From the IMG/VR virus record IMGVR_UViG_3300031553_000001, positions 13,755 through 77,754 of that record: a DNA stretch of 64,000 nt; one strand, given 5' to 3'. Below the pieces are notes generated by a model. That model ran no database searches, had not been told where the DNA came from, and saw only the letters and a program-made list of their open reading frames with translations. The position numbers and the translations under genes were made by a program. Below are positions 1 through 64,000 of this stretch, one piece after another (positions within the stretch are counted from its first letter, which is position 1; the number at the start of each line of letters is the position of its first letter). Source of the DNA: a virus.

Positions 1-371
1 TTATCATAGTCACTAGCTGGTATACCTGCTGCATCAGTTAATATGTAATGAGCTTCTATACCAACATCCGTTGCATATATACCTGCACCAGGCTTATAAA
101 TTATTGAACCATAAGCCATATCTATTACGGATTTTGGAAGTTGCTCACCAGCCTTGGCGTGATAATATGTAAGTTCGCCACTATGATATTTCTTGGCCTT
201 CTTGCCCACCAAACGTGCTGTGATAGGCTTCTTCTCAACTGGCTTCTTGGTAACAGGTTTTCCCTTACCAGCCTTACCACTACCAATAACTCTATGTTTC
301 TCTCCAGTGTGAGTACCTTCTGGAGGACTATACCATCCACTACTAGAAGAACCTTTAAGTGTGAGCTTCAT
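1..371 (-). CDS. Partial ORF running off the left edge, starting with the shared tag MKLTLKGSSSSGWYSPPEGTHTGEKHR; cargo domain unknown
   Basis: Not in the ORF track. ATG at 371-369 overlaps the TGA of 368..1234 (ATGA); frame is open to position 1; N-terminus nearly identical to 12218..13048. Confidence 0.85.
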   Translation of the reverse strand, partial: MKLTLKGSSSSGWYSPPEGTHTGEKHRVIGSGKAGKGKPVTKKPVEKKPITARLVGKKAKKYHSGELTYYHAKAGEQLPKSVIDMAYGSIIYKPGAGIYATDVGIEAHYILTDAAGIPASDYD

Positions 372-1234
372 CCCACGCACTCCTTCACAGCCTTGAGTAC
401 CATCTTTCTGAAGCCGTATTTGTTGCATATCATATCCCTGGCCCGCATACCCATATCATACCACCGCTGGTAATCATCTGCCAACATTTGACGCAACTTA
501 CTAGCCATCCCATCATATGGATTGGATATGCATACCTCATCACCCCAAGGCCACATATCGTACACCTCTTCTGTCAGCATTGGTATTCCATACGCTGCAA
601 ACAGTGCCCAACGCAATGGCTCTTGGAATGGATATTGATCTTGATGTATGTTGAGTGCAAATTTGGAATGCTTTAACACCTCATCACGGTTTGGCGCTTT
701 ATCCCAGGGCCAACAATTTGGCCCAATGTATCTGCGGTCGAATTGATTATATAACCTAGCCCTACGATCAGACACATATGACATATGGACAAAGTCATAG
801 TGCCGGTAGCTTATTTCCGATGGATGCCCAAGATCTGGATGCGAGCCAAGCACCACAAATCGCAACATGGATTCAGTTGCCAGTCGCTTATCACTCACCC
901 ACACATCGTCTAGCGTGCGCTCATAGATTTTATCTCGATTGACCTTGGCAAAGTTTCCTACACCATCCAGGCCAGATGTACGCTCCATAACCCAATAGCC
1001 GGATGGGCGTTCCAAACACCAATGCACTAGATATGCACTGTGTGGTTTATCAATTTGGTTGTTGATGTGTGGCTCCCATTCACCATTTATAGGTGTAACG
1101 ATGTACACCAGTGGCTTACGAACATCCACTTCATCCACATAGCACGTCTCAAACTGGGATAGCTCTACCAGCTTCCAAAAATCGACATATGAATCATAGT
1201 TGTATCTAGTCTTAACGAAAACTATATCCATCAT
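368..1234 (-). CDS. Glycosyltransferase, GT-B fold (CgeB/Glyco_trans_1_2-like C-terminal domain)
   Basis: C-terminal SKFALNIH...EPLRWALFAAYGIPMLTE...GMRARDMI pattern typical of GT-B nucleotide-sugar binding domains. Confidence 0.65.
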   Translation of the reverse strand: MMDIVFVKTRYNYDSYVDFWKLVELSQFETCYVDEVDVRKPLVYIVTPINGEWEPHINNQIDKPHSAYLVHWCLERPSGYWVMERTSGLDGVGNFAKVNRDKIYERTLDDVWVSDKRLATESMLRFVVLGSHPDLGHPSEISYRHYDFVHMSYVSDRRARLYNQFDRRYIGPNCWPWDKAPNRDEVLKHSKFALNIHQDQYPFQEPLRWALFAAYGIPMLTEEVYDMWPWGDEVCISNPYDGMASKLRQMLADDYQRWYDMGMRARDMICNKYGFRKMVLKAVKECVG

Positions 1235-1362
1235 TAATCCCTATATCTGACAGATATGCCAGCCTTCCCAGATCCAACAGCTCTGTGTTTCTCTCCAGTA
1301 TGAGTACCTCTACTTGGAGCATATCATCCACTACTAGAAGAACCTTTAAGTATAATTTTCAT
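1234..1362 (-). pseudogene. Remnant of a tagged DUF3626-like gene: MKIILKGSSSSG*YAPSRGTHTGEKHRAVGSGKAGISVRYRD
   Basis: Tag copy with TGA at the conserved Trp (1326-1324), joined directly to AGISVRY, which matches the C-termini of 11140..11976 (AGISTRY) and 12218..13048 (AGISVTR). Confidence 0.8.
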
Positions 1363-1412
1363 TCACACAACCCACCTTGTAACCCATCCTGGGTATACTG
1401 GAATCCAAACCG

Positions 1413-2180
1413 TCATATCCGGCCATCCTCGAAGTATGGATGGTCACCAATCAGATGCTCTACATCAAACCGGTTGAATGGCTCTGGACGCCAAAATGGT
1501 TTACCCGTCTTATCATCACAGCCGTTAGTAGGATGTACACCACATTTGTGCTTCTTGCCAAACTTCCAGTCACGATATATTGGATACCAATTGCGTCTGA
1601 ATTCTGCACGATGGCCATGGATCTTGGATTTGTATAGAACCAAAATTGTGCTCTGTGCATAACCAAAGTGATAGAACCCCATTCCTGGTATATACCCATC
1701 ACCCTTACCACTGGGCTTTATGATTCGCACTGGCATACATGCATCCCTACACACCCAATTCACCCCACACCAGAAATGAAGGGCATGCGTTCTGTAATCC
1801 CTAGCATCGTTCTCCCAAGCAAAATCTAGTGCCTCTGATAGCACATCCAAATCCCAAACCTCATCAGAATCGTTCCACACGATTAAGTCAGCACCTTGTT
1901 GTGTCAAATAATTTACACAATAATCCCTATGAGTACCTTCTTGCCAAAATTGATCCACGTCGTGCCACACAACTATATCAAAGCCATCTGCTATGGCTTT
2001 CAACTCATCTCTGGACTCCCCATCAGGCAGTTTCGTATTGGTTATACTGCCATGGCTAGGATGTGGTGTGTAGAATATGTGATATTCATCCACCAATGGC
2101 TCCACTGAGCGAATAGCCCATTTAAGCCACTCTCTACCATAGTGCAAACCACAATAAGCCACTATTTTCATACTACACAC
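1413..2180 (-). CDS. Glycosyltransferase, GT-A fold (GT2-like); likely start ATG at 2171
   Basis: N-terminal KIVAYCGLHYGREWLKWAIRSV, DxD-type motif WNDSDEVW, later YHFGYA. Confidence 0.65.
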   Translation of the reverse strand: MCSMKIVAYCGLHYGREWLKWAIRSVEPLVDEYHIFYTPHPSHGSITNTKLPDGESRDELKAIADGFDIVVWHDVDQFWQEGTHRDYCVNYLTQQGADLIVWNDSDEVWDLDVLSEALDFAWENDARDYRTHALHFWCGVNWVCRDACMPVRIIKPSGKGDGYIPGMGFYHFGYAQSTILVLYKSKIHGHRAEFRRNWYPIYRDWKFGKKHKCGVHPTNGCDDKTGKPFWRPEPFNRFDVEHLIGDHPYFEDGRI

Positions 2181-2192
2181 TCTCCAAGGTAA

Positions 2193-2218
2193 GGGGATGG
2201 GCTTTTACACCCATCCCC
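2193..2218 (-). terminator. GC-rich hairpin just downstream of the capsid gene; probable leaky terminator or mRNA-stabilising stem
   Basis: GGGGATGGG/CCCATCCCC 9-bp inverted repeat; only a weak U-tract. Confidence 0.5.
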
Positions 2219-2233
2219 AAACTTAACAACTTG

Positions 2234-3742
2234 CTATGGCGTTGGAAGCCACAGTGATCCAGTAGCAGGCGTATCCGTGCACGCCATACCCCAACTTCCA
2301 GGCATATAGCTGGGCGCTCCACCAGGCATATAGTCTGGCTGATGCGTATCCGCTACGATTGGCTGCAGCTTACGCGAGCAGCATACATCCGCGATTCGTG
2401 CGCATGCCCAAGGCGCACTCAAGTAGATTTCAGGAGATGTGCCTACAAGTGCCTTTCCGCACCACACATCCTCCAGGCCTTTGAACGCAAACCGGCCAGC
2501 GTTCTCCACCCTGATTCCAGTTGCGGCATTAAATTTCTTCATCAGGTTGGCAAAGTCAGACAAATCCAGGTACTCACCATACATGGTATCGCGATTGCCG
2601 ATGCGTCTGGTCAACAGATAGATGTCGGCGCAGTAGTTTGCATTCGGCTTGGTAATGGTCAGGGAATCATCGATGATGATTGGAATGCTACGACCAGACT
2701 TGAGCGAGATGGTACCAACTACCTTGCGACCATCCCACATAGGGCCACCGTTCAAGGATTTTCTGTAGTTCAAGATCTGCGAGCGCAAGGCTTGGTCAGT
2801 GACGTCATTGGCTGTAGTGACTCCACACACGCTATAGCAGGCAAATGCATCCAGTAGACAGGTCGCCAGGAACCGTGTGGTAAACAGAACCATATCTGTA
2901 TTTGAGATAGTGCCAATGGTTTGGGCACGATACTCAATGTCACCAGTTAGTTCTGCCAAGAAGTCAAAGAAATTTCCCCATCCATTGATCGCCCCATCCA
3001 GATCGTCATTGTTCCATGGAATCATGTAGGAATCTGCATATGGACACGGTTGACCATTGTTATCCGTATAACCTGTCCTGATTATGGATTCCAATCCATT
3101 CATCTCATACGCGTTCTGGTGGCTGCCATGCACTGCGTCGTGTGCAATGTCCTGGGATAGGACATTCATTATGCCATTCAGCTGCCATTCAAACTCGTCA
3201 GTGATGGGAGTGCCATTCACGCGCATTATTCGATCTGTTTCACATCGCTGTTGTGTGTTGTGTGGGCCAAGTGGGTCAGACTGACGATGATACCACGATG
3301 TGTGGCATATATCAAATTGACACTCGCCCCACTCCCATCCTAGTGGGAGCTCACATGGTGATCCAGCGCCTGTAGTGCAATCTTCAGCACCTTCTCCACG
3401 CCACCACGGTATGATCTGCACAACCCTTTTCCAAATCTGGTTGCGTCGCCATCCAAGCCAGTTGAGGATACCCCCAGTCTCAATTTGCAAACCAAAGATG
3501 TCCCCAGCAAAGCATGGATCAAAGATGCTGTTACGACCATAAATGGTCGGATTGGCCAGATTGGCATACGTGGTGGTCCAGTTTCCCTTCATCTGCGGCG
3601 TCATCTGTGACATGATGGGAACGCCACCATTATCACGTCTCATAGCAGTAGCAGTCTGCATAGTTGCTACTGCTTGAGCAAACCTGGGATCATTGAACAT
3701 GGTCAACAGGTCTTCTGCCGACAGGTTATCAAACTTGTTCAT
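2234..3742 (-). CDS. Major capsid protein (putative)
   Basis: 502 aa; last gene of the portal-MuF-protease-scaffold series; strong RBS; followed by a hairpin; helical leader ending QMK-G. Confidence 0.7.
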   Translation of the reverse strand: MNKFDNLSAEDLLTMFNDPRFAQAVATMQTATAMRRDNGGVPIMSQMTPQMKGNWTTTYANLANPTIYGRNSIFDPCFAGDIFGLQIETGGILNWLGWRRNQIWKRVVQIIPWWRGEGAEDCTTGAGSPCELPLGWEWGECQFDICHTSWYHRQSDPLGPHNTQQRCETDRIMRVNGTPITDEFEWQLNGIMNVLSQDIAHDAVHGSHQNAYEMNGLESIIRTGYTDNNGQPCPYADSYMIPWNNDDLDGAINGWGNFFDFLAELTGDIEYRAQTIGTISNTDMVLFTTRFLATCLLDAFACYSVCGVTTANDVTDQALRSQILNYRKSLNGGPMWDGRKVVGTISLKSGRSIPIIIDDSLTITKPNANYCADIYLLTRRIGNRDTMYGEYLDLSDFANLMKKFNAATGIRVENAGRFAFKGLEDVWCGKALVGTSPEIYLSAPWACARIADVCCSRKLQPIVADTHQPDYMPGGAPSYMPGSWGMACTDTPATGSLWLPTP

Positions 3743-3770
3743 TATAAAATCTCCTTGTTAGCATCTAATT

Positions 3771-4475
3771 CTACTCATCGCCGACTGGATTTCCCACAGC
3801 CATGTCCGTCAGGGATGCATATGCACGCCCATCAGAATCATAGATGGCAAATCCTTCCGGTGTGGTTGGCGCTACCACTTGGTTAACACCTGGCTCCGCC
3901 TTGAATGCTGTAGGCATCGTTGTTGCCTGTGCCTGTGACTGGGCAGCACTCCTAAATTGTGCCGCATTCGCAGCCGTTTCCAATTCAGAAGTTCCATCCA
4001 TCACAGCACGTAGACGGATACGCTGCGCCGGTGACATATCGCCTATCACTTGCTTGATTCTAGTGGTATCATCAACGGCCACCTGGTTGAATGTTGCTGC
4101 AAACTCTTTGAACATAGTACTCATTGAGTCCACAGTTTCTTTCAGTTCAGCAACATCAGCCACGATTTTAGCCAACTCTGGCACCTCTATCTCTACATCT
4201 TTTAGCATGCCCTGGACTTTGCCAGCCACCGCTTCAGACAGTAACTCTATAGATTGTGCCATCTCAGGTACAGTAACTTTCGAATCCGCTTCAGGCACAT
4301 CCAAGGCCTGACGCATAGACGTCATAAATTCCTCGGAGGACATATCCTTCATCCTCACCAGGTCTTTATCCTCTACACCAGCCAAGAATGCATCTACGAC
4401 CTCTTCAGGAAGCTCAGCGTCGATCAAACGACTACGCCACTTGCTCCTGATTTCCTTCATACTAATTTCACTCAT
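3771..4475 (-). CDS. Capsid scaffolding protein (putative)
   Basis: Acidic, Ala/Glu-rich coiled-coil protein between protease and capsid genes. Confidence 0.6.
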   Translation of the reverse strand: MSEISMKEIRSKWRSRLIDAELPEEVVDAFLAGVEDKDLVRMKDMSSEEFMTSMRQALDVPEADSKVTVPEMAQSIELLSEAVAGKVQGMLKDVEIEVPELAKIVADVAELKETVDSMSTMFKEFAATFNQVAVDDTTRIKQVIGDMSPAQRIRLRAVMDGTSELETAANAAQFRSAAQSQAQATTMPTAFKAEPGVNQVVAPTTPEGFAIYDSDGRAYASLTDMAVGNPVGDE

Positions 4476-4499
4476 GGTTTATAGCTCCTCACTTGATGT

Positions 4500-5489
4500 T
4501 CATTCATTGACAGTGTAGGCTGTAATTGCAGTCTGTCTCACCGCAGGTTTGTCCGTGACGCTAATATCAAACGTCATTGATTTGAGCACCTGCAATCCAG
4601 CCAACATATTAGGTTTGGCGTAATACGTCTTGCACGTTGGACACACCGCACCCAACATATAGTTTACCAGTCGAACAGTCAAACCGCTTCCACATTCTGG
4701 ACAATGGCCTGCTGCCTCAACTGTATAAAAACCTCTTGATACTTTCCACCTACCAGTATTCCTGGCAACGTTGTCTTTCATAGATTGGGCAAATGCTGTA
4801 TCATTCCAGATTCCTTTGTCTACCGCCCAATTGCCAATCCTAGCCATACTGGTACACTTGCCCAGTTTGAAACCACGTATATGGAATAGCCTCAGTTCTG
4901 GATATTCTTTGGTACGCTCTGCACGAGCAATATCCCAATCCATCGCCTTGGTAGTGAACAGCTCTTGCTGCAAATCCCACGCAGCCGCTGTGGACACTGC
5001 CAGCCAGCCATCCTTTCCATCAGCAGTCTTGTATGTAGATAAGGCACTACCGTCAGCAGTAATCTGCTTCAACAATGCTTGCAAAGCAAACTCTGCGGAT
5101 GGGATGTTGCGTAGTGCATCCGTGAGCTCTTTGGTGACTTCCTCTACTGACTCTGGTTCACTACTGGATGACTTTGGTTGCATAGCTGCACCGCACTTGG
5201 GACACTTAATCTCCATACAAGGCGTTCCGCGTTCGTGCGTTGCAGTTGCCCCACACTCTGGACACACGCACATATCCACACCGCCATCACCTTGCTTTGG
5301 ACCACCAACACCTTGGCCCTCCCCCCTATCCTTCTGCTGCACATCCTCCACGTGTACATACAATGCGCGCAGATGAGCCAATGCATCAGCATGAGTAGGA
5401 TGGCATTTCACGATTTCTTTTGGATCATCTTTAGTTCCCTTGACCACACAAGTCTCATCTTCCCGTTTACGTAAGAAATACGGCATCAC
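4500..5489 (-). CDS. Prohead maturation protease with accessory Cys-rich Zn-ribbon segments
   Basis: D-x-Q-x-E-x-F-T...LRLFH...W-x-VSRGF...DISVTDKPA resembles HK97-type proteases; position in head module; CVCPECG/CPKCG and CPECG/CPTC motifs. Confidence 0.6.
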   Translation of the reverse strand: MMPYFLRKREDETCVVKGTKDDPKEIVKCHPTHADALAHLRALYVHVEDVQQKDRGEGQGVGGPKQGDGGVDMCVCPECGATATHERGTPCMEIKCPKCGAAMQPKSSSSEPESVEEVTKELTDALRNIPSAEFALQALLKQITADGSALSTYKTADGKDGWLAVSTAAAWDLQQELFTTKAMDWDIARAERTKEYPELRLFHIRGFKLGKCTSMARIGNWAVDKGIWNDTAFAQSMKDNVARNTGRWKVSRGFYTVEAAGHCPECGSGLTVRLVNYMLGAVCPTCKTYYAKPNMLAGLQVLKSMTFDISVTDKPAVRQTAITAYTVNE

Positions 5490-6145
5490 ACACCTCCCAA
5501 CCCTATGAATGGCGGAACCTCTACACCTATAGGCACTTCAACAACTTCCACATGTCCATCTCTGGACAGACAAACTTCACAACTCTCCTTGGCCGGATTA
5601 ACCACCCAAGTTGCCTGAACTGTCTTGATGCCCTGGTCTGGATCTTCTCCAAGCACCTCCATGTCCCATATACATCCACACCTATGCCAACACGGTGCAG
5701 ACTCATCACCTGGGATGTATGGCAATATGATGTTGGGAGTGCGTCTAACGTTGGGTGCAAAGTACCCCGCTTGTGCCTCATTAGCTAGAGTATTTCCAGC
5801 ATCACCATACAAATGTGCCCTAGCCTGTATAGCCTTCAATGAAATGGTATCACGATTATCATAAATGGCCTGAGAAAAGCCATGCACCCATCTGTACTGC
5901 TTCTTCAGTTGAGCACCCACCTTGCCCCAATCAGAGGAAGTCATAGCATCCCAATCACCCTTGCCAATGGCAGCCGAACCAGTCAAATACAAGCGCAATC
6001 TGGTACGCATATCCTCTTCCCACATCCCAAGTGTAATACGTCCATCGTACAGATTCTTAGCCAATGCATCCATCGATCCATTGAAGGCAGTTTTGCGTGC
6101 CAATAAGGCTGCTGCCTTAGCTGCATCCGCAATAGGGCCAGCCAC
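5486..6145 (-). CDS. MuF-like head morphogenesis / minor capsid protein
   Basis: Directly after portal; PGD-x3-C-x2-RCGC-x-W and W-x7-C-x2-C motifs. Confidence 0.55.
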   Translation of the reverse strand: MAGPIADAAKAAALLARKTAFNGSMDALAKNLYDGRITLGMWEEDMRTRLRLYLTGSAAIGKGDWDAMTSSDWGKVGAQLKKQYRWVHGFSQAIYDNRDTISLKAIQARAHLYGDAGNTLANEAQAGYFAPNVRRTPNIILPYIPGDESAPCWHRCGCIWDMEVLGEDPDQGIKTVQATWVVNPAKESCEVCLSRDGHVEVVEVPIGVEVPPFIGLGGV

Positions 6146-8215
6146 TTAGACACTCTCCACATACGGAGCCAATTCTGGAATAGTTCTCCAAACAGCCATC
6201 TCAGCATTGATGGCCTTGCGCGTCACCCGTGCTCCACGATCCACTTCATCATCGGGGATAGGATGGCCTGATATATTGGGTTCTAGCTCATCCTCTTTCA
6301 TAACCACATCCAATGCAGGATCAACCACGCCAGCAACCCATTTCTCCAACGCTGCGTGTCCGTACCCTGAAACGCTTGTATCTTCTGTAGATATGTCACC
6401 ACGCCTTATGAATTTGGAAACATCTCGTAACACTATAATTCTATGTGCACTGGCAAACATAGTACCAGGAATATCATGAATCTGTACATCATCTGGATGC
6501 ACAAATCCTGTAACGACGCCACCACCAGCTTCTGCGTACACTTTGGCATTGCCTGGAGTATCATAGAAATACACGCCAGGACCAAATTGTCCCTCGGTGC
6601 TTGGCCTAATGACTTTCAAACCACCAGGCCCTGTACCTCTAAATACGGGAACATATCCCAAACCTTCCAACTGGCTACGTGACATACTACCCAATGCGCC
6701 AACTTTCTCTCCAACTCCAATATGCGTACCTTTGGGTGGCCCATACCAACCACTAGAGGATGAACCTTTCATAGTGATAAGCTTGGCTCCACTCAACCGG
6801 CCAGCACGCCATATAAAGCGTATCACATCTTCTAGATATTCCTTGTGGATCTCGCCGGATGTGATGGCTATGCGTTCATCTCCAACCACCCACTCTGGAA
6901 GCACTTGCTTATCGGCCAGCAGCCGTTTGAACGTCTTTATGTCTATGGCAGCTTCACCTGCTTTTGGGAAAGCCAATGGCAAATATGCCTCAATCCACGC
7001 CTTGGCGATATTTGCCGCCACCATATCCTCTTCAATATCTTGGGTGTCGAATTCAAACACGACATCCTCTGGCAACTCAGCATTCAGGCTACGCTCCACC
7101 ATAGTGATGAATTCTCCACCACCCTTACCTCTGGCCTTGAGATGCTGCACCTCTGCTTCTGATGCTGTTCCCAGTGCGCCGGTGGAGATAGCCCAAAACT
7201 CACGCGTGTCCACACCAAAGTCCAGCGCTAAGGTGTTAACATATTGTGCCACAACCGTTTGACGGTCAAATGACTCTGGAATGGCTGAGAACGACTGAAT
7301 AGATATTTCCACCTTGGCTCCAGGGTTGTTTCCCACTAGCCATAACACCTGTGGAAACGTCAAACTGTTGTTCTTCTTACGCTCTGCCTGCCACATCGCA
7401 ATGGCTTGACGAAATTCTTTGTCAGACATTCCAGTCACGGACGCTATACCCTCCGGTGGCAAGTTGGACAATTTCTCAGCATCGTAGTCGTGCAGGGCCA
7501 TCAATAATTTGGCTGCCCGTGCCGCCCTGGACGTGGCACAGTAGCCCATCCCATGAGCAACTTCATTGGGGAGGGGCATTGATGCGAAATGGATGAACAT
7601 TCCAGGCTTATACCAGATCTCCTGATTGGTAGCTGCTGAGTAGTAGTACATCGGACGCTTGGGATTGCCTGTCATCTTGCAACATCTAGTATCAATGGTA
7701 GCCAAATCCGACATCTTGCCCCATTGTCCACCACGCCGCGTCACGTCCCACCATACACCATTGTCTTGCGTATAGAAATCTATGGCGCTGGTACCAATGA
7801 ATCCACCCCACTCATTCCCAGACAAATATCTGGTTCTGGACAACATCTGGGATACCTGGTTGGCGTTGTTGCGGCCACCTTCCACCTTCCAAGTCATGGC
7901 CTGCATCTTGGCCACCATAGAATACACAGCACCAGCCAGGATCGGTTCTTCCTTCCATATAGCGTCCAACCACCGGCTATAGGCCACAGTGCCACGTTTG
8001 GGAATACCATCACTTTTGCCTAATGCCTGGATGCTCATAAACATGCCAAGCACGCCTGCATCCTCAGATTTGGTGTGCACATCCAGACGGGTGTCAGCTT
8101 CACGAGCAGCTTTGAATTGCGCTTCTGGTTCTGGAACAGTCCTCAGTTGGCGAAATGCTTGCCAGGATTCGCCCAGGTCTGTAAAGAACTCGGCAGCGTT
8201 ATTCAGCAAGGACAT
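6146..8215 (-). CDS. Portal protein with a C-terminal insertion (shared tag plus ADP-ribosyltransferase-like domain)
   Basis: Follows terL; portal-like N-terminal ~470 aa; then ITMKGSSSSGWYGPPKGTH and VFRGT...GQFGPGVYFYDTPGNAKVYA. Confidence 0.75.
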   Translation of the reverse strand: MSLLNNAAEFFTDLGESWQAFRQLRTVPEPEAQFKAAREADTRLDVHTKSEDAGVLGMFMSIQALGKSDGIPKRGTVAYSRWLDAIWKEEPILAGAVYSMVAKMQAMTWKVEGGRNNANQVSQMLSRTRYLSGNEWGGFIGTSAIDFYTQDNGVWWDVTRRGGQWGKMSDLATIDTRCCKMTGNPKRPMYYYSAATNQEIWYKPGMFIHFASMPLPNEVAHGMGYCATSRAARAAKLLMALHDYDAEKLSNLPPEGIASVTGMSDKEFRQAIAMWQAERKKNNSLTFPQVLWLVGNNPGAKVEISIQSFSAIPESFDRQTVVAQYVNTLALDFGVDTREFWAISTGALGTASEAEVQHLKARGKGGGEFITMVERSLNAELPEDVVFEFDTQDIEEDMVAANIAKAWIEAYLPLAFPKAGEAAIDIKTFKRLLADKQVLPEWVVGDERIAITSGEIHKEYLEDVIRFIWRAGRLSGAKLITMKGSSSSGWYGPPKGTHIGVGEKVGALGSMSRSQLEGLGYVPVFRGTGPGGLKVIRPSTEGQFGPGVYFYDTPGNAKVYAEAGGGVVTGFVHPDDVQIHDIPGTMFASAHRIIVLRDVSKFIRRGDISTEDTSVSGYGHAALEKWVAGVVDPALDVVMKEDELEPNISGHPIPDDEVDRGARVTRKAINAEMAVWRTIPELAPYVESV

Positions 8216-8522
8216 TTTGGGATACCTCGTCCATCAATCTGGTCAACAAATCCATACTCTGCTGTATAGTTTCTGTATCAATATTCCTGATTGTGTCCAT
8301 ATCTATAGCATCTGGTGATACATAATATGGCGATTCTACATCCGGCTTATAGCCATCACAACTGAACACGTGGCACCCAGAAAGTGTCATGATAGTATTG
8401 TCGTGCATGACCTGAATTAATGGACAGTTACCAACATTCAAGCAGGAAGCGCACCGCTCATCCTTCCAAACGATGTGCTCTTTCAGTCCATTGTTATGTT
8501 CTGGATTTATAAGGTCTGGCAT
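8199..8522 (-). CDS. Small Cys-rich hypothetical protein
   Basis: Start revised to MPDLIN (ATG 8522); CASC-x4-C...C-x4-C; overlaps the portal start. Confidence 0.55.
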   Translation of the reverse strand: MPDLINPEHNNGLKEHIVWKDERCASCLNVGNCPLIQVMHDNTIMTLSGCHVFSCDGYKPDVESPYYVSPDAIDMDTIRNIDTETIQQSMDLLTRLMDEVSQNVLAE

Positions 8523-8523
8523 A

Positions 8524-8730
8524 TCACTCTCTCTTGGTAAATGCTGTCTTACTTCCAAACCAAAAACCTAGTATTAGCATGGCCGCTGCCCATAACTCCT
8601 GCGGCACTGGACGTTCCATCAAATACATCACACAAATGGTTGTCACCATTCCCAATGTAACCAAACTCTGCACAATTATACTCTCTCGAAACAGCTCCCA
8701 AAATGGTTTCCAAGTACTTTTAGTGAACAT
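8524..8730 (-). CDS. Holin-like small membrane protein
   Basis: 68 aa, two hydrophobic helices, LGFWFGSK and a basic tail. Confidence 0.5.
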   Translation of the reverse strand: MFTKSTWKPFWELFRESIIVQSLVTLGMVTTICVMYLMERPVPQELWAAAMLILGFWFGSKTAFTKRE

Positions 8731-8745
8731 GTAACTCCTCCGCTG

Positions 8746-10329
8746 CTAAAATACTACTCCACTTCCACCCGATGTCTCTTCCCAAAATGCCAATACACAA
8801 GCATCTCCATAGTCAGTAGATCGCCCATGTCGTGTCTTCTTACGCAAGATGTCCTTAGACTCCACACAGATAGTCAAATATCCATGAATGTATCTAGTCT
8901 CATATCTGGGAGCAGCCAAATCCCCTAGCAGGTAGTCATTTGGACACAACGCTACATCAGCACCACTATCAGGATCTAACATCTCTCGCATATTCCACCA
9001 TGCAGCATCTCTCACACATCTAAATCTAAACGTTCCAGTCTTATCTGTACGGGTTGTCCCACCACCCATATAGATCTGAGCCAAGTTCATAGACGGGTTG
9101 GCCCAATCTATCTCCTGGGCCAATATATCGTATATGGAAGCACCTAAACCTGAATCCATCTCAATGTTAGTCAAATGAGCATGCATGGCAAAGGGCTTCA
9201 ATTTTCCTGCCGACACCGGAACAGACTGTTTGGCATATACATACAAATTCTCTAACCTATCCCCTACCCTATCTGCAAATACAGTCTTATCCTCACCCAT
9301 ACGCGCGGAGTCAACTCCAATCACACGCTTGCTCAACCCTGCACCTGGACTGCCAGCTTTCTCCCACTGCCTATACCGTTCAAATGCAGCTTCAACCCAC
9401 TCCAATGGAATGACACCTTCACTGGAATCTTGAGCAAATTCTCCAAGAACGCGATTCTTGTATACTGCTGAATGAACTCCCCACTGGCTCTGGCGTTCCT
9501 CTGCCCATTGAGGAGATATGCGATTAGCAGCTATGGCCTCATCCAAAGTCACATGTCTAACTATCCAATCATCATAACCTGCTTTCTTGGAATGAATGTC
9601 ATAGAATCTGCCTTGGGGTGGGCCTGGTGTAGATATGGCCAACCAAAAGCATTCACCACTACCGCCGCCTATGGTCGATGTGCCTTCTGTGGCAAATGCG
9701 CCCTCAGCAGCATCCCACATGGATGGCCCAACACTCTTGCTTTCATCAAATATATAGAACAACCTACTGGCGTGCGCTCCCTCAATGGATGCGGCATCTC
9801 CAGACGAAACAGCAAATGACTCATTCCAACCCATCCCAGACCTGATGCGAAGCGAATGGACCATCATCTCATCGTGGGTGTATGGATCACGGCCAATGGT
9901 GTTCCAATCCAACAACTTGGCAACTTTGTGAATTTCCGGCCACAGAAACTTTTCCAACTGCCGCCACACACTAGCTAATGTGGGTGCTGTAGCATCATCC
10001 TCAGTGGTAAGGATAACATGATGGACACAAATTGCTGCTATCAATGTTTTGCCCAGACCATGTGGGCCACGCATAGCTACTCTACGGTGCCCCATATCAA
10101 ACCAAGCCAAGGCTTCCTCTTGGTAAGGTGCAAATGTTGGTGCTATCTTTGGCATACAATCATACACAAACGCCACTCTGTCATCACGGTAGGTGCGTTG
10201 GAATTTGGCAAATTTTGTACTATGCCCAACATTTATATAGACACCTCTGGCAAGGTCAAGCAACCCTTTTTGCTTGCCACCCGTGCCAAGACCTCTTTGG
10301 TGCAATGCTACATCTGGAAATACTGTCAA
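8746..10329 (-). CDS. terL: Terminase large subunit
   Basis: Walker A RGPHGLGKT, Walker B YIFDE, coupling motif ISTP, nuclease IGVDSARMGEDKT and RSTDYGDA. Confidence 0.93.
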   Translation of the reverse strand: MTVFPDVALHQRGLGTGGKQKGLLDLARGVYINVGHSTKFAKFQRTYRDDRVAFVYDCMPKIAPTFAPYQEEALAWFDMGHRRVAMRGPHGLGKTLIAAICVHHVILTTEDDATAPTLASVWRQLEKFLWPEIHKVAKLLDWNTIGRDPYTHDEMMVHSLRIRSGMGWNESFAVSSGDAASIEGAHASRLFYIFDESKSVGPSMWDAAEGAFATEGTSTIGGGSGECFWLAISTPGPPQGRFYDIHSKKAGYDDWIVRHVTLDEAIAANRISPQWAEERQSQWGVHSAVYKNRVLGEFAQDSSEGVIPLEWVEAAFERYRQWEKAGSPGAGLSKRVIGVDSARMGEDKTVFADRVGDRLENLYVYAKQSVPVSAGKLKPFAMHAHLTNIEMDSGLGASIYDILAQEIDWANPSMNLAQIYMGGGTTRTDKTGTFRFRCVRDAAWWNMREMLDPDSGADVALCPNDYLLGDLAAPRYETRYIHGYLTICVESKDILRKKTRHGRSTDYGDACVLAFWEETSGGSGVVF

Positions 10330-10330
10330 C

Positions 10331-10669
10331 TCAGCTACCTATCCTGTGCCCATGCACGTTCAGCTCACCCACGATCACGCCACCAGCAGCTGCCAGAGTG
10401 ATGGTTATGGCCGATGAGGCATCACTCTCTTCCTCATACAGTGGAAGGAAGCCTGGCCCACCACTCGTTATGTCCCAAGCATAGTCAAATCCACCACCGC
10501 CCATAGTCATCCGGCCACCTGTGGGCGCAGCTGAATATGACCAACTAAGACCTGAGAAGACGTGTCGTCCAGCCCTGAATGTGATAGACACTGCTGTATT
10601 GGGTACAGATCGCGCGTGTAATGATGGCCAAACTGTAGTTGGCTTTATGGAAACTTCACCATATGGCAT
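10331..10669 (-). CDS. Hypothetical beta-rich protein, possibly virion-associated
   Basis: Start revised to MPYGEV (ATG 10669, GGAG RBS); abuts terL. Confidence 0.55.
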   Translation of the reverse strand: MPYGEVSIKPTTVWPSLHARSVPNTAVSITFRAGRHVFSGLSWSYSAAPTGGRMTMGGGGFDYAWDITSGGPGFLPLYEEESDASSAITITLAAAGGVIVGELNVHGHRIGS

Positions 10670-10744
10670 CCTTATTCTCCTAAATTCCCTAGAAATATAA
10701 GAAAAACAACCAATATAACGGCATATTCGCACAAAAACTTTGAA

Positions 10745-11143
10745 TTATTCGCGTCTACCCATCTTCTTGCGCAACATATTAGCTCCACTTAGTGGACTAG
10801 CCTGAGCCATCTGCCGGATGTTGGGCATCCCAGTAGATGATTGTATCGGCGCAATATTGAATGCTGGTGGTTCTACTGTCTGAGTAAACGCTGTCTGGCC
10901 TAGATGCTCCAACAAGGAATTTAGCTCTGCTATGGATGCATCCAATGGAGCCAGCTCAGCCTTTACCCGCTGCTCCAACTCCACTATTCGTGCCTTGCGA
11001 ATTTCCAACAACTCAGTCAATCGGTTGCGAATAACGGCAACAGGATCAGGCCTGGCAGGCGGTGGAGATTCTACCGCCACAGGTTCTATGTGGGACACAG
11101 GCATCCCAGATGGATCACCAGAACCATGGTCAGCTTTTTTCAT
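10745..11143 (-). CDS. Hypothetical coiled-coil protein
   Basis: ATGA overlap with the upstream gene; heptad-rich centre. Confidence 0.6.
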   Translation of the reverse strand: MKKADHGSGDPSGMPVSHIEPVAVESPPPARPDPVAVIRNRLTELLEIRKARIVELEQRVKAELAPLDASIAELNSLLEHLGQTAFTQTVEPPAFNIAPIQSSTGMPNIRQMAQASPLSGANMLRKKMGRRE

Positions 11144-11976
11144 TTGACATATCTCGTGCTAATTCCAGCAGCCTCCAGAGCTGATCTGGCAACGGAATAT
11201 TCCGGTTGTGTCCCATGCATTACTACGTGATCTATGTCAGACAATTTGATTCCACCATGGATCTGAGCTTCTACGTAATTCACAACTTGGAAGGCATCAT
11301 CATGTACATACATGGAACTCAAATCCCAAGATAGCTTACCAGGATTATTGACAGGAGTAGCCCCAACTTCACCATCAGCAAAGCCACCAAAAGAATCTCC
11401 CACCGTGAAGGTAGTGCGGTTTCGTATAGAAGACTTCAATACAAACTCTACAGCTCCATATTGCGTAACCCCACGATCTGTATACCCAGGATTGCCCATA
11501 TATCCATATATGGGATAGTTTGCTGGATCCTCCCCTGGTTTAACGTTGAATGCCTTGGACTCAACCTTCTGTCTGAGCTTTGGATTGTATGCACCCTTAG
11601 ATTTGCCAGTCTCATATTGATTCTTGAATCTGCCAGATTCTAGTATAGATTCCACTGCCATAACTGGAGCACGTATAGATACAGCAGACTCACTCAAGAA
11701 CTTTTCCATATTCTTTTGGCATGTAGCTTCATATTCCTTTATACCAATATCTCTCAAATAAGCACGTGACTTAGTGCTATTATCGACAGCATCCACTAAT
11801 TTCTGAGATGGAGCACGTATTGCACGTTCTGCCAAGGATTTACTTACAGCTGGCTTCTTGCCGCGTGCTTTACCACTCTTCCCAGATCCAATAGCTCTAT
11901 GTTTTTCACCTGTGTGAGTACCTCTACCTGGAGCATACCAACCAGAACTAGAAGAACCCTTGAGCGTAATCCTCAC
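11140..11976 (-). CDS. Tagged DUF3626-like protein (probable ADP-ribosyltransferase fold), paralog 1
   Basis: Tag followed by GRFKNQYETG...PIYG...QYGAVEFVLK...RTTFTVGDS...YVEAQIHGG, the DUF3626 signature as I recognise it. Confidence 0.7.
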   Translation of the reverse strand: MRITLKGSSSSGWYAPGRGTHTGEKHRAIGSGKSGKARGKKPAVSKSLAERAIRAPSQKLVDAVDNSTKSRAYLRDIGIKEYEATCQKNMEKFLSESAVSIRAPVMAVESILESGRFKNQYETGKSKGAYNPKLRQKVESKAFNVKPGEDPANYPIYGYMGNPGYTDRGVTQYGAVEFVLKSSIRNRTTFTVGDSFGGFADGEVGATPVNNPGKLSWDLSSMYVHDDAFQVVNYVEAQIHGGIKLSDIDHVVMHGTQPEYSVARSALEAAGISTRYVK

Positions 11977-12212
11977 GTGGAAGCCGCCTTCAGTTTGAGC
12001 TTGGCTTTGGGAACGGGCTTCTCGGTAGTAACTTCAGACTCTGGTGGATCCTCCCAATAGCCCCACTTTAGCGCCTGCTGAATACGCATCGGCTTGGATT
12101 TGGTATTGGTGATAGTGTTGTGCAGGACGCACATGGCATCAAAGTCCTTGACGTCTACATCATCATCCACTATCATATCAATTTCACCACGTTGGGACAG
12201 AATTTTGGACAT
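11973..12212 (-). CDS. Small protein with a KWGYW motif between the two DUF3626-like genes
   Basis: 79 aa, RBS GAGGT, translationally coupled to the downstream paralog. Confidence 0.6.
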   Translation of the reverse strand: MSKILSQRGEIDMIVDDDVDVKDFDAMCVLHNTITNTKSKPMRIQQALKWGYWEDPPESEVTTEKPVPKAKLKLKAAST

Positions 12213-12217
12213 ATTTC

Positions 12218-13048
12218 CTACCTCTCATCACGCGTCACAGATATACCAGCTGCTTCCAAAGCAGCCGTCGCACGATAATAATATGATATAGCAGCACTTC
12301 TAGTATGCATTACCACGTGATCTACATCAGCCAAACTAATTCCACCGTGAATTTGTGCTTCCACGTAGCCTACTCTATTGAACTGATTTTCATACACATA
12401 CCTGGCATTTCTGTCCCAAGACATCTTGCCTGGTTTGTTGACAGGAGTAGCTCCAACATTGTCATAGGCAAAATTACTCAGTGAATCCCCTACCGTAAAA
12501 GTGGTACGATCTCTGACAGATGACTTCAATACAAATTCTACATCTCCATACATTCGCGCTGTCTTTGGATTACTGGGATGACTCATATATCCATAGATGG
12601 GATAACTTCCTGGTTCCTCTCTTACCTCTATGTTGAAGGCTTTGGATTCCGCTTCTTGCCTATATGTTGGGTCATAAGTACCTCTGGATGTAGTAGTTTC
12701 GTGTTGATTCTTTAATCTACCGGATTTTAGGATAAATTCTACTACTTCGGTAGGCGTTCGTACAGATACCTCTGATTCACTGAGAAATTTCTCCATATTT
12801 CTCTGACATTTAGCTTCATACTTCTTTGTACCCATCCCCGATGTCTTGCCACCCATGACGATCTGCCTATCAACAGTCATCCATAACTCTCCAGATGGAG
12901 TATGTACCATACGTTCTGCCAAGGATTTCTCGGTAGGCTTCTTACCAGCCTTACCAGATCCAACAGCCCTATGTTTCTCACCAGTGTGAGTACCTCTACC
13001 TGGAGCATACCATCCGCTACTAGAAGAACCTTTGAGTGTGAGCTTCAT
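12218..13048 (-). CDS. Tagged DUF3626-like protein, paralog 2
   Basis: Colinear with 11140..11976 across its length; same motifs (KNQHET, PIYG, YGDVEFVLK, TVGDS, YVEAQIHGG). Confidence 0.7.
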   Translation of the reverse strand: MKLTLKGSSSSGWYAPGRGTHTGEKHRAVGSGKAGKKPTEKSLAERMVHTPSGELWMTVDRQIVMGGKTSGMGTKKYEAKCQRNMEKFLSESEVSVRTPTEVVEFILKSGRLKNQHETTTSRGTYDPTYRQEAESKAFNIEVREEPGSYPIYGYMSHPSNPKTARMYGDVEFVLKSSVRDRTTFTVGDSLSNFAYDNVGATPVNKPGKMSWDRNARYVYENQFNRVGYVEAQIHGGISLADVDHVVMHTRSAAISYYYRATAALEAAGISVTRDER

Positions 13049-13203
13049 AGTCTAAAACCCAACTCTCTGAACAAGGCATCCATCTCACGCTCATATTTCA
13101 ACAGCTCTTGTTGCTTCTTTAGGACAAGTCTCAATGCTTTCTCACGCTGCTTGCGAAGCTTGTCATTCTCCTGTATCAATTCGCGTTTGGTCTTTACGGC
13201 CAT
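13045..13203 (-). CDS. 52-aa basic coiled-coil protein (MAVKTKRELIQ...)
   Basis: Below the ORF-track cutoff; overlaps both neighbours. Confidence 0.55.
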   Translation of the reverse strand: MAVKTKRELIQENDKLRKQREKALRLVLKKQQELLKYEREMDALFRELGFRL

Positions 13204-13976
13204 CTTACAGGTTCCCTGTCAGCCACAACAGTTTCCACAACATTCTGGATTTCCAACAGGCTTGGGAATTCTCCTGGGATAGCTGTTGGAATTGGAATAG
13301 TGTGGGAATATTCTTGAATAGACACATCATCCCAGTACCAGTCATTGTGCTTGACTGGCCACTCATTACAGCCACGCAGGAACACAACAATGTGGTCACT
13401 CCACGCCTGGGCCACTACAGACACTTTGACCCAGCTATCGTACTGCTCCAAGGACTCCTGGCCCCACACAGTTGTACGGTGCAGTGGCCACTCAGAACCC
13501 CAAGGATTTATGCCAACCAGCGAAGAACCTTTCCCAGGCTTATTGGACTCATCTGGGTAATCCAAAGAACTGGACCAATTCCATACGTAAGCTGAAAACT
13601 CATACCACTGCCCTGGCATGGTGGAAATTCTCTGGTACATGCCACCATCGTGGACACCAAATGTAACGAACGATTTCTGGGCATAGAACCCACTATGGAC
13701 ACGTCCAGATCCAACATCCAAGGATTCCGGCTTGAATTCTGGTCGCCTACCTGTCCACCAGGGATTCCATTGGTCAGCCACTACTAGCTCACCAATTCCA
13801 TCATGTGTATGGAAGCCATCTTCGAAGCCAGGGTTGTCCAAGGAGATAGTGGAAGCCATAGAATCCAATGACTGATGTAAAACTATGGCCAATACAAATG
13901 CAGCTACCAACAATATGGGCCAAAGCCATATTACCCAAGACTTTCCAGATTTATACACGCAACCCTCCTGCATCAT
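13194..13976 (-). CDS. Membrane-anchored protein with a carbohydrate-binding-module-like jelly-roll domain
   Basis: N-terminal TM helix; NPGFEDGF...RVHSG...GGMYQ...VGINP...KHNDWYWDD pattern; Pro/Thr linker. Confidence 0.6.
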   Translation of the reverse strand: MMQEGCVYKSGKSWVIWLWPILLVAAFVLAIVLHQSLDSMASTISLDNPGFEDGFHTHDGIGELVVADQWNPWWTGRRPEFKPESLDVGSGRVHSGFYAQKSFVTFGVHDGGMYQRISTMPGQWYEFSAYVWNWSSSLDYPDESNKPGKGSSLVGINPWGSEWPLHRTTVWGQESLEQYDSWVKVSVVAQAWSDHIVVFLRGCNEWPVKHNDWYWDDVSIQEYSHTIPIPTAIPGEFPSLLEIQNVVETVVADREPVRWP

Positions 13977-13977
13977 A

Positions 13978-14249
13978 GAATTCTACGAGGGGCAGTACTT
14001 TCAGTGATTCCAAGGAGTGCCCATATCATCCCACTATGAATACATACCACATATGGAATTAGATTTTAGACTCCTGGGCCAATGACTTACCAACCCGTAG
14101 AGTACTCTCAGTTTACAAAGGTTTTAAGTGTTGTCCACTTTGTAAACTGAGTACCCTTGTAAAATTCCCAAGGACCATGATGACGATGAAATTCTACGAG
14201 GGGCAGTACTCTCAGCGCATTCAGACGTTTACAAGGAATTCTCAGTACT
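13978..14249. repeat. Non-coding block with a 26-bp direct repeat and a 14-bp inverted repeat
   Basis: AATTCTACGAGGGGCAGTACTYTCAG at 13979-14004 and 14190-14215; CTCAGTTTACAAAG (14107-14120) / CTTTGTAAACTGAG (14138-14151). Confidence 0.85.
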
Positions 14250-14697
14250 ACCCACTCCATACCATCACTTGGTGAACCAAGTCTGCCAATGAGTACACGA
14301 TCTTAATATATGGCCTAACCAATCGTGTCTGTATCTCAACATCTGGTTTGCGCTTATAGTCTGGATGTACCCCAACAAAGATTGGCTTGATATGTCTCAT
14401 ACTCCAGGCACCCAACTCATACAACACAATTGGGCAGAGTGTCTCACGTGGGAACCAGAACAGAATGGCATCTGCTTGTCTTAAATGTTGAAATTCCCAC
14501 GTTATCTGATCCAGAGCTGCACCAGGATCATCTATGGGGAAGTTCTTGCGTCTTGGATTCAATAGAGTCAGATTTGTGCTCTCTAATATCACAGCCACTT
14601 CTCGTTGCCAATTAGGACAGCCTGTGATACCACCAGCTAGAAATATACTTACATCATCTGCTGGCTCATAAATCTCTGGTGACTCAATGTACTTCAT
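14248..14697 (-). CDS. Nucleoside 2-deoxyribosyltransferase-like / nucleotide N-glycosidase
   Basis: IFLAGGI...NWQ...NPRR...QITWE...AD-x-ILFW...P-x-VLYELG. Confidence 0.8.
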   Translation of the reverse strand: MKYIESPEIYEPADDVSIFLAGGITGCPNWQREVAVILESTNLTLLNPRRKNFPIDDPGAALDQITWEFQHLRQADAILFWFPRETLCPIVLYELGAWSMRHIKPIFVGVHPDYKRKPDVEIQTRLVRPYIKIVYSLADLVHQVMVWSG

Positions 14698-14717
14698 ATT
14701 TCTCCCATTCTAGTACA

Positions 14718-14942
14718 TCACTCAGGAAAGAAAGATGCAAATAGATATATATCCAGAAACATACTAAACAGCAGCAGTGGCCAGGCAACAATTGCCACCA
14801 AAAATGGTAAACCGCTGCTATTACCAAACAAAATACGTGACAGAACAGGTGAACCAACAACCAAACTCACAACGATAATCGATGACAGAATTACCACAGA
14901 CAACAGTTTCAATTCACGAGTCATTTTATACCTCCATCCCAA
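14718..14942 (-). CDS. Small two-TM membrane protein
   Basis: Two hydrophobic segments; GGAGG RBS before MTREL. Confidence 0.55.
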   Translation of the reverse strand: MGWRYKMTRELKLLSVVILSSIIVVSLVVGSPVLSRILFGNSSGLPFLVAIVAWPLLLFSMFLDIYLFASFFPE

Positions 14943-15132
14943 GGAATCCCACTATTTCTATATGCCATTGTAGAATTCACAAATGAACATTTCTATACAT
15001 CTAAGCACTGAGAAGTACTTACCAGTTTTACAAATGAACAATTATCTCATAGTGGGATGGCATTAACCCATATCCGCCACCACGACGGTTGAATTTCATC
15101 CAACCACCCGCCGGTTTTCCACCACCCGCCGT

Positions 15133-15969
15133 CTACACGCCTATCAGCATTGTCTGCCTGGCCGATGGTGCCAGCCTACTCATAAGGAACTTGGCAGCCT
15201 CATCCCGTACTCTGGGATCTGGGATGTACGTGTTGATTAGCTGGACCATAGTGGATTGTACATACGCTATCTGGCCTGCTGTTAGTGCATACCTCTGCTC
15301 TATCCTGGTAAGCCTATCCGCCATCTCTGTTATGGCAGTGAGCTGCTTTTGGATTGATGGAATGTTACTGGCCAGTGCCGCTGGATCACCAGCCTCCAGT
15401 ATCATCTCCAGAGTGATCTCAGCTAGTGCTCTGCTCTTGGCCAGTTCTTGGGTAATATTGGATGGGTCTGGGTCAGCCATGTACTTTTGGATCTTGTCCT
15501 GGACGGCTTGGGACAGGTATTTGGATGTCATACCATGTTTGAGTCTGCCCACTGCCTTGTTTTCCACTTCCCCACCATGCTGTTTACATCTGCCATACCC
15601 TAGATGGGCTGTCCCATAGCCTGCTGTTCTGTCACATCTATCCCCAAGGATACCCACTAGATGTTGAGTGTCCCCATCGTATACTTTGACTCCAAGCCAT
15701 CCATACTTGTCCAAGCAATCTGTGTCATCTATGGTGATGGCTCCAACAGCTATGGCTTGGGCCACACCCTCATCTGTGATGTCTTGGTAGTGCCCTGAGC
15801 GTCCACCGGTGAGCGCTTTCACTGCCCTAACGTGAGACCTCATATACGCGAAGCATTTTGGATTTAGTGGCCCGCCCTTGGGTGAAGGTGTGTAAAAAGT
15901 GGTACCTCCTGGCGTGCCAACCTCCTCCTCGATTTCCCATTTAACATATTCGACAAAATGTATAGGCAT
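15133..15969 (-). CDS. Terminase small subunit-like protein (HGGxSTG-type)
   Basis: C-x3-AGYGT-x-H-x-GYGRCKQHGG...KHG-x2-SKY followed by a helical C-terminus. Confidence 0.5.
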   Translation of the reverse strand: MPIHFVEYVKWEIEEEVGTPGGTTFYTPSPKGGPLNPKCFAYMRSHVRAVKALTGGRSGHYQDITDEGVAQAIAVGAITIDDTDCLDKYGWLGVKVYDGDTQHLVGILGDRCDRTAGYGTAHLGYGRCKQHGGEVENKAVGRLKHGMTSKYLSQAVQDKIQKYMADPDPSNITQELAKSRALAEITLEMILEAGDPAALASNIPSIQKQLTAITEMADRLTRIEQRYALTAGQIAYVQSTMVQLINTYIPDPRVRDEAAKFLMSRLAPSARQTMLIGV

Positions 15970-15998
15970 CTAATCTCTTTCCATTCTCCAACAAAATA

Positions 15999-17135
15999 TT
16001 ATAAGATTTCCAGCGTTATCTTTATATTTTCTGGTAAACTTCCATCTACAGATAAGTCCGTTAGTAGCCACTTCTGGACATATAGCATCCCTATCATTGG
16101 CCCTTTGTCACCTCTCTCTATCTCTTTGTATCGCCTGGTGTTTTTCGTGTCTTTGTCTTTTGTGAAGTCTATGGTCTCTGGCATTATGTATAATCTCCTC
16201 TATTGTGGATGATACCATCTCCACGTATGTGTCCTGGGTAGTGGCTACCTCTCTTGAGATGCTTGGAGTATGACCAATGTATGCCGTCTCTGGAGTATTC
16301 TTGTACTCTACCAGATGCAGTATGTACTATCTTGGTGTGGTAGCTTTTTGGCTTGTAATTTATCGCTAGTGCATACCACAATATGAGGATGGTTATGATA
16401 GCTAGTATTATCAATATTAGTTTATCCATTGGAGTGTTGCCTCTTTATCTCTTCTCTCTCTTGTAGCCACTTGACTAGTGTCTTGTCCGCTTGCTGGTAT
16501 GAGTAGCCCTGGTCTTTGAGCGTATTGAATGCTTTGGTGTTGCTTACCCTGTGGTGGAGGAACTGCTGATGCGTGTTCTCTACCTTGGTTTTCCATCCCA
16601 TATGAGTTAATCCTTTCCAAACAGGCCTTGCTTTTATTATTCCTCTACTGCTACTGCCTCGTAGGTCCGCTCGAAGTCGGTTGGCCAATGCTGGTGTGCT
16701 AATAAGTGGCTGCTTCAAATATTCTGTGATAGTGGTTACCACTAGCGCCAGGAACAGTGCCGCTTTGATTGATCGAAATCCATATTGTCAATCTCCATAT
16801 CATAAGCTTTACAGAATGCCAGGAATTATACCTTAACCGGTCTGGACTGGCTGGGCCCAGACCGGCTTTCACGAAAGGAGGAAAGAGATGAACAGGCTCA
16901 CCGGTCGTCACGCGGCAACCCGCTACTATAGTAAACTTGAATACTATCAACTTTTGTCAATGAATATTGGAATCCGCTCATCTGGTTCCAGTACCGGCTC
17001 ACGGAATAGTTGCGGATAGTCCAGCATAATCTCACGCCGCCTACTAGGCCATTCCTCTGTTGTACTCATAACATACAATTCACCGTGTGGCACGCGCTTG
17101 GATTTTAGGAAGTATGTATACACAGATTTTACCAT
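15999..17135 (-). CDS. Group of small hypothetical ORFs (15999..16184, 16184..16429, 16422..16742, 16947..17135)
   Basis: Abutting or overlapping starts and stops; no recognisable motifs. Confidence 0.45.
16923..16939 (-). promoter_or_regulatory. Phage promoter-like motif CAAGTTTACTATAGTAG, copy 1
   Basis: Identical to the copies at 23158 and 34069. Confidence 0.7.
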
Positions 17136-17599
17136 GCCAATTCACCATCCAGCCTGTCAAGCTCAGCCTTCATGTCTTCGAGATTATGATCCAACAATGC
17201 TATCCTCATACGATCTGATATAGTAGAAAACTCTCCATACATCCAGATATACCATCTTGCCATGTGTGTAAACGCATTCAACGGCATCACTGCCACCTCT
17301 AGCTTGTCCTGGCCTTTTTTCTGTGTGCGCTTGAGAATAGCCACTGGGATTGTGTATCCCTCACTGAGCGTGATTTCATTGATGGCCGATATACTGGGTG
17401 TGGATCCCCAGCACTTGCACTGGATGGCAAATGGCTCCGTATTGTCAATGTCTCTGCCATAGCCTGCTTCATCCTCTTGGAATTCCAGGTGACGTTTGGC
17501 ATCCTTCCAACCTGCTTCACGCATCACCTTGGCTATGTGTCGCTCATACGCGGCACCCTTGGTCCTACTAGTCTTACTCAACCGGATACCTCCTATCAC
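17129..17599 (-). CDS. Holliday junction resolvase (Hjc-like PD-(D/E)XK)
   Basis: SRTKGAAYERHIA...DID...FAIQCK. Confidence 0.8.
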   Translation of the reverse strand: MIGGIRLSKTSRTKGAAYERHIAKVMREAGWKDAKRHLEFQEDEAGYGRDIDNTEPFAIQCKCWGSTPSISAINEITLSEGYTIPVAILKRTQKKGQDKLEVAVMPLNAFTHMARWYIWMYGEFSTISDRMRIALLDHNLEDMKAELDRLDGELAW

Positions 17600-18671
17600 A
17601 CGTTACTGGCTGTCTAATCACCCTAACTGTAAGTCCTAGCACTTTGGCAAAAGAATTGGCACATTTCAAAGCCAATCCTCTGATTTTAGATATTTCAGCT
17701 GCCGATACCGTCCAGTCAGTCAATGATGCCATATTCTTTGTAATAGCAAGTGCATCTTTCCGTGTTCTAGTATGAGTGCCAGGCGGTGATATGAGAAGCC
17801 CGCTGTGCATATGGATGACTTGCCAACCTTGACCTGCCTCCAAAATAGGTGCTTGTTCATCAGAAGACCAACTCACCACATTTGGTGTTTTAACGACGGC
17901 CAACCCAGGAACGATGGAGTATCCTCTCCAGTCAACCAATACCTCACGATTTGGACTGTACATTCTACTACGCAGCAATAGTTTCACATCGATCTGTTTC
18001 ATTGTATAGCTGGATACCTCTTATCGCACGTTACTGGATGTCTAAACAAAACGTGTTCCCAAGTAGACCTTGGTGGATTGACTGTACTTCGGGTGCGCAC
18101 CTTGCGCCCCATCTTTTTCACGCCAATCAGCTCTATAGCCTCCTTGATGGCCTCACATCTATCCCCAGATGATTCTATCAACACGTATTCCTCATCACAC
18201 GCGCCTTTGGGATTATACCATACGCCTGGTAATAGCTTATCACCCAGATTGTCAATAACCATCAACATTAGTGGGGATGTATTTATGCTAGGCATAATCC
18301 CTATCTCACTCAGATCACAGAGATTAACCCACAAGTACCTATCCACTAGTGTTCTCCAAGACATCCATATTGTCAATGATGCCTTCCCAAAGCGATTTAC
18401 TTATTGCCTCAAACATATCCTGAAATATGATCTCCAGCTTTTCATAATTTGGAAGGCCATTAGGCACAGCACCATACACATCTACATCCGCCAATAGCCT
18501 GCGCCGTTCTTTTATGAAATGATCTCCATGTATGTGTAGCGTAACGCTAGATTCGACCTCGATTTCCATAATATCATCCTGTCTATGTGTGCATCCACCA
18601 CCAAGCGATAAGTTCACCAGTAGCTTTGTTACAGATACGAACCAGCCGCCGCTTGAACAATGGTACTGCAA
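17574..18671 (-). CDS. Three hypothetical ORFs (17574..18002, 17999..18376, 18339..18671)
   Basis: Overlapping stops and starts; the first two share a C-terminal R-x-PVTCD-x-RYP. Confidence 0.55.
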
Positions 18672-18697
18672 TTATATTTATCAACTGGCAAAACAAC

Positions 18698-19945
18698 TTA
18701 TAGTTTAACAACTGGATGCCTCACTGTATTGTCAAACTCAGGACGCTCTAGCCTGGAAAATGATCCAGTATACTCCGCCCCTTGCTCTAGTAAACTTGAG
18801 AAGCCATTAGCCAACAGGATACGTCTTATCCCATCGTAATCCGCTTCATTCCACTGGGCATCTAGTATACTGTAATGCGCACCGCATCTATCTATTGATA
18901 AGTCCATACAATTATATGCGTCACAATATCTCTCTGATCCAAAGCTCAACAGGCTTTCCAGCTGACGTTTATTCAATATTCCAAAATTATCAATATCCAA
19001 GCATAGTTCGTCATAGTCATAGGATGGACTGACATTGATCCAAAAGTTGACCAGTTTGATAGCCGTCTTCTTGCCTATCCAACGCACGCCAGGGATGCCA
19101 TCCGACGAATCTCCAAACAGCACTTTGTATGGCAAATATGCCCCCCAATTTAAGCCCGTAAACCTCCTGAACGTATCTGCAGAGAATACCTTACCAGTAC
19201 TGGGGTTGATTACACACACGCGCAGGTCTACTGCTTGTAACAAATCCGCATCCGTGGTAACGATATATGGCCTGTCTTGAACCATCTTGGCAGCGTGATA
19301 CATCAAATCATCTGCCTCACAGTACTTGCGCCTTATTGTCAATATACCATGGATGGGTAGAATCATATCACACAGCTCATCCATTTGCCCGTATACGGTG
19401 CCCCAATCTACGGATTCGTCTTTAGTGCGGTGTGCTTTGTACGTTGGCACTAGCCGCTTGCGATATGGTGGAGTGCCCCCATCAAAACATACTATCACAG
19501 ACCTGGGATGCCACTTCTTTATCATTGTGTAGATCATTCTCATCACGCCAAAGAGTATGGATGTGTCTTTGCCGTGATGGGATAGCTGAACCGTATGTAG
19601 TGCTCTGTACGCTGTGTTGTTACCGTCTATTATCAATACCACCGCCCACCTCATCATCCCTGAATGTAACTCACGTATAAACTCACTATTGTTAATACAC
19701 ACACCAACAGAGTCAAAGGAAAACCTGACGATGATGTTACTATACAGTGTTTTGGAAATGTCTATGGCAACCTTTTCCGGATAGCTACCTAGCCCAACAC
19801 CAATTTCTCTGGCCAATCTCAGATTTTGACGTTTACGTGCTGCCTTGGCTCCTGGAAAGTAGAATTCATGCGCATATTGGTTTGCATTTATTGCATCTTT
19901 GATGTTTTTGACGTACTCAGCTGCCGATACATTATTCAGATCCAT
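18698..19945 (-). CDS. 5'-3' exonuclease / flap endonuclease (PolI N-terminal or T4 RNase H type) with an ~100-aa N-terminal extension or fused ORF
   Basis: LIIDGNN, CFDGG, YKAHR, EADD, TTDADLLQ, GDSSDGIPGV-x2-IGKKTA. Confidence 0.9.
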   Translation of the reverse strand: MDLNNVSAAEYVKNIKDAINANQYAHEFYFPGAKAARKRQNLRLAREIGVGLGSYPEKVAIDISKTLYSNIIVRFSFDSVGVCINNSEFIRELHSGMMRWAVVLIIDGNNTAYRALHTVQLSHHGKDTSILFGVMRMIYTMIKKWHPRSVIVCFDGGTPPYRKRLVPTYKAHRTKDESVDWGTVYGQMDELCDMILPIHGILTIRRKYCEADDLMYHAAKMVQDRPYIVTTDADLLQAVDLRVCVINPSTGKVFSADTFRRFTGLNWGAYLPYKVLFGDSSDGIPGVRWIGKKTAIKLVNFWINVSPSYDYDELCLDIDNFGILNKRQLESLLSFGSERYCDAYNCMDLSIDRCGAHYSILDAQWNEADYDGIRRILLANGFSSLLEQGAEYTGSFSRLERPEFDNTVRHPVVKL

Positions 19946-22030
19946 ATATTTTGTCTCTTAACATACGTTCATATTGCCGTTCCAAGTCATCCTCTACATT
20001 GCCACGAAAGTTGGCATACAAAACCATCACCAACACGATGCTGCCAAGGATTAGAGGCACGGCGCACACTACTGCCAGAGATGATGGGCCATCGCCACCA
20101 GCTGATTTGGCACTCAGATCTTGGGTGACCTGCGAACCAACTCCAGCAATCAAGCCGACAACGATGGCCGCCAAGAAGAAAGCTATCAACAACAGTTTCA
20201 ATTCAGAAGTCATCTCAAAACTCCTTTCTGCACCCTATTTACCCTGCTTGTCCATCAATTTTGGTTTTGGCGTCAACCAAACTTCGGCCGTTGCCGTCAT
20301 CCCCGCTTTCCGAGTGACTACCATCACCGCTGTCCAACGTGCCTGTCGTGTTTGCGCTTCCACCTGTCGTGTCCTCTTGACCGCTCGACTTGTTGCATTT
20401 CTGCGTACCGCATTTACCGTCGAGGCACTCGCATCTAACTCCGTACGCACCTCCTGCCAGATGACACTACCCACTCGAAGTAGCCAAAAGAGAACCACCG
20501 CAAGTAGTACACAACCCGCAAAAGTCACCCAACGTTTGATGCTTTTCAGGTCTCGATCTCGATCTTCAGTCACGTCAAACCTCCTCTACACTAACGTCTA
20601 GTAACCCAGCTCCAAACACTTCTTAGTTGCCACCTCTCGATACACGCCATCAACCATGTCAGCGCACTCTTCATACGTACCTATGTCCTGTTCAACGCAA
20701 ACATAGATGGCCGCTGCCGCGTCTGGCCCCTGGTAGAGAACCTCCATGGCCGCTCGCACACAAGCATCCATGTTCTTGTCCGTTGCCGAACCAGAACCAA
20801 CGCCAAAATCCAAATCGGGTGTAGGCCCACTAGTTGGCAAGACCCAAGGAGTAGCGGTGCGGTTGACTTTATGGACTGATGTCAGGAGTACCCTCTTCGT
20901 CGCTGTCTTTTCAGCATAACTGTCTCCACCATCCCGCCCAACTGACGCACAGCACACTAATAGAAGAAACAATGCTAATGAAACTGCCCCGATCAGAACC
21001 TTCATCTTGCTACTCACAACAAACCTCCTAGGTAGTTGAGCCCACTAAGCACACTGCAACCGCCCAGCAGCACGAAAAGGATGAGTGAGATAAGCATCAC
21101 GGTGCCCATGAACGACACCCACCCACGAATACAATGCACCTGTTTGTACAGGTCCTTCAGTTGCTCCAACTGCCCGTGTATACTCGCAACCTCGTCCAGC
21201 AGAAGCTGTTCCGTTGTCAATAGTGGCTTCTCTTCATCTGCCTCGGCCGCCTTCATTACATACTCTGCCATCTTGTTACTCATTGCCATACCTCCTATAG
21301 AAACGAACAACACACTAATAGAAGAAACAATGCTAATGAAACTGCCCCGATCAGAACCTTCGTCTTGCTTTTCACCTCAAAACCCTCCGTCCCCATAGCT
21401 CCAGAATTCCAAAGGGAATAGCTGCCAACAAACCTACCACTATCCCTAGCCAAGGAAAATCATCAAACCCGCTGATTAGCCCACCAAGTAGGGCAAGCAC
21501 TATACTGATTATCAAAGCCAAACTGACTGCCCCACTACTCATTACATCCCTTCCCGCACGTCTGACCGTGCCTTGATAATGCAAACCACGCCCACGCCGA
21601 TGATTATCAATATCACTACTGGCAGAAAGATAACCTCAAACATCTCAACCTCCAAAATTCGTGGATGCGTAAATCCAAATCCAAATAGCCGCTGCGATTA
21701 TCAAGGCCAAAATACCTAGAAATGAGTTATCCCGTCGTGGCTCAAGTGGCGGCAAAAACGGATACATATCACCCAAATCGCGCCTTCCCATATTGTCAAC
21801 CTCCAATTACGCTCAACAGCCTTGGATTATCAATACAAGCATCAACACTAATCCTATTCCAAACAGTACAGGCAATCCTATCTCACAAAAGGCTCTTTTC
21901 ATAATCAACCTCCATATACACCTAGACATAAGAACACCAGTATGAAAACCGCTACCGCACAACCTACCGCCAAAGCCAAACCGCCAGAACTATCCACATC
22001 CAACCCACGCAGATTGTCAATCCAGTTCAT
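19932..22030 (-). CDS. Cluster of about ten small membrane or lipoprotein ORFs (19932..20213, 20235..20573, 20598..21017, 21014..21313, 21295..21375, 21372..21542, 21542..21643, 21645..21791, 21813..21902, 21905..22030)
   Basis: Each has one or two hydrophobic helices and most have a GGAGG-type RBS; several are below the track cutoff and were translated by hand. Confidence 0.65.
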
Positions 22031-22032
22031 AT

Positions 22033-22266
22033 TCAATTCCACCCACCCACATGGCTTACGTCAGTGAACGCATCAGCCAAGCGCTTCTTCTGCCCAACAT
22101 CACGCTGCAAAAATTTGCGGTTGTTGGCTTCACATTCTGCACACAATCGTATCCAAACCGTCTTGATTTTCTCATGTCCAGAATCCATATCAATTACATT
22201 GACCTGGATTGATAGTGCATATTGCGCTTCTTCTCCACACACATCACATTTCATTGTTGACCTCAC
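22033..22266 (-). CDS. Small Zn-finger protein (CDVC...CAEC); likely start ATG at 22254
   Basis: Two CxxC pairs. Confidence 0.55.
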   Translation of the reverse strand: MRSTMKCDVCGEEAQYALSIQVNVIDMDSGHEKIKTVWIRLCAECEANNRKFLQRDVGQKKRLADAFTDVSHVGGWN

Positions 22267-22507
22267 AAAGCCGTGCCCTGCCGTGCCATTACTCTACGTC
22301 ATCAGGCTACGCTATTACTGTGCACATCCCCACGTTGCTCCACCATTGCATTACCTGTCGCAACCGTATGCCGCTTTGCCATCACATAACCCTATACCAC
22401 TGTGCCATTGCTCTGCGTCGCAAATCGTGACCCTGCCATCGTTGTGCGTCACGCTGTCCAACTATACTTCACCACTGCTATACATCACCTGGCGTGACAA
22501 AGCCATC
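22260..22507 (-). repeat. Non-coding 5-nt-periodic array of eight units, each RRTRGY plus (NNN-GY) x 4-6; candidate guide RNA array
   Basis: Unit lengths 31,36,31,26,36,31,26,31; 32 of 40 pentamers end in GY; starts at the stop codon of the Cas7-like gene. Confidence 0.85.
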
Positions 22508-23129
22508 ACTCTTCTTTTGTCATCTCATATATGATCCTCCCAAAACCGCTGCCTCGATTCTGGAGCAGCCCTTGGTAATATCCATAATCAAATAGATTTC
22601 TCAAAACCTCCTCCGTGATTGGCCCAGGATATACACTGATTCCACATTCAAACCAGGAGTTTTCTGGAATTGACTCACTTCTAGCCAACACCATACGTTG
22701 ACCAAACGCTGTTTGCGCAGGAAGTGGACGTTCATATATGTCAATTGTCCCACCGTCGGGTAAATGTAGCGGAATCCACCTTGGTGACACAAAGACCAAC
22801 TTGGATACCTTGCTTCTCAAAGCCCGTAGTGGCTTGCCAGTTGGCATTTTCAATTGTCCATTCAATACCACACCAGCAGCCTTGAGGAAGCCCTTGACGT
22901 GATAGTCAAACAGACCTATTTCAAACTCTCCACCATCTGATAGGTAATGACGATGGAACACCGTGGTGGCCTGCTCCAGAGCATCGGGGAGACTCTCTAT
23001 CTCATCCTCTGGAATGGCAAAGTTGTGCTTCTTGGCTATGTATTGGGTAGCCACATCTCTGGTTGACTGTGATCCCAAGCATGGCGTTATGAACGTCACC
23101 TTTGCCTTATAGGTAGCTATGTGTACCAT
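22506..23129 (-). CDS. Stand-alone Cas7/RAMP-superfamily-like protein
   Basis: N-terminal strand KVTFITPCLG, helix YHVKGFLKAA, VFVSP, thumb ERPL-x-AQT-x2-GQR-x2-LARSE, C-terminal G-rich loop DYG-x3-GLLQNRGSGFGR; no other cas gene in the window. Confidence 0.72.
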   Translation of the reverse strand: MVHIATYKAKVTFITPCLGSQSTRDVATQYIAKKHNFAIPEDEIESLPDALEQATTVFHRHYLSDGGEFEIGLFDYHVKGFLKAAGVVLNGQLKMPTGKPLRALRSKVSKLVFVSPRWIPLHLPDGGTIDIYERPLPAQTAFGQRMVLARSESIPENSWFECGISVYPGPITEEVLRNLFDYGYYQGLLQNRGSGFGRIIYEMTKEE

Positions 23130-23157
23130 CTATATCCTCCATTAGATTGTCAATCCG

Positions 23158-23174
23158 CTACTATAGTAAACTTG
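23158..23174 (-). promoter_or_regulatory. Promoter-like motif copy 2, upstream of the Cas7-like gene
   Basis: CAAGTTTACTATAGTAG, then ATTGACAAT, then GGAGG and ATG. Confidence 0.7.
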
Positions 23175-23697
23175 CTGCCAAAGCAATATGGCCACGCCAC
23201 TCTTTTTCCAGGTTTGGCCTACGCAAGACATAGGCTGGATGCCAAGTGGCCGCGTATATTGTCCCATCAAACTCATATTCCCACAGCGTTCCAGCCCACT
23301 TAGCTTCATTTCCCAAAACTGCCACAAAAGCCGTCTTACCCAACAGCAATACCATTTCTGGATCCAATCGCTCGATGTCCCTGCGCAGGAATGTGGCACA
23401 TAGCCTAGCCGCTTTGGCAGGCAACTTATTGTCAATTGGATGACACCTCACCACATTGATGTAGGCCGCCATCTCATCTATTCCCAAATCACCTAACGCA
23501 CTGACTAGCAGTTCGCCAGATCTGCCTATCGGCTTGAAGGTTGGACCAACCTTCTCCACATCTCTTCAAGGTGCTTCTTGGACCACTAGGATGCGCGGAT
23601 TGGGATTGCCTATCACGCCCTGGAATGGATGCGCTTTGTCCCGAAACAGGCCACACTCTTGACATATTGGATTGTCAATGCCTGGTTGATCGGCCAC
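23161..23697 (-). pseudogene. Family-4-like uracil-DNA glycosylase interrupted by one in-frame TGA (23568-23566)
   Basis: GTG start with GGAG RBS gives CQECGL...ILVVQEAP*RD...GRSGELL...NVVRCHP...LLLGKTA...TWHPAYVLR. Confidence 0.8.
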
Positions 23698-23698
23698 T

Positions 23699-24586
23699 TT
23701 ATGCTCCAATATTCCAAAATACCACTGGCTGCTCAAGATGCTCTATATTGTCAATCAACCACAGCCACGCCTTGGCATCATAATACTCATTACATGGAAA
23801 CGGAATATCCGCATTGTCTACTCCGTCTTTGTAGGCATAATTTTCATCTATGAATCGCAAATTGTCGCCTGGAATCACACCAGCCATCTGAGTGATATAT
23901 TTTCTGGCTGCATCTTTGCTTCTGCTATAACCCATATGAGCTAGGATAACCGCTGATTGTTCCCAAGCATTATACAAGCCGCGCACTACACCAGCGCATA
24001 TAGTACCTGAGCTAATAGACACTACCCAAGTACCCTTAGCGTATATATCATCCGGTGTATACGTTCGTGCTTCCATTGCAGTAGCTACTACTGTCTCTTG
24101 CAAACATAACCCATTAGGCATCATCACCCCACGGTCATCAGTCATTTGAGCCAAGACCTTTTTGGCTTGATGATACAAGACACAACTACGTCCTGCCTGC
24201 AATGGAACGATTTGAGCACCTAGATTAGCTGCAACCTGCTGATGCATGCGTATTTTATGGTCAGGAAACCAACCATCGCTAGGCGTGCCTGGCTCCAAAT
24301 ACTCATCCTTGTATACCGGATAGAATACGATGCACTTCAGACCTAGATGATGACACAGATATGCTACTCCTCTGCCAGCTTTGGAGTGATACGTATCCAA
24401 TACACCCATAGTTGTATCATGATTGAATTTTGTCAAATATGATACAACTCCACGAATCTTGGAGAAGTGTGGGCCACTTGGATCAGGACAACACAAATCC
24501 TCGCGCTTAACCCAAACAGGCCAAGTGTCGTCAATATCATACTGTTCCCAAGGCGTATTGTCAATCAACAGACTGTTAGTGTCCAT
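23699..24586 (-). CDS. PLP-dependent enzyme (fold type II); probable hypermodification decarboxylase
   Basis: VWVKRED...FSKIRG, SISSGTICAG, PFPCNEYYDAKAW; clustered with the rSAM and amino acid:DNA transferase genes. Confidence 0.75.
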   Translation of the reverse strand: MDTNSLLIDNTPWEQYDIDDTWPVWVKREDLCCPDPSGPHFSKIRGVVSYLTKFNHDTTMGVLDTYHSKAGRGVAYLCHHLGLKCIVFYPVYKDEYLEPGTPSDGWFPDHKIRMHQQVAANLGAQIVPLQAGRSCVLYHQAKKVLAQMTDDRGVMMPNGLCLQETVVATAMEARTYTPDDIYAKGTWVVSISSGTICAGVVRGLYNAWEQSAVILAHMGYSRSKDAARKYITQMAGVIPGDNLRFIDENYAYKDGVDNADIPFPCNEYYDAKAWLWLIDNIEHLEQPVVFWNIGA

Positions 24587-24740
24587 TCATCTCCCTGCGT
24601 AACTGCTCTTGAGCCAGGATGGCAGCCATCCTGGTTTCTAATGCCCGTTCCTTGAGATATTCGGCACGCCTATTCAGGGCATCAATTTCAGCACGCTTTA
24701 TTCGCTTCCATGTAGCCAAATCAACTTGAGTTATAGTCAT
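24576..24740 (-). CDS. Small helical hypothetical protein (MTITQVD...)
   Basis: AGGAGAGGT RBS; overlaps the PLP gene start. Confidence 0.5.
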   Translation of the reverse strand: MTITQVDLATWKRIKRAEIDALNRRAEYLKERALETRMAAILAQEQLRREMNGH

Positions 24741-24758
24741 GACACCTCTCCTTGTTGT

Positions 24759-24931
24759 GATGGGATGGCACATCCTTTACAGGTATGAATTAAGACGTTA
24801 CTACCTTACGGCACGTCACCAACTTAGACTCAACGTCACTGATATGCCAATACTCTCTACCATCCCTGTCGGGACTGGACGGGTATTGGATTACAGTCCT
24901 TGGCCTGTCACAGTCTCAGCGCCTTCCCATC
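24759..24931 (-). ncRNA. Candidate structured small RNA containing a second 5-nt-periodic tract
   Basis: Starts at promoter motif copy 3; the ends pair (GATGGGAAGGC / GCCATCCCATC); 7 of 8 consecutive pentamers at 24801-24840 carry NGT. Confidence 0.55.
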
Positions 24932-24947
24932 TACTATAGTAAATTTG
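24931..24947 (-). promoter_or_regulatory. Promoter-like motif copy 3 (CAAATTTACTATAGTAG)
   Basis: One mismatch to the consensus. Confidence 0.65.
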
Positions 24948-24955
24948 TTCACGAA

Positions 24956-25029
24956 TGGACTCAGCTGGAATCGAACCAACAACCTGCCGCTTATAAGACG
25001 GCTACTCTATACCATTGAGCTATGAGTCC
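24956..25029 (-). tRNA. trnI: tRNA-Ile, anticodon TAT, CCA not encoded
   Basis: Acceptor GGACTCA/TGAGTCC, D arm GCTC/GAGT, anticodon arm GCCGT-CTTATAA-GCGGC, T arm GTTGG-TTCGATT-CCAGC. Confidence 0.92.
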
Positions 25030-25237
25030 TAACCACATCCACCATCCATAGAATTCCTCGCCAGTACGTTTATCACTAGTATACCAAGATATACCCCAAC
25101 ACCCATTGCAACGACAACGATGGTTCCCATACATACATAACTCAAGGTAATATCTGGAAGCATATTGTCAATCTCCCTCAAATTGTCGTAGTAAGGCTTT
25201 ATACCACTTCAATTGTACACCACAATCCACACAATGA

Positions 25238-27745
25238 TTACTCATACAATAAATCCTCCAAAGTGGGCCATCTATAATGCTCTGCAAACGTTGCATCACT
25301 AGGATACCAATAATATTGATCCTTCATCTTATGCGGCGGAAGATTTGACCCTTCCAATTCCCAGTCTTCATCACATCCACTCAATTCAATAGTTCTCAAA
25401 TCTTTGTACTGTAGTGCTGATGCTTCCAACAACTTATCATTCTTGCAAGCATGAGTACCATACTCAGCACAGTACAGACATCCAGATTCAAAACAACCAG
25501 GCAAAGATTCAAATGGGGCACCCTTCTCTGGCCTATAGAACATGGGAACAGTCTGACCATGACAGCCACCTTTGGATGTGGTATACCACGGCGCAAGGCT
25601 GGAACCGCCCCCACCATCAGCATAGTATTCATAGCACAACGACATTGTCAATCCAACATCACGTGTCCTGTCCAACAAGGCATTAAGCCATTCGATGCGC
25701 ACATCTTGTTGGATCGTATACACGCCGCCTATGACATGATTGAACAGATTGTCAAAGGTGGCCACATGTGGCAGCTTTCTGGAATGCATCCGATCTACGA
25801 TTATTTGTCGGTTGTTAGCTACTTGCTCCACAAATTTGAATATGATATGATGCCCACCATATTCAGACACCAAATCACATAGCAATAGCAAATCATCTAG
25901 TGTGGTTATACCAGCTATTATGGGATTGCATTGGACGCTAATATAAATACCGCTATCAACCATCTCAGCCATATTGTCAAACATGGCTTGTAGTGGTGGC
26001 GCACCTGGGCTGAACCTACTATAGTGGTCTGGGTTTGATGTGTTGATCGACCACTGCATATAGCTGTAAGGATTTTTCAGAAGCGCATCCTGTGCCCACT
26101 CTGGGGCCAACTGTCTGGACAGGTAGAAGAATGGCAAACCAGCATCCAAGAATACTTGAGTGATCTGTTGCGTGATGTGATATGTACTCTCTAATGGATG
26201 GAATGGCTCGCTGAAAGATGTAATGTATCCAGCTCCAGAAACCATCAGATTGTCAATGCGCTTGCGAAAAGCGGCAGGATAGTCAGGATTGACCGTAGGT
26301 AGGCCAGTAGCTCTATAGCCCCGCGTGCCATTATTGATATAGCAATTATGAACCAGTAAGCCATTAGCATAGAAATTCTCAACAGTGGTTTGGATGTCCC
26401 ATACATCTAATGGCTCATCCACACGCTCCATACTCGTCAATTCAGTATACCTAGCGCTTGCAGCTTCTGCATGTTCCATAACTCCAATATGATCCCATCC
26501 ACGGCAAAGGATGTCTGGAATCTCTGGAACCGCGCCTGATCCTCTTCTGGAAAATACCCCTTCACTTCGACAATTTTCAACAGACTGCCTTGTGAATCGT
26601 ACAGATGGAAATCTGGAAGATATACTTCCTTTGAATCCTCCAGAGAATACACCGCCTCCTCGAATATCCAAATGATGTTGTTCGCATCTAGCCATTGCGC
26701 AGTTAGCCACTCCCATTCTGAGCGAAAAGTTATCTTGCAGCCAGATTTCATTGTGTATGGCTTGCGCTTGCTGGTTTTGTAGCCCATCCCGCCGCTGGCT
26801 ATTCTCAAGGCCATATCCTCCCGCCATTTCAATGACCTGGTACATCCTAGAGAATTCTTGTTGCTCCTCAATGTTAATCCTCTTTTGCGCCTTAACTCCT
26901 TGGATTGTGGCTTGCCCTTCAATGGGGATGGTCTGCCTTTGCTTTTGCGTCCCTGCTCCGCACGATGTAGCTGTAGACATGCATCGCATAGCTTCCGATT
27001 GCGTTGGCCTGTAGGTTTGCCACATCGTTCGCACATCTTGGCTGCGTTCATCACATCCGTTTGTGCGCGCCTGGTCTTGTTGGATTTGGCTACGCTTCTC
27101 ACCTTGCGGATATAACGGCACTTGGCACAGTACTTTTTCCATTGCGTTGGATTCTCTATGTTGGCACCGCAATCCAAGCAGTGTTTGTACATGATCTCCC
27201 TCCCTCAATTGATCCACCCTAGCCCATCCAGCATTATCTGTCAGAATTGGGTGATCTCCAGTCACTTTCAAGACATGCCCATCCGCAGTATTCAGTATGT
27301 AGTAGCTCTCCACCTGACGCTTGGATACCGCCAGCACCTCTGAGTCACATAATCCAACCTCAACACGACCATACACCACATCACCCACTAGCAGATTATC
27401 AATGCGTACATCACCATCAGGCGTGGCCACTAGGGCGTCCCCACTAACACAGTGCGCACAATTTATGGGGCAAAACCCACCGTATGGGGTGGTGAGGGTT
27501 GCCTCTGTGGAACAAGGTCTTGGCCTTTTTCTCTTTGGCTCGTGTTTGGATTTATACCATCCTCGTGGATTTGGAGCAGATTTATTGATGATATGCTTCA
27601 TTGGATCGGTATAGACATTGAATGGTTTCGTCTTGCCACCTCTGACCATTGCCAATGGGATTGTCAAATAATGGCCGCGTTCGTCTGTTCCCTGCCCCGT
27701 TGGTTCATGCAACTTATGAAATTCCTGCCGATCTTCGTCTACCAT
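25238..27745 (-). CDS. Radical SAM enzyme (hypermodification-associated) containing an intein; mature protein about 466 aa
   Basis: PYGGFCPINCAH-[intein]-CYIN rebuilds CxxxCxxC; SFSEPF, SINT and NPIIAG motifs. Confidence 0.85.
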   Translation of the reverse strand: MVDEDRQEFHKLHEPTGQGTDERGHYLTIPLAMVRGGKTKPFNVYTDPMKHIINKSAPNPRGWYKSKHEPKRKRPRPCSTEATLTTPYGGFCPINCAHCVSGDALVATPDGDVRIDNLLVGDVVYGRVEVGLCDSEVLAVSKRQVESYYILNTADGHVLKVTGDHPILTDNAGWARVDQLREGDHVQTLLGLRCQHRESNAMEKVLCQVPLYPQGEKRSQIQQDQARTNGCDERSQDVRTMWQTYRPTQSEAMRCMSTATSCGAGTQKQRQTIPIEGQATIQGVKAQKRINIEEQQEFSRMYQVIEMAGGYGLENSQRRDGLQNQQAQAIHNEIWLQDNFSLRMGVANCAMARCEQHHLDIRGGGVFSGGFKGSISSRFPSVRFTRQSVENCRSEGVFSRRGSGAVPEIPDILCRGWDHIGVMEHAEAASARYTELTSMERVDEPLDVWDIQTTVENFYANGLLVHNCYINNGTRGYRATGLPTVNPDYPAAFRKRIDNLMVSGAGYITSFSEPFHPLESTYHITQQITQVFLDAGLPFFYLSRQLAPEWAQDALLKNPYSYMQWSINTSNPDHYSRFSPGAPPLQAMFDNMAEMVDSGIYISVQCNPIIAGITTLDDLLLLCDLVSEYGGHHIIFKFVEQVANNRQIIVDRMHSRKLPHVATFDNLFNHVIGGVYTIQQDVRIEWLNALLDRTRDVGLTMSLCYEYYADGGGGSSLAPWYTTSKGGCHGQTVPMFYRPEKGAPFESLPGCFESGCLYCAEYGTHACKNDKLLEASALQYKDLRTIELSGCDEDWELEGSNLPPHKMKDQYYWYPSDATFAEHYRWPTLEDLLYE
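26345..27451 (-). mobile_element. Intein (369 aa) inserted before the third Cys of the radical SAM motif
   Basis: Block A CVSGDALV, block B LKVTGDHPILT, blocks F/G VWDIQTTVENFYANGLLVHN followed by Cys. Confidence 0.93.
26437..27192 (-). CDS. Putative homing endonuclease nested out of frame inside the intein
   Basis: Own RBS (GAGGGAGG); four CxxC pairs; NUMOD3-like basic segment; PD-(D/E)XK core FRSEWE...YLPDF...IVEVKGY. Confidence 0.85.
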   Translation of the reverse strand: MYKHCLDCGANIENPTQWKKYCAKCRYIRKVRSVAKSNKTRRAQTDVMNAAKMCERCGKPTGQRNRKLCDACLQLHRAEQGRKSKGRPSPLKGKPQSKELRRKRGLTLRSNKNSLGCTRSLKWREDMALRIASGGMGYKTSKRKPYTMKSGCKITFRSEWEWLTAQWLDANNIIWIFEEAVYSLEDSKEVYLPDFHLYDSQGSLLKIVEVKGYFPEEDQARFQRFQTSFAVDGIILELWNMQKLQALGILN

Positions 27746-28082
27746 CTTGCGTCTCCTATCAGTTCCGAATCCGGTGACCGATTCTAAAACTCACTTCAAA
27801 ACCAAGGGTTCCTTGGGGCCATTTCCAAGGCATTTCTTGGGCGCTTCCCGTTTGTGACCCTATATACGCCAATCCGCAAAAACAAGGAGTTTTTTGGCAA
27901 AACTGGGATGAAACCGCCCTATTTGGCCTTAGAGCTTTCTCCCTGTAAATTTCAATATTTTGTATGGATATGAGTCTCTAGCTATATGGGGAACTTCATC
28001 ATCGTTATACAGGTGACTAGCCTTCTCTTTATCTGTCAGAGCATAACGTGGCCCCGCTATAATTCTAATCAAGACCTTGCAT

Positions 28083-28880
28083 TCACTCATCAGGATACAC
28101 CGGCATGAACTTTATCAATTCCTCAGCCAAGTCACCCCAGCCACTCAGACCTTTGGTAACGTGAATGGTGTCGTTGCCCATCGGGTAAAATCCGTAACAA
28201 TGGGCTTTATATTTACACAAAATCGTTTCCACTTCTTGGATGTTCACTGGTCTGTCATCCCAGGGAGGAGCAAGTTTATTGTCAAACTCACCCACCATCC
28301 TGTCACAAGTGACATGTAACTGATCCATCGTTATGGGATAATGCTTGTCGCCATAATCGATCCAGGCTGCGCCTTGGACAGGATCTTTATAGATTCCTAT
28401 CTCACTGTCCGTAAAATCCACTGGATAGCTGAGAACCCGCTCCGCCATATCAGCTATCTTCCACCCCATCCAAGGCCCAAAACCTTTGTATTTCACCACA
28501 TTGTCAAAAACCTCCTTAAATCTGTAATGAGCGCACATATCATCTACTATCCGCTCTGGCTCACCAGCATCTTCCAATCCATTTACCAAATCAAGCGCAG
28601 ATTTGCCATAGAAATACCTGCGTTCCATTCCTCTGGGCCATTTCTCCGCTAAACCCAATCGCATAGATTTATAGAAATGCGATGATTCAGCTATGCGCGC
28701 AGCCACACCACAAGAATAATAACACCAATAAGCCAACAAAAATCTTTCAAACATTTTTCCATGTAACACGCCAGCCATCTCAGCATCCACCAGCATTACG
28801 TATACTGGATCCAGATCGCCTGTGTCAAGAAGATCATTACCAAAATCCTGATAGGACATATCTATTTTTGGCTGTCTCAT
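28083..28880 (-). CDS. Amino acid:DNA transferase (aGPT-Pplase/ADDT, HhH-glycosylase fold)
   Basis: DLDPVY, LLAYWCYY, WPRGMERR, FGPWMGWKIADM-x-ERV, APP...R-x2-NIQEVETILCKYK. Confidence 0.8.
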   Translation of the reverse strand: MRQPKIDMSYQDFGNDLLDTGDLDPVYVMLVDAEMAGVLHGKMFERFLLAYWCYYSCGVAARIAESSHFYKSMRLGLAEKWPRGMERRYFYGKSALDLVNGLEDAGEPERIVDDMCAHYRFKEVFDNVVKYKGFGPWMGWKIADMAERVLSYPVDFTDSEIGIYKDPVQGAAWIDYGDKHYPITMDQLHVTCDRMVGEFDNKLAPPWDDRPVNIQEVETILCKYKAHCYGFYPMGNDTIHVTKGLSGWGDLAEELIKFMPVYPDE

Positions 28881-30040
28881 GATTCCTCACAAGCATGTAT
28901 GATTCTAGCATCAGCAATTTCAAAATACTCTTCTTCAATCTCAATACCAATGAAATCTCGATCAGTATGAATACAAGCTATACCTGTTGTGCCACTACCC
29001 ATAAATGGATCGAGAACGGTGCCGCCGGTGGGCGTCTTGGTTAGCTTGCAAAGGTATTCCATCAAGGCAATAGGTTTGACTGTCGGATGATAGTTCTGAT
29101 GGGCACTTGGATGATACTCACTCCATCCTACCTTCCCTGTATCAGGATCAGCTCTGCGGATTAATTTACTCGTATTCTTCTCAAATCCTTGTCTCTTTTC
29201 CATCCCATCCAGCCCCTCGTTGCGTTCATTTTCGTTGGCCTTGGGACAGTAGAAGTATCGAGCCTTGGCATCGCCAACCTGCTCATCCAATAGCGCGCCA
29301 GCCTCCTCATCGAGGATCAGGTTGGCGGGCCAGCGCCCCAATCCGGCATCCACAAATTCAATATGTTTTCCCACCTCATTTGCCCCACCACTACCGGAGA
29401 AACTAAATGAACCGTGTAGCTTCTGCAGCTTGTCTTTCGTTGGTATCCTCCCTCCGTCGATCCACAGCCCAGCCACGCCCCACTTGAGCGCATTATGTGC
29501 AAACGTGCCGTCACGCGGCTTCATTGCCAGGATTATAGGCTCCCAGGCAGGCTTTAGGCCAGTGCCCCAGCCATCCCAGAGTTTGGCGGCTTCGGTGGTG
29601 GGATGATACTTGTAACCATAATCAGAACGAAACTTCTTCTCCCTAGGCTCATAATCCCCACCTGCATAATTTGCGCCTTGCGATTGTATGCCCAATTTCC
29701 CCGCCGCCTTGTCGATGGCCTTGCTGATATTATGAGATTTCGGAAAGCCCGAACCATACAACCACATCAGACAATCACGGATCACCCAGCCCGCATCTTC
29801 TATCGCACACATTAGTCGATGGTGGGTGCGCGTGCCCCCAAATGCTAGCAGCATCGCCCCTGGCTTGGCTACTCTCAATGCAGCTTTCCAAAATACTACT
29901 CCAGGCACGCCGTGATCCCACTCCCTGCCCATAAATTTGAGGCCATACGGTGGATCCGTGATGACCGTGTCCGCACTATTCTCATCCAACATAGCCATCA
30001 CGTCCAAACAATCACCACAATACAGCGTTGCTTGAGTCAT
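28877..30040 (-). CDS. DNA N6-adenine/N4-cytosine methyltransferase (beta class)
   Basis: TDPPY, HPTVKP, LDPFMGSGTTG. Confidence 0.93.
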   Translation of the reverse strand: MTQATLYCGDCLDVMAMLDENSADTVITDPPYGLKFMGREWDHGVPGVVFWKAALRVAKPGAMLLAFGGTRTHHRLMCAIEDAGWVIRDCLMWLYGSGFPKSHNISKAIDKAAGKLGIQSQGANYAGGDYEPREKKFRSDYGYKYHPTTEAAKLWDGWGTGLKPAWEPIILAMKPRDGTFAHNALKWGVAGLWIDGGRIPTKDKLQKLHGSFSFSGSGGANEVGKHIEFVDAGLGRWPANLILDEEAGALLDEQVGDAKARYFYCPKANENERNEGLDGMEKRQGFEKNTSKLIRRADPDTGKVGWSEYHPSAHQNYHPTVKPIALMEYLCKLTKTPTGGTVLDPFMGSGTTGIACIHTDRDFIGIEIEEEYFEIADARIIHACEES

Positions 30041-30888
30041 ACATCCTCACAAGCGTGTATGATTCTGGCATCTGCGATCTCATAATACTCTTTATCAATC
30101 TCTATGCCAATGAAATTGCAGTCATTTTGCAATGCCGCCAAACCCATAGTCCCAGATCCACTGAATGGATCGAGAACTGTACCGCCTGGTGGACAAATGT
30201 ACCGTGTCCACCAATCAGCGAGCTTGAGTGGCGTACCAGCACCATGACCGTGTGCACCTGCACTAGATCGGCTATTAGAATTTGCAAATGGAAGCAGATT
30301 GTAAGGAGTCACTCCACCACGCCTCTGAGCAGCAGCCATCATACTAGACCGTTTTACACTGTGACCGGATGGGCTAGTAATATGTGTTGCCATTTCACCA
30401 GACACCCTAGCCCTGGCATAATGTAATTTGCTTGCTTCTGCCTCAGTCCATAATACGGCATCTTGGTTCCTACAACATTTGGAATTCCCTGCCCACACAC
30501 ACGCCTTGAGGCTCGGCCGCATGAGACCATGAGATGGTGCGCCTCCCAATGGCAACGTGGTAATATTCCACCACCATACATCCTGTACCATATTCCACTC
30601 ACGACAAACCCAGGCCATAAACTCCCACAACCAGCCACGTAGTTGTCCTACATGTTTAGAATTTGGCTGCAAGATAAATACTGCACTACCAGTCGGCTTG
30701 AGTATACGCCGTATCTCAGGTATTACACCCTCAACAATAAGCGCCCACCACTGATCCGCAGTCCAGTAGCCATAAGACCGTTTGATGTAGGGATAAGGCG
30801 GATCAGTGATCACCACATCCACGCTCTCTGCATCTAATAATGGCAAAATGTCTAGACAGTCACCACAATACAGCGTTGCTTGAGTCAC
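30037..30888 (-). CDS. Second DNA N6-adenine/N4-cytosine methyltransferase (beta class)
   Basis: TDPPY, LDPFSGSGT; termini near-identical to the neighbouring gene. Confidence 0.9.
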   Translation of the reverse strand: MTQATLYCGDCLDILPLLDAESVDVVITDPPYPYIKRSYGYWTADQWWALIVEGVIPEIRRILKPTGSAVFILQPNSKHVGQLRGWLWEFMAWVCREWNMVQDVWWWNITTLPLGGAPSHGLMRPSLKACVWAGNSKCCRNQDAVLWTEAEASKLHYARARVSGEMATHITSPSGHSVKRSSMMAAAQRRGGVTPYNLLPFANSNSRSSAGAHGHGAGTPLKLADWWTRYICPPGGTVLDPFSGSGTMGLAALQNDCNFIGIEIDKEYYEIADARIIHACEDV

Positions 30889-31874
30889 AGCAGGTCTTCC
30901 CCTTCCATCAGATCGTCAATCAAATTGCATATCTCATCATACTCATCATCGAAGATGGCAGGCCAACCATTCTTACGGAACCGCTGCCCAGCAAACTCAT
31001 ACCAACCACCAGAGATTGTCAATGCCTTGGCTAATCTCAAATACTCTAACGCAGCCTCAGCTTCATCCACACCATGACCAAAATAAATTGGTAGGGACAC
31101 GGTACGGAATGGTGGCGCAATTTTGTTCTTGGTGATAGTGGCCTTGGCATAGATACCTATCACACGCTTGTCACCGCGTTTTATCTTCTGGCCCACTTTT
31201 AACATAACTCTAATACTACTGTGAAACCCTACCGCCTTACCGCCAAACGTGGTGACCTTGCTTCCAAACATCACGCCTATGTTCTCCTTGGCCTGGTTGA
31301 TTAACAACACTGCTACATTTTCCTTGGATATAAGCCGTGTCAGCCGTCTCAACCCCTGACTGATAACCCTGGCGTGTGTCAAATATCCCACCTCGCCAGT
31401 CTCTTTGTCCATCTCAGCAGTACTGGACGTGGCCGCCACGCTATCCCACACAATTAGCAAGTCATAATCCGCTTTGGACTTTATGGCCACCTCCATAGTC
31501 TTGAAAACCTGCTCTACTGTATCTGGAGCAGTATACACCAGATTGTCAATATCCACCCCAACAGCTTCCATGATAGGCAGTGACACGGCTGTCTCTGTAT
31601 CAATATACAACGCCACACCACCCTCATCCTGGATAGTGGCGCAGGCTTGGGCTGCTATGAGCGATTTTCCAGTAGATGTATCACCATAGATTTCCACCAC
31701 TCTGCCCAATGGCAAACCACCACCCATGGCCGCATCCAGAAGGTAACATCCCGTAGACAAGAATCCAGTCACCACGCACGGTGATGAGTCATCTGACAGC
31801 CGTGATACCGATGTCGATGCTTGCTTGGCTATATTGTCAATCAGCGTCTGTATAGTCCCTTTGTCGTTTGGCAT
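30885..31874 (-). CDS. recA: RecA/UvsX recombinase
   Basis: GGLPLGRVVEIYGDTSTGKS, YIDTE, WDSVAA, INQ, GGKAVGFHSS, KNKIAPPF. Confidence 0.95.
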   Translation of the reverse strand: MPNDKGTIQTLIDNIAKQASTSVSRLSDDSSPCVVTGFLSTGCYLLDAAMGGGLPLGRVVEIYGDTSTGKSLIAAQACATIQDEGGVALYIDTETAVSLPIMEAVGVDIDNLVYTAPDTVEQVFKTMEVAIKSKADYDLLIVWDSVAATSSTAEMDKETGEVGYLTHARVISQGLRRLTRLISKENVAVLLINQAKENIGVMFGSKVTTFGGKAVGFHSSIRVMLKVGQKIKRGDKRVIGIYAKATITKNKIAPPFRTVSLPIYFGHGVDEAEAALEYLRLAKALTISGGWYEFAGQRFRKNGWPAIFDDEYDEICNLIDDLMEGEDLL

Positions 31875-32022
31875 ACTCTATTTTGGCCTTCCAACTAGCA
31901 TACTTTGGATACAACGGGCACGCCGGACTATTGGGATTACAACCACCAACCACCGGACAGTTTAGACACTCCAAATCTATGTTATATTTATGGGCAGCTA
32001 TCTTTGATCGTTGTCTAGTCAT
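31837..32022 (-). CDS. 61-aa Cys-rich peptide (ECLNCPVVGGCNPNSPACP)
   Basis: Start revised to ATG 32022, 1 nt after the rSAM-SPASM stop. Confidence 0.55.
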   Translation of the reverse strand: MTRQRSKIAAHKYNIDLECLNCPVVGGCNPNSPACPLYPKYASWKAKIEYAKRQRDYTDAD

Positions 32023-32023
32023 A

Positions 32024-33187
32024 TCAGATATGGCGAGCAACAGGACACAACGGATCTGGCGCATCCACATACAAATCCTTGATAGTAGACGTTGGCCGCA
32101 TTCCTGACAGCTTCAAAGCATGCATACGCTGCGCTGGACAACCGGATTTGCAAGATGCCTGATATTTACATGATGCGCACGCACCTTGTATATCGCGCCA
32201 TCCGCCCTCGTGGTATTTTCTCAATGCCAAAAACACTTCGCCATTTTCCCAAATCTCCTGGAGCGATTTGTCCCGCACATTGTCGGTCTCTGGCAACGTC
32301 TTCCACGCTGCGCATGGGTGAACGTCCCCGTGCGGCCTCACCAGAATAAGGTCTGTTCCAGCGTGACACGGATGCATCTTTTCAGGATACTTGGGAAATA
32401 CCGTATGACGAAAGTCAATTGGGCAACCAGCACGCAGCTCCACACGTGGATTATTTATAGTGATGAGATTGTCAATAGTGTATTGCAGCTCTGTAAATTC
32501 AGCCGCGTTGAGCGCCAACTGTCGATTGTTAGCATATCCTCTAGTCTGAGGAACAAACCGCAGCAGGCTCAATTTGGACACACCCATAGCCGAACACATG
32601 CCATACATATTTGCCACATGATGCCAATTAGGTAACATCGGAACCATATGTACTTCCACCTTGAATCCAGCTCTGATGGTGTTGCCAATACCCCACACGA
32701 TGGCGTCATATGCTCCAGGAGTGCCCATCAAATAGTCATTTACAGTACGCAGGTGGCTCTCCAATGAGTATATGAACGTCAATTTGTCCATCGCACCAGG
32801 AATGTGCTTGAATACATTGAGATAGCCATCATACATCCCATTACATCCAACATCAATATTAGACCAATGCCCAGCAAACATATCCTGCCAGGAAATAGGC
32901 TTAAACTGTGCATGAATACCAGTGGTATAGAACAACACCCTCTCAAATCCATATCTGATAGCATAATCCACTACGTCATAGACATTTTTCACAAGGATGG
33001 GATCACCACCAGACAGACTGAGAACTGTCGCGCCCAAATCTCTGGCCTCCCGGATCAGCCTAAATATCTCATCCATGGTCAACTCATCTGGAAGGAACGT
33101 CTTGTTGGAACCAGATGAGCAATGCAAGCATTTCAACAGACATCTATTAGATAACTCGATGGACAGTTCCTCTAGCTGGTATTTCAT
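32024..33187 (-). CDS. Radical SAM protein with SPASM domain
   Basis: CLLKCLHC, SGGDP, C-x-AG...GDVHPC...CASC-x5-C-x2-GCPA...DPLC. Confidence 0.9.
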   Translation of the reverse strand: MKYQLEELSIELSNRCLLKCLHCSSGSNKTFLPDELTMDEIFRLIREARDLGATVLSLSGGDPILVKNVYDVVDYAIRYGFERVLFYTTGIHAQFKPISWQDMFAGHWSNIDVGCNGMYDGYLNVFKHIPGAMDKLTFIYSLESHLRTVNDYLMGTPGAYDAIVWGIGNTIRAGFKVEVHMVPMLPNWHHVANMYGMCSAMGVSKLSLLRFVPQTRGYANNRQLALNAAEFTELQYTIDNLITINNPRVELRAGCPIDFRHTVFPKYPEKMHPCHAGTDLILVRPHGDVHPCAAWKTLPETDNVRDKSLQEIWENGEVFLALRKYHEGGWRDIQGACASCKYQASCKSGCPAQRMHALKLSGMRPTSTIKDLYVDAPDPLCPVARHI

Positions 33188-34035
33188 GACTGGCTACGCC
33201 TTGACCGCCTGCTGCCGCGCTTCTTGCGAATTACATCACGGATGTCACCCTCATCGTCTGGGAATGGGACATCCTTTTCATCACTGCCAGAAGTATCAAG
33301 CTGTGCAAACTCCTGATTCAGCCGGTCATATGGCAGTACAGTAACTACCACATCTGCACCGGCATCCACATCTTCAGATGGGTCATCGCTCAGCTCCATC
33401 GGGGTCAAATCAACTGCCGCTTCCAACCACTTATCCAGCAGATCCTCATCAGGCTCACCCGTTTCACGCCCACGATTATCAACTATACAGGCCAACGGTG
33501 TACGCTTGGGTCTGGCGTTGACGTCATATCTGGTTTCCAGGCCAGTCCCAGTGCGAGTTACAATGATGTCCATTCCATCATACTCGTCGTATATGTCGCC
33601 ATAATCTGGATCACCCACCAAGCCTGCCACTGCCTTGAACACCATCGCACCCGGAGTGTAAATCTGTGGCCCAGCTTCCTCATTGGAACGGTCGATGATG
33701 TTCATCCAATAACTCTTGCGACGAAGCAGCTGCGACGCCAACTCCTTGCTGTCGGCATCACCGGCATTGTACAAATCATTGACCAGCTCACAGATGGGAC
33801 AAGGCTCGCCAATAGTGAACTGCCTACACGTAAATGGCCTATTCCTGGATTTCACATAGTGCGCACCAACATCCTGCCAGAAAAAGTCACCCATCTCACC
33901 AACACCTGGCAGGATGCGAATTACATTTCTACCTGCCTTGGCTTTCCAATAGTTTCCACCTCCGCCAAAGGACTCTGCTGCCAGCTTCTTGCGTATCACG
34001 TCCAACAGCTCTTGTCGATCTTTCCTGTCTGCCAT
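33184..34035 (-). CDS. Single-stranded DNA-binding protein (gp32-like)
   Basis: NVIRILP, H...C...CPICE, YWMNIIDR, G-x-D-x-IVTRTGTGLETRY, acidic tail. Confidence 0.8.
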   Translation of the reverse strand: MADRKDRQELLDVIRKKLAAESFGGGGNYWKAKAGRNVIRILPGVGEMGDFFWQDVGAHYVKSRNRPFTCRQFTIGEPCPICELVNDLYNAGDADSKELASQLLRRKSYWMNIIDRSNEEAGPQIYTPGAMVFKAVAGLVGDPDYGDIYDEYDGMDIIVTRTGTGLETRYDVNARPKRTPLACIVDNRGRETGEPDEDLLDKWLEAAVDLTPMELSDDPSEDVDAGADVVVTVLPYDRLNQEFAQLDTSGSDEKDVPFPDDEGDIRDVIRKKRGSRRSRRSQS

Positions 34036-34068
34036 TGTGCATATCCTCCCTATCAGATTATCAATCCA

Positions 34069-34085
34069 CTACTATAGTAAACTTG
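34069..34085 (-). promoter_or_regulatory. Promoter-like motif copy 4, upstream of the SSB gene
   Basis: CAAGTTTACTATAGTAG, then ATTGATAAT, then GGGAGG RBS. Confidence 0.7.
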
Positions 34086-34088
34086 CTG

Positions 34089-34550
34089 CTAACCACGTCT
34101 TCCACTTTCCATATCAGTCATATCATACTCGTGGCGCAGCTGTGCACCCATAGATTGTAGCATACTGGCACGCTGTTCAAATGCTCTGGATAAATCTCGA
34201 AGCGTGTGAAACTTGTGCAATGCTACATCCTCTTCCTCACGCGCAACGCTCACCTCCTCATCTATATCCACTAGCTTGGCAGCAGTCCCATCACTCACAG
34301 ATCGGCTGCCATCAGGGATGGATTCTTTGTCATTCTTGTAGAACATATAGGCACTGGCCTCAGACTCTTTACGTTGCCGTACACAATCCAACCAGGCCAA
34401 CTCCGCTGACGATGTCATGGTGGCAAAGTATGCGTACCTAGCCGCCTGCGCTGCGAACTCATTAGGTAGATCAGCCTGATCCACCTCCAACAATTCCTTA
34501 ACTGACAGATCCTTGTCAGCTACTTTCACATTTACATCAAGATTTAACAT
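34089..34550 (-). CDS. UvsY-like recombination mediator (putative)
   Basis: All-helical 153 aa with L-x2-EF-x2-Q...AFEQR-x2-ML; next to SSB. Confidence 0.55.
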   Translation of the reverse strand: MLNLDVNVKVADKDLSVKELLEVDQADLPNEFAAQAARYAYFATMTSSAELAWLDCVRQRKESEASAYMFYKNDKESIPDGSRSVSDGTAAKLVDIDEEVSVAREEEDVALHKFHTLRDLSRAFEQRASMLQSMGAQLRHEYDMTDMESGRRG

Positions 34551-34551
34551 T

Positions 34552-34896
34552 TTATGGCCATCCTTTCTCTAGTCTTTCCAATTCACGATCCTGCTCTTCA
34601 ACAGGGTATACTTTCACAGCTCTCCCAAAACGTATATACAAATTTCCCAATTCAAACACTTCCGCTTCATTAGCACCAATCATATTCAAATAGTATCTAA
34701 TTTCTTTGACAGCATTTATTACTCTTGTTGTCAAAGGTGGCTTTGCGTTTACAACATCATCCTTGTATGAGCGTAACGATGCACGCAATTTCTCACTTTC
34801 CTCCTCCCGGATAGCTTTACGCAACATATCTATCTTCTGTTGTCCCTCCTCCTCTGTTAATTCCTCTTTATCTGGAAATGTGTAATCCATTGTCAT
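34552..34896 (-). CDS. Hypothetical protein
   Basis: AAGGAG RBS; fills the gap. Confidence 0.55.
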   Translation of the reverse strand: MTMDYTFPDKEELTEEEGQQKIDMLRKAIREEESEKLRASLRSYKDDVVNAKPPLTTRVINAVKEIRYYLNMIGANEAEVFELGNLYIRFGRAVKVYPVEEQDRELERLEKGWP

Positions 34897-34904
34897 TCTC
34901 CTTT

Positions 34905-37505
34905 TCAGAATGGTATATGTACTTCACCAGCCAAATTTAGCTTTTCCATAGCTCCATAATGGCTGCCAACGTCTACATCCGCGTTCAACGGACAGATTAG
35001 CCAACTCATGTCGATGTTTGGCATCCACTCAGCACCATACTTCACCACATTCTCCATTACATCCACGCACAGCCCAGCTACATCTAGCAATTCACCAGGA
35101 TACACATCAAACACTATAGAGTCATGCACAGTGTTCACTATCTTAGTATGCCAACCCCGCTCCAGCATCAGATTGTCAATGATTACCAGGGCCATCACCG
35201 TAATCAAACCGGCTGCGCCCTGCACAGGCGTGTTGGCTGCCTCACGCTCAGCATGCTTGCGCCTGGATTGCTCTGGTGCATCTATATCCGATAATGGCCG
35301 CCTGTTTCCAAATGGCGTTTCAATGTAGCCATTCTTACGCGCAAAGCGCACACATTCCTTCTGGAATTCCAGCACCTCTGGGAATGCTGTGTAGTACTGT
35401 TCTTTTATGAGCTTTCCCTCCTTCAATGGAATGTCATATAGCCGCTCTAGCGTATACTCTGAACCACCATAGAGCATAGTCCAATTGGTCCATTTATATC
35501 TATACCTCTCTGGTTTTGTGATCTGGTCATAGGGCTTACCGCTCACCATAGCCCCAACCATTGTATGGAAATCCCTGCCACTACGATGGATTTCCAACAT
35601 AGCCTCACATCTGGCTAGACTAGCAAACACCCGCAGTTCCATACCGCTGTAATCCACAGACATCACATAGCCGTCATTCACATCCAACTCCAGATTGTCA
35701 AACCACCTCCAGTCTGTTGGGATACCTGGAACATACTCGTATTCCTCACCATTTTTGTTAGACCACGTATGGGTAAACATATTCTTGATCGGCAAACATT
35801 CCATCATCGTGCCTGGCTCCTTCTCTGGCACTGGAATGTTCTGTAGATTGGGATTACTAGATGACAGCCTGCCCGTCACCACAGTATGTTGACCAAACGA
35901 TGACCTTATACGTCCATCTGAAGAGGATGCGTATACACCAGTGGCTGTAGGTGTTATGTATGTACCCAACATCTTTTGGTACATTCCATACATTATCAAA
36001 TCCGCCACCAGTGGGCACTTATCCTTGTAGATTTCCAAGAATTCGCGTTTGGTGGACGGATTTCCAGAATCCGAAAAACCTTGCGGTTTGAGATTATACG
36101 AGTACTGAAGTGCATCCTTGCGCCACTCAGCAGATTTGGCCCACTTGCAATATTTACCACCGTATAGCACCCAAGCTTTCTGCTGCCAGCTTCCAGGATT
36201 GAATTTGAATTTCTTGGAAGCTTTATGTCGGCATTCCACATAGCCTTTGACCATTGGATTATTGTCAATAGCCTCCACAGTGTCCATCATCTCAGCAGTA
36301 TACACGCGCCTGTACCGCTCTGCCATATAGTAATCCACTGCCAAGCCATTGCACTGCATCCGCGCAATAGTGTTTGATGCAGGCACAAATAGCTCATCAT
36401 ACAAGACTTGCTGCTTGGAAGTCAGTTTACTATACAACAATTTCTCTAGCTGAAATGTGGCTGCCGCGTCCTTGGCAGCGTATGGCAACAGGACATCTAG
36501 TGGAACCTGAGAATAGTTGATCTTGTCACTCTTGGCTACGTAACTCTTGAGCTCTTTGTCGTACTCGAACATCCCCAGATAGTACCCTGCCAGCCGTTTC
36601 AAACCATGTAAGCCAGTCTTGGATTCATATAGAAATGACGCCAACATCGAATCGCCTTGGGCATCAAACTCAACGTCCAACAAGGCTTTGCATTGCATCT
36701 GGTCGAATTTGATGTTGTGACCAATGATGTGAGGATGAGATTCTAGAACATTACACATCATATCCAAGGCACCGTCGGATAAAGGTGCCAAATCACCTGG
36801 ATGATCCACAGGCACTGCCCAGGCTGTATCTGCTGTGGCAAATGACATAACCAACAAGCGCTGATTATTGTCAAAAGCATCCAATGAATTCACTTCTGTA
36901 TCAAACGCTATGACAGGGGATGCCATCAAGGCCACACACATATGATATATTCCTGGCTTGGAATATACGAATTCGTAGTCATATTCTTGGTCTGCTGATG
37001 GAGCAACTCCACTACTCCAAGCGTTCCAAGCTTCCTCTATTCCTTGCAACCACGTATTTGTGGCTGATTGGTTGCGCAGAATGTAAGCCGGATGGAACAG
37101 TGGCACGTATATTACCCCGTCACGCTCCACTACCACCCCATTCCAGGAAGTGATGCCAGATTCTCCAAGTACCGCCTTCAATGGCGTGTTGCCAAACAGA
37201 AGTACCATCTTCGTATTGGATTTGATGGGCAACGACTGGTAGCAGCATTTAATGTATTTAGGCTTTATCTTGTTGCCTGGGGGATGACACCTGACTATGT
37301 TGGTATATGTAATAGGTGGAAAGCCAAACGACTCTAACGCAGTGCGCAGTAGCTTACCAGACCTACCCACAAATGGCTTGCCCTGTTTATCCTCTTCGTC
37401 ACCTGGCGCCTCCCCAACTGCCAGGATTGTATAGTCACCGCCATCGTCCGGCACTGGACCATTGGACAGCTCCAACAGACCGCACTTCTTGCAATCTGGT
37501 TCCAT
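34905..37505 (-). CDS. polA: Family A DNA polymerase with N-terminal UDG-like domain and 3'-5' exonuclease
   Basis: GEAPG/HPAY (UDG); FDTE, HNIKFD, YAAKD (exonuclease); TGRLSSSNPNLQNIP, DYSGMELR, K-x2-N-x3-LYG, VHDS (polymerase). Confidence 0.95.
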   Translation of the reverse strand: MEPDCKKCGLLELSNGPVPDDGGDYTILAVGEAPGDEEDKQGKPFVGRSGKLLRTALESFGFPPITYTNIVRCHPPGNKIKPKYIKCCYQSLPIKSNTKMVLLFGNTPLKAVLGESGITSWNGVVVERDGVIYVPLFHPAYILRNQSATNTWLQGIEEAWNAWSSGVAPSADQEYDYEFVYSKPGIYHMCVALMASPVIAFDTEVNSLDAFDNNQRLLVMSFATADTAWAVPVDHPGDLAPLSDGALDMMCNVLESHPHIIGHNIKFDQMQCKALLDVEFDAQGDSMLASFLYESKTGLHGLKRLAGYYLGMFEYDKELKSYVAKSDKINYSQVPLDVLLPYAAKDAAATFQLEKLLYSKLTSKQQVLYDELFVPASNTIARMQCNGLAVDYYMAERYRRVYTAEMMDTVEAIDNNPMVKGYVECRHKASKKFKFNPGSWQQKAWVLYGGKYCKWAKSAEWRKDALQYSYNLKPQGFSDSGNPSTKREFLEIYKDKCPLVADLIMYGMYQKMLGTYITPTATGVYASSSDGRIRSSFGQHTVVTGRLSSSNPNLQNIPVPEKEPGTMMECLPIKNMFTHTWSNKNGEEYEYVPGIPTDWRWFDNLELDVNDGYVMSVDYSGMELRVFASLARCEAMLEIHRSGRDFHTMVGAMVSGKPYDQITKPERYRYKWTNWTMLYGGSEYTLERLYDIPLKEGKLIKEQYYTAFPEVLEFQKECVRFARKNGYIETPFGNRRPLSDIDAPEQSRRKHAEREAANTPVQGAAGLITVMALVIIDNLMLERGWHTKIVNTVHDSIVFDVYPGELLDVAGLCVDVMENVVKYGAEWMPNIDMSWLICPLNADVDVGSHYGAMEKLNLAGEVHIPF

Positions 37506-37941
37506 CTACAACCTCCACATCCACTACAGCAGACCACACATCTAGCGGCCAACAATGTTCTGCAAAGTCCACCAAGATAGGTAAGTCGGGCCAGTCTTGG
37601 ATATGATACTTTCCAAATGGCCCAGCATCCAAGGCCAACACCTCTAAGGTAGTATTATTGTCAAACGTCACACGCAGAGTGTCTCCACACTTTACCTTAC
37701 CTGACTGGTATGCCTCCACGTCCACCGCCACCCAGTTGTATTTACCAATAGACCTAGTATCATATACCATATCCACCGGATAGCCTGCCTGACCAGCACA
37801 ATATAGTGGCCCGCCACCGTAATCATCAAAGGTGTAATAGGTGGCAACTCCATGACCCAACAACGACGGTATCAACAACAATGGCCATAGTGCGTTCATA
37901 TTGTCAATCACCAACGCTTCTCTGGCCATAGCTGGTAGCAA
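37435..37941 (-). CDS. Secreted RlpA/3D-like double-psi-barrel protein (possible lytic transglycosylase)
   Basis: Hydrophobic N-terminus; ATYY...VAVD...CGDTLRV...ALDAG...LVD. Confidence 0.5.
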   Translation of the reverse strand: MLPAMAREALVIDNMNALWPLLLIPSLLGHGVATYYTFDDYGGGPLYCAGQAGYPVDMVYDTRSIGKYNWVAVDVEAYQSGKVKCGDTLRVTFDNNTTLEVLALDAGPFGKYHIQDWPDLPILVDFAEHCWPLDVWSAVVDVEVVDGTRLQEVRSVGAVQWSSAGRWR

Positions 37942-38501
37942 TCCCTTGTTGGTACATCGAATACAAAAACCATACGATATGTAAATTGCGGTTGCAAGCC
38001 ATCATAAATCCCTACAAGACCATACTCATCACTCGCCGCATATTGCGTGCGATAGCCTGCCATGTCGAAATGTGGCCCACCGCTACAACGACCAACATCG
38101 AAAGTATATGTGCTTATAGTATCACTGTGCATACCACAATTGATGACGTCCATAAACACAAGTAGGAATACGCCCGTTGCGTGGTGTGTATGCCCCATGT
38201 TATCCACCAAGGCAGCTCTCCATGTGGTTCCTGTCCGAAGCCCCTTCATTCTGGTCGTGTATGGGTAATTCAAAAAGCGTATCCATTGTGGTGCTGGTGT
38301 GGCAGTTGGCTTAGGTGTTGCCGTTGGCCTCACCGTTGGAATCGGTGTTACAGTCGGAATCGGTGTGGGGGTAGGTGTCTTGTAGCTCTGCACCACCGGC
38401 AGATATACCAAATAGTCGTCATCCTCCTGCGCCAGGCTTACCGCGCAACCCACGCACAGTACACAGATTATCAAAGCCAAACTAACCAATCTCGATTTCA
38501 T
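37908..38501 (-). CDS. Secreted protein with YLPVV motif, Pro/Thr linker and DUF4352-like Ig domain
   Basis: Signal peptide, YLVYLPVV, TPTPTP linker, LQP...VFVFDVP. Confidence 0.6.
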   Translation of the reverse strand: MKSRLVSLALIICVLCVGCAVSLAQEDDDYLVYLPVVQSYKTPTPTPIPTVTPIPTVRPTATPKPTATPAPQWIRFLNYPYTTRMKGLRTGTTWRAALVDNMGHTHHATGVFLLVFMDVINCGMHSDTISTYTFDVGRCSGGPHFDMAGYRTQYAASDEYGLVGIYDGLQPQFTYRMVFVFDVPTRDCYQLWPEKRW

Positions 38502-38687
38502 TTCAAATCTCCTTTATCGGCCTTTTCAAGGTTAATGTGCTCTATTCCTATGCTTCTTCTTTCGGAAATAAGTGCCTGAAACAACAAGCCGGTTTGATCC
38601 ATCAACTCCACTGCCTGTTGTTTCAGACTCTTCGCCTCCACCAGCAATGCAGTTAGCTCGGCATACAAAGTCTGTTGCTTTGTCATT

Positions 38688-39821
38688 TTACGTCTCCTTT
38701 TCCACAGAATCCACCAGCTCCTCAGCAGCAAAGTACAGCTCATCCACCCTGGCCTCATCGTTGGGATGCTGCTCTTGGAACCATATATCCAACAATTCCA
38801 GTGGATCCAGATTGTCAATACCTGCCACCCTCGGTGATCGTGCCACCACTGGCTCCAATACGTCTATCCTGTCCAACAGATAGTAATTGCGGTTGATGGT
38901 CTCCCGTACAGTCTCAGCCACCGTGGCCCTGGGAATTATACCATCCGTGTGGACGCATACACGCACTATGGCATCCTCTACATCATACTCATCCAGCGCA
39001 TATATCTCATCCCACTCTATTTGGATGTCCACCATATCTCTGACGGGCACATCCACAAATTCCCAAGACGTATTGTCTATATTCACGTCCGCCAATACAA
39101 AGCCCTTTGACCCACCACGCTCACCCCAGTCTATGCGCTCCAAGGAGCCACAATAGACGGCAGGTGGATTATCAACTACACATTGGCGCCCATGAATATG
39201 ACCCAAAGCTGAGTAATCAAATACATTGAACAAGTCTGATGGCACGCAAAGGTCATTTCCTGGTTCCTCTCTATATACATACCCATCATTCAAGCGTAAT
39301 CCAGGAACACCCACGTGTGCTGCCAATATGCAAGGTGTATTGTCATCCGGTGAATCACCCAGCACTTTGTTGATGGCATCATACACATCGGTCAAGTCTT
39401 TGTCATAAAACCAAGGCAGCGTCACCACATATGCCTCACCAATCAAGTGACCAGCTATTTCAGATTCCACTATTATGTCGTGCTTGGCACCCAGATGAGA
39501 CATCACATCTATGGAATGCGCCCGCCCCTTGCCAGATTTCAACCGATCATGGTTCCCCACAACCATTACCATCGGTGCCACGTCAGCTAGTTGTATCATC
39601 CGCTCCGCAAATGGAGTCACCAACGTTGGCACAGGAGATCTTGTTCTGAACGCATCCCCAGCAAAGATTATCAAATCTGGCTGGTATTTTTGGGCAGCTT
39701 CAACCACACAGTCCAGAGCATCCAAATAGTCCAGTATCCTGGAATGCAACCCTGTAGCCGTGTCCAAATGCCCAAAGTTCGTCTGGCCCAGATGGACATC
39801 TGCAAAGTGGAGTAGCATCAC
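38688..39821 (-). CDS. sbcD: Mre11/SbcD-like metallophosphoesterase nuclease
   Basis: ADVHLG, AGDAF, GNHD, AH, ALGHIH, YCGSLERIDWGE. Confidence 0.9.
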   Translation of the reverse strand: MMLLHFADVHLGQTNFGHLDTATGLHSRILDYLDALDCVVEAAQKYQPDLIIFAGDAFRTRSPVPTLVTPFAERMIQLADVAPMVMVVGNHDRLKSGKGRAHSIDVMSHLGAKHDIIVESEIAGHLIGEAYVVTLPWFYDKDLTDVYDAINKVLGDSPDDNTPCILAAHVGVPGLRLNDGYVYREEPGNDLCVPSDLFNVFDYSALGHIHGRQCVVDNPPAVYCGSLERIDWGERGGSKGFVLADVNIDNTSWEFVDVPVRDMVDIQIEWDEIYALDEYDVEDAIVRVCVHTDGIIPRATVAETVRETINRNYYLLDRIDVLEPVVARSPRVAGIDNLDPLELLDIWFQEQHPNDEARVDELYFAAEELVDSVEKET

Positions 39822-40294
39822 CGCAAGAACTCCATTATCTCAGCCACATCTATGCCTGTAACATTGGACCATACCTCTTCCACCCATCTCTCCACATCCT
39901 CCGGTCTCTCAGCAGCTATCCAATCCAGCCACATCAGACAATACAACGATATGTCTACCAACAGATCCACAAACGCCAAATGTATCTCATCAGTAGCCAA
40001 CCTGTGACCAGACATTACCACTTTGGCAATGCCATCAAGCTTCTCAAGTCTATCAGCCAACTGGCCATACCGGTCAGACTTCCTCATTACATTGTGATAT
40101 ACTCCAGCCTCACCACGCTTGGCCCAGCTACGTCCATACTGAGAATCCTTATGCATGTGATATACCAACAGCAACGAAGCCAGTTTCACCATCGGAATAG
40201 GGTATGGATCGTCACTTGCATCCGCACACATAGTCATGGCAAACTGCGGCATGTCATCAGACACTTGCGCAATCATTTCCTCAAGGTTAATCAA
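39818..40294 (-). CDS. Nucleotide-modification-associated helical domain (DUF1599/Nmad1-like)
   Basis: K-x3-YG-x-SW-x2-RG-x2-G...RK-x-DR...D-x3-D-x3-Y. Confidence 0.65.
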   Translation of the reverse strand: MINLEEMIAQVSDDMPQFAMTMCADASDDPYPIPMVKLASLLLVYHMHKDSQYGRSWAKRGEAGVYHNVMRKSDRYGQLADRLEKLDGIAKVVMSGHRLATDEIHLAFVDLLVDISLYCLMWLDWIAAERPEDVERWVEEVWSNVTGIDVAEIMEFLR

Positions 40295-41846
40295 TTTTCA
40301 CTCCATTATCCACGTATACATACTGATTGCATCCTTTATGTGGCCCAGTTGGCACCTTGGTCATGCCAAGCTTGTATTTGGGCAAATCTGGCACCTCCCA
40401 CATTGGAACATAACTTAAATCAGCCTTGGTTGTTGCATTCATCACATCCCACACAAGCGCACTATATTTATCCATCAAGACGCCAGCATACCGTATCATA
40501 TATCGTGGTATGTCATTTATGCCACGATGATAGTAAAACCAAGGCAACCACTCGCCATATAGAATAGAATTCAACATATCACAGTCCACCCCAACCGCTT
40601 CCATCGAATAGATGCGTTGTTTTGGATACCTGCAAGGCAGACCTTTTATTACATCACATCCACCTGTGCGATGCACGCACACGGGACAGTTGCCAAGCCC
40701 TATCACATATCTATTATCAAAGTGTTTCAGTAAACGCATTACGTACCAGCTGGTAATAGAATCTGTGCAAGACCCACGCATATATGTGTTGCGGTTACCG
40801 GAATACTCAATCGCCCAAGCCATATCCACGGACACAGTAATGATTGCCAGCGTATCCAAGGATGGCCTAATGGCATCAAACCTAGGTGCGCACCCTGGGC
40901 AACCGCCGTTCATACCCTTGCACGTACCACACGCCGTGGCCTGTTCCCACTCCGTCAACAACGGTACATCGCCACGTTTCAGAACGTGCATATGAACCAG
41001 CAGACTTAGAATATTTCCAGTACTAGTCTTGTAGCCCACATTCCAATCATACACTCTGCAATTGGTTATATCAGATCCAACTTTGTCGCTAACGTCTGCC
41101 CATGGCCCCCACTCGGATGGTTCCAATATCTCAGATCTGGATGTAATCTCTATATCAGGCACTAAGGCTGCCAATTCATTCCTGGCTCGTACATTGTTCT
41201 CATACTCTATTCCCACCACAGCCGCCCACACTTTGACTTCTCTGTTGGACAACCGTACCACATCCATATATGACTCAAGATTGCCAACAGCTGATAGGAA
41301 TTCATACAACATATCATCCCTGGTGACACTATCCACATCAATCCAGCGCACATACGTTTGGTTATAGCTCTCGGCATGTCGAACTATGCTTTCACATTTA
41401 TGTGTGATATTGTCAACATTAATTCCACGTGGCTTGGATGACTTCCTATTCCTTATCCGTCTTAGACACCCGTCCACCGATGCCTTCAATATCACAAACA
41501 TCGGTTTGATACGATGTGATACCTCCAACTCCAATAGGAAATTATAGAATGTGGATTTGATGGTGGAGATCATCATACCTTCAAACAGCACATCACAATC
41601 TGGATGATTATCAATAGCATCCATGATAGCTAACTTGACATTGGCCACATTACTACCACCAGGCAACTTATCACAACCATTACTGGTTCGCGTGCTCAAA
41701 TCATAGTGCCCCACCAACACCCACCCAAAATCGTGCAGCACCGTATTCCACTGCTCCACTTCTATATCACAACTAGCCGCTACCATCTGCAGGGGAATAG
41801 TAGACTTTCCAGATCCATTGCTGCCTTTGATTTGAACCACTTTCAT
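40287..41846 (-). CDS. P-loop 5hmU-DNA-kinase-like domain fused to a DUF2284-like Cys-rich metal-binding domain
   Basis: IKGSNGSGKST...GHY...GCD...LFEG; C-terminal CGTC...CPGCAP...GNCPVC...CRYP...SMEAVGVD. Confidence 0.7.
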   Translation of the reverse strand: MKVVQIKGSNGSGKSTIPLQMVAASCDIEVEQWNTVLHDFGWVLVGHYDLSTRTSNGCDKLPGGSNVANVKLAIMDAIDNHPDCDVLFEGMMISTIKSTFYNFLLELEVSHRIKPMFVILKASVDGCLRRIRNRKSSKPRGINVDNITHKCESIVRHAESYNQTYVRWIDVDSVTRDDMLYEFLSAVGNLESYMDVVRLSNREVKVWAAVVGIEYENNVRARNELAALVPDIEITSRSEILEPSEWGPWADVSDKVGSDITNCRVYDWNVGYKTSTGNILSLLVHMHVLKRGDVPLLTEWEQATACGTCKGMNGGCPGCAPRFDAIRPSLDTLAIITVSVDMAWAIEYSGNRNTYMRGSCTDSITSWYVMRLLKHFDNRYVIGLGNCPVCVHRTGGCDVIKGLPCRYPKQRIYSMEAVGVDCDMLNSILYGEWLPWFYYHRGINDIPRYMIRYAGVLMDKYSALVWDVMNATTKADLSYVPMWEVPDLPKYKLGMTKVPTGPHKGCNQYVYVDNGVKID

Positions 41847-41868
41847 TTTGAATTTCCCACTAAAACCT

Positions 41869-42519
41869 CTAAGTACACGCTGTTGGATACCACAATGATA
41901 TATCCTCTACAAACATGTGGATTATCAAATCTGCCTGTGATCTCCATCCAAAGTCATCAAAGGGTAGTTCAATCCAATCCTTCGGATCCAAATGCATAGC
42001 GGCAGCACGTATTAAGCGTGTGGACGATTCATACTCCAACTTATGTGGAGTCCAATACTTTTCAGCATATATACGATGACTCAAAACAGCACGCTTACGT
42101 AATGCCTGCTCCATATATTCGGCTGTGGTAGTGATTATTATCATAAACAACCCACCACCCATTTCCAATGGAACGTGCTTGATATGATGAAATATGCTTC
42201 CCCAGAATCTCATACCTTCCGCTATCCAAAGCGTTTCTCTGTCACATACCATATATCGTATTAGTTCTTGTTTACCAGGCAATGTCCTGTATACATCATA
42301 TAAAGCAGGAAATTCTGGAATATTGTCATAGTTTGGTGTCAACATATCACCAAACACTTTACGAATGCCAGGAATATCCAATGATTCCAAATAGGTGGTC
42401 TTACCCGTACAATGAGTGCCATAGATGCCAATCAACATAGAATAACCCCAATAGAAATGAAAAATGATGGGGTAAAGATGGTGCCTGGGATGGTGGATTG
42501 TCATTTCATCCGGTGGCAA
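41869..42519 (-). CDS. Second P-loop kinase-like protein; likely start ATG at 42438
   Basis: IGIYGTHCTGKTT...IAEG...LRKR. Confidence 0.6.
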   Translation of the reverse strand: MPPDEMTIHHPRHHLYPIIFHFYWGYSMLIGIYGTHCTGKTTYLESLDIPGIRKVFGDMLTPNYDNIPEFPALYDVYRTLPGKQELIRYMVCDRETLWIAEGMRFWGSIFHHIKHVPLEMGGGLFMIIITTTAEYMEQALRKRAVLSHRIYAEKYWTPHKLEYESSTRLIRAAAMHLDPKDWIELPFDDFGWRSQADLIIHMFVEDISLWYPTACT

Positions 42520-42556
42520 CTCATCTTTACCCCATACATATTCAGCTCATACAGCA

Positions 42557-43285
42557 CTACTCCGTTGGCCCGTGGATCAGCGCGTCGCGTGCTGCCTTAG
42601 ACTTGTACTCTGGCTTCCACTTCGTGATTCCCTTGCTCTTCTGATATGCCAGGGTCAAGCGCATGTTGTTTACCAATTCATTGTCATGTTCCTCCCAAGT
42701 CACCTTGGCATCCTTGGCCTCCGCCACCTTCTCCTCGAAGGTCAGTGTCGGCCAGTACTCATGAAATTCTATATATTCCTTGGTCTGAGCTACAGCCTCC
42801 ATCTCTGCAGTACTCATCAAACGTTGCGGCTTTGCTGGAACCACTACAACTTCTTCTGACACGCTATCCGCATCAGCATAGGCCACCACATATGCGTGAC
42901 CTTTCTTGCGGATTGTCAATGCCCGACCTGCTAGAAGCGCCTGGTCAACCAGCCCAAACAAGTCCGTGAACTCCAAGACTGAAGGCAACTCCACCGCACC
43001 AGGTTTTTCCTCAGTGACTTCCTCAGTCATAGCAGGCTTCCTTGTTCGAACACGTTTGACAGGCAACGCATCTGGAGCCACTTTCTTGCGCCGCTGCCGT
43101 CTGACAGGCTTTTCCTCAACAACTTCTGGTTCCTCAACAACTTCTGGTTCCTCAACAACTTCTGGTTCCTCAATATCAATGCTTTCCTGCTCAACCTCAG
43201 GAACCGTGGTGGGCTTACGCCGCGTCACTTTACGCACTCTTCGCTTCGTCATTTGATTCTCCTTGTTTTGTTGTGGCATCCTCAC
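42557..43285 (-). CDS. Hypothetical protein with alternating basic/acidic low-complexity N-terminus
   Basis: EEPEVV x3 encoded by an 18-bp tandem repeat near 43113-43171. Confidence 0.6.
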   Translation of the reverse strand: MRMPQQNKENQMTKRRVRKVTRRKPTTVPEVEQESIDIEEPEVVEEPEVVEEPEVVEEKPVRRQRRKKVAPDALPVKRVRTRKPAMTEEVTEEKPGAVELPSVLEFTDLFGLVDQALLAGRALTIRKKGHAYVVAYADADSVSEEVVVVPAKPQRLMSTAEMEAVAQTKEYIEFHEYWPTLTFEEKVAEAKDAKVTWEEHDNELVNNMRLTLAYQKSKGITKWKPEYKSKAARDALIHGPTE

Positions 43286-43730
43286 ATTTCATCCAATGGA
43301 TGCACATTTTACAGTCGTTGTCGTTAGCGTCATACAACAAACCGAAACACGATGGCCTGTTTGCATCCCGCACTGCTACACATTGCTTACGCAATGCGCA
43401 GCGCTTACAGGCTGGATCTGCATCATCGGCCAACCCATAACACTTTGGTAACTTCTCATCTACTTCATCACTTTCCTCCTGCTCATCTTGAGGATTATCA
43501 ACGCCACTTAGCAGTTCATTCCCATCCTCATCTATAAAATCAGCTGCCACCATCAAATCCCATAGCTCTTCGCTGACCTCATCCTCTGGCAAACCGCCAC
43601 GCAGATTGTCCAACAGCATATCACACAGATCGTACACGTGCGTGTCCAGTTTGGCGGATATCCCCAGCTCTTCAGCTATGTCCAGTAGAACGCGCTTCCC
43701 AAAACGTTTGCCGATTTCACGGTTTGTCAT
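43230..43730 (-). CDS. Acidic protein with two C-(Y/F)-G...CxxC-x5-C repeats
   Basis: Start revised to MTNREI (GGAGG RBS); duplicated Cys motif. Confidence 0.6.
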   Translation of the reverse strand: MTNREIGKRFGKRVLLDIAEELGISAKLDTHVYDLCDMLLDNLRGGLPEDEVSEELWDLMVAADFIDEDGNELLSGVDNPQDEQEESDEVDEKLPKCYGLADDADPACKRCALRKQCVAVRDANRPSCFGLLYDANDNDCKMCIHWMKCEDATTKQGESNDEAKSA

Positions 43731-44310
43731 AATTCCTCCATTTCCTCTTAACGCTACTCCACGCCTGTCGTGCTTCGGCATACTGAATGTGGAGCGCATC
43801 CGCTACTAATTTCCAGTCAATTGTTATGCTTGGCACATCATACACATACGAACGCCTAAATGTTCGCAAACGCACCTGATCACACATCCTCTTGTCTGGC
43901 CAAAGAATCGCGTCTACTATAGTCCGTTCACCACATTCCAACGTATCCAAAAAGCCAGAGAATCTGAGCATGTGCTCTACAATATGTTCTGGATCTGGTG
44001 GACCATCACACTCCAAATCATCCAGATCCATCATTTCCTTCTCTGCACTACGATGAGTCAAGTAAAACCTGTACTTCAACTCACTAATCCGGTTGTTTAG
44101 CATCTGCTTTATAACCGCTAGAAGCTCCCCAACAGTTAGGCCACGATCACGGTAGTACATCCACCCATATACCAATTGTTCATATAGCTCGCCTTCCAAC
44201 TCCTCACGCTCCATCAGAACGTGATCTGTAGCTTTCTTGGCAGCGAGCCAGTGGATGTATTTGTTGAGTTTATCATACAACTCTTCAACAGACATTGCTG
44301 GTTCAGCCAT
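43717..44310 (-). CDS. Sigma-factor-like transcription regulator (putative)
   Basis: Region-2-like EREELEGE...W...Y...NNRISEL and a C-terminal HTH-like VADALHI. Confidence 0.5.
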   Translation of the reverse strand: MAEPAMSVEELYDKLNKYIHWLAAKKATDHVLMEREELEGELYEQLVYGWMYYRDRGLTVGELLAVIKQMLNNRISELKYRFYLTHRSAEKEMMDLDDLECDGPPDPEHIVEHMLRFSGFLDTLECGERTIVDAILWPDKRMCDQVRLRTFRRSYVYDVPSITIDWKLVADALHIQYAEARQAWSSVKRKWRNYDKP

Positions 44311-44324
44311 TCTTTCCTCCGTCT

Positions 44325-44340
44325 CTATATAGTAAACTTG
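44325..44340 (-). promoter_or_regulatory. Promoter-like motif copy 5, upstream of the sigma-like gene
   Basis: CAAGTTTACTATATAG followed by GGAGG and ATG. Confidence 0.65.
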
Positions 44341-44343
44341 TTA

Positions 44344-45310
44344 CTAGATGGCTTTTCTTGTGCCCGCAACCAATACGGGATGACGTTTGATCACCGGTGT
44401 ACGGGTAATGATGTTGGCATCAGTCAAGCAAACTGTCTGACCTGCCTTGAACTGCACACAGGATTTGTCAAACGTTATCACAACCCAGCCACGCATCTTG
44501 CGCTTAATAGTCACTGGCATACCACGCCACAGTCCATCCATCATTTCTTGCTCGCATTGGCTTTGATTATCTCAGATGTTGAAAATGTATATCCATCTTC
44601 ATCATTCCATAGATCAATACCTGGAACATCATCGAAGCCTTCTTGGTAACCAATCCAATGAAACTGTTTCACTTTGCCATCCGCTGGTGAGATAGCCACA
44701 AACGAATGTGTTTTATCCATCTTTATCATATCTCCTCTGCACTTATGACTGTAATCGTGGATGACGGCTTGCGTGCGGCATTCTCTAGTGCTACATAATG
44801 CTTCCAACATCGCACTATAGACACCACCACATCACCCTCCCCAAGTTGCACCGCTATGCGTACCCTGGCTGCCAGACGGCAGCGTGACCCAGCGTCCGCA
44901 GTAGGCATATACTGACAGTTGACCTGTCCAGGTGGCCTGCCAACCCCTGTGTAGTTCTTTGTCATCATACTCTCTTTCTAGCCGGCATTCGGCTTGTGCC
45001 TGGCTGCCCGGCTGGCCTGGTGAATGCTAATCGAAGTCAGTAACCTCCTTTGTTGTCGTGATCTAACCTAGCCCCACCGTTCTTCGATTGCGCGCGCCAG
45101 TATCGCGGCGTTGACTTCGTAGCCTATCAGGGTGAACCTGATGTTACCAGCCTCGCGCATGCCTTCGAGATCGTCGCGCGCATCCCGTTCATCGCGATAG
45201 CCTTCCAAGATTGCGTCAATAGCAAGTTCTTTTGATTCATCCTTGGTGACATGCTCACTACGCGCCCAGGCCCTCTCGTGCTCATCCATCACAAAGTCAT
45301 CAAAAGTCAC
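44344..45310 (-). CDS. Small early hypothetical ORFs (44344..44544, 44541..44810, 44726..44968, 45068..45310)
   Basis: RBSs and overlapping stops/starts. Confidence 0.45.
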
Positions 45311-45358
45311 GTTATATCTCCTCTAGCAGGAATTATAGGCTCCTGGCTGGCCTGATTT

Positions 45359-45424
45359 TGGCTTGTCACTTCAGTGAGTAGGTTGCCATCCTACCCAGAC
45401 GGCTGGTTGACCAGCCGTTTCGAC
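45359..45424 (-). ncRNA. Type II hammerhead ribozyme 1 (core variant CUGAAGU)
   Basis: GUC-GAAA-CGGCUGG(UCAA)CCAGCCG-UC-UGGGUAGG(AUGGCAA)CCUACUCA-CUGAAGU-GAC; predicted cut 3' of 45398. Confidence 0.8.
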
Positions 45425-46123
45425 TCATTGTAACTCAGCCCACGATCTTACACCTTGATACATATGCATCCAAAATATCATCTGCCGCTCAAGTTCCTCA
45501 ATAAATCTGGCCCTGGCCAAATGTTCCTGCAAAGCTATGAAGTTGTGCATCATAGACGTGCTAGACATCTGGGGCTCATAGGCACGCATATGCGTCTCAA
45601 CCAGATCCCAATAGTATTCCTCAACGACATACATCCAAACATCGACAAACTCCAAATCTGTGGCCTCATCCACTTTACCAATCACTACATCATAGATTTT
45701 TGCAGAGTGTTCAGCGCGCCATTCGGATTTGACGATTGCATCTGCACGCCATCCCAGTTCATATGCCCAGGAACCACCTTTGGCCAGATGCTCTTTGAAT
45801 TCAATTGTGCACTGCTCATACGCCCGCTGATGTCCATCTATCCATCTCTGAATTTCATCCACTAGCCTAGCTGGATCCAACGGTGCAGGTGGAGCATCTT
45901 TCAGCCTAATATTCATTTCCCCCACCCGCTTTGACTTTGTGATCATCATATGAGTGTATTTGCCACGCTCCGCACCCTTCACCTTCAGGTCAGCACGGTC
46001 ATCGGCCAGATTCTCCAACTGCCCTCGAAGATTGGCCATCTCCACACGGATGTCCTCAGCATCCTCCACAGTCATCGAGTACATTTCATTACGCCTTTTG
46101 TCAACGAACCCACGCTCCAACAT
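45425..46123 (-). CDS. Hypothetical helical early protein flanked by two hammerheads
   Basis: AAGGAGG RBS; stop codon abuts ribozyme 1. Confidence 0.7.
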   Translation of the reverse strand: MLERGFVDKRRNEMYSMTVEDAEDIRVEMANLRGQLENLADDRADLKVKGAERGKYTHMMITKSKRVGEMNIRLKDAPPAPLDPARLVDEIQRWIDGHQRAYEQCTIEFKEHLAKGGSWAYELGWRADAIVKSEWRAEHSAKIYDVVIGKVDEATDLEFVDVWMYVVEEYYWDLVETHMRAYEPQMSSTSMMHNFIALQEHLARARFIEELERQMIFWMHMYQGVRSWAELQ

Positions 46124-46143
46124 TACAAACCTCCTTTGAATTT

Positions 46144-46209
46144 TGGCTTATCTCATCAGTAACCAAGTAGCCATCTTGGCTAGACGGCTGGTTGACCAGC
46201 CGTTTCGAC
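46144..46209 (-). ncRNA. Type II hammerhead ribozyme 2
   Basis: GUC-GAAA-stem III-UC-UAGCCAAG(AUGGCUA)CUUGGUUA-CUGAUGA-GAU, then AGCCA able to pair with loop I; predicted cut 3' of 46183. Confidence 0.88.
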
Positions 46210-47763
46210 TCATTGTAACTCAGCCAACAACGCTTGCAGTTTCTCAATCTTGGCAGCATCCATCTGTGCCACAGCCAACCAGTTTAACAGAAACCAGTCA
46301 GTGAATCCCCTGGTAAAATCCGTCTCACCAGTATTGTAGTGGCCCAGCTCGTGAAGCATCACTTTCAGGACAGCCAGACCTCCGCGCTTGAACACACTAC
46401 GAAGGATGTACACCCGATTGTCTTTGTAGAATCCGCACACTGTCTTATTTCCCATCACCTTGCCAACTATATGCACTACTGTAGTTGGCACATCCAGCTC
46501 TGCACAGATTTCTCCACAGGTGCGAATAATTTTCCGTTCCCTGGAAGTAGCCTCAACGATTGTGAAATCCTCATCGCCAAATCCAGAAGCTTGCCGGTCA
46601 GTCTTGATGCCCAACCGCTCAGCAAATGCCTTGCTAACGGAATTCAGATTGACCACTTCCCAACCAGAAGCTGTGGCATCAGTTGCTGCATAGCTATTGG
46701 TGTGTATACATGCCTGTTCACCATATACACGGTAGAACGCACGTTTCCATTTGGTGGCGACAATATTGTCAGACACCATAATGCGCGCATTGTATTCCAT
46801 AGACAACGACAACTCGCTGTCCACTGCGTATTTCCAGTAGTATTCCATCATCATGCGCGTCATATCAGAAGACATCAATGCCGCACCAACATTCTCACGC
46901 AGCTGGTAGGAATCAACCATATCCCTATCGCGATTGATGTCCACATCCTCCAAGTTATACGAGAACAGTGCAGGCATTCCACTCTCAGCCGTCAGATCCC
47001 TCACCCAGATGCCACGTAAATACAGCCTACACGGTTTTCCAGGTCTGGGCAAGAACACCGTCTTGGATGAGGAAGTGGACTTGCGTTTACGCTCTGTATT
47101 CTTGGCACGATCAGCTTTACGCTCTTGTTGACGCATAGTCTCATCACGCCTGCGGTCTGCTGCCTGACGTTGGCGCTTGGCAGACTTACGAATATCTGGA
47201 AAATAGTCCGCCAGATTGTTCATATAATAATCCAAGGTGGATGTGCGGCCAATTCTCCACACCGTACCACCCTGCAGCCGTTTTGGATTATCTGGATCCT
47301 TCTGGCGATATACATCCAAAACCAGTACATCATTGGTGCCGCCATTGTACTTACCAAACCGCGCACGCACCATCCAGTCTTGACTCATCATCTCTATAGA
47401 GATTTCCAGTTTGGCAAATACCAGGAAGGCCATCAACTGGCCTTCACCTTTTTCGCCACGGTAGCCAAGACCACGCTTACCACTCTTGCCAAGGAGCAAG
47501 ATATTCTCAAAGTCACAGCCACGCCCTTGGTCCCGTATGACTATGTGCTTGGTGCGCTTGTCTACCTTGACGTAATCAGTTGGGTCACCACCGTGCGTCT
47601 GGGCCATATAATCAGCCTCATCCATGGCGTTTTGCAGGCATTCTCTCAAGCCTGCCCACTCGTTCCAGACCTTCTCACCGTCCAGATAGTCTCTGGATAT
47701 ATTGGTTTGTATGGATTGGTATAGCCTATACCAACCATATCCTGTCAGAACCTTGTCAGTCAT
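46210..47763 (-). CDS. GHKL ATPase (MPN635/Hsp90-like) with C-terminal HExxH metallopeptidase motif
   Basis: LRECLQNAMD, IRDQGRG, LGKSGK, GEKGEG, GT; C-terminal LHELGH. Confidence 0.75.
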   Translation of the reverse strand: MTDKVLTGYGWYRLYQSIQTNISRDYLDGEKVWNEWAGLRECLQNAMDEADYMAQTHGGDPTDYVKVDKRTKHIVIRDQGRGCDFENILLLGKSGKRGLGYRGEKGEGQLMAFLVFAKLEISIEMMSQDWMVRARFGKYNGGTNDVLVLDVYRQKDPDNPKRLQGGTVWRIGRTSTLDYYMNNLADYFPDIRKSAKRQRQAADRRRDETMRQQERKADRAKNTERKRKSTSSSKTVFLPRPGKPCRLYLRGIWVRDLTAESGMPALFSYNLEDVDINRDRDMVDSYQLRENVGAALMSSDMTRMMMEYYWKYAVDSELSLSMEYNARIMVSDNIVATKWKRAFYRVYGEQACIHTNSYAATDATASGWEVVNLNSVSKAFAERLGIKTDRQASGFGDEDFTIVEATSRERKIIRTCGEICAELDVPTTVVHIVGKVMGNKTVCGFYKDNRVYILRSVFKRGGLAVLKVMLHELGHYNTGETDFTRGFTDWFLLNWLAVAQMDAAKIEKLQALLAELQ

Positions 47764-47793
47764 CTCATTTCTCCTTTGTGTGCAGCGTTTACA

Positions 47794-48183
47794 TTATCCC
47801 GTACACGACCACAGACTCGCTTGTGCTGAATCTATCAAGAAATACCGCCCCAAAGCGCGGCCAAATTCGTCTTCTCCCGCGATTTCCTCATCAAACGTGA
47901 AATCGCGATCATGGCAATAATGTCTGATGTTATCACTCTGTCCAGCAATAGTTACAATGTCGCTGCCAGACCGCAAAACGTCCACAATCATATGCACAGT
48001 TTCCATCACATCGTATTGCGGTATCATATCTAACCGCTCTGCTAGTGCATAGACTGTGCGCTCAGAGTAATGATAACCACGATGCCCAGTTTTGAACCAA
48101 ACAAGAAAACCTGTATCATCACGAACTATCGCGCCAGTTGGATACAATTTCTTCCACTCTCGATCCAGCGTTGCGAGTCTCAT
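47794..48183 (-). CDS. Hypothetical early protein
   Basis: AAGGAG RBS; upstream GCACACAAAGGAGAAATGA shared with the next gene (47765-47783 vs 48185-48203). Confidence 0.6.
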   Translation of the reverse strand: MRLATLDREWKKLYPTGAIVRDDTGFLVWFKTGHRGYHYSERTVYALAERLDMIPQYDVMETVHMIVDVLRSGSDIVTIAGQSDNIRHYCHDRDFTFDEEIAGEDEFGRALGRYFLIDSAQASLWSCTG

Positions 48184-48213
48184 TTCATTTCTCCTTTGTG
48201 TGCTACTCTAAGT

Positions 48214-48311
48214 TTATCCACTACTGGATGCTTGCAGGGGAGTCGAACCCCTCACACTGCCCGGCGCAGGAACTATCCTGATACCTCACAAGCATCCAGC
48301 AGAGGACAAAC
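48214..48311 (-). ncRNA. tRNA-like structured RNA (T-arm on an extended closing stem)
   Basis: AGGGG-TTCGACT-CCCCT T-arm; 15-bp stem CTGCTGGATGCTTGT/GCAAGCATCCAGTAG; no canonical anticodon arm. Confidence 0.6.
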
Positions 48312-48331
48312 CCTATCCTCTGCCTATCACA

Positions 48332-49264
48332 CTACTTTGGATGACGCTCAGAAAAAGTCTTCATCCACTTGGCCAAAAGCGTACGTGCTTCCTTCTCAGA
48401 CACGTTGAATTCCCCCTGGACGTATGAACCCGCACCAAACATATTGGTGACTCCTGACTCCCGCAAATCGTCCAAATATTCAAAGACCTCATCCTCTGCA
48501 TATCCAATGATCTCATCCGCGTACTCAACATCATCATCTGCTGGAAACTCTATCACATTCATCACTTGCCTCCATATCTAGCCCAAAACTGGCCCGCACT
48601 CATCGTGCGTACATTGGGATGGTCCTGGATGTACTTAGCCATCTCGTGCCAATGCGGCTTCTCCACTATAGACTTGAGGATGTTCTCCATCACAAAGTTG
48701 TCTGCCCAGCTGGAGAATGTTACACGAATCCACCTGCCATTAGGTAGCACCCTCAATAACCAATCGTCACGTTTGGTCCCACCTTGGCCCATCTCACAAC
48801 GATTACCCTTCAATCTGGGCATCCGTATCCTCCTCAGAACTTGCGCACAACTCAATGACCTGCTGTTGCGTCAACAACCCGCGCACATACCGTCTCAACA
48901 CGTCATCCGATGGCGATATTGCCAACTCATCAACAAACTCTTTTCTGCAAATCTCCATATCCGCAAGAATCTTTGCTTCTGATCTCCTAGCCATCACGAA
49001 CCTCCTAATCTAGCTGCCTCCTCTGTCAATATTCTAATATCCGTACTGAGACATTTCAAACGCGTTCGTTTTCTTGAACTTCTCAAAGAACTTGGCTTTG
49101 TCAACCACCTCAACACGAATTTCACATTGCTCATAGCTATACTGACACATCTTCGACCCAACCACTTTGCCCCCAGCCGACCTCACGTCCTGTGCGTAGT
49201 TGTGTATGTCTCCTTCGTGCTCACACTCACTAAACACCAGAGTAATCACTTTGCTCCTAACCAT
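48332..49264 (-). CDS. Four small early ORFs (48332..48565, 48562..48855, 48803..48997, 49034..49264)
   Basis: GGAGG RBSs; the first has YLDDLRESGVTNMFGA; the last start revised to 49264 because the longer call begins inside ribozyme 3. Confidence 0.6.
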
Positions 49265-49283
49265 CACAAACCTCCTTGAATTA

Positions 49284-49345
49284 TGGCTTATCTCATCAGT
49301 AGCCAAGTAGCCATCTCAGCTAGACAGCCTTGCGGCTGTTTCGAT
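49284..49345 (-). ncRNA. Type II hammerhead ribozyme 3
   Basis: AUC-GAAA-CAGCC(GCAA)GGCUG-UC-UAGCUGAG(AUGGCUA)CUUGGCUA-CUGAUGA-GAU; covarying stems relative to copies 1 and 2; predicted cut 3' of 49323. Confidence 0.9.
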
Positions 49346-49670
49346 TGTTTTTGTCTCATTGACTAGCGTGAGTTTCGGTTTCCTCTGGGCCATACAGCCA
49401 AGTCCTGGTATCCCAACTCATCCCTGGCTAACTCTCCTGTCAGCCATTCCTGCCCTGCGTTACGCATATAGCCCGCATCTGGGCTGTTACCACATTGGGA
49501 GGATTTTACGCTAAGGCCTGTTTTGTCAGACCGTTTTATGGATTAGATTTAGCTTGGCTCCCGCCATTCTCGGTTTACTTGCGGCTTCTAGGATTATTCC
49601 CACTTGGGGCGAGTCATCGGGTGGCTTTGCCTTAGCTATTCGTTTTTTAATCTACTCTACTTTCATATAT

Positions 49671-49699
49671 AGTATAAGCGATTTTCAATGAAAAGTCAA
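49671..49699 (-). promoter_or_regulatory. Sigma70-type early promoter
   Basis: TTGACT (49699-49694), 17-bp spacer, TATACT (49676-49671); AT-rich upstream sequence. Confidence 0.8.
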
Positions 49700-49874
49700 G
49701 CGTTTTACCTTAAGAATTCCAACATATTCCAATTTCCAACCTTAAAACTTTTGGCCAATTACAAGACTTTTCTGTATACAATACCGTGTACTTAGAGATT
49801 TCCTGGGATAAATATTTGATTTCCATCCTGCTACATAGAATTCCAATTCTGCAGAATGAGAAAGGCTTTTAGCA

Positions 49875-50070
49875 GACGCGTTCTTTGCGTCTGCTGTAGC
49901 AGCGTTCTTTGCTGCTACACCCCGTGCTTTTTCCAGTGTGGCCTTTAGGGTTCTCTTTTATTTATGGTTCTCTTTTATTTATGGTTCTCTTTTATGGTTC
50001 TCTTTAGGGGTGCTTTTTCCAGTGTGGTACCCCGCGTATTTTCGGGGGTAGTACCCCGTGCTTTTTCTTA
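49875..50070. repeat. Iteron-like direct repeats and two small hairpins at the 3' end of the HTH gene
   Basis: GGTTCTCTTT(T)A repeated four times (49949-50006); CCCCGTGCTTTTT-like copies near 49920, 50008 and 50054; GCAGACGC/GCGTCTGC and TGTAGCAGC/GCTGCTACA hairpins. Confidence 0.75.
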
Positions 50071-50393
50071 CCTGGTGTGGAATTGCCATAAGTGGCCCAG
50101 TTTAGCATGTGGTATATGTTAACCTCACCAATCTTGCGATCAACTTCCAGGACGCCATCCTCTTCCAACTTACTGATGGCCCTTTCCACAGTAGTTCTAT
50201 TCAAGCCAGTATCCTTACTGATTGTTGGAATACCTGGCCAACATTCTTGCTCATCGTTCAATCGGCAGGCTACAGCCAGGAATACCTTGGCCATAGAACC
50301 TGTCCAATGCTGTAGCGGTGAGGATTCACCACGACTCAACATTACACCTACCTTTATCCACGCTTGTTTCTCAGACATTATACACTCCCTCAA
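50004..50393 (-). CDS. Winged-HTH protein resembling the N-terminus of phage replication initiators
   Basis: CWPGIPTISKDTGLNRTTVERAISKLEEDGVLEV...N-x-Y. Confidence 0.7.
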   Translation of the reverse strand: MRECIMSEKQAWIKVGVMLSRGESSPLQHWTGSMAKVFLAVACRLNDEQECWPGIPTISKDTGLNRTTVERAISKLEEDGVLEVDRKIGEVNIYHMLNWATYGNSTPGKKKHGVLPPKIRGVPHWKKHP

Positions 50394-50412
50394 GTGTTAC
50401 CCTTGATATTTG

Positions 50413-50473
50413 TGGGATAGGCAGGCGGCCAAGGGAAACCACTTTTCGGGGTATACAGCCCTAGCCTATCCCA
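50413..50473 (-). ncRNA. C4-antisense-like structured RNA, copy A
   Basis: UGGGAUAGGC-UAGGG...CCCGAAAAGUGG-UUUCCCUUGG-CCGCCU-GCCUAUCCCA three-way junction. Confidence 0.6.
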
Positions 50474-50517
50474 TTACACTATGAGTGAAGAATATGATGC
50501 CTCCTCCTGGATATATT

Positions 50518-50576
50518 ATGGGACAGGCAGGTGGCAGGAGGAACCACTTTTCGGGTGCTACCCTAGCCTGCCCCAT
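50518..50576 (-). ncRNA. C4-antisense-like structured RNA, copy B
   Basis: AUGGGGCAGGC-UAGGGUAGCACCCGAAAAGUGG-UUCCUCCUG-CCACCU-GCCUGUCCCAU; same scaffold with a different loop. Confidence 0.6.
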
Positions 50577-50579
50577 TTC

Positions 50580-51530
50580 TCACATAGTCAATATGGAACG
50601 TATGTGGGACATCTTGGAATCCATCGGATAGTCCGTATATGTATGACTAGATGCTGGATCCCCATCAGAGTATATACGCAGTATGACAGACTTGTTGTAT
50701 CTATGTAGTTGCTCAGCTAATTTCCTGGCAGCTTCCACAGCATCTGGTTCTACACAGATTATGAATTGTTTGACTACAGAATTCCCAATACGCTCCAGCT
50801 GTTGTGGAGTAGCCGTCTTTCCGCACAGAGCTATGGCATCTTGGCCAACGTGTATGGCAGATATTATGCCTTCACATATATATACTGTAGATCTGTTAAG
50901 TGCAGGGTAATTGTACACTCGATCATTCTTGGGTGCTGGACAGGATACATACTTTGGTTTGACTCCATTGTGGATGTGGCGATATTGCCACCAGCCACGC
51001 TCCACCGGCATCACCAGTCTACCCCATCCCTTGGCGCTATTCCATATTCCCCACTGCTCCAAATATCTCTTCCAGTTTTCCAAATTCCCTATACGCAACT
51101 GGGCATATTTGTATGCCTGGATAGCCAGTCGATGGGTAAGGCCATCCATGTCCAAGGCTTGTTGGATTGTCATAAACCACTCAGGCATCCACATCACAGT
51201 TCCAGGCGATTTGCTCTTTTGTAGAAGTTGGTATAGTGGCATTATGGCAGCTGAGTGAATCAATTCCAAAGCATCACTGTAGTCACATCCTTCCACATCC
51301 ATTACTAGCTTAATCCACGATGCAGCATAGTCACATCGGTAGCAATGACAGACTGGTTTGGTCAACGAAATCGACAGGTGATGGCTTGGACCATACTTGC
51401 CAACTCTGGCTTCGCAGAATGGGCAGTCGGTAATCAAATCATCACCTGATGGAGTAGGATGAATGTTGTTGAGATTCCTATAAGCCCACGATTCTATATT
51501 CATTCGTTGCTCCCAGATGATTTTCAGCAC
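50580..51530 (-). CDS. DNA primase (Zn-binding plus TOPRIM); likely start ATG at 51503
   Basis: CPFC...CHCYRC; YICEGIISA, IALCGK, EPD. Confidence 0.8.
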   Translation of the reverse strand: MLKIIWEQRMNIESWAYRNLNNIHPTPSGDDLITDCPFCEARVGKYGPSHHLSISLTKPVCHCYRCDYAASWIKLVMDVEGCDYSDALELIHSAAIMPLYQLLQKSKSPGTVMWMPEWFMTIQQALDMDGLTHRLAIQAYKYAQLRIGNLENWKRYLEQWGIWNSAKGWGRLVMPVERGWWQYRHIHNGVKPKYVSCPAPKNDRVYNYPALNRSTVYICEGIISAIHVGQDAIALCGKTATPQQLERIGNSVVKQFIICVEPDAVEAARKLAEQLHRYNKSVILRIYSDGDPASSHTYTDYPMDSKMSHIRSILTM

Positions 51531-51590
51531 GCAAAGGGTGTTGTCACGAGATTTCCGGTCATTTTTGCTCCCAAGAAAAGCCCAAGGAGA

Positions 51591-52105
51591 ACCGTCCTAT
51601 TTGTCCTTAGAGATCCAAAATTTGGATAGCCATACTAGGCTCCATAACTGACTTTTTGCGGCTCTAAGGACAAATAGGACGGTATGTTTTACGTGGGTAA
51701 TATAGTTTACATAGCGTACAAAGATATTAAGTATTATTCACAAGATAGTATAATATCTACAAAGATATGTTTGACTATTACAAAGAATTAGTTGGAAATA
51801 TTATACTGTACATAGATCATCCACTCCAAACCCAGATCGCCAAAATTCAATGTACACGTAATACATCGTATATATACCCTACATATACGTATATATACGA
51901 GTTTTCCATATATTCCAAATCCATGATACCTAGTATGGCTATATTAGAGATTGGCAATAGGGGAGTTACAACTTATATGGCAATATAGTTTATATAGCAT
52001 ACAACGATATTAAGTATTGTTACCAATATGGTATAATATTTCCAACCAATACCTTGTAATAATTAAGTTTGATATTGGAAATATATACTATACACAGATC
52101 GCCAA
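51591..52105. repeat. AT-rich intergenic region with a perfect 22-bp inverted repeat and a ~125-bp imperfect direct repeat; origin candidate
   Basis: ACCGTCCTATTTGTCCTTAGAG (51591-51612) and its complement (51662-51683); AATATAGTTTAYATAGCRTACAA...TTGGAAATAT...AGATC at about 51699-51819 and 51982-52100. Confidence 0.75.
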
Positions 52106-52123
52106 CACCAAATACATATATAG

Positions 52124-53386
52124 CTATACGTTACCACCACGATGCACAAATTCGGTGGATACTATGGCCTGCTGTTCCTTATAATACTTACAGCGTATCA
52201 TTGCACGTGATTTTCCATCACGCAACTTAGCTACAAACAGCCTGCATTGATCCACAGATTCCTCATCCATGGTTTGGCAAATCGCAATGATGGCATCAGC
52301 CTTGGCTGCCTTTTTGAACGATTCGGCCAGGTCGGCCATAGTGATGGTTTCCTTGCCTAACGCACCACGAGTAGCCTGCGTGGCTGTCCATAGTGGGCAA
52401 TTGTAATCAAATGCCACCTTGCGCAAGTCTCCAAATATATCACCTAATTCATTGTACCTGTTATTTCTAGCCTTGATGGGATCAATCTCATCTCCATAAT
52501 CCACGATTATCAAATCTGGCATATAGCCATTTTCGATGAGCACATCTAGCCTGGCACGGATGTCATTTATGTTTCCATTCAACCTGAATACCCGTACCTC
52601 ACCAGGTAACAACACATTCGCTGTCGATTGAAAGTCAACTTTGTAATCCAAATTGTTTCCAGATCGACTGGGAAATCTGAAAATAGTGCGTGCGCCATAC
52701 CTCCTGGCCACCACATCAGCTCCCATCTCGAACGTGAAATGTACCACTTTGCATCTGGCGATTGGCCCCATAGCTCCATAGCCAATGTTTATCAATGCCA
52801 TTGATTTGCCATAATTTGGTGGTGATAAGATGATACCTAGCTCTCCAATAGCCAAGCCACCATCCATGGCAATATCCAAATGTATGATGCCAGTGGGTAT
52901 CCGGTTGTCTTTAGCACTGTTGATCCAACTGTCAGGGTCACGTTTGACGTCCAAGCCAAGATCGGTTAAGTCTTGACCAACCTTCATTGCCAACTGCATT
53001 CTGGCAACCACATTAGCCAACTTACCGGATTGTATGTCAGGTAGTGAATTCAGGACAGCATGTTTGGCAGCCTGTTGACGTGCAAATTCAATGATCCGAT
53101 CTGAAGCATGGCTCAAATCCCAATCATGCACTCCTAGATATATGGATGCTATGAGATCATTGTATTTGCGCGTTCCAACCAGATCTATTAGATCATCAGC
53201 GCTGGATGGCGAATAGCCATACTGTGAGAAATAGTCCATAATGCTGGCTACTACATCCGTCTCATCTTGTGACTCAAAATACTCTGGTTGCAAGACTGTA
53301 TGATATTTGGATAGCCAACCAGGCTTTAGCATTAGTGCCATTATTTTCAATCGGAAACGTCGGGTGGCTTGTAACGTCTCTGTCAT
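52124..53386 (-). CDS. Replicative DnaB-like (SF4) helicase
   Basis: PTGI-x2-LD-x4-GG, SPPNYGKS, TFEM, IIVDYGD, WTATQ, AESF-x-K-x3-AD, KLRDG. Confidence 0.9.
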   Translation of the reverse strand: MTETLQATRRFRLKIMALMLKPGWLSKYHTVLQPEYFESQDETDVVASIMDYFSQYGYSPSSADDLIDLVGTRKYNDLIASIYLGVHDWDLSHASDRIIEFARQQAAKHAVLNSLPDIQSGKLANVVARMQLAMKVGQDLTDLGLDVKRDPDSWINSAKDNRIPTGIIHLDIAMDGGLAIGELGIILSPPNYGKSMALINIGYGAMGPIARCKVVHFTFEMGADVVARRYGARTIFRFPSRSGNNLDYKVDFQSTANVLLPGEVRVFRLNGNINDIRARLDVLIENGYMPDLIIVDYGDEIDPIKARNNRYNELGDIFGDLRKVAFDYNCPLWTATQATRGALGKETITMADLAESFKKAAKADAIIAICQTMDEESVDQCRLFVAKLRDGKSRAMIRCKYYKEQQAIVSTEFVHRGGNV

Positions 53387-54003
53387 GAAATAAGTGCTCG
53401 AATTATGTCATCGTATGACTTGGCATCTGGACAGTCATATTGCTTAGCCAACAACTTCACTACAGCATCCGCCACCTTGCGCGGAGGCACTGGCATTATC
53501 GTTGGCAGATATGGAGCAAGCGCGTTACGTGCCTGGCGGAACGTCACAGAATTCCTGGCTGCTATGTAGTATTTGGCTACTGTAAGTTCATCCTGTACCA
53601 TGGCTGTAAACTCATCATCGCTGGGTTTGTCAATTCGCACAGTACCGTTGTGTTGTTTTATAAATCGGTTCCATGCCTTGGCTCCGCAAAACACATTTAT
53701 GGGTACAGATGACATGTGCTTGCTTTTACACCAGGGCCACCAGGTATTTACTACTGAGTATGCATAGTCATCATATGACACATCCAGGTCATCCAATTTG
53801 TGTTGGATTCCCAGCAGCTTGCGGAAATATTTGTTATGAACTTGCACATCTCTGTCACACACATGATTTATGGCATTGATGTATGATTGAGCCAGTGGAG
53901 GCATCCCATCAAGGGATTGAGACATATTCGGTTTGGAAGTTCTCTTGCTCATAGACAGCCATCCTCTCCTCTGTATGATCCAACAGATAGTTATTACCAT
54001 CAT
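53383..54003 (-). CDS. Hypothetical protein; likely start ATG at 53952
   Basis: ATGA coupling to the helicase gene. Confidence 0.55.
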   Translation of the reverse strand: MMVITICWIIQRRGWLSMSKRTSKPNMSQSLDGMPPLAQSYINAINHVCDRDVQVHNKYFRKLLGIQHKLDDLDVSYDDYAYSVVNTWWPWCKSKHMSSVPINVFCGAKAWNRFIKQHNGTVRIDKPSDDEFTAMVQDELTVAKYYIAARNSVTFRQARNALAPYLPTIMPVPPRKVADAVVKLLAKQYDCPDAKSYDDIIRALIS

Positions 54004-55357
54004 CTATAAAATCGTGGACGTGCATCACGTTCCTGCCTTCTTTGCGACGTAATCCCCGACCAATGCGTTGTAGCAATTTTATGTGAGATTTGCCACCACA
54101 AGCCAAGATCACAACATCCAATGCAGGCACATCCACACCCTCATCGAAGATGTTGGTAGCAACTACCACTCTTGGGTCATCACTATCCAATTGGGATAAC
54201 GCCTGTTGTCGCTCTGCCACTGATGAATTACCGCACACAAATGTAGCCAATATTCCCCGCTCTACTAGGCCAGCGGCCAGAAATCTACCATGTGCTATCC
54301 TAGTGACGATTATCAATGCTGACTTTCCGGCAGCCAACTCACGTTGAGCTATGTCCAAGATAGTCTCATTGCGTTGGTCATTCTCCAGAATCATTTCAGT
54401 ATAGGCAGTTTGCCAATCTAGGCTCCATCCAGCATATTTACTCTCTGACAACTCGTGCATGTATACAACCGGCTTAGCACTCCAACCAGCATCTATCAGT
54501 TGTGTATTGGAAACGTCCACACACAGTGGGCCAGTACAAGAAATCAGCTTCAGATCATTTAGAAGGCCACGATCCAATGGTGTACCAGACATTCCATATC
54601 TATACCAACCAGGCACTTTCATTAACACATCAAAAGTGCGATTGTTGGCAACGTGGTGGCATTCATCAATAACTAAGATATTGTTGTGTTGGAACCTTTC
54701 CTTGAACACATCCAATCCGCCACGCTTGAGCAGTGAATCCAAGGTCTGAATGGTAGCCACTACTATGTCATCGGTGGATCTGTGTGAATCCCCAATAACG
54801 CCAACAGACCGACCCAGATATGATTTGAGTCGGTCTGATGTCTGATACAATAAATCCTTAGATTGCACAATCACTACAGTGTTGGAATTGCCTAAGGATT
54901 TTATCAATGCCGCAAACACCACTGTCTTGCCAGCATTGGTAGCCATTTTGGCTACACCACGTTCCTTGTTTAGAAGCACATTTATAGCATCAAGTTGGTA
55001 ATCTCTTATTTCCACATTATCAAGCATCGCGATTGATGTGGAAGCAGGATACATGCGCCTATTGGTTCCAACTGCAGCGTTGCCAGTTCGCAGATGTTCC
55101 CACGTGAATTTGCATTCAATTCCATTATCAGTTAATACATTAGCCACGATGGAAACCAATCCAGTAGGAAGACGTTTACCGCGCACCAATGAAATATAGC
55201 CATCCCATAGACCAGATTTGTATTTGGGCATCCATTGGTAACCAGATGGCCTAGCACGACATGTCTGACGAATGATCTTCCAAGCTGATGTTGATGCTTT
55301 TATAACGTGTGAGTACACATCGTCCACACTGATGTAACAAATAGACATAGCTATCAC
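53909..55357 (-). CDS. Superfamily 2 DExH helicase (UvsW-like)
   Basis: RDYQ, ATNAGKT, DECH, SGTP, EGVDVP, QRIGRGLR. Confidence 0.92.
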   Translation of the reverse strand: MIAMSICYISVDDVYSHVIKASTSAWKIIRQTCRARPSGYQWMPKYKSGLWDGYISLVRGKRLPTGLVSIVANVLTDNGIECKFTWEHLRTGNAAVGTNRRMYPASTSIAMLDNVEIRDYQLDAINVLLNKERGVAKMATNAGKTVVFAALIKSLGNSNTVVIVQSKDLLYQTSDRLKSYLGRSVGVIGDSHRSTDDIVVATIQTLDSLLKRGGLDVFKERFQHNNILVIDECHHVANNRTFDVLMKVPGWYRYGMSGTPLDRGLLNDLKLISCTGPLCVDVSNTQLIDAGWSAKPVVYMHELSESKYAGWSLDWQTAYTEMILENDQRNETILDIAQRELAAGKSALIIVTRIAHGRFLAAGLVERGILATFVCGNSSVAERQQALSQLDSDDPRVVVATNIFDEGVDVPALDVVILACGGKSHIKLLQRIGRGLRRKEGRNVMHVHDFIDDGNNYLLDHTEERMAVYEQENFQTEYVSIP

Positions 55358-55360
55358 CTC

Positions 55361-55377
55361 CTACATTAGAAAACTTG
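55361..55377 (-). promoter_or_regulatory. Degenerate promoter-like motif (CAAGTTTTCTAATGTAG) at the tail/replication boundary
   Basis: Three mismatches to the consensus; directly upstream of the helicase RBS. Confidence 0.4.
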
Positions 55378-55391
55378 CTTGTAAGAAGGCG

Positions 55392-55978
55392 CTAGGATAC
55401 TACATCCGCTACACCTTCTCTCAACTCAGTGAGTTTGCCTTCCAGCAGTTTGATGGCCTGTAGGCATTTCGCCATCTGCGTCTTGGCCTTCTGGAGCATC
55501 TGCTTGTCATCAATGTCCTGAGCAATCTTAGCATCCAGCGTGTGGCTGTAATATGTATTCTGCCATAGTTGTAGTTTTTGGATTAGTATCTGGCGTTTGG
55601 TGTCTATTGAAACTTCCATCATAACATCCCTTCTTGTTCTAATGCTCGCTGTTTTGTCCAATTGTCAATGGTCTGTAGTGAACTGAGAATAGCTAGTGGA
55701 ATCTCAGCAATCTCCATCTCAGCGACCACTCTACCACCAGTAATTTGATCCAGGACTGCCCCCTCGGCATCCAGGAACTGATAGCGTCGTGCGATTTGAA
55801 TCATGCTGCCTTGTCGTGTTATGGTCAACTTGCCTAGCTCCAGGTCTGTGGCCGTCCACGTTTTATCTGTCATTGCATCCTCACTTTGCAGCGTACACTC
55901 TGATATATCCCACGTTGTTGTTAACTTGCACTTCGATCCAGTCCTGTTCGGTTGCAGCAGCACGTCCAGCATCCACAA
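55392..55978 (-). CDS. Two small proteins after the tail fibre (55392..55661, 55619..55978); possible fibre chaperones
   Basis: Position only; true starts are probably internal (MEVSID, MTDKTW). Confidence 0.45.
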
Positions 55979-58352
55979 ACTCCAAGTCTAGTGTGGCAAA
56001 GTTCCATTCCGTGAGACTGCCTGGCACCAGCGCCCCATAGCCAACATTTCCGTCGCTGGCCATCACCATTCTATGATCAGCTGCCCCACCAGTCTTAAAT
56101 ACAATCTCAGCACCATCAGCATCACCCGCGACAAACTCGAAGTTCCCCTCGCTGCCAGCAAACTCATTTCCAAAGAGGTTCACGTAGGCACCACGAGAAT
56201 AACTGGCTGCTCCTCCACCAGCTATCTGTATCCGCTTGTTATCAGATGCATCCGCTGAATCTGTGGAAATTATTGATGTAGTGTCTCCTAAAGTCAGCAA
56301 GTTCGTAGGCTCCGTCGTCCCGATGCCGACGTTGCCGTCACTACCTCGCACGAACAGGGCATTGGCCTGACCAACCGCTTCCGCTCTGAAGTCGATGTCA
56401 GCACCATCCTGGTTGATCACCAACTCACGCTGCGCATTGGTGGATACAATGGTCAGGTAATCATCCGCTCCGCCCGCATCCACGATGTGCAGCGCATCCG
56501 CCAGGTTGTCTGGAACCGTGATGACGTTTGCGCCCGTCGCCCCGCCGAATATAACATCCTGGGTATACAGGTCCCAGCGGTGCGTCGCATCGCCCAAGTC
56601 CTGGCCACTCGCATCGGTTGGATCAAAGTGTTGTCCAGAAGCCATCGTGATTGTACTGTCAATGGTGTAATCACTACTCAACACACCACCAGCATCGGAC
56701 TGGACTATCCCAGCACCCAATGCGCCAAGTGTGACTTGCCCATCACTACCTTGGACAACCAGCGCATCGGCTACGCCGATTGCATGTATTATGGTGTCGA
56801 TGTCTACACTGCCAGGGTTGATTTCAAATTCGTCTTGAGCAGCCTCCGTCATGTACAAGAAATCGACGCCACCAACACGGAAGCCTGCAAAGTCTGGCGA
56901 AAAAGCCAAATATGTGTCTGGGTCACCAATGTGATACAACAAATTCTTTATGCCTAAATCAGCATCAGGCAATTCCACTGTATCTGGTATACCGTTGGTG
57001 AATACGAATCGGCCATCGGCTGGCCCAAGGCCTGCATATCCGCCATCTGAGATTATCAAACTGGCAAACGTTGGCGTGCCTGCCGGTTGGAGTGTGTCAT
57101 GTATGGCTTGTGTGAAATGCCAGTAATCGCCTGCTGCACCACCTTGGATACCGCCCAAGTTGTTATGAGTCAACATACCACCACCAGCACCGCTGGGCAT
57201 AGTATCACACCAATATGTCCCATCATAGATCAATAGCAGGTGGTCAGTGGGCTCATCCAGGTTTATGTCTACCCTGTTATGCAGCCATATGTTCCCCACA
57301 TTGTGTTTGACCACGATTTTATATGTAGTGTACAGACCTGGGTTGGCAGGTTTTATCATCAACAGTTGGCCGCAACCATATATTGGATCTGGAGTGATGG
57401 TCTCCAGTTCATCTATAGCAACTGGCCAATCCGCATACATCGGTGATTGGATGTGTAATTCGTGGTAGAATTGGGTTGGGATGATGGTCTTGTTGACTAT
57501 GGTGATTGGATCGTAACAGGCCATCATTAGCTCTTCCAAGCCAAGGATGCTTGAGCCACCATCACCCACACCACTATGGTGATGTTCTATGACTTGGTTG
57601 CCCAGAGTGCCCCACAAGGATTTATATTGCCATATATCTGTGTGAGCTATGGTTGTCATGCCATTGCGCAAGTCCACCAGACCTAGTGGTGTTGATAGCT
57701 CTGGAGCATCTGGAATGTCTGCTGGGGCTGCCTCCGGCACTGATGCTCCAGCAATGGCATTCAACGATCCATCAATCAACAATACATATACAACGACGTA
57801 GCAATGCTGACCAGCCACACCAGGCACATAGCCAGTCAGATCAATAGCCAGCCCAGAAAATTCCTCCAGTACCGTGCCGTGGGGATAGTAGAATCCATGG
57901 ACGTAGACACTCATCGACTCTGGATCTGTTGCTGCTACAAAACCAGGAACCATATTGTCAAGGTCGATGGGTGCTGGGTCTGTTCCAGTGGATCCTTGGT
58001 GAGTTGAGCCATGGTGAGGCAAGACATAGGGCAACCAACCAGATTCCACCAATTCTTGGGTATACATCGATATATCGACACCCAAGACTTGCTCAAATTC
58101 ATCGGATGGGTAGCGCTTACCTACCAATACGGGAGTGCCATCCTCCAACCACCACAGGGCAAGGTTTCGTACTTGGGATAGCTTGCTTTGTTCCTCATTA
58201 TATCTAATCCAAGACCACCCGTATTTGCCAGCAACCTCTACATTGCCAGCACCATCACCTAGCAGGCCATGGCGTAGTGGACTATACGTCTGGAAGGAGC
58301 GCAATAACATAGCCCAAGCACTTAACATATCGTGCAAAGAGGCATTAGGCAT
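55881..58352 (-). CDS. Tail fibre / receptor-binding protein
   Basis: Gly-rich beta segments, HxH motifs, repeated IN-x4-DID...AL-x-V-x-GSDG and GNVGIGTTEP. Confidence 0.75.
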   Translation of the reverse strand: MPNASLHDMLSAWAMLLRSFQTYSPLRHGLLGDGAGNVEVAGKYGWSWIRYNEEQSKLSQVRNLALWWLEDGTPVLVGKRYPSDEFEQVLGVDISMYTQELVESGWLPYVLPHHGSTHQGSTGTDPAPIDLDNMVPGFVAATDPESMSVYVHGFYYPHGTVLEEFSGLAIDLTGYVPGVAGQHCYVVVYVLLIDGSLNAIAGASVPEAAPADIPDAPELSTPLGLVDLRNGMTTIAHTDIWQYKSLWGTLGNQVIEHHHSGVGDGGSSILGLEELMMACYDPITIVNKTIIPTQFYHELHIQSPMYADWPVAIDELETITPDPIYGCGQLLMIKPANPGLYTTYKIVVKHNVGNIWLHNRVDINLDEPTDHLLLIYDGTYWCDTMPSGAGGGMLTHNNLGGIQGGAAGDYWHFTQAIHDTLQPAGTPTFASLIISDGGYAGLGPADGRFVFTNGIPDTVELPDADLGIKNLLYHIGDPDTYLAFSPDFAGFRVGGVDFLYMTEAAQDEFEINPGSVDIDTIIHAIGVADALVVQGSDGQVTLGALGAGIVQSDAGGVLSSDYTIDSTITMASGQHFDPTDASGQDLGDATHRWDLYTQDVIFGGATGANVITVPDNLADALHIVDAGGADDYLTIVSTNAQRELVINQDGADIDFRAEAVGQANALFVRGSDGNVGIGTTEPTNLLTLGDTTSIISTDSADASDNKRIQIAGGGAASYSRGAYVNLFGNEFAGSEGNFEFVAGDADGAEIVFKTGGAADHRMVMASDGNVGYGALVPGSLTEWNFATLDLEFVDAGRAAATEQDWIEVQVNNNVGYIRVYAAK

Positions 58353-61300
58353 TATGCACTTCCCTCACTGTCACGGTCAATATCACGGATCTCAGTCACG
58401 CCAAAACCTCTCAGGTTGCCAGTTTTGTCCTGCCAAGCCCCCTGACCTTGCGACCAATAGTACATATATGCCACCCCACCAGAACTTCCACCAATTAGTG
58501 CCGATTGCAACACATTCCCGCTCCAGACAACAAATGATGCAAACACGCCGTATGTCCCTGGTGCACCAGGGATAAGAGGAAGACCTGTCCACGTAGTGCC
58601 ACCATCGTTCGACCACTTACAAGCACGAATGTCTGGCTCACTATTGAGTAGCCAGATGTAGTCTGGATTATTGCCTGTACCTATTTTGGTGTAGTAATTA
58701 TTTGAGCTAGGAACTATATAGTGAGTGACAAATTGGTCATCACTAGCCCAATACCTTCCTGGCTGGCCTGCCACACCACCACCTGCCCCCCAAAGAACAT
58801 GCCGGTCAGGATTGGAAGCATCCACGTAGGGTATAGATATGCTAGTGTAGCGTCCAATATTGCCCCATTGGGATTGCTGCAATTGGCCCCAGTTCACCCC
58901 ACGGTTCGTGGTTCTATGCAAACGAAGCCAACTACTACCTGGATTCCCGACGCATTCCGGCTGTGTCGCATATAGAACATTCCCTGCACTGTGCTGGGCG
59001 AACTTTATGAATGATTTGCCATTGCCACTAGCTCCAGCAATCGGAGGGACAAAACCATTCAAGATTGCTCCGCCTTGGAATATGACATAACGATTTTCAT
59101 TCCAAGACCCTCCGTGCCCCCACCTCGATATTCTATACGTAAACGCCCATAGCCCATCGACCTCGATGGACATATCGAGATATGTGAAATCGATGTAATC
59201 ACCAGGAGACCATGTATCGACTGCAAACAAAGCATCCAAATCTGCCCAAGTGACATCTTGTACCCACGTACCGAATGGGAACCCATCCATGTGCCAAACG
59301 CCAGACTGAGTTCCAACGCATAGACGTTTTGACGTTACGCCTGGTGTCCACCAGTGAAATGGGGCACGTGCCATTCCATAGCAACTAAGATCGTGTGCTG
59401 TTATAAGTCCATCATTTATAGCATACCAATAGGGATTTGCTGGCCCAATATCATCCGTGACAAACACGCCGACATTGGTGGATATCATTCGACGACCCAA
59501 ATCTTCTGGATTAGGGCCTGGTCCTGGCCCTGGTCCATTCGGCAATGGTGGACGACGTATTTCTGGCAACTCTTCTGGAATGACTATGGTTTGACCTGGT
59601 GGCCCATCAGTTTCTTGTTCCAACAACACAAACGTGAATATCGCACCATGCGCATCATATCTGTACAATGTCTCACGGATTATGTATCTGCCAGACAGAG
59701 TACCACGTTCCGTCACCAGACCATTCAGGTCGATGCTCTCTTGTAGTGCTGGGTCACACACTCTCCAATTTCCAGCCAATGCCATCTTGACTGATGAGAA
59801 TTCTACATTGTTATAAGCCAGCAGTCTACCGGACAGAATATTGAGCTCATCTTGGTCAGTGATAGCCAGTGCCATAGACGTGTCGGGCCTGCCGTGGTAC
59901 TTATCAAATGATCCAGGTGCGCCGGATTTGTATGGTGTGACCCCTTCATCCCCATATGTCAGGCCACCCAACTCCACATAATTACATTCAGCAATGTTAT
60001 TTTGCTGAATATCCATAGTATCCAACCAATCTCCAGCATCCAGTACCCACAGCGTAGTAGATCCGCCTGGCGCAAGCATTTGTACATCTATGCTACAGAA
60101 GAACCGTCCAAACCTATCACATAGCAACCTGGCAAATAACCTTCCTTGTAAGAATTCATTCAGCGTGGACTTTATATCTCCTTGCAAAAAGTCCTGTGCT
60201 TTTATTCTATGAGTGTCACCGGTCTGGTACACGTCAGCTATGAGACTCAGCGTCGTATGCCAGGCTATGTAGTACCTGATAGCCCTATCCACAGTCAACT
60301 CAGGTGTATCTATCCACTGTTCAGATAGCGTATTGTCATTTATCACGATGGGATAGTTCTGTTGCTTGCCAGCCATCTCACTTTCAGATATGGCATCAAA
60401 TGTGACGGTCTGTGTCTCTGGATCATACTTGATGGAATCATCGGCCACACGTCCCACAAACAGGATGTTCTCCCTGTCTGAAATGGGACCAATACTTTCA
60501 GAGATTGAACCATGTTCCAATGTATATGCATCGTAGCCTTGATAGGTATCCTCAGTGAACAGGATTATCAACGCTCCAGGCTGCACGATGGTATCACTGG
60601 CTGCATCTTCATATAGAGTAATAGTGGTTTTCCAATATCCCTGCTGGAATGAGCCACTCACGTCAGTGAAAGAAAAGGATACGATAGGCTCAGCATTCCA
60701 TGGATCGCCCGCTTGTCGCTCACCAGGTCTGCGCAAAGTGAATACATAACGTATGCCACGCCTGAACGACAAAGTGTCGTCGTTCCCATTGCCATCGTCT
60801 ATCTCTAACGTAACTCTGAACCCAGCCAAGCCGGATACGTTGGTATAGATTTTTGGCGCTGGATTCTCGATATTATCATTCCACACGCCGCCCACATGGT
60901 CAGTCTCACCCTCACTGACCCAAGTGGCCACCGCTGCACCCACCGCAGGCGCATAGCTATCACTCCAGTCAAAGTCCACTGAGACTGAGCCACCAACCTC
61001 CATAAATTCCACTGCGTGTGATCCCATGATGGGTACAGGTGGCATCATAGCCAATCGCCTGGCAACATCGTTAGCTCCAATGTCAGTCCACAAAATGTCA
61101 TAGTCCTTGTGCCAAGTAATCACGCCAGCAGCATTATCAATCCGACCATACCGCTGCCATAGCCTGAATTCATCCCACACAGCCACGTAGTCATCATCCT
61201 CAACATTTCCAACTAGATCAGATGATGTAGCTATGTCCAACGTGACTGTAGCCGCTCCAACTATCTGATCTCCACGTAACCTGAGAACTGCCTTGTCCCA

Positions 61301-61555
61301 AGCACCCACCTCACTACCTATCACAACAGTCATGCCATCCAATAGCGTGATGGGCCCAGCGTCAGCGTTGTTCACTGTCAAGGTAACTGTGGGATCACCA
61401 GCCAACACTCCATCGATCTGGCACGACCATTCGTAGCCATACCAGACAGGATATAAGCCTGGTGTATGCTGAGTTGGTTGTTGTACTACCAAATATGTAT
61501 CAGATGTTTGTGGGGCAGAGCGCATCAAATTCAGTGCGCCAGCAGGCATAGGCAT
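58352..61555 (-). CDS. Large tail tip / baseplate hub protein with C-terminal propeller-like region
   Basis: 1067 aa after the distal tail gene; Pro-Gly hinge; Asp-box-like motifs TTNRGVNW and SNDGGTTW. Confidence 0.7.
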   Translation of the reverse strand: MPMPAGALNLMRSAPQTSDTYLVVQQPTQHTPGLYPVWYGYEWSCQIDGVLAGDPTVTLTVNNADAGPITLLDGMTVVIGSEVGAWDKAVLRLRGDQIVGAATVTLDIATSSDLVGNVEDDDYVAVWDEFRLWQRYGRIDNAAGVITWHKDYDILWTDIGANDVARRLAMMPPVPIMGSHAVEFMEVGGSVSVDFDWSDSYAPAVGAAVATWVSEGETDHVGGVWNDNIENPAPKIYTNVSGLAGFRVTLEIDDGNGNDDTLSFRRGIRYVFTLRRPGERQAGDPWNAEPIVSFSFTDVSGSFQQGYWKTTITLYEDAASDTIVQPGALIILFTEDTYQGYDAYTLEHGSISESIGPISDRENILFVGRVADDSIKYDPETQTVTFDAISESEMAGKQQNYPIVINDNTLSEQWIDTPELTVDRAIRYYIAWHTTLSLIADVYQTGDTHRIKAQDFLQGDIKSTLNEFLQGRLFARLLCDRFGRFFCSIDVQMLAPGGSTTLWVLDAGDWLDTMDIQQNNIAECNYVELGGLTYGDEGVTPYKSGAPGSFDKYHGRPDTSMALAITDQDELNILSGRLLAYNNVEFSSVKMALAGNWRVCDPALQESIDLNGLVTERGTLSGRYIIRETLYRYDAHGAIFTFVLLEQETDGPPGQTIVIPEELPEIRRPPLPNGPGPGPGPNPEDLGRRMISTNVGVFVTDDIGPANPYWYAINDGLITAHDLSCYGMARAPFHWWTPGVTSKRLCVGTQSGVWHMDGFPFGTWVQDVTWADLDALFAVDTWSPGDYIDFTYLDMSIEVDGLWAFTYRISRWGHGGSWNENRYVIFQGGAILNGFVPPIAGASGNGKSFIKFAQHSAGNVLYATQPECVGNPGSSWLRLHRTTNRGVNWGQLQQSQWGNIGRYTSISIPYVDASNPDRHVLWGAGGGVAGQPGRYWASDDQFVTHYIVPSSNNYYTKIGTGNNPDYIWLLNSEPDIRACKWSNDGGTTWTGLPLIPGAPGTYGVFASFVVWSGNVLQSALIGGSSGGVAYMYYWSQGQGAWQDKTGNLRGFGVTEIRDIDRDSEGSA

Positions 61556-61986
61556 TATATTTCCACCATGTGGTCGAACACGACTGCTACATTACTCCAA
61601 TGCTGTGGAGATTTAGGCATTGTAGAACGCCCTTCACCATCCACTGGTCGTACCATAATTACACGGAAATCAGCTATTCTATCCGTCTGGCCCTGGCCCT
61701 TGTACGTGCGAATGTACAACGTCACGCTGGCATCCATGTCATTATCATAGAAGGACATCAGTTGATACATCTGTCCCTCAGACAGGAATGCCCACGCCCA
61801 CGACCCAATTGGATGTCCATACCCGCTATATGTGAAATCACCACGCCGTTTGCGAATTGCCCAAGGCTTGTATGAGTGGTTGGATGGGCATGGCAGGCCA
61901 TACCAAGTCACCGGCTTCATAGTTGCTATTGTCAAACCCATCTCGAATTCAGTACACTCAGCCACGTTGACCAACTCCTCCCGCAA
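61555..61986 (-). CDS. Distal tail protein (putative)
   Basis: Small beta protein directly after the tape measure gene. Confidence 0.5.
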   Translation of the reverse strand: MREELVNVAECTEFEMGLTIATMKPVTWYGLPCPSNHSYKPWAIRKRRGDFTYSGYGHPIGSWAWAFLSEGQMYQLMSFYDNDMDASVTLYIRTYKGQGQTDRIADFRVIMVRPVDGEGRSTMPKSPQHWSNVAVVFDHMVEI

Positions 61987-64000
61987 TCTGGGCCTGTAAT
62001 GAAGCGGCCAGTTGCGTCATCATATCATACATAATTGGTGCTATTTGTGCTTCCGTTTGGGGTGATACCCCATTCACGTTCACATTCCAGTCACTGAATT
62101 GGAAATTATGGGACGTAACGCTAGACAATGGAATAGCCGCTACTACCTCTGGTTCGCTCTCAGCCACGTTAATGGTTTGTGGACTCATAGCCAACCCAAC
62201 ACCGCCACCAGCCCATCCCCACTTTTCTGGATCGTAGCTACCTTCATTCCATTCTTCATATGAACTGGGTGTAGTTGGGCCTGCGCCATATTTCAACCCA
62301 CGTAGGCTTGCATAATAGCTCTCCCATAGCAGAAGGTCATCTTCAATGAATTCACCATGCAACCCCAGCAGGTATTTCAAACCTGTTTCATCAATCTTCT
62401 GCATCTCTGCCATGTGCTCACCCAAGGCTTTAATGTCATCCTCGTACTTCTCCCTAATGTCTTGGGCATCCCATGCTCTATGTCGCTCAAGGTCTTCCTT
62501 TTCCTCAGCCAATGAGCGTTCCAGACTGTCGAGATTCTGTTGTCTGGATTCCTCAGCTTCCTCTAGCCTACGCGCCAAATCTTCTTGTAAATCCTCCAGA
62601 CGCTCACGTTGGGCTTTGAGAAGTTCATCACGTTGCTTCTGTTGAGATTTGCGCAGATCCTCCAACTGGCGATCATAGTTTATCTTCTCATCTTCTTCAT
62701 CTCTGTCTCTGGCAATTCCGGCTTCCTTGAGCTGTCTATTCTTTTGGCGTATCAGCCTGGCAACAGCCACAGCATCGTTGCGCCTGGCTGCTTCATCTAC
62801 ATCCTCTACAAACCTGCGTTGGATGTCCTCTAGTGTACGCTGATAGTCCAGTTCAACATCCAATAGATTACGCGCATGATCCGTGGCAGCATCTGCCCGC
62901 TCATCCGCTTGTTCTGCTGCCAAATCACGTTCATCTTGTGCAGCATCTGCCAATACGTCAGCTCTGCGCCTGGCTGCATCCTTGGCAATCTTGATTACAT
63001 CTTCTTCATAGCGTCTGTATATATCTATCCTGCGTCTGGATGCACGAATAGCATTATCAATGTCTTGACGTGCCACCTTCTTGGCCATCTCAGCAAAATC
63101 TTTCATCATCTTATCATTCAACTCTGATATGGCAGATATGGCATCAGCCGTTTCCTCCGCAATAATGTCCATCGCATCACTGACTTCTTCCAGGGCAGGT
63201 GCGGCATCCTCAGCAGCCTCCTTCAATAAACCCAGACTGTCTGCAAATTTTATGAATGCTGGATCTGCCTTTGCCCTAACTCTATCAGCACCTTCCAACA
63301 GGTCATCGATGAGTGCTTTCTCAGCCACACGCAACTCCTCTATACGTGCCATAGATTCCTCATAATCTACATCATCCCATGCACCTGCAAAGACTTTTAT
63401 GGTAGCTACTGTTACGAGTATGGCATCTCGTAACATGTGCCAACCTTCCACCATGACCGCTATTCCAGCCACTACTCCATACACGACGATGGATGTGAAT
63501 TCCCCCAGCCTAACATTGAACCGTTCCAAGGAAGTTTCATTCTCCCCAATTTCTTCTCGTAGCGTGGCTATATCAGCAGCGAGTTGATGTAATGTACCCA
63601 ATGTGGTGCCTACAGCACCACCCAACTCCACAAGACCTCTACCCAATGCCTCGCCTAATGCAAGCGCAGCAGTGGCAGCTTTGCCAAGATTTATACTAAG
63701 TTCCTCCACTGCCTCTGCATTGTCCTCAAACCATTGCTGCATCTCTTTGAGATTGCGTGTGAGAAATTGGATCCATGCCATATATGCTGGTTGCGTAACT
63801 CGCCCCATTGCCAACGCCAGTTCTTCTTGATACCTGGCCATCGAACTTGCTTGCTTGCCAGCTGTGCCCATAGCCGCTTCATATGTACCTGCAACTCGTG
63901 CACCAGCTTTTATCACGGCATTTGCCATAATTTGTTGCTTCATGGCATACGTCATGCTCTTAGCAGCTGTTCCATTAGCTGCCGCATATGCCTCATACTC
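61958..64000 (-). CDS. Tape measure protein (5' part outside the window)
   Basis: Frame open to the window edge; Ala-rich helical and long charged coiled-coil segments; C-terminal GGG...VAE-x2-PE motif. Confidence 0.85.
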   Translation of the reverse strand, partial: EYEAYAAANGTAAKSMTYAMKQQIMANAVIKAGARVAGTYEAAMGTAGKQASSMARYQEELALAMGRVTQPAYMAWIQFLTRNLKEMQQWFEDNAEAVEELSINLGKAATAALALGEALGRGLVELGGAVGTTLGTLHQLAADIATLREEIGENETSLERFNVRLGEFTSIVVYGVVAGIAVMVEGWHMLRDAILVTVATIKVFAGAWDDVDYEESMARIEELRVAEKALIDDLLEGADRVRAKADPAFIKFADSLGLLKEAAEDAAPALEEVSDAMDIIAEETADAISAISELNDKMMKDFAEMAKKVARQDIDNAIRASRRRIDIYRRYEEDVIKIAKDAARRRADVLADAAQDERDLAAEQADERADAATDHARNLLDVELDYQRTLEDIQRRFVEDVDEAARRNDAVAVARLIRQKNRQLKEAGIARDRDEEDEKINYDRQLEDLRKSQQKQRDELLKAQRERLEDLQEDLARRLEEAEESRQQNLDSLERSLAEEKEDLERHRAWDAQDIREKYEDDIKALGEHMAEMQKIDETGLKYLLGLHGEFIEDDLLLWESYYASLRGLKYGAGPTTPSSYEEWNEGSYDPEKWGWAGGGVGLAMSPQTINVAESEPEVVAAIPLSSVTSHNFQFSDWNVNVNGVSPQTEAQIAPIMYDMMTQLAASLQAQIAGGVGQRG

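Follow-up and report, generated by a model that had tools for sequence, protein, structure and literature searches.

Tag Copies and Their Cargo

The uncultured 78-kb phage carries six co-oriented copies of a tag of ~35 residues with the consensus M-K-h-T-h-K-GSSSSGWYxPxxGTHTGEKHRxxGSGK, distributed over four free genes, one dead remnant, and the portal protein. The features of the window, i.e., the whole 64,000-nucleotide stretch that was analyzed, are given in Table 1. A sequence-only reading of the window had listed five tagged loci; the four loci outside the portal and the portal copy are located where it placed them, but a sixth copy lies 2.6 kb to the left of the window (genome positions 10435-11145, locus L001), where it leads a PF03496 ADP-ribosyltransferase (ART). 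In the free genes of the window, the tag begins at the initiator codons at 371, 11976 (GTG), and 13048.

Table 1. Tag copies, head genes, and neighboring genes (window positions unless marked as genome; a slash marks a candidate cut)
Feature	Position	Strand	Remarks
Tagged cargo gene 1 (P0003 family)	1..371	(-)	Continues leftward beyond the window (genome 13553-14125); tag 255-371
Glycosyltransferase gene	368-1234		Start at the end of the tag remnant
Tag remnant	1234..1362	(-)	MKIILKGSSSSG, then TGA (1324-1326), then YAPSRGTHTGEKHRAVGSGKAG; cargo gone
Major capsid protein	2234..3742	(-)	Candidate propeptide boundary M51-K52/G53, about 3584-3592
Scaffold protein	3771..4475	(-)	MK/E at residues 6-8, MK/D at 42-44
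Prohead protease, S78 (HK97 gp4)-like	4500..5489	(-)	N-terminal small domain and zinc ribbons; lies between portal/MuF and scaffold/capsid
MuF-like head protein	5486..6145	(-)	Untagged here; phrog_24776
Portal protein	6146..8215	(-)	139 homologues; AF2 core pLDDT 80-90
Tag-like junction and insert in portal	6296..6787	(-)	AKLITMK/GSSSSGWYGPPKGTH, then 157-aa insert (residues 484-640) ending VVMK/E
Tagged cargo gene, DUF3626 (SopF family)	11140..11976	(-)	Tag 11860-11976; start codon GTG; Pfam PF12294, E 1.7e-12
79-aa acidic protein	11973..12212	(-)	Stop overlaps the GTG start of the 11140..11976 gene (GTGA)
Tagged cargo gene, DUF3626 (SopF family)	12218..13048	(-)	Tag 12932-13048; Pfam PF12294, E 1.3e-10

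The copies are related at the DNA level as well. A 26-nt word quoted in the sequence-only reading gave 3 matches at one mismatch or fewer versus 0 in 100 shuffles, which excludes a chance origin of the repeat, and the similarity sets in exactly at the start codon and ends ~105 nt later. Pairwise comparison of the copies gave pS of 0.31-0.77, pN of 0.01-0.19, and pN/pS of 0.04-0.46, and their Ser codons alternate between TCN and AGY. Thus, the tag copies are old and are under selection at the peptide level. The remnant, in which the in-frame Trp codon TGG has become the TGA, differs from the 13048 copy by a pN of 0.04. The uniformity of the tag within the genome could simply reflect the common descent of the copies.

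The tagged proteins open with a short amphipathic strand whose last residue is Lys (MKLTLK). A peptide rich in Gly and Ser and containing His (GSSSSGWYxPxxGTHxGxxHRxxGSGK) comes next, and a Lys/Pro-rich linker connects it to a folded effector domain. In the AF2 model of gene 1, the pLDDT is below 50 for residues 1-72, which comprise the upstream reading, the tag, and the Lys/Pro linker, and above 90 for residues 77-209; tag and linker are thus predicted to be disordered, as a leader or a cut site would be.

The free cargo genes of the phage are single-domain according to Pfam, without the multiple effector domains per polypeptide of the polyvalent type. They comprise two DUF3626/SopF-like proteins, one VIP2/C3-like ART outside the window, and one protein of the P0003 family. 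The DUF3626-like nature of two products, already suspected from the sequence, was borne out by PF12294 matches of 47.4 and 41.2 bits (cut-off 27), and a PDB sequence search with them gave no match. SopF, an ART, has its place here as a family member. It has been reported to contain DUF3626 (PMC6682159). The product just outside the window (P0005) matched PF03496 at 86 bits and VIP2 (1qs2) with an E of 2.6e-11, and it shows the ART motifs YRG, STS, and ESE, corresponding to the R, S-T-S, and E-x-E of ADPrib_exo_Tox. For the cargo of gene 1, no fold match was found in the PDB, Foldseek returned nothing, and the best VIA Z was 6.9; its homologues P0092, P0100, P0089, and P0022 bear the same tag. 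In addition, the domain of the 79-aa acidic protein (...QQALKWGYW) runs directly into a tag in the relative P0075. The cargo of the phage consists mostly of ARTs, with the ART-like portal insert described below counted at the level of a lead.

Tag-Like Sites in the Portal and Other Head Proteins

The tag previously noticed inside the portal is present (junction K483/G484, 6764-6769), but as the first half only, with IGVGEKVGALGS in the place of TGEKHRxxGSGK. The insert that follows occupies the hypervariable slot of the portal, just before the conserved C-terminal helices; conservation across the portal family covers the last ~45 residues and G472/L474. The same slot holds 46-71 residues in the closest portals and up to 100 in more distant ones, and elsewhere it contains a 2H phosphoesterase (P0188) or a canonical-like KGGLGSGN (P0217). 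The ART-like character ascribed to the insert stands as a lead: in the ESM Atlas it resembles ART-PolyVal, DUF3990, and PARP models (feature score 0.91-0.92; TM 0.52-0.60 to DUF3990/PARP; PF18760 in 20% of one cluster), while Pfam gave no match and the pLDDT of the insert in AF2 was below 50.

The prohead protease is likewise assigned at lead level, with ten of the ten best named ESM Atlas clusters being Peptidase_S78 (score 0.87), structural matches of TM 0.36-0.62 over residues ~125-320, and a Pfam match below threshold. In relatives the scaffold is fused to the protease, and the junction, M-x-K-K/E, aligns with the start of 3771..4475; one such fusion (P0156) bears a partial tag at the equivalent spot. 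The capsid orthologues can be aligned only from residue ~60 onward, and nine of them keep [FYLM]-K-[E/A/G] 13-17 residues ahead of a conserved IYGR, i.e., where the variable N-terminus gives way to the conserved body.

The Lys-ending words that had been pointed out in capsid, scaffold, and portal do exist. Across 77 ORFs, MK[EDG] occurs 10 times, six of them in the capsid, scaffold (two), protease, and portal (two); since these head proteins hold 7.6% of the residues, ~0.5 sites would be expected versus six observed, an enrichment to be read as post hoc, with a short triad and a pattern chosen after the data were seen. The tags have a hydrophobic-Lys-(G/E/D/A) triad in common with the protease-scaffold junction and, in nine orthologues, with the capsid propeptide boundary, a pattern consistent with cleavage by the S78-like prohead protease. 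The sites could also be read in an alternative register, h-K-E/, that is, the T4-like h-x-E.

A Wider Motif in Related Phages

The tag is, judged by sequence, a lineage variant of a far commoner motif, h-h-x-K-GGxGSG(N/H)xGHxGRPGxxGGS, for which at least 115 IMG/VR loci were matched. The two are homologous; both variants head the same kinase family (P0009-12 vs P0032, P0062, P0074, and P0076), and the WY variant is without the GRP core. No Pfam or NCBIfam model covers the tag region of any tagged protein, all matched stretches lying in the cargo domains. This glycine-rich, module-starting motif is apparently new, no paper describing it having been found.

In other metagenomic phages, the tag itself precedes at least eight cargo types, including DUF3626, PF03496 and DRAT-like ARTs, PI3/4-kinase-like proteins, HExxH peptidases, GNAT-like proteins, and the P0003 family. 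The tag is modular, as had been proposed, and is carried by unrelated families rather than by a single one. It is repeated two or three times within P0008 and P0022. Among 18 loci fetched for the same portal family, eight loci from seven related IMG/VR contigs were tagged, and in these canonical tags open 1-10 co-oriented modules per locus; in L012, every ORF between portal and protease is started by a tag. Their cargo comprises exotoxin-type ARTs, ART-PolyVal, Zeta toxin, and 2H phosphoesterase, and the tagged modules as a whole include PF03496, PF18760, PF06414, PF13563/PF02834, PF00454, and HExxH. Two or more effector modules per polypeptide were found in relatives (P0008, P0022, P0028, and ORFs in L006, L009, and L012), whereas in this phage only the portal with its insert has such an arrangement. 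In the related loci L006, L007, and L012, the MuF-like domain forms the C-terminus of ORFs of 676-701 aa bearing one or two tags.

Most of the canonical motifs occupy internal positions in ORFs of 600-1900 aa. In ~30 independent free genes elsewhere, the Lys lies 5-11 residues from the start, and these genes retain the short hydrophobic strand. Across phages, the residue that precedes the Gly-rich core varies, with K in only 37%, D in 21%, L in 14%, and R in 10%, so that the Lys junction originally described holds for this phage and for some lineages, with D, L, or R in others. For four lineages with a residue other than K, no protease family could be assigned. The non-universal K could mean that protease specificities differ or that the junction is not a protease site.

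A Proposed Delimiter of Capsid-Carried Proteins and Its Alternatives

The tag probably marks proteins carried in the capsid. We favor, at somewhat better than even odds (roughly 0.55), the reading that it is the N-terminal delimiter of such proteins, with encapsidation, cleavage and its exact bond, and ejection as putative elements. The leader would bring cargo into the prohead during assembly; alternatively, direct fusion to the portal or another prohead protein would do so. Cleavage of the hydrophobic-Lys/Gly junction by the S78-type protease would follow, the same type of site serving to trim the capsid propeptide, the scaffold, and both ends of the portal insert, and the freed enzymes would exit together with the DNA to act immediately on the host. 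In evolution, a polyvalent protein may have been resolved into separate genes, each keeping its delimiter, and the conserved tag DNA may also provide a breakpoint at which cassettes are gained and lost, the remnant at 1234-1362 being an example. Physical links to the prohead are given by the tag and ART-like domain in the portal, the tagged modules on MuF-like proteins, and the partial tag of the protease-scaffold fusion. Of the capsid-loading and cleavage role first suggested, modularity, head-protein fusions, and an h-K-G junction matching the capsid and protease-scaffold sites speak in favor, but the tag is not peculiar to this phage. Its best-conserved stretch comes after the proposed cut and would remain on the cargo, which a cleaved-off address does not explain.

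The motif may be a hinge or a cut site rather than an address, because the tag belongs, as a sub-variant, to a widespread motif that delimits modules and mostly occurs in the interior of polyvalent proteins; it need not be an address, since the large proteins in which most canonical motifs are embedded are perhaps MuF-anchored. In the strict form of this idea, which we consider possible although clearly less probable, the motif would be no more than a flexible hinge between modules, passed down from polyvalent ancestors, and neither address nor prohead-protease site. It would keep modules unfolded and threadable, or bind DNA through its basic, GRP-containing stretch, and packaging would depend on something else, such as the MuF or portal fusion or cargo-specific contacts. 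Free genes would keep the motif because they were born by splitting polyvalent proteins. The internal position of most motifs, the fusion of tagged modules to MuF-like domains, the variable junction residue, and the Lys-rich, predicted disordered tag and linker all agree with such a hinge. Yet a relic should decay, but pN/pS is 0.04-0.46; the start codon lies 4-10 residues upstream of the Lys in the ~30 free genes, with the hydrophobic strand kept; the same h-K-x triad recurs at the capsid propeptide boundary; and the GRP core is missing from the WY variant.

That HExxH peptidases are among the commonest tagged cargo (P0022, P0035, P0064, P0079, P0082, P0083, P0102, P0154, and P0155) would suit a motif cut by a cargo-borne zincin metallopeptidase (polyvalent MPTase), or self-cleaving, in the capsid or after injection instead of by the prohead protease, and MPTase-driven processing of polyvalent proteins has been proposed (Iyer et al., PMC5512222). 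We consider this improbable: five intact tags are kept although no HExxH peptidase is found among the tagged genes of this phage, and the junction triad matches the capsid and scaffold sites, i.e., prohead-protease substrates. Slightly less probable still is that the repeat matters only as a DNA recombination handle, as its sharp ends and the remnant lying exactly at the edge of the inserted glycosyltransferase gene might suggest, or that the tag acts after injection, for instance as a peptide for host-factor binding or localization. The peptide is kept despite a pS of up to 0.77 and Ser codon-family switches, it is conserved across phages whose tag DNA is too diverged to recombine, and the portal and protease fusions point to a role in the prohead.

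Comparison With Known Systems

In T4, a capsid targeting sequence (CTS) on the internal proteins IPI-III and Alt is removed by the gp21 prohead protease. The tag resembles it as a short shared N-terminal leader on unrelated proteins, including an ART, whose genes lie beside head genes. In T4, the end motif of the leader is common to other substrates of the maturation protease, a part that the triad may play here; the cargo would likewise be destined for co-injection. The two have no sequence similarity, and a search of 50,697 phage records returned nothing. Compared with T4, the protease of this phage is S78/HK97-like versus S77, the junction is h-K/G versus L/I-x-E/, with no Glu at the tag junction, the longest conserved stretch follows the putative cut, and the element is also repeated inside multi-domain proteins and in the portal. 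T4 capsid targeting sequences are nevertheless a precedent (Mullaney and Black, 1996, as cited in PMC12991175). The tag would thus act like a T4 capsid-targeting leader by analogy, packaging being presumed, and is not homologous to it.

In HK97, the delta-domain of gp5 is removed after Lys103, and the C-terminal tail of the gp4 protease binds the delta domain as a capsid-targeting signal. Shared with our phage are the S78-type protease, the proposed post-Lys cleavage, and the concept that a short peptide suffices for encapsidation. In HK97 the signal is the protease tail, whereas our phage encodes its scaffold separately and its candidate capsid propeptide is 52 residues long.

MuF-fused polymorphic toxins of temperate phages, reportedly described by Jamet et al. 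in 2017, are said to place toxin domains on a minor head protein associated with the portal, so that they are delivered along with the DNA. A link between toxin-like domains and such a protein exists here as well, but the MuF-like protein of this phage stands alone, in relatives it is at the C-terminus and not the N-terminus of the fusion, and most cargo is without a MuF domain.

Polyvalent proteins have been predicted to be packaged (Iyer, Burroughs, Anand, de Souza, and Aravind, 2017; PMC5512222), and one was detected in virions by mass spectrometry (10.64898/2026.04.10.717836). None of the terms "glycine," "linker," and "GHxG" occurs in the text of PMC5512222. Polyvalent proteins and the tagged cargo share one effector repertoire, with ART-PolyVal, exotoxin-type ARTs, kinases, Zeta, 2H, zincin peptidases, and GNAT, along with the portal-terminase setting in phages and the link to MuF, and the relatives encode genuine multi-module proteins in which every module is preceded by a tag. 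This phage, by contrast, encodes its modules as individual genes that each bring a delimiter along, and one module sits within the portal.

Results

Tag copies in the phage contig

The window covers bases 13755-77754 of a virus contig of 77,754 bp. Six-frame searches of this contig recovered six copies of the tag h-x-h-K-GSSSSGWYxPxxGTH (h, hydrophobic), all on the minus strand of the late region and none elsewhere. Four of them head free genes at the initiator codon. The sequence-only reading had listed five tagged loci; all of these were found, but its total was one short, because a further copy heads P0005, an ART-type gene to the left of the window. Its assignment of DUF3626-like cargo to two tagged genes was confirmed by Pfam, and its statement that the tag is conserved in DNA also held: the quoted 26-nt word gave three matches against 0 expected, and the likeness begins precisely at ATG/GTG and fades about 105 nt on. 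In pairwise comparisons pS was 0.31-0.77 and pN 0.01-0.19, and the serine codons alternate between TCN and AGY. The copies are not recent duplicates, and the high pS with low pN, together with the serine codon switches, shows selection on the tag peptide.

Tag copies in the phage contig and associated features
Feature	Position	Strand	Remarks
P0003, tagged free gene	start at window 371; spans window 1-371 and L001 (left of window) 13553-13754	minus	190 aa, family unknown
DUF3626 gene	tag start at window 11976	minus	Pfam E 1.7e-12
DUF3626 gene	tag start at window 13048	minus	Pfam E 1.3e-10
P0005	tag start at genome 11145, 2.6 kb left of window	minus	PF03496 86 bits; VIP2 1qs2 E 2.6e-11
Remnant tag	window 1234-1362	minus	Trp codon is TGA; end coincides with glycosyltransferase gene start
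Portal-internal tag copy	K483-G484	minus	within portal protein
Protease ORF	window 4500-5489		resembles Peptidase_S78
Sugar-enzyme island	window 368-2180; L001 4958-13553 (genome)		about 12 kb
Acidic protein	window 11973-12212		79 aa

Recoding of TGA as Trp was considered for the remnant tag and dropped, since every other copy has TGG. The serine content of the tag is unusually high in this phage (GSSSSG, where relatives have GGPGSG). Glycosyltransferase-, methyltransferase- and epimerase-like genes form an island between the capsid and tail genes, interleaved with tagged cargo, and may serve glycosylation of virion proteins. In addition, the acidic protein is translationally coupled to a DUF3626 gene via a GTGA overlap, and its domain is fused in frame to a tag in the relative P0075. 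Either it is cargo itself, perhaps, or it may act with the ART as a partner or against it as an inhibitor.

The canonical Gly-rich motif

One kinase family carries two leaders: the WY tag (P0009-12) and h-h-x-K-GGxGSG(N/H)xGHxGRPGxxGGS (P0032, P0062, P0074, P0076). Apart from an insertion of 4-5 residues, these leaders correspond position by position, and judged from this alignment the WY tag is a variant of the commoner, canonical motif. Related IMG/VR loci, 18 in all, were fetched via the portal-family alignment A4 (139 portal homologues); in eight of them, from seven contigs, canonical tags mark 1-10 module starts per locus, all on the strand of the portal, and in locus L012 every ORF between portal and protease starts with one. 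Among the domains that follow these tags are ADPrib_exo_Tox, ART-PolyVal, Zeta toxin and 2H phosphoesterase. As a degenerate DNA pattern, GxxGHxGRPGxxGG was found in at least 115 IMG/VR loci; among the matches listed there were about 200 in-frame motifs; a single locus has up to nine, and most are internal to ORFs 600-1900 aa long. A metal-binding role of the motif was considered and dropped, since the first His is Asn in many canonical copies. Pfam and NCBIfam models gave no match over the tag region of tagged proteins, and a literature search for the motif strings and for packaged-effector leaders found no paper naming the motif.

Tagged cargo in other phages and metagenomes

When residues 1-40 were used as query in a word-seeded search, PI3/4-kinase-like proteins and one more DUF3626 protein in other assemblies proved to carry the tag. 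The profile used against 1.84 billion proteins had 311 positions including the kinase domain, and kinase matches dominated; the analysis kept only rows that matched positions 1 to about 45. These rows and a second word search gave about 25 further tagged clusters at 50% identity, and about 20 more in-frame WY cores were seen in JGI metagenome contigs. The cargo of the clusters comprises DUF3626, exotoxin-type and DRAT-like ARTs, the kinase family, a GNAT-like protein, the P0003 family, at least nine HExxH peptidases and several unknowns. The tag, proposed as a modular signal for exchangeable cargo, thus precedes several unrelated families and is not confined to one. Some proteins have several tags (three in P0008, two in P0022), each preceding one module, and the distance from the start to the tag Lys is 5-11 residues in free genes.

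Searches of 50,697 phage records with the WY and canonical tags by tblastn gave nothing usable, the queries being short and of low complexity, and a tag-based search for IMG/VR loci gave 111 pattern matches, 0 of them at tblastn E 1e-3. A 1,743-aa ORF headed by ...LFRK-GGSGSGWYGPPRGTH (L144/L168, 2052-7280) was seen on two contigs, one from a metagenome and the other, of 231 kb, from a Steroidobacter MAG. Its product may be a prophage protein or a cellular protein of polyvalent type, and it hints at the host of the WY lineage.

Portal, MuF-like protein and protease

Throughout the portal family (139 homologues, alignment A4), conservation extends to G472/L474 and to the final ~45 residues, and between them lies a hypervariable slot of 46-71 residues in the closest homologues and up to 100 in more distant ones. 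In portal architecture generally, the region preceding the C-terminal helices faces the capsid interior. In the window phage the slot holds the tag junction followed by 157 residues, which ESM Atlas likened to ART-PolyVal, DUF3990 and PARP models, as a lead only; AF2 gave a confident core and C-terminal helices (655-678) and no usable model of the insert. The slot of the homologue P0217 has a canonical-like KGGLGSGN, and that of P0188 has 235 residues with a 2H phosphoesterase. With this 2H domain and the ART-like insert, effector domains have docked repeatedly in the slot. Located 3' of the portal is a MuF-like protein (219 aa, phrog_24776); in the related loci L006, L007 and L012 the homologous domain forms the C-terminus of 676-701-aa ORFs, which also contain a 2H domain and either one tag or two.

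The protease is fused to the scaffold in relatives, and in one of them, P0156 (756 aa), the shared N-terminal domain is followed by AKGSSSSGWYNPPQGTH. The protease of the window phage has an N-terminal domain of ~50 residues (MPYF...AHLRALY), and two or three zinc ribbons interrupt or precede its S78-like core. A ChaB domain is present in some of the Atlas look-alikes.

Candidate cut sites

The alignment of capsid orthologues begins only at residue ~60. Just ahead of this point, at a distance of 13-17 residues from the conserved IYGR, [FYLM]-K-[E/A/G] is found in all nine, with more variable flanks (ASIT follows K-E in three). The protease-scaffold junction of relatives is M-x-K-K/E and aligns with the start of the separate scaffold gene of the window phage, MSEISMKE. 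The Lys-ending words that the sequence-only reading had noticed in capsid, scaffold and portal are indeed present as MK[EDG], a pattern picked post hoc, of which 6 of the 10 occurrences in 77 ORFs fall in head proteins (one each in capsid and protease, two each in scaffold and portal) against ~0.5 expected. Because Lys is invariant and the next residue variable, cleavage after Lys would be the simplest register and would match HK97, in which the cut is after Lys; the alternative is a T4-like register, with cleavage after h-x-E at the junction.

In the matches listed (L020-L134), K precedes the Gly-rich core in 37% of motifs, D in 21%, L in 14% and R in 10%, and this residue is identical in 88% of within-phage pairs versus 21% between phages. 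This uniformity fits a lineage-specific protease specificity, and common descent equally well. When the protease family was sought in non-K lineages, PF00574, PF14550 and PF03420 gave no match and PF04586 matched only on the K-class contig of L095; PF03420 was blind in the control genomes too, and Pfam also missed the protease of the window phage.

Structure of P0003

With four homologues, AF2 placed residues 1-72 of P0003 (tag and Lys/Pro linker) at pLDDT <50 and the 130-residue cargo at >90. Foldseek found no PDB fold for this cargo, and the best VIA hit was a Stay-Green protein (Z 6.9). The domain ends in h-x-h-K-L-G, resembling the tag's own strand.

Discussion

The best-supported reading is that the tag is a cleavable delimiter for capsid-borne effectors. 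The tag itself would be an address taking cargo into the capsid, beyond acting as a hinge or cut site; the S78-like protease would then cut it at the predicted place, and the cargo would be ejected. The main rival is that the tag is a hinge inherited from polyvalent ancestors. This is weakened by the placement of the tag at the start codon, and by the hydrophobic strand and strong purifying selection that are kept in free genes.

A wider form of the delimiter reading is tentative and, in our estimate, rather improbable: the canonical and WY motifs might serve tailed phages in general as a so far unnamed "zip code plus cut site", which would load any downstream domain into the prohead and be cut by the maturation protease at a lineage-set K, D, L or R. 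In that case the injected proteome of thousands of uncultured phages could be read off from the motif alone, and the motif would be a portable handle for putting proteins into capsids.

To our knowledge, the proteins injected with phage DNA have been identified in no more than a few model phages, and they are hard to predict from sequence. Should the motif mark packaged cargo in a way that can be read from sequence, metagenomes would yield lists of first-strike effectors directly: four ART-like enzymes and a candidate new fold for the window phage, and kinases, Zeta toxins, 2H phosphoesterases and peptidases elsewhere. The motif would also account for the cutting of polyvalent proteins into working units and give a compact tag to load foreign proteins into HK97-type capsids, and the portal protein would serve as a chassis for an effector domain, the ART-like insert being a lead only.

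The tag system falls within the sphere of polyvalent proteins (PMC5512222); mass spectrometry has found one such protein in virions (10.64898/2026.04.10.717836). By analogy, the tag would work like the T4 capsid targeting sequence (Mullaney and Black, 1996, as cited in PMC12991175), being alike in working and not homologous.

Follow-up and report, generated by a model that had tools for sequence, protein, structure and literature searches.

An over-represented DNA word, strand-polarised in one phage, and its dialects in a family of uncultured, predicted thymidine-hypermodifying phages

Introduction

Among described systems, the arrays of Chi sites carried by some phages and the template sites of phage primases are two of those closest to the DNA word analysed here. 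In Chi-rich phages, Chi is the commonest octamer, present as 1 site per 1.9 kb with 20 of 23 sites co-oriented and a non-uniform distribution, and sites are gained and lost with the shuffling of modules (PMC12315714). DnaG-type primases recognise a triplet of the template, the 3' base of which is cryptic, and their primers begin with a purine; the T7 primase site is 5'-GTC-3', extended to 5'-(G/T)(G/T)GTC-3' (PMC2910064). The word described below, TTGAYAAT, was compared with these and other systems in one phage and its relatives.

Results

The study phage, IMGVR_UViG_3300031553_000001, is uncultured and has a genome of 77.75 kb (~78 kb); the window is the whole stretch of 64,000 nt that was analysed. 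All genes lie on the - strand, so that the coding-strand reading of the word counted as ATTRTCAA is TTGAYAAT. In the window, the + strand has 62 copies of ATTRTCAA and the - strand a single one, the expectation from dinucleotide shuffles being 7.3 +/- 2.4 with both strands summed (maximum 13), or about 4 TTGAYAAT per strand; the original prediction had likewise expected a few per strand. Its tally of about 59 co-oriented octamers, about 51 between 16.4 and 43.5 kb and about 8 between 52.5 and 63.1 kb, became 62 (52 + 10) on counting, its example coordinates were all right within 1 base, and its single reverse copy at about 21573 was recovered. The excess of TTGAYAAT is therefore real and stronger than first noted.

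In the whole 77.75-kb genome, the coding strand and the other strand carry the octamer in a ratio of 71:1, the 7-mer core TGAYAAT 92:3 (~90 copies) and WTGAYAAT 87:1. The two top octamers by z-score are TTGACAAT (37 copies, 2.1 expected) and TTGATAAT (25 copies, 1.7 expected), and the extended form said to be frequent, ATTGACAAT, has 24 copies. The sequence specificity of the word is sharp everywhere but at the Y position. All 12 copies of the ATGAYAAT variant are on the coding strand, and the lone reverse TTGAYAAT sits within the densest cluster, where 6 copies fall within 330 bp across small hydrophobic ORFs:

42137-42687, - strand: four copies of the ATGAYAAT variant, at 42137, 42322, 42497 and 42680
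5855, 12458, 34889, 39339, 51166, 60332, 60872 and 61741, - strand: the other ATGAYAAT copies
21573-21580, + strand: the lone TTGAYAAT on the non-coding strand in the window count

The copies are distributed unevenly along the genome:

16407-43501, - strand: dense block, 52 TTGAYAAT on the coding strand, ~1 per 0.5 kb
52506-63060, - strand: sparse block, 10 copies (7 TTGATAAT, 3 TTGACAAT), ~1 per 1.1 kb
1-16406, - strand: head block, 0 TTGAYAAT, running ~1 kb past the window start
8746-10329, - strand: terminase, in the head block
6146-8215, - strand: portal, in the head block
2234-3742, - strand: probable capsid, in the head block with accessory genes
43502-52505, - strand: early block, 0 TTGAYAAT, genes mostly genome-unique
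43717-44310, - strand: ECF-like sigma gene, in the early block
50580-51530, - strand: DnaG-type primase with CHC2 zinc finger, 316 aa, in the early block
28877-30888, - strand: two N6/N4 DNA methyltransferase genes, unique to the study phage genome

The dense block, with 34 copies of TTGACAAT and 17-18 of TTGATAAT, is the module for DNA replication, recombination and thymidine hypermodification, and the sparse block spans DnaB, the UvsW-like helicase and large tail or tape-measure-like genes. The absence of copies from the head module and the early region, as originally described, holds for the complete intervals; these blocks (17.5 kb and 9 kb) leave 34% of the genome copy-free, and at the genome-wide rate the 17.5-kb head block would lack the word with a probability of ~1e-7. 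Spacing is about Poisson in the study phage and in its relatives G005 and G006 (CV 0.9-1.2).

That absence of the word marks recent acquisition, as had been proposed, stood for the methyltransferases (genome-unique, 0 copies in 2 kb, located inside the longest dense-block gap of 2515 bp) and for the intein, and not clearly for the head module. Within the dense block, genome-unique genes carry 1.32 copies per kb and shared genes 2.34 (p = 0.056). Most genes of the head block are shared with the family (0.29 per kb), and in GC, skews and tetranucleotide usage the block does not differ from the remainder of the genome; it contains none of the other dialect words, and the surroundings of the terminase gene are word-poor in several relatives too.

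Genes hold 52 of the 62 window copies, and the other 10 are intergenic or at gene boundaries. Different frames had been reported, and both stop-free frames are indeed used, 33 copies reading x-Asp-Asn and 19 Leu-Thr/Ile-Ile/Met; in the third, a stop codon would arise. Shuffling synonymous codons while keeping the protein and each gene's codon usage unchanged (300 runs) gave 14.6 +/- 3.3 in-gene copies and at most 25, and codon permutation gave 4.1 +/- 2.1, so the 52 observed copies exceed what codon and dipeptide usage yield. A peptide artefact is ruled out, since both open frames and intergenic DNA are filled and the excess survives the protein- and codon-fixed null. The word has been put into genes via amino-acid as well as synonymous-codon choices. 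W-TGAYAAT-C is a compact word, recognised at the level of DNA, whose abundance is maintained by selection.

A new observation, drawn from genome comparison, is that the trait is family-wide, the family being one of uncultured phages of about 75-80 kb with predicted thymidine hypermodification. In the relatives compared, whose PolA is about 40% identical, the words are compact and of the form W-TGRNAAT-C, with dialects TGAYAAT, TGAWAAT and TGGAAAT in 15- to 25-fold excess and a site density of 1-2 per kb; in each enriched dialect, core position 3 is a purine and the base before it an invariant G. Information is limited to one 8-10 bp block in every genome compared, and no conserved partner element was found within +/-45 nt of the word in any of them. 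Word positions in PolA are not conserved between relatives; the sites are independent units that turn over, so that density matters and not exact position. No such words were found in 71 unrelated phage contigs (maximum z 3.6). Inheritance of the excess by chance is contradicted by the family data.

Across the family the polarity is sense-only, random or mostly antisense. In G005, TGGAAAT is found 73/73 and TTGGAAAT 43/45, with 1/0 for the backwards control; dialect-word counts are 104/22 in G006, 43/71 in G002, 18/37 in G003 and 17/46 in G009. Close relatives can be opposite (L119 33:3, L117 2:18), and no strand switch of the word along the genome was found. Four-fold-site skews keep their sign when polarity differs between relatives. 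In G001, per-strand spacing is more regular than random (CV 0.63-0.67).

Discussion

The word is presumably read by some protein acting on DNA, and in the study phage, with its core at 92:3, this reading is probably strand-specific. Among the functions originally listed, an RNA signal is now disfavoured and a modification target gained no specific support, and Chi-like sites and repressor or nucleoid sites remain. Several elements bear on transcription and translation:

23158-23173, - strand: promoter-like element AAGTTTACTATAGTAG, then, 4 nt on, TTGACAAT at 23146-23153
34069-34084, - strand: promoter-like element, then, 4 nt on, TTGATAAT at 34057-34064
16923-16938, - strand: promoter-like element, downstream edge of the dense block
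18782-18797, - strand: further copy of the promoter-like element
44324-44339, - strand: promoter-like element, upstream edge of the dense block, immediately ahead of the sigma-like gene
21792-21799, - strand: example of a copy between Shine-Dalgarno and start codon
16784, 25164, 28500 and 37900, with 35992 as a weaker candidate, - strand: similar Shine-Dalgarno/start-codon copies, 6 in all

A promoter element is excluded for the word itself, a -10 partner being present at 4 of 71 sites where 4.9 would arise at random. An RNA-level signal in replication-module transcripts, such as a nuclease or RNA-binding-protein site timing expression, would agree with these roughly six copies at translation starts, with a dense block bounded by sigma-type promoters and with nearly all copies being sense in the study phage, G006, L119 and L111. 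It is nevertheless very unlikely, because the majority of copies lie deep within genes and because, with nearly all genes on one strand, the word is mostly antisense in G002, G003, G009, L117 and L093 and about 1:1 in G001 and G005.

The two copies claimed to lie just downstream of the promoter motif do so, 4 nt from the promoter-like repeat, and such placement speaks for multi-copy binding sites of a phage-encoded DNA-binding protein, either a monomeric regulator imposing a stoperator-like polar block on elongation or a nucleoid/organising protein, with site consensus and protein specificity co-evolving. The word is asymmetric, compact (8-10 bp) and without partner, its density changes from module to module (high over the replication genes, nil over the early and head genes), its dialects vary among relatives as consensus does among cluster A subclusters, and its study-phage copies all point with transcription, like stoperators (PMC6550527); the random orientation in other relatives would fit double-stranded DNA binding without polar effect. 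We nonetheless regard this explanation as rather unlikely: 52 of 62 copies are intragenic, whereas stoperators are mostly intergenic, the sites are threefold more numerous and far shorter than the 13 bp of stoperators, relatives show reversed or random orientation with respect to transcription, a non-exhaustive search found no repressor or integrase, and no accessory gene follows the dialects, with one weak-lead exception. This lead is a fast-evolving ~200-aa protein, encoded between the helicase and DnaB genes, that may track the dialects.

The gene content of the phage includes a set of enzymes that forms a predicted M6-type thymidine hypermodification pathway (for context, PMC8989533):

40287-41846, - strand: 5-hmdU DNA kinase fused to DUF2284
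28083-28880, - strand: ADDT
25238-27745, - strand: radical-SAM enzyme, intein-bearing
23699-24586, - strand: PLP enzyme

The word might be a site that the hypermodification machinery or a methyltransferase targets or spares, marking modified or unmodified thymidines. It is thymine-rich on both strands, hmU-kinase-based pathways occur in every family member, M6-type chemistry accompanies the TGAYAAT dialect among complete genomes, and hypermodification has been reported to be sequence-specific (PMC8989533, PMC5889632). Such a role is improbable, since the M6 kinase phosphorylates ~23% of hmU, implying a loose context and not an 8-mer, and phage M6, with the same chemistry, has no such hyper-abundant word; the word is absent from G007, which has a pathway, and present in G005, which lacks both transferases; the methyltransferases occur in the study phage only, the word across the family, and target status gives no reason for enrichment.

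Strand asymmetry also invites two explanations centred on cleavage. Site-specific single-strand nicks of the T5 or Pseudomonas phage tf type, made by a phage nickase at the word on one strand only, would suit an asymmetric word confined to a single strand in the study phage, with strand choice arbitrary among relatives if strand consistency alone matters. In T5 and tf-like phages, nicks are known to fall in one strand at short consensus sites. We hold little belief in this possibility: no nickase was identified, relatives with 73:73 would receive nicks on both strands, and 20-fold enrichment of nick sites is left without explanation. Alternatively, polarity could have been set by host Type III or Type ISP restriction, which cuts only between head-to-head sites, atop another cause of abundance. 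Such enzymes typically have asymmetric recognition words of seven bases, one of them degenerate, the co-oriented EcoP15I sites of T7 are a precedent, and near-pure polarity with a direction arbitrary for each lineage would be explained. This too has a slim chance of being right, as it gives no cause for the 20-fold enrichment and three reverse core copies persist where one inverted pair would suffice for cutting.

A signal specified by the host, like Chi, would be read on one strand by a RecBCD/AddAB-type helicase-nuclease, which would shift from degradation to recombination; the switch would protect and recombine phage DNA, and dialects would correspond to hosts. The statistical anatomy matches that of Chi-rich phages, the word ranking first among octamers, with 1-2 sites per kb and a co-orientation of 71:1. 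Stretches without the word coincide with genome-unique genes, the dialect distribution on the PolA tree is patchy, as host switches would give, and the random two-orientation pattern would fit protection against breaks at any position in the genome. It counts against this account that the known Chi sequences are rich in G and bear no relation to the word. The word is moreover T-rich on both strands, where predicted hypermodified thymidines should disturb a host reader, and no relative was found in species-representative bacterial genomes. The family also has UvsX-like, UvsW-like and Mre11-like proteins and SSB, whereas Chi-rich phages are without their own recombination module (PMC12315714). 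On balance, a Chi-like signal seems rather unlikely, though it and multi-copy protein-binding sites are the strongest competitors of the account that follows.

Our tentative preference, itself more likely wrong than right, is that the word is a single-stranded DNA signal for the phage's own T4-like replication/recombination machinery, most plausibly an extended DnaG-type primase initiation site. Encoded proteins are the DnaG-type primase, DnaB, a UvsW-like helicase, a UvsX-like recombinase, SSB, FEN and a Mre11-like nuclease, and a trait confined to the family and varying by dialect is expected of a phage-encoded reader. As a priming site, the word would be read in its complementary-strand form, 5'-ATT-N-Y-C-A-3'; the complement of the C-variant would include 5'-TTGTC-3', a form of the T7 extended site with cryptic C, and the coding-strand R-N-A-A-T would be a purine-started pentamer primer. 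With a highly specific primase, the genome would have to provide sites about as far apart as Okazaki fragments are long (0.5-1 kb), and polarity would mark the usual lagging-strand template. The DnaG-type primase (50580-51530) is the candidate reader under this hypothesis.

The phage's own zinc-finger DnaG-type primase, the purine after the invariant G, the 1-2 sites per kb and the regularity in G001 speak for priming. Against it, the complete relative G007 has the same replication genes and no strong word, copies are missing from 34% of the study genome, spacing is roughly Poisson in the study genome, in G005 and in G006, polarity flips or is random among relatives though replication genes are homologous, and four-fold-site skews do not flip with it. 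In the study phage, the model would also make the lagging-strand template the same strand as the template of transcription, so that replication and transcription would run head-on. Neither the primase nor other core proteins co-varied with dialect among 7 genomes, a comparison of low power. For known DnaG primases 3-5 nt suffice, and we know of no genome enriched for priming sites.

Comparison with known systems

Chi arrays (phages LLS and P1; Zheng et al. 2025, PMC12315714; Bobay et al. 2013, PMC3784561) likewise consist of a selected asymmetric top octamer, at ~1 per 1-2 kb, mostly co-oriented, intragenic, uneven and gained or lost by module shuffling. The present word is unrelated in sequence to any known Chi, and the study-phage family differs in having its own recombination genes, relatives with random or reversed polarity and predicted hypermodified thymidines in its DNA. 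The stoperators of cluster A mycobacteriophages, bound by L5 gp71-type repressors (PMC6550527, PMC9283540), are also asymmetric, present in tens of copies genome-wide and different in consensus between related phages, and the study-phage copies share their orientation with transcription. Stoperators are, however, 13 bp long, with about 25-35 copies that lie mainly between genes, and their temperate phages have a known monomeric repressor, whereas the study-phage word has 7-8 bp and ~90 mostly intragenic copies, and its polarity relative to the genes varies within the family.

The polar architecture octamers KOPS (FtsK) and SRS (SpoIIIE) of bacterial chromosomes and the hyper-abundant host words HIP1 and DNA uptake sequences are likewise strongly skewed, abundant octamers with one degenerate position, intragenic in any frame; these switch strand at replication origin and terminus or are host-wide, whereas the study-phage word shows no strand switch and belongs to a phage family. 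In sequence, TGAYAAT is unlike CCTNACG, GTGTCGA, TGTAATGT and ATATT. Sites of DnaG-type phage primases (T7; PMC2910064) are strand-specific as well, and the complement of the word holds 5'-TTGTC-3'; its invariant base, purine and short fixed stretch resemble a cryptic base followed by a purine-started primer. Known primase sites specify 3-5 nt and need no enrichment, whereas 7-9 nt are specified here.

Abundance and strand bias of the word

The plus strand of the window contains 62 copies of the word ATTRTCAA and the minus strand a single one (at 21573), as compared with 7.3 ± 2.4 copies expected for both strands together from dinucleotide shuffles of the window. All substantial open reading frames of the window are on the minus strand, so that the coding-strand form of the word is TTGAYAAT. 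The virus record, of which the window covers bases 13755-77754, is complete at 77,754 bp, with a 127-bp terminal overlap that looks like a circular assembly, and over this whole genome TTGAYAAT is present 71 times on the coding strand and once on the opposite one, about 4 being expected per strand. The two most over-represented octamers are TTGACAAT (37 copies versus 2.1 expected) and TTGATAAT (25 versus 1.7), and the excess of co-oriented TTGAYAAT claimed in the original prediction is thus confirmed. Except for C/T at position 5, all single-base variants of the word are at or near background. The true core is the 7-mer TGAYAAT, distributed 92:3 between the coding and the other strand of the genome, with T or A on its 5' side (WTGAYAAT, 87:1) and C or A on its 3' side.

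The copies had been described as lying inside genes in different frames, and both stop-free frames are indeed occupied: 33 of the 62 encode x-Asp-Asn and 19 encode Leu-(Thr/Ile)-(Ile/Met), with 10 being intergenic or at gene boundaries, and TGA would fall in the third frame. For the codon-based nulls, only copies wholly inside the shuffled codons were counted. Synonymous shuffling with the protein and the per-gene codon usage fixed gave 14.6 ± 3.3 copies (maximum 25 in 300 shuffles) and permutation of codons within genes gave 4.1 ± 2.1, as compared with 52 observed. Since both nulls are exceeded, amino acids and synonymous codons alike have been chosen in favour of the word, the former by a factor of about 3.6 and the latter by another factor of 3.6. 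The excess thus persists against a codon-preserving null, the check proposed at the outset, and an artefact of peptide or codon usage is ruled out.

Distribution along the genome

The word is distributed unevenly over the window, its densest block coinciding with the replication, recombination and DNA-modification module.

Copies of ATTRTCAA and gene content along the window
1-16406: no copies; terminase, portal, capsid and accessory genes
16407-43501: 52 copies; FEN-type exonuclease, UDG-like protein, PLP enzyme, intein-bearing radical-SAM enzyme, ADDT, two N6/N4 methyltransferases, UvsX/RecA-like protein, radical-SAM/SPASM enzyme, SSB, PolA with N-terminal UDG4 domain, Mre11/SbcD-like nuclease, 5-hmdU DNA kinase fused to DUF2284
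43502-52505: no copies; primase, sigma-like gene and mostly unique genes
52506-63060: 10 copies

Over the tail, helicase and DnaB regions the density is about 1 copy per kb. The C-variant TTGACAAT and the T-variant TTGATAAT are represented by 34 and 17 copies, respectively, in the dense block, and by 5 and 15 elsewhere (Fisher p = 0.003); this split between blocks could mark age or strength classes of sites. The T-variant predominates over the tail and helicase blocks and the C-variant over the replication block. Within the dense block the copies are spaced near-exponentially (median 314 bp, CV 0.91). The methyltransferases lie in the largest gap, of 2515 bp, and the intein in the third-largest.

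The proposal that absence of the word marks recently acquired DNA holds in part. The methyltransferases are unique to this phage and word-free, the intein sits in a long gap, and within the dense block the density is 1.32 copies per kb in unique genes versus 2.34 in shared ones (p = 0.056). The head block (1-16406) does not conform: it consists mostly of family-shared genes with 0.29 copies per kb, in GC, skews and tetranucleotide usage it resembles the remainder (r = 0.83-0.93), and the surroundings of the terminase gene are word-poor also in four relatives (G002, G003, G005 and G006). A foreign origin of the word-free blocks was rejected on composition, and none of the other words used in related phages was found in the head block. 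Since relatives lacking the word exist (G007 and contig L211), the head block may have been swapped in from a word-less phage of the family. In these mosaic genomes the word may offer a practical gauge of the residence time of a DNA segment.

Flanking sequences and the promoter-like element

Outside the 8-10 bp block, no information was found within ±45 nt of the sites, either in the present phage or in any related genome. A TANNNT hexamer lies downstream, at a spacer of 15-19, of 4 of the 71 sites, as against 4.9 ± 2.2 at random positions. The word was accordingly rejected as a sigma-70 -35 element (TTGACA) or half of a bipartite site, having no -10 and no partner and being mostly intragenic. 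Likenesses to IHF, FNR/FixK, Fur half-site and DnaA-box sequences were set aside as well, the flanks holding no second half or required partner.

Distinct from the word, the family has a promoter-like element made up of CAAGTTTAG and, after it, a TAWAAT-like hexamer; in the present phage this element takes the form CAAGTTTAC-TATAGT. In this phage and its relatives (G001-G009) it is strictly sense-oriented and positioned upstream of genes, with 5-16 copies per genome. The five copies found here are all within or at the edges of the dense block.

Promoter-like element and sigma-like protein
16923-16938, minus strand: promoter-like element
18782-18797, minus strand: promoter-like element
23158-23173, minus strand: promoter-like element
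34069-34084, minus strand: promoter-like element
44324-44339, minus strand: promoter-like element
43717-44310, minus strand: conserved ECF-type sigma-like protein of 197 aa (atlas match)

Two copies of the word had been placed just downstream of the promoter motif, and they do lie 4 nt downstream of two promoters, in this phage only. The 197-aa protein has an atlas feature score of 0.97 to viral Sigma70_r2 clusters and TM values of 0.51-0.59 to models of the sigma-70 family; judging from the atlas lead, it is likely an ECF-type sigma factor reading the family promoter. In relative G002, a tRNA-like sequence directly follows a promoter-like element at oriented position ~32.05 kb.

Dialects and polarity in related phages

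No close cultured relative was found: GenBank phages gave no DNA match and only distant protein matches, and no relatives were found in species-representative bacterial genomes. The protein collection revealed a family of uncultured phages with genomes of 75-82 kb, the closest of which (contigs of 77-82 kb) have a PolA 55-67% identical to that of the present phage. Alignment-based scans recovered about 40 relatives, eight records of which were fetched in full and subjected to unbiased k-mer scans. Nearly all genes are on one strand in every fetched record.

Words of the fetched relatives (sense/antisense copies)
G006, 77.5 kb, complete: TGAHAAT, 104/22
G002, 74 kb, complete: TGAYAAT, 43/71
G009, 57 kb, fragment: TGAWAAT, 17/46
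G003, 31 kb, fragment: TGATAAT, 18/37
G005, 75.7 kb: TGGAAAT, 73/73
G008, 70.9 kb: TGGAAAT, 67/40
G001, 42.5 kb, fragment: TGGAAAT, 34/37
G007, 78.8 kb, complete: no comparable word

These dialects share the form W-TGRNAAT-C. The G005 octamer TTGGAAAT occurs 43 and 45 times on the two strands, the same sequence written backwards 1 and 0 times, and no comparable enrichment was found among 71 unrelated phage contigs of at least 8 kb (maximum z 3.6). In G007 (L150), a large region of collagen-like/triplet-repeat genes at ~26-36 kb of the record dominates the k-mer statistics with GCTACTGGAGC-type repeats.

Neither dialect nor polarity is stable in the PolA tree, over which their states interleave, a single clade holding contigs L119 (33:3) and L117 (2:18), and the positions of sites within PolA are mostly unshared between relatives. 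No orientation switch of the origin/terminus type was seen in any genome. In genomes with the word on two strands the orientations succeed one another at random (runs tests, |z| < 1.7), and the copies of G001 are not inverted-repeat pairs; a paired or convergent architecture was rejected on both grounds. The TGGAAAT copies on each strand of G001 (L087-L089) are spaced more evenly than expected by chance (CV 0.63-0.67, n = 34-37), and spacing is approximately Poisson in the present phage, G005 and G006.

Part of this polarity is accounted for by coding constraint. In the sense orientation TGAYAAT creates a stop in one frame and in the antisense orientation none, which predicts an antisense excess of about 3:2, close to the ratios in G002, G003 and G009; TGGAAAT contains no stop in either orientation and is near 1:1. 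The strongly polarised genomes, including the present one, call for an additional explanation. It is improbable that the word marks one-strand nick sites of the T5/tf type, and there is only a slim chance that polarity was shaped by head-to-head-dependent restriction acting on top of another cause. Replication direction is a doubtful reference for polarity, the skews at four-fold sites failing to flip with polarity. An RNA-level signal, one of the functions originally proposed, has very little probability. Such a function cannot explain a family trait whose orientation with respect to transcription differs between relatives, and it survives as a minor possibility for the present phage alone.

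A zinc-ribbon-bearing UvrD-like helicase of 722 aa and three genes next to it are present in G001, G002, G005, G007, G008 and G009 but absent from the present phage and G006, both complete and strongly sense-polar; this pattern is confounded with phylogeny. The occurrence of sister dialects and variable polarity in one family constitutes a natural experiment, and comparing relatives should reveal the reader and the meaning of polarity.

Relation to thymidine hypermodification

The dense block contains a complete predicted pathway of the type described for thymidine hypermodification in Pseudomonas phage M6 (PMC8989533).

Predicted M6-type hypermodification enzymes
23699-24586, minus strand: PLP enzyme
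25238-27745, minus strand: radical-SAM enzyme interrupted by an intein
28083-28880, minus strand: ADDT
40287-41846, minus strand: 5-hmdU DNA kinase fused to a DUF2284 metal-binding domain

A tie between the word and this chemistry was rejected, as no such word was found in phage M6 and hmU-kinase pathways exist in every family member, those of the other members having different downstream enzymes (a second ADDT, an inositol-phosphate-synthase-like protein). Pathway type and word do not match one to one, as seen in G007 and G005. Moreover, the M6 kinase acts on ~23% of hmU, which makes an 8-mer implausible as its site. The two methyltransferases are unique to the present phage and the word is family-wide. 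No enzyme of matching specificity was thus seen to co-occur with the word, as the earlier suggestion of a modification target would require, and the word is hardly likely to be a modification target or exemption site. Hypermodification is treated here as context for the word.

The relatives with the TGGAAAT dialect carry a module of their own, which in G001 (L088:7120-11221) comprises the kinase with an HMUDK helical-domain protein, a second ADDT and a myo-inositol-1-phosphate-synthase-like enzyme and which suggests another, undescribed thymidine adduct. Throughout the family PolA (34905-37505, minus strand, in this phage) bears a family-4 uracil-DNA-glycosylase domain at its N terminus, and a free-standing UDG-like paralogue of 132 aa is encoded at 23161-23559 (minus strand).

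Possible readers of the word

The sites are compact, partner-less, independent of frame and turning over, which points to a DNA-reading protein and to many sites of small benefit each. It is very probable that TTGAYAAT has been selected at the DNA level and is read by some protein. The likelihoods given to the readings were each judged alone and are not meant to sum to one. A mutational or repair drive of the VSP type was rejected, since one-step neighbours are not depleted and the word-free blocks would be left unexplained.

The leading reading, held only tentatively, is that the word serves the phage's own replication/recombination machinery as a signal on single-stranded DNA; in its most concrete form it would be an extended site of primase initiation. 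The primase of this phage (316 aa; 50580-51530, minus strand) would then initiate on single-stranded templates carrying 5'-ATTGTCAA-3' or 5'-ATTATCAA-3'. The complement contains the 5'-TTGTC-3' of T7 type (for the T7 primase site, see PMC2910064), and in every dialect G is followed by a purine. The form fits a candidate site of a DnaG-type primase, in which a cryptic 3' base in the template precedes a purine-started primer; the length of 7-9 nt and the enrichment are without precedent. That word density matches the spacing of Okazaki fragments counts in favour of priming. In a comparison of low power, primase specificity was not found to track dialect, similarity following phylogeny. No convincing clustering or covariation by dialect was seen among the core proteins, primase included, and the perfectly discriminating columns are few and conservative (four in DnaB and one in the primase, outside the zinc finger).

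The slot between the UvsW-like helicase and DnaB (53383-54003, minus strand) is always occupied by a fast-evolving protein of ~170-206 aa, which shows 30% identity between two TGGAAAT phages and is unrecognisable between dialect groups. It tracks the TGGAAAT phages and offers a weak lead on the reader; the protein may be a helicase loader or specificity factor.

Comparison with known systems

Bacterial chromosomes (Chi, KOPS) and phages borrowing host Chi are the main known settings of selected, oriented octamers, and in the literature searched selected octamer enrichment in phages has been described for host Chi only. That literature gives no account of the present word, its dialects or their variable polarity in a single family. 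The present family, with its own replication/recombination genes and predicted chemically altered thymidines, keeps ~90-150 copies of its word. As a short, asymmetric, co-oriented top octamer (71:1, against about 4 per strand) it resembles Chi, and its statistical anatomy is that of Chi-rich phages (PMC12315714). A host-specified Chi-like signal is nevertheless rather unlikely: by an empirical rule established for lambdoid phages, Chi-rich phages lack a recombination module of their own (PMC12315714), whereas this family has one, the present phage encoding UvsX/RecA-like, UvsW-like, Mre11/SbcD-like, SSB and FEN proteins. The predicted hypermodified thymidines also make a host reader of a T-rich word less likely. 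Should a host enzyme read the word, the latter would be a host-linked signature for uncultured phages; should a phage enzyme do so, this would represent a new principle of viral genome organisation and possibly a sequence-specific DNA tool.

It is also rather unlikely that the copies are bound by a phage protein as multi-copy sites with a stoperator-like or organisational role. Stoperators are asymmetric sites in many copies that run with transcription, as do the copies of the present phage (92:3); in relatives whose genes are likewise on one strand the orientation is reversed or random. Stoperators are mostly intergenic and belong to temperate phages with a cognate repressor, whereas 52 of the 62 copies here are intragenic and no repressor or integrase was seen among the scanned proteins of this phage. 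KOPS/SRS words switch orientation at origin and terminus, in contrast to the word, which has no such switch. It is conceivable, though still doubtful, that the TGRNAAT dialects are an 'address word' of the family, read by a phage-encoded replication/recombination enzyme such as a long-site primase, with site and reader co-evolving and polarity recording the copying of DNA; it would then be the first virus-encoded counterpart of Chi and KOPS.

What the first reader, a model, noticed from the sequence alone, without database searches (positions are those of the whole stretch)
22260..23174. Stand-alone Cas7/RAMP-like gene followed by a non-coding array with strict 5-nt periodicity: candidate minimal RNA-guided system
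Seen: the 248 nt after the gene parse on the minus strand into eight units: GATGGC TTTGT CACGC CAGGT GATGT ATAGC / AGTGGT GAAGT ATAGT TGGAC AGCGT GACGC ACAAC / GATGGC AGGGT CACGA TTTGC GACGC AGAGC / AATGGC ACAGT GGTAT AGGGT TATGT / GATGGC AAAGC GGCAT ACGGT TGCGA CAGGT AATGC / AATGGT GGAGC AACGT GGGGA TGTGC ACAGT / AATAGC GTAGC CTGAT GACGT AGAGT / AATGGC ACGGC AGGGC ACGGC TTTGT GAGGT. Every unit is 6+5n long. 32 of 40 pentamers end in GY (about 5 expected by chance) and the exceptions are all AY or GA. The first three positions vary freely, and no long minus-strand ORF crosses it. The locus has its own promoter motif and there is no cas1/2/5/6/8 or CRISPR repeat in the window. Known: Cas7 RAMPs polymerise on guide RNA with a fixed nucleotide step (6 nt in Cascade). 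Inference: each subunit grips a GY, the variable bases form a discontinuous targeting code, and the hexamer marks unit boundaries, giving guides with constant and variable bases interleaved instead of repeat-spacer. It could silence rival phages or host defence genes, or act as an anti-CRISPR decoy. I recall recent reports of viral RAMP proteins with GGY/NN-periodic RNAs, so novelty needs a literature check; this hexamer-punctuated NNN-GY form may be a distinct variant.
Basis: partly seen in the sequence, partly recalled or inferred. Interest (0 to 1): 0.95.

Follow-up and report, generated by a model that had tools for sequence, protein, structure and literature searches.

The report
Phage VIPR guide-RNA system (known kind)
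A salt-marsh phage carries a small Cas7-like protein followed by a 248-base array of five-letter repeats; this matches VIPR, a CRISPR-like RNA-guided DNA-silencing system first described in 2026 preprints, so it is real but not a new kind of system.

Summary
Window 22507..22260 (minus strand) parses into 8 units, each one hexamer (RATGGY) plus 4-6 pentamers (NNNGY). G fills position 4 in 35 of 40 pentamers and a pyrimidine fills position 5 in 37 of 40. No other stretch of the 77.7-kb genome, and no shuffle, comes close.

The 207-aa gene directly upstream folds as a single-RRM Cas7/Csm3-like RAMP. By profile-profile comparison it is homologous to the characterised Vipr protein of Escherichia phage SUSP1 (probability 95.8%).

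The protein family is large, with about 2,200 clusters at 50% identity. In 33 of 80 relatives examined, the same kind of array sits directly 3' of the gene on the same strand: NNNGY pentamers with an AANGGY hexamer every 5-7 repeats.

This is therefore a VIPR system (Vipr protein plus vrRNA array), published as bioRxiv preprints in 2026. Those preprints already list YNNNG repeats and "staggered" arrays offset by 1 nt.

What remains open is how this tail-less, short-unit, three-variable-base form is processed and which target code it uses. My target searches gave nothing above chance. The window's copy also carries unusual substitutions in the RNA-binding loop (W191N).

This scan has noted VIPR loci in more than 400 other genomes. 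Verdict: a new member of a known kind, of modest interest.

The parts
22506..23129 (-). vipr gene: 207-aa stand-alone single-RRM RAMP (Cas7-like). It has a thumb beta-hairpin at about residues 130-154 and a C-terminal glycine-rich loop at 187-198.
   Evidence: No Pfam or PHROG family. AF2 model has pLDDT 87. The top Foldseek PDB hits are type VII Cas7 and Csm3, E 1e-8. VIA-align gives Z 12.5, rmsd 3.3, 159 aligned residues to Csm3. hhalign against the SUSP1 Vipr family gives probability 95.8%, E 8e-9, 189 columns.
22260..22507 (-). vrRNA array of 48 repeats in 8 units: U1 22507-22477, U2 22476-22441, U3 22440-22410, U4 22409-22384, U5 22383-22348, U6 22347-22317, U7 22316-22291, U8 22290-22260. 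Each unit is an RATGGY hexamer plus 4-6 NNNGY pentamers. There is no conserved tail between units.
   Evidence: Exact parse and counts. Chain score 21 against at most 6 elsewhere. Equivalent arrays lie next to the gene in relatives. The RNA folds no better than shuffles, z +0.32. The array is present with only a few SNPs in contigs from four other salt-marsh samples.
23130..23160 (-). Short intergenic leader of vipr. It holds a GGAGG ribosome-binding site and one copy (23144-23155) of the phage-wide motif GATTGACAATCT.
   Evidence: Sequence. The motif has 40 matches at up to 2 mismatches against 6.9 expected, about 30 of them on the minus strand. Its role as a promoter is not shown.
22033..22254 (-). 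73-aa CxxC...CxxC zinc-ribbon-like ORF starting 6 nt after the last repeat, whose GAGG serves as its ribosome-binding site. It is a weak candidate accessory (vap-like) gene, probably just the next gene in the operon.
   Evidence: Only sub-threshold Pfam hits to zinc-ribbon families. A homologue sits in the same position only in the closest relative, L001. No gene neighbour is conserved across the clade. A search for its relatives found nothing useful.

Best explanation
The locus is a VIPR (Viral Interference Programmable Repeat) system on a complete 77.7-kb phage genome with direct terminal repeats, from salt-marsh metagenomes.

The 207-aa gene encodes a Vipr protein, a lone Cas7-like RAMP. 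The 248 nt that follow it are a vrRNA array, transcribed with the gene as its 3' extension.

By homology with the SUSP1 system, one Vipr protomer binds each 5-nt repeat and the protomers form a helical filament on the RNA. The thumb and the glycine-rich loop sequester the constant G-Y. The variable bases are presented to base-pair, with periodic gaps, with double-stranded DNA of a competing phage, satellite or other target, whose transcription is then silenced.

Shown here: the fold, the homology to Vipr, the statistics of the array, and the family-wide linkage between gene and array.

Inferred: transcription and processing of the array, filament formation, DNA targeting, and the biological target.

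This clade differs from the characterised type II in three ways. Only G-Y (not GGY) is constant. The guides have no structured 3' tail. The array is cut into units of 5-7 repeats by an extra G (AANGGY), which most likely marks where one short guide ends and the next begins.
For: 1. Fold. The top structural matches are all Cas7-family backbone subunits: type VII Cas7 and Csm3 at Foldseek E 1e-8 to 1e-6, and Z 12.5, 12.3 and 12.2 to Csm3 and Cmr subunits.

2. Homology to the experimentally studied protein. I located SUSP1 vipr at KT454805.2 28474-29061(-). Its residues H17, K33, R138, D177, W178 and R179 match the numbering in the structure paper, and GGY-NN arrays flank it. Profile-profile comparison of our family against the SUSP1 family gives probability 91.6%, rising to 95.8% and E 8e-9 over 189 columns with a deeper alignment. 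The G-loop motif is shared: GLGQWRNxGxGRF here against GVGDWRPRFGRF in SUSP1.

3. Linkage. Of 80 relatives' loci, 37 have a GY period-5 chain above every shuffle, and 33 of these lie directly 3' of the gene on the same strand. Arrays reach about 1 kb. The same AANGGY punctuation every 5-7 repeats persists down to 36% protein identity.

4. Strand. In the window only the gene's strand carries GY, and the array begins in the stop codon. Arrays in L034 and L020 end in GC-rich hairpins.

5. Literature. The VIPR papers describe this architecture and note YNNNG, NNNGG and NNNNG repeats and staggered arrays offset by 1 nt. A second group reports non-canonical VIPR pentamers.

6. Context. The genome is a complete viral genome with no Cas1 and no CRISPR repeats, and no guide matches the phage's own genome above chance. 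The VIPR paper also reports no self-targeting.
Against: No RNA data exist for this phage, so transcription, processing and protein binding are untested.

The window's protein departs from the family at 4 of 29 highly conserved columns, against a median of 1. One of these is W191N, at the position equivalent to SUSP1 W178, which stacks on the second G. The others are R137P in the thumb, F199I and G157N.

The array has more off-consensus pentamers (8 of 40) than relatives' arrays, where G at position 4 is mostly 92-100% (lowest 80%, L013). The copy could therefore be weakened.

I found no target under any pairing rule.

No vap accessory gene is conserved beside the gene.

Units carry only 12-18 variable bases, which is short for a specific guide.

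Direct sequence similarity to SUSP1 Vipr is weak (BLASTP E 0.35; HMM against PDB 36pp E 0.96). The homology rests on profile comparison and fold.
Confidence: 0.88

Rival explanations
1. It is a decaying or inactive VIPR remnant. The gene and array descend from a working system, but this phage's copy has lost RNA gripping or guide function and persists as a passenger.
For: Substitutions W191N, R137P, F199I and G157N fall at positions conserved in at least 88% of 76 family members. W191 aligns with SUSP1 W178, which stacks on G2 (structure paper). 20% of pentamers are off-consensus against 0-8% in most relatives and 20% in L013. No targets were found.
Against: The ORF is intact and full length. 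The same allele and array occur with few SNPs in contigs from four other salt-marsh samples. Three family members deviate at 5 conserved columns, so 4 is not an outlier. G is still kept at position 4 in 35 of 40 pentamers and Y at position 5 in 37 of 40, far above drift.
Confidence: 0.1
2. The tract works at the DNA level, for example as a binding array, an origin or packaging signal, or a structural DNA element. It is not an RNA guide, and the neighbouring RAMP-like gene is coincidental or binds the DNA.
For: In GC-type arrays of relatives the GC motif reads the same on both strands. Several relatives' contigs end at the array. No RNA evidence is available.
Against: In the window the motif is G-Y (52% T), so it exists on one strand only, the coding strand of the gene. 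The AANGGY hexamer is also strand-specific. The array always follows the gene in the same orientation, starting at its stop codon. The protein is homologous to an RNA-binding RAMP that has been shown to co-purify with such RNAs. Contig ends at arrays are what assemblers produce at repeats.
Confidence: 0.02
3. It is a categorically new minimal RNA-guided system distinct from VIPR: a different protein family with a different logic.
For: Only G-Y is constant rather than GGY. Guides have no tail and no vap gene is conserved. The protein family has no Pfam or PHROG model and shares only about 16% identity with SUSP1 Vipr.
Against: The full-length profile match to the Vipr family, the shared G-loop motif, the same 5-nt register and the same gene-array layout all argue against it. 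The VIPR authors already include YNNNG and NNNNG repeats and staggered arrays in their seven types (the staggered arrays), and a second preprint reports non-canonical pentamers.
Confidence: 0.03

Closest known systems
VIPR type II of Escherichia phage SUSP1 (Vipr + vap1 + four vrRNAs; bioRxiv 10.64898/2026.04.26.720920, .720927, 10.64898/2026.10.15.759431; PDB 36pp)
   Same: Both are phage-encoded. Both have a lone RAMP of about 200 aa with thumb and G-loop. Both place tandem 5-nt repeats with constant G/Y positions and variable bases next to the gene on the same strand. Neither has cas genes or a CRISPR array. The G-loop motif G-x-G-[DQ]-W-R-x-x-x-G-R-F is shared.
   Different: Protein identity is only about 16%. 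The constant part here is G-Y (NNNGY), not GGY (NNGGY). SUSP1 D177, which reads G1, is an invariant Gln in this family, and the His17 equivalent is not conserved. SUSP1 vrRNAs are separate transcripts of about 100 nt with 9-16 repeats and a pseudoknotted 3' tail. Here 5-7-repeat units abut without tails and are separated only by one extra G. No vap1 homologue is present.
[quoted passage not shown]
   Same: The YNNNG consensus is this array's repeat read in another frame. A 1-nt offset between consecutive guides is what the 6+5n unit lengths produce.
   Different: I could not see the figures or data tables, so I cannot say which of types I-VII this clade belongs to, or whether the AANGGY punctuation is what fig. 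S18 shows. The preprint states that the ribozyme-interspersed and single-guide forms were confirmed by small-RNA sequencing. It does not say so for staggered arrays.
Cas7 backbone subunits of class 1 CRISPR effectors (Csm3/Cmr4, type VII Cas7)
   Same: Same fold (Z 11-12.5). The thumb hairpin and C-terminal glycine-rich loop are shared, and Cas7 subunits also polymerise on a guide RNA with a fixed nucleotide step.
   Different: The step is 5 nt rather than 6. There is no CRISPR array, no other cas genes and no Cas1 in the genome. The element is viral and consists of one protein.

Membership tests
VIPR system | Vipr protein: small single-RRM RAMP with thumb and glycine-rich loop | tested here: met
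   AF2 model pLDDT 87. It shows a long beta-hairpin at 130-154 and a G-loop at 187-198 before the last strand. Best structural matches are Cas7/Csm3: Foldseek E 1e-8 and Z 12.5.
VIPR system | Sequence homology to a characterised Vipr (SUSP1) | tested here: met
   hhalign of the family profile against the SUSP1-family profile gives probability 95.8%, E 8e-9, 189 columns. With the smaller alignment it gives 91.6%. Pairwise BLASTP is not significant.
VIPR system | Tandem pentanucleotide repeats with constant GGY (or related) and hypervariable bases, adjacent to vipr | tested here: met
   48 repeats follow the gene directly. The constant part is G-Y, the YNNNG variant that the authors list. The linkage recurs in 33 of 80 relatives.
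VIPR system | Canonical GGY/NN consensus (type II) | tested here: not met
GG occurs only in the unit-starting hexamers. This excludes type II, not VIPR as a whole.
VIPR system | Conserved structured 3' tail capping each vrRNA (type II) | tested here: not met
   Units abut with no inter-unit sequence. The array RNA folds no better than shuffles, z +0.32.
VIPR system | Accessory vap gene beside vipr | tested here: inconclusive
   No neighbour cluster is shared among diverse relatives. A 73-aa zinc-ribbon ORF follows the array here and in L001 only. The preprint names six vap genes for seven types, so a vap-less type may exist; that is my inference.
VIPR system | Viral or proviral context without cas genes or a CRISPR array | tested here: met
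   Complete virus record with direct terminal repeats; no Cas1; no CRISPR-like repeats; no CRISPR-repeat families in Rfam.
VIPR system | vrRNAs expressed and co-purifying with Vipr | not testable with these tools
   Only DNA runs (salt-marsh metagenomes) are listed for this stretch.
VIPR system | Gapped (1-nt-skip) recognition of natural DNA targets | tested here: inconclusive
   No pairing rule beat shuffled guides on 1.1 Mb of relatives plus the phage's own genome. Exact-pattern scans of viral contigs gave hits at the same rate as a shuffled control.
CRISPR-Cas class 1 (type III/VII Cas7) | CRISPR repeat-spacer array and further cas genes (Cas1/2, Cas5, Cas10 or Cas14) | tested here: not met
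   No Cas1 in the genome. No repeat-spacer array. The only RAMP is this gene.

The most novel reading that the evidence does not exclude
This large, mostly metagenomic Vipr clade may run a different version of the VIPR code.
- The protein grips only G-Y, because the pocket for the first G has changed (Asp to invariant Gln).
- Three bases per repeat are then free to pair, which would give a 3+1 or contiguous-triplet target rule instead of 2+1.
- Guides are only 5-7 repeats long, about one turn of the published filament.
- They are released from a tail-less array at an extra G without ribozymes or structured handles.

Such short guides might have to act cooperatively on clustered sites. None of this has been tested experimentally in print for staggered arrays.
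Probability: 0.3. Interest if true: 0.6.

Novelty: new member of a known kind. Interest (0 to 1): 0.3.

Why it matters
It adds one clean, complete-genome example of VIPR from an environmental (salt-marsh) phage.

It also shows that the YNNNG, hexamer-punctuated, tail-less array form belongs to a very large Vipr clade: about 2,200 clusters at 50% identity and more than 570 viral contigs.

That form is the least characterised in the published work. Its processing signal and its pairing rule are not established. If it reads three bases per repeat, it would widen the design space of these very small programmable DNA binders.

As a discovery of a new class, it has been overtaken by the 2026 preprints.

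Tried and rejected
**Family and RNA libraries**
- Pfam and PHROGs gave no family for the 207-aa protein.
- Rfam gave nothing in the tract, either at E up to 1 locally or at gathering threshold window-wide. This also rules out hammerhead-interspersed arrays here.
- megablast of 6 kb against GenBank phages found no match. tblastn found four unannotated gut phage records only.

**Pairing-rule inference on local data**
- I tested 221 guide units from 31 arrays against 1.1 Mb of relatives' loci plus this phage, under nine rules. The rules used NNN or NN as the paired bases, with the per-repeat skip varied from 0 to 3 nt.
- None beat shuffled guides. The only excess was the period-5 'rule', which merely re-finds other arrays.
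- Windows of 15 repeats did no better. The best hits were low-complexity or borderline, for example 23 of 30 just upstream of vipr in L003, which I do not count.
- Stop-codon depletion among 1,660 variable triplets was not decisive.
- No match to the phage's own genome exceeded chance under any rule.

**Exact-pattern scans of viral contigs**
- Two 21-base patterns from an L064 guide (period 4 and contiguous) and an 18-base pattern from L034 gave 0 hits.
- Window unit 2 at period 4 gave 2 hits, which are one sequence family. Unit 5 gave 3 hits, which are two families. None extended into the flanking repeats.
- A shuffled control gave 1 hit, so all of these are at chance level.
- The metagenome and genome scans were not spent, because 18 specified bases would give tens of random hits there.

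**Other checks**
- No RNA holder is listed for this stretch, so expression could not be examined.
- A search for relatives of the downstream zinc-ribbon ORF found only a 10-residue match.
It scores 5.5-6, the same as the best shuffles, so it is not distinguishable from chance.
- The sigma-70 scan found no promoter upstream of vipr.
- TRAP-like and other period-5 RNA binders were considered and dropped once the RAMP fold and Vipr homology were clear.

Full report
**The observation**

It has eight units of 31, 36, 31, 26, 36, 31, 26 and 31 nt. Each unit is a hexamer (RATGGY) followed by four to six pentamers.

In the 40 pentamers, position 4 is G in 35 and position 5 is a pyrimidine in 37. Positions 1-3 vary. 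The hexamer is a pentamer-like word with one extra base, so the whole tract is 48 repeats with a 1-nt register shift at each unit boundary.

I scored chains of G-Y spaced 5 nt apart, with 6-nt steps allowed at a penalty. The tract reaches 21. Nothing else in the window exceeds 5, nothing else in the 77.7-kb genome exceeds 6, and shuffled sequence reaches 4-5. The signal exists only on the minus strand, the coding strand of the upstream gene. The tract begins inside that gene's stop codon.

**The protein**

ORF 22506..23129 (-) encodes 207 aa with no Pfam or PHROG family. It has 34 relatives in a word-indexed search. A profile search of 1.84 billion representatives found 2,187 clusters at 50% identity, 913 of them at E below 1e-30. 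More than 570 viral contigs encode a relative.

An AlphaFold model built on the family alignment is confident (pLDDT 87, pTM 0.82). It shows one RRM-type core, a long beta-hairpin at about 130-154 (the thumb), and a glycine-rich loop before the last strand.

Foldseek against the PDB returns only Cas7-family subunits at the top: type VII Cas7, Csm3 and Cas7-11, with E from 1e-8 to 1e-5. An independent all-against-all structural search gives Z 12.5 (rmsd 3.3, 159 residues) to Csm3, followed by Cmr and type IV and type I Cas7 proteins.

**The gene and the array travel together**

In 80 relatives' loci from viral contigs, 37 have a GY period-5 chain above every shuffle. Of these, 33 start directly after the gene on the same strand and three lie just upstream. 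Some arrays are about 1 kb long (L034, L041, L064).

Arrays read directly show NNNGC or NNNGY pentamers. A hexamer of consensus AANGGY recurs every 5-7 repeats, with a mode of 6. This punctuation persists down to 36-39% protein identity, including in gut-phage relatives whose pentamers are more degenerate. The arrays in L034 and L020 end in GC-rich hairpins.

Four contigs stop within 100 nt or so of the gene's end, as expected if assemblers break at such repeats. No other gene is conserved next to the family. A small zinc-ribbon ORF follows the array only here and in the closest relative.

**What it is**

These papers describe VIPR systems: a lone phage-encoded RAMP (Vipr) plus vrRNAs made of YNNGG pentamers. 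One protomer binds each repeat and the protomers form a helical filament. The thumb and G-loop sequester GGY. The NN bases pair with double-stranded DNA, skipping every third target base. The complex silences transcription of competing phages and satellites.

The methods state that some types use NNNGG, YNNNG or NNNNG repeats. The results mention 'staggered arrays with overlapping vrRNAs', in which consecutive guides are offset by 1 nt. A further preprint (10.64898/2026.10.21.760802) independently recovers period-5 arrays next to Vipr-like folds, including non-canonical pentamers.

**Membership test**

I tested membership rather than assuming it. In the SUSP1 genome (KT454805.2), the ORF at 28474-29061 (-) has H17, K33, R138, D177, W178 and R179 exactly as numbered in the structure paper. 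GGY-NN tracts flank it.

Pairwise BLASTP to the window protein is not significant. An HMM of our family only grazes the PDB chain 'SUSP1 Vipr protein' (36pp, E 0.96). Profile-profile comparison of the two families, however, aligns them end to end. Probability is 91.6% with 28 sequences and 95.8%, E 8e-9 over 189 columns, with 76 sequences.

The G-loop is visibly the same motif: GLGQWRNxGxGRF in this family, GVGDWRPRFGRF in SUSP1. SUSP1 W178 (stacks on G2) and R179 (holds the pyrimidine) are conserved in our family as W191 and R192. D177 (reads G1) is an invariant Gln, and the His17 equivalent is not conserved. That fits an RNA in which G2 and Y are kept and G1 is free. This last link is my inference.

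**Context**

The genome is a complete virus record of 77,754 bp with direct terminal repeats. It has no Cas1 and no CRISPR-like repeats. It occurs in salt-marsh metagenomes. Contigs from four further samples carry the gene and the array with only a few SNPs and no gain or loss of units. No RNA run is listed, so expression could not be examined. The array RNA is no more structured than shuffles (z +0.32), as expected for a protein-coated guide scaffold rather than a folded RNA.

**Peculiarities of this copy**

The window's protein deviates at 4 of 29 columns conserved in at least 88% of 76 relatives, against a median of 1 and a maximum of 5. The deviations are W191N, R137P (thumb), F199I and G157N. 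Its array has 8 of 40 off-consensus pentamers, more than most relatives. The allele is the same in the other samples that cover it, so it is not an assembly error. It may be a weakened or retuned copy; I give an inactive remnant about 10%.

**Attempts to go beyond the literature**

The pairing rule and the targets of this YNNNG, short-unit form are not established in print as far as I could read. I tested nine rules with 221 units against 1.1 Mb of relatives plus this phage, then 15-repeat windows, then the phage's own genome. None beat shuffled guides.

Six exact-pattern scans of viral contigs gave either nothing or hits at the same rate as a shuffled control, and no hit extended into flanking repeats. 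Triplet statistics did not show clear stop-codon avoidance. So the code and the target remain open.

The units carry only 12-18 variable bases and are about as long as one turn of the published filament (five to six protomers). This may mean short guides that act together. That is speculation.

**Verdict**

This is a VIPR system, a class published in 2026. This scan has already noted VIPR-like loci in more than 400 other genomes. The locus is a new member of a known kind. The residual interest lies in the uncharacterised staggered, tail-less array form and in the unusual G-loop of this copy.

Noticed in passing
window 13157-57061, minus strand (e.g. 23144-23155, 22011-22022, 25162-25173, 31540-31551): The motif GATTGACAATCT, or a variant with 1-2 mismatches, occurs 40 times against 6.9 expected. 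About 30 copies are on the minus strand across the early/middle region. One copy sits 3 nt before the vipr ribosome-binding site and at least one lies inside an ORF (reading W-I-D-N-L). It may be a phage-specific promoter or regulator site. It is not a standard sigma-70 promoter at the vipr position.
   Followed up: partly
window 24803-24839 (-), in the roughly 175-nt non-coding stretch after the tRNA: A short run of GT-ending pentamers, noted earlier as a possible second guide RNA. Its chain score of 5.5-6 equals the best shuffles, so it cannot be told from chance. SUSP1-type systems do carry a solo upstream vrRNA, so it is worth checking by RNA sequencing.
   Followed up: partly
window 24956-25029 (-): A tRNA-Ile gene with anticodon TAT, found by both ARAGORN and Rfam (68 bits).
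   Followed up: no
window 50401-50471 and 50506-50573 (-): Two tandem matches to the Rfam family int-alpA RNA (RF02996; 44.9 and 43.1 bits against a gathering score of 35.8).
   Followed up: no
window 25238-27745 (-): An 835-aa ORF reads like a radical-SAM enzyme interrupted by an intein (CPINCAHC...VHNCY). A PALP-family PLP enzyme (23699-24586) and a short UDG-superfamily protein (23161-23559) lie between it and vipr. This fits the DNA-hypermodification module noted by another reader. I did not test it.
   Followed up: no
window 43112-43183 (+): An 18-nt unit TTCCTCAACAACTTCTGG repeated in tandem about four times (three overlapping 36-nt copies at 18-nt spacing), probably an in-frame coding repeat.
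   Followed up: no
L002, L009, L017, L040 (viral contigs of relatives): These contigs end within about 100 nt after the vipr homologue, or inside it, where the array would begin. Period-5 arrays apparently break short-read assemblies, so surveys may undercount them.
   Followed up: partly
window 22254-22266 (-): The last repeat of the array (GAGGT) doubles as the Shine-Dalgarno sequence of the next ORF, whose ATG is at 22254. The array is therefore probably transcribed through into the downstream genes.
   Followed up: no

Follow-up and report, generated by a model that had tools for sequence, protein, structure and literature searches.

A salt-marsh phage with the finishing enzymes of M6-type thymidine hypermodification and neither known type of 5hmU source

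The phage analysed here, uncultured and from salt-marsh samples, carries orthologues of all four enzymes that finish thymidine hypermodification in phages M6 and YuA, namely the 5-hmdU DNA kinase (5-HMUDK), the amino acid:DNA transferase, the SPL-like radical SAM enzyme and the PLP enzyme. Because both known types of enzyme that make 5hmU are missing from its genome, the first step is probably carried out by an undescribed iron-sulfur enzyme. We put the probability that the phage encodes some 5hmU source other than thymidylate synthase (TS) or TET/JBP at roughly 60%. Most likely, as judged from sequence comparison, a DUF2284-like domain fused to the kinase and/or a SPASM radical SAM enzyme would make 5hmU without oxygen, probably on thymine in DNA. 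The window (the whole 64,000-nucleotide stretch analysed) is part of a complete phage genome of 77,754 bp, with terminal repeats of 127 bp and a CheckV completeness of 100%. Every gene named in the original prediction was recovered where it had been placed, in each case on the minus strand.

Table 1. Modification genes and their neighbours, in window positions.
Feature	Position	Strand	Evidence
Small family-4 UDG-like protein	23161-23559	-	PF03167 6.4e-14; TIGR00758 4.7e-17, below cut-off
PLP-dependent enzyme, M6-type decarboxylase orthologue	23699-24586	-	PALP 3.4e-11, 43.5 bits (cut-off 35); phrog_7093 1.8e-73
SPL-like radical SAM enzyme, M6-type isomerase orthologue	25238-27745	-	phrog_9252 4.4e-81
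Intein in SPL-like radical SAM gene	26345-27451	-	Intein_splicing 3.4e-12
Amino acid:DNA transferase (ADDT / aGPT-Pplase clade 2)	28083-28880	-	PF18724 1.3e-15, 58 bits (cut-off 26)
Tandem N6/N4 DNA methyltransferases	28877-30040, 30037-30888	-	PF01555 2.4e-30, 1.5e-24
Radical SAM enzyme with SPASM domain	32024-33187	-	PF04055 5.9e-11; PF13186 3.9e-8; TIGR04085 44.7 bits (cut-off 27)
Family A DNA polymerase with N-terminal UDG domain	34905-37505	-	UDG 1.5e-20; exonuclease 1.7e-20; DNA_pol_A 4.8e-70
Nmad1 (DUF1599)-like helical protein	39818-40294	-	No Pfam match at E<0.01
DUF2284-like Cys-rich (iron-sulfur type) domain, residues 200-519 of 519-aa fusion	40287-41249	-	PF10050 28.5 bits (cut-off 25)
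5-hmdU DNA kinase (5-HMUDK) P-loop domain	41250-41846	-	PF18748 4.6e-11, 43 bits (cut-off 27)
Second P-loop kinase	41869-42519	-	Walker A motif GTHCTGKTT

The PLP enzyme is 47% identical to that of Yuavirus Lydia and contains the SKIRG lysine motif. The transferase shares 37-38% identity with the YuA/M6 gp51 family and keeps the conserved E-x-E-x-x-L-C motif, which aligns with M6 gp51 and holds the conserved Cys and the neighbouring Glu. The intein of the SPL-like radical SAM enzyme sits within the CxxxCxxC motif; its junctions (CPINCAH/C...VHN/CY) are intact, and predicted splicing would restore the motif. Both exteins are 36-39% identical to the Lydia enzyme, and the intein is missing from the orthologue in G011, a complete relative of 77.5 kb. 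The 5-HMUDK domain, with the Walker A motif GSNGSGKS and 26% identity to the Lydia kinase (2e-8), forms the N-terminal part of the fusion protein with DUF2284 (40287-41846). Between this phage and G011, the finishing enzymes and their catalytic motifs show 54-59% identity, compared with mostly 24-45% for other shared proteins, and this better conservation points to selection for function. With all four M6-type enzymes conserved (26-47% identity to Lydia) and their catalytic motifs intact, modification of a different base, one of the options raised in the original prediction, appears unlikely. We expect an M6-type hypermodified thymidine, with 5-(2-aminoethyl)-dU as the inferred final base.

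Six-frame HMM searches over the whole genome revealed no homologue of TS (PF00303), ThyX (PF02511), TET/JBP (PF12851), dCMP deaminase (PF00383), dUTPase, C5-methylase or TrmFO/GidA, and no 2OG-oxygenase signal (2OG-oxygenase_3, PF13640). Likewise, Lydia TS as a tblastn query against the genome gave nothing better than E 2.4, and per-ORF Pfam scans of ~70 ORFs yielded no other suitable 5hmU source. The same HMM search recovered TS in 24 of 24 controls (Lydia at 6.6e-20, nine cultured phages and 14 IMG/VR sequences; 1e-12 to 1e-27), and the TET_JBP search detected phage examples at 1.9e-28 to 6e-6, the latter value being that of the TET_JBP-like gene of Gordonia phage CloverMinnie (20.9 bits). 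The original statement that no TS homologue, dCMP deaminase or TET/JBP gene is recognisable thus extends to the complete genome, and the HMM check proposed with it returned no candidates. The further suggestion that the source gene lay outside the window can be dismissed, since whole-genome searches were empty and the region concerned (genome positions 1-13,754) is taken up by genes of sugar, tail and toxin type, with GT2 glycosyltransferases, an RmlD-like enzyme, a methyltransferase, a BNR protein and an ADP-ribosyltransferase. Nucleotide-pool genes are almost missing from the genome, which agrees with a modification step after replication.

A known enzyme type (a TS-fold hydroxymethylase, a minimal 5-methylpyrimidine dioxygenase or another oxygenase) might be too divergent to detect among the unannotated ORFs. 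About ten ORFs of 190-520 aa had no family match, phage TET_JBP-like genes can fall below the Pfam cut-off, as that of CloverMinnie does, and the per-ORF scans were confined to ORFs outside the head/tail stretches at window positions 368-10732 and 58352-63955. However, the scores of the 24 TS controls and the Lydia tblastn result argue against such an enzyme, as does the empty result in two independent complete genomes: no TS, TET_JBP or dCMP deaminase gene was found in G011 either, nor any other 2OG-oxygenase signal. Moreover, the unannotated ORFs common to both genomes look regulatory or low-complexity. We regard this explanation as very improbable.

All ten cultured phages with the transferase encode a source gene (TS in nine, a TET_JBP-like gene beside the transferase in the tenth), and nine of the ten complete IMG/VR genomes with the transferase have TS or TET/JBP, G011 being the sole exception. 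Among the IMG/VR transferase contigs of at least 30 kb (n=20), 14 carry TS and three TET; G011 is the only complete one without both and the only one of the 20 with a DUF2284-like gene. Such a gene was found in 0 of 50,697 GenBank phage records. DUF2284-like and SPASM genes occur, among the transferase genomes tested, only in the lineage without TS and TET. This complementarity comes from a single lineage and is effectively one evolutionary event, which is equally true of the SPASM enzyme. The comparative data favour the earlier idea of a precursor made via the SPASM enzyme or DUF2284, the function of either being a prediction from sequence.

Alternatively, 5hmU or 5hmdUMP could be supplied by the host, by a co-resident element or by a redirected host TS, or the cluster could have another substrate or be non-functional. 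This would fit the lack of a source in both complete genomes, and the second kinase beside the HMUDK could serve a nucleotide-pool route. The likely true start of that kinase is Met28 (41869-42438, 189 aa), its homologues occupy the position immediately before HMUDK, on the upstream side, in L004, G011 and L047, and its model, with a pLDDT of only 67, matches adenylate/NMP kinases in Foldseek at 2e-5. However, all the other phages tested have a source gene of their own, the finishing enzymes are better conserved than the other shared proteins, and no cellular pathway is known to supply 5hmdUTP. An external precursor or a different role of the cluster is accordingly improbable.

Our first choice for the 5hmU source is the DUF2284-like domain, a tentative assignment that we hold at clearly below even odds. 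The domain has seven conserved Cys, and its homologues also carry PF10050. A search of 1.8 billion proteins returned 48 representatives at E<1e-10, several with an N-terminal extension (three confirmed PF18748 kinase fusions) and others standalone. Besides this phage, two or more 90%-identity clusters with precomputed PF18748 (P0005, P0007, P0009) have the fusion with HMUDK. In G011 the DUF2284-like gene adjoins HMUDK; elsewhere its neighbours are the transferase and Nmad1 (L006) or glycosyltransferase and sugar genes (L010). Cellular DUF2284 proteins (PF10050; predicted metal-binding, from anaerobic bacteria and archaea) share the Cys pattern and fold of the phage domain but are ~185-215 aa long, whereas the phage branch carries additional elements at both termini and spans ~310 aa. 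The cellular genes are located in unrelated surroundings, e.g. near phosphate transporter and adenylosuccinate synthetase genes, the phage branch in base-modification clusters.

The AF2 model of the domain (pLDDT 88) does not clearly resemble any PDB fold (best Z 5.9). Its weak neighbours (Z 4-6) are the cofactor-binding proteins MetH activation domain, CblD/MMACHC, nitroreductases and QueG, matches below the meaningful level that carry no meaning on their own. The ESM Atlas gave a structural match with a by-target TM of 0.87, and all of the closest clusters there were DUF2284. Our literature search gave no biochemical precedent for DUF2284. By analogy with family-4 UDGs, the iron-sulfur domain may serve the DNA kinase to which it is joined simply as a DNA-binding or structural module. 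No DUF2284-like gene was found in three kinase-bearing relative fragments, all incomplete (G004/G005, 20-23 kb; G006, 7.4 kb; L005, 13 kb).

The SPASM enzyme could itself be the 5hmU source, with DUF2284 as redox partner or kinase accessory. A 5'-deoxyadenosyl radical would take a hydrogen from the DNA thymine methyl, auxiliary clusters would remove the second electron (cf. anSME/BtrN/AhbD-type enzymes), and water would then add to give 5hmU. Radical SAM chemistry can activate the thymine methyl C-H bond without oxygen, e.g. in spore photoproduct lyase. Its gene has a fixed place in the replication module, and the order PolA-u153-gp32-(variable genes)-SPASM-RecA is kept in nine of 11 related IMG/VR loci, the gene standing in another context in L051 and L053. 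In G004/G005 it has the kinase immediately upstream, in L043 the SPASM-RecA pair is followed by the transferase, and the gene is present in kinase-bearing fragments showing no DUF2284. Its exclusive occurrence, among transferase genomes, in the lineage without TS and TET is likewise in its favour, and no conserved precursor peptide was found beside the gene. The protein has >100 homologue clusters at 40-56% identity, and its nearest named families perform two-electron oxidations. However, these matches are all far below cut-off: AhbD, the best, scores 109 bits against a cut-off of 500, and NirJ2, MftC and PqqE score lower, which leaves the enzyme outside the named subfamilies; BtrN is missing among its PDB sequence matches. 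Furthermore, the gene abuts an 11-gene sugar/glycosyltransferase block in G011, glycosyltransferases are present in this genome too, and L005 has the kinase yet no SPASM gene between gp32 and RecA. On balance, we consider this assignment rather unlikely.

With the DUF2284-like domain as preferred source, the pathway would run as follows, the chemistry, the cofactors and the action on DNA of its first step being inferred. The 5hmU would come from neither a TS-like dUMP hydroxymethylase nor a TET/JBP dioxygenase; instead, a lineage-specific, oxygen-independent iron-sulfur enzyme would act on thymine already in DNA, a reading in whose favour we also count the salt-marsh habitat. The domain would take two electrons from the thymine methyl, giving an exocyclic 5-methylene intermediate that water would capture as 5hmU, to be handed straight to the fused kinase. 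The kinase would phosphorylate 5hmU in DNA, the transferase, through its Cys/Glu site, would swap the phosphate for glycine, the SPL-like radical SAM enzyme would rearrange the adduct once its intein has been spliced out, and the PLP enzyme would decarboxylate it last.

The Nmad1-like protein aligns with PF07659-positive proteins of L005 and L006 in hhalign (98.6% probability, E 6e-16), and in L008 and G011 a homologue is the immediate upstream neighbour of PolA. A homologue of the small UDG-like gene adjoins the DUF2284-like gene in G011 and L009. The two tandem methyltransferases are likely a separate protective modification with no route to 5hmU. The polymerase joins UDG, 3'-5' exonuclease and PolA domains in one chain, and its closest cultured relatives are those of Bacillus phages, including SPO1-like phages, SP-10 and CP-51. 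The UDG-fused family A polymerase class of T-modified phages has been described (bioRxiv 10.1101/2025.03.26.645540); it otherwise comes from phages making 5hmdUTP before replication, an observation that runs against our proposal.

Among the closest known systems is the 5-NedU pathway of Pseudomonas phage M6/YuA (Yuavirus) (Lee et al., 2018, 2021; PMC5889632, PMC8989533), and its outline in the original prediction matches the published account (PMC8989533). Both systems share the four finishing enzymes, with the transferase Cys/Glu motif kept, and a UDG-family gene nearby. In contrast to this phage, both M6 and Lydia have a dUMP hydroxymethylase gene of the TS-homologue type (5.5e-20 and 6.6e-20). 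In the present genome DUF2284 is joined to the kinase, an intein interrupts the radical SAM gene, a second kinase and the SPASM enzyme are added, and the modification genes, interspersed with replication genes, extend over 19 kb. With the hmU phages of SPO1/SP10/SP-15 type, which make 5hmdUTP pre-replicatively, our phage has in common the UDG fusion of SP15-like polymerases; a dCMP or dCTP deaminase, a dUTPase and a TS homologue are part of their gene set, whereas dCMP deaminase, dUTPase and TS are absent here. The presence of kinase and transferase without a dUMP hydroxymethylase is shared with TS-less metavirome contigs in which TET_JBP lies next to thymidine-hypermodification genes (PMC8989533, section 21; for phage T-dioxygenases see bioRxiv 10.1101/2025.08.14.668559). 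We found the TET_JBP arrangement also in G016, G018, G019 and CloverMinnie. This gene complement suggests that 5hmU is made from DNA thymine after replication; unlike in the TET_JBP contigs, the candidate replacements in this phage are iron-sulfur enzymes that would need no oxygen.

The virus record is 77,754 bp long, is flanked by 127-bp direct terminal repeats (CheckV completeness 100%) and contributes its bases 13,755-77,754 to the window; almost every gene is encoded on the minus strand. Several salt-marsh metagenomes contain reads that match the kinase region. Scans with Pfam, PHROG and NCBIfam confirmed every gene named in the original prediction of a thymidine hypermodification pathway. 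In a direct comparison with Lydia, a Yuavirus phage related to M6, the transferase was 37% identical, the PLP enzyme 47%, the two radical SAM exteins 36-39% and the kinase 26%. The genome thus has the finishing part of the M6 pathway that PMC8989533 established. The intein of the radical SAM enzyme is placed within the CxxxCxxC motif and has canonical junctions (Cys1, HN, Cys+1), so that the +1 Cys doubles as the third cluster ligand.

Pathway genes and further features (window coordinates unless a record is named; L001 is the virus's own genome record, L005 and L010 are related IMG/VR loci and L055 is a segment of the relative G011)
Feature	Position	Remarks
DUF3626 paralogue pair	11140-11976, 12218-13048	head-proximal region
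Nucleoside 2-deoxyribosyltransferase-like protein	14248-14697	PF15891, 5e-18
PLP enzyme	23699-24586	
SPL-like radical SAM enzyme	25238-27745	intein-interrupted at 26345-27451
251-aa ORF	26437-27192	overlaps intein; same strand, different frame
Amino acid:DNA transferase	28083-28880	Glu/Cys motif kept
77-aa Cys-rich ORF	31837-32070	between SPASM enzyme and RecA; own genome only
SPASM radical SAM enzyme	32024-33187	
Nmad1-like protein, 158 aa	39818-40294	profile-profile comparison, 98.6%
HMUDK/DUF2284-like fusion, 519 aa	40287-41846	5-hmdU DNA kinase (HMUDK), first ~200 residues; DUF2284-like, residues 200-519
Second P-loop kinase	41869-42519	start probably 42438
242-aa ORF	42557-43285	
197-aa ORF	43717-44310	
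823-aa ORF	55881-58352	very large; no Pfam family
1067-aa ORF	58352-61555	very large; no Pfam family
Three GT2 glycosyltransferases, CmcI-type methyltransferase, RmlD-like reductase	L001 3827-12224	outside window; one block, adjoins ADP-ribosyltransferase toxin domain and BNR-repeat protein
ADDT-like gene, myo-inositol-1-phosphate synthase, FkbM methyltransferase, dual-specificity phosphatase, HMUDK, HMUDK helical domain, Nmad1	L005 11-4808	
Standalone DUF2284-like gene amid GT1 glycosyltransferase, epimerase, DegT aminotransferase, UDP-glucose dehydrogenase, methyltransferase	L010 56-6243	
Sugar-nucleotide and glycosyltransferase block, 11 genes	L055 5935-15375 (G011 25935-35375)	between gp32 and SPASM enzyme; includes NTP transferase, hexapeptide acyltransferase, PIG-L deacetylase, TOD1-like, GT2; missing from own genome

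A word-based homologue search with the second kinase returned no match besides itself; its AF2 model has an NMP-kinase fold but, at a mediocre pLDDT of 67, does not distinguish between a dNMP kinase and a DNA-base kinase. Relatives also keep the 197- and 242-aa ORFs upstream of the cluster; both were rejected as enzymes for their regulatory or low-complexity appearance. The first two ORFs of G011 are weakly similar (28-31%) to the two very large ORFs. The product of the gene set in L005 may be another thymidine adduct, as yet undescribed.

To our knowledge, all characterised thymidine hypermodifications start from 5hmU that one of two enzyme types produces. A six-frame HMM search of the whole genome gave no candidate for PF00303 (thymidylate synthase, TS), PF02511 (ThyX), PF12851 (TET_JBP) or PF00383 (dCMP deaminase), nor for 2OG-FeII_Oxy_3, C5 DNA methylase, GidA/TrmFO or dUTPase. 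The same method picked up the Lydia and M6 hydroxymethylases at ~1e-20, and the TET_JBP-like gene adjoining the transferase of Gordonia phage CloverMinnie was likewise detected. The absence of TS, dCMP deaminase and TET/JBP, first noticed in the window, thus extends to the full genome. The idea that a source gene lay in the segment not then seen had to be abandoned: those 13.7 kb carry sugar, methyltransferase, RmlD-like, ADP-ribosyltransferase and BNR genes, the putative sugar targets being DNA, virion or host surface. About 70 ORFs, scanned singly, contained nothing else that could plausibly be a C1-transfer enzyme or an oxygenase. The 2-deoxyribosyltransferase-like protein is the sole other nucleotide-related gene and is not conserved in G011.

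G011 is a complete relative (77,500 bp, terminal repeats) in which the modification genes form one contiguous cluster: transferase (59% identity), radical SAM enzyme (59%, without intein), a 262-aa protein, PLP enzyme (54%), second kinase, HMUDK, DUF2284-like, small UDG-like, Nmad1-like and UDG-PolA. TS, TET_JBP and dCMP deaminase are all missing from it. Ten cultured phages that carry the transferase, a diverse set, comprise nine with a TS homologue and one with a TET_JBP-like gene. Among 20 transferase contigs of at least 30 kb in IMG/VR, 14 have TS and three TET_JBP instead; G011 is the only complete genome with neither, and of the 20 it alone has the SPASM family and it alone has the DUF2284-like family. 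The ten cultured phages all lack the SPASM family, and the DUF2284-like domain does not occur in any of 50,697 GenBank phage records. Such a distribution of TS/TET versus SPASM/DUF2284 is what non-orthologous replacement would be expected to leave; resting on a single lineage, it counts as one event and does not separate the two candidates. We consider it fairly probable that the phage encodes a 5hmU source of neither TS nor TET type.

Since TS-type carbon transfer to dUMP and oxygen-dependent TET/JBP hydroxylation are both excluded here, we propose an oxygen-independent oxidation. The genome is almost devoid of nucleotide-pool genes, which favours 5hmU formation on DNA thymine after replication; the UDG fusion of the polymerase and the NMP-kinase fold of the second kinase leave room for a pre-replicative nucleotide route. 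In the post-replicative scheme, thymine would be oxidised by two electrons at its methyl group to an exocyclic methylene, to which water would add to give 5hmU, and this product would be passed to the fused kinase. The oxidation could be carried out by the DUF2284-like iron-sulfur protein, removing a hydride or electrons with some cofactor, or by the SPASM enzyme, through radical hydrogen abstraction and subsequent cluster-mediated oxidation.

The DUF2284-like domain is our first choice because it is fused to the kinase. Its homologues (~310 aa) occur standalone and as HMUDK fusions; in G011 it is an ORF of its own directly after HMUDK, and in related loci it neighbours transferase and Nmad1 (L006), Nmad1-like and PolA (L008) or a small UDG (L009). 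The surroundings of the standalone gene in L010 suggest that a sugar-type modification, too, can draw on this first step. Seven Cys are kept across 73 sequences. AF2 models the domain with confidence (pLDDT 88), and no solved structure is clearly related to it: its profile matched no PDB sequence, and Foldseek of the model against PDB and BFVD gave no match at E<0.001. The best fold neighbours in a wide VIA-align search are weak (Z 4-6) and cofactor-binding (MetH activation domain, CblD/MMACHC, nitroreductases, QueG); such matches below Z 6 serve us as a weak lead and do not count as evidence. Cellular DUF2284 neighbourhoods were uninformative (phosphate transporter, PhoU-like, adenylosuccinate synthetase, one URO-D), and we found no literature assigning DUF2284 a function. 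Tentatively, the domain may be the 5hmU source.

The SPASM enzyme, our second candidate, is somewhat less likely to be what supplies 5hmU. Its homologues form >100 clusters, many on ~70-82 kb contigs, and its position between gp32 and RecA is constant in nine related loci. In the kinase-bearing fragments G004/G005 (20-23 kb) HMUDK is its immediate upstream neighbour, and the transferase follows RecA in locus L043. AhbD, NirJ, MftC and PqqE, its nearest named families although at scores far under cut-off, are oxidising SPASM enzymes, and a search beside the gene revealed no conserved precursor peptide gene. That it adjoins a sugar/glycosyltransferase block in G011 speaks against this role. At the SPASM-RecA gap, where the virus has its Cys-rich ORF, relatives have unrelated small ORFs or nothing. 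One 79.5-kb contig carries both candidates.

Collectively, we assign a probability of roughly 0.3 to a third, oxygen-independent route to DNA 5hmU, in which a DUF2284-family iron-sulfur enzyme, perhaps with the SPASM enzyme, would oxidise the thymine methyl group and supply the fused kinase. The search for the 5hmU source is narrowed to two iron-sulfur candidates, both amenable to cloning and assay. If the proposal is true, the uncharacterised DUF2284 family would gain its first function and a new oxygen-free thymine hydroxylation in DNA would be defined, explaining how thymidine hypermodification starts in viruses of anoxic habitats that have neither TS homologue nor TET/JBP. It might also yield an enzyme for use in site-directed functionalisation of DNA and in 5hmU chemistry, and would, for uncultured viruses from anoxic sediments, aid the prediction of DNA that is modified and resists restriction. 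We found no description in the literature of a case like the present one, involving DUF2284 or linking SPASM with 5hmU. PMC8989533 describes contigs without TS solely where TET_JBP is present, and a 2025 preprint on T-dioxygenases (bioRxiv 10.1101/2025.08.14.668559) treats the TET_JBP class; here, two complete genomes of one lineage carry the finishing enzymes without either type of starter.
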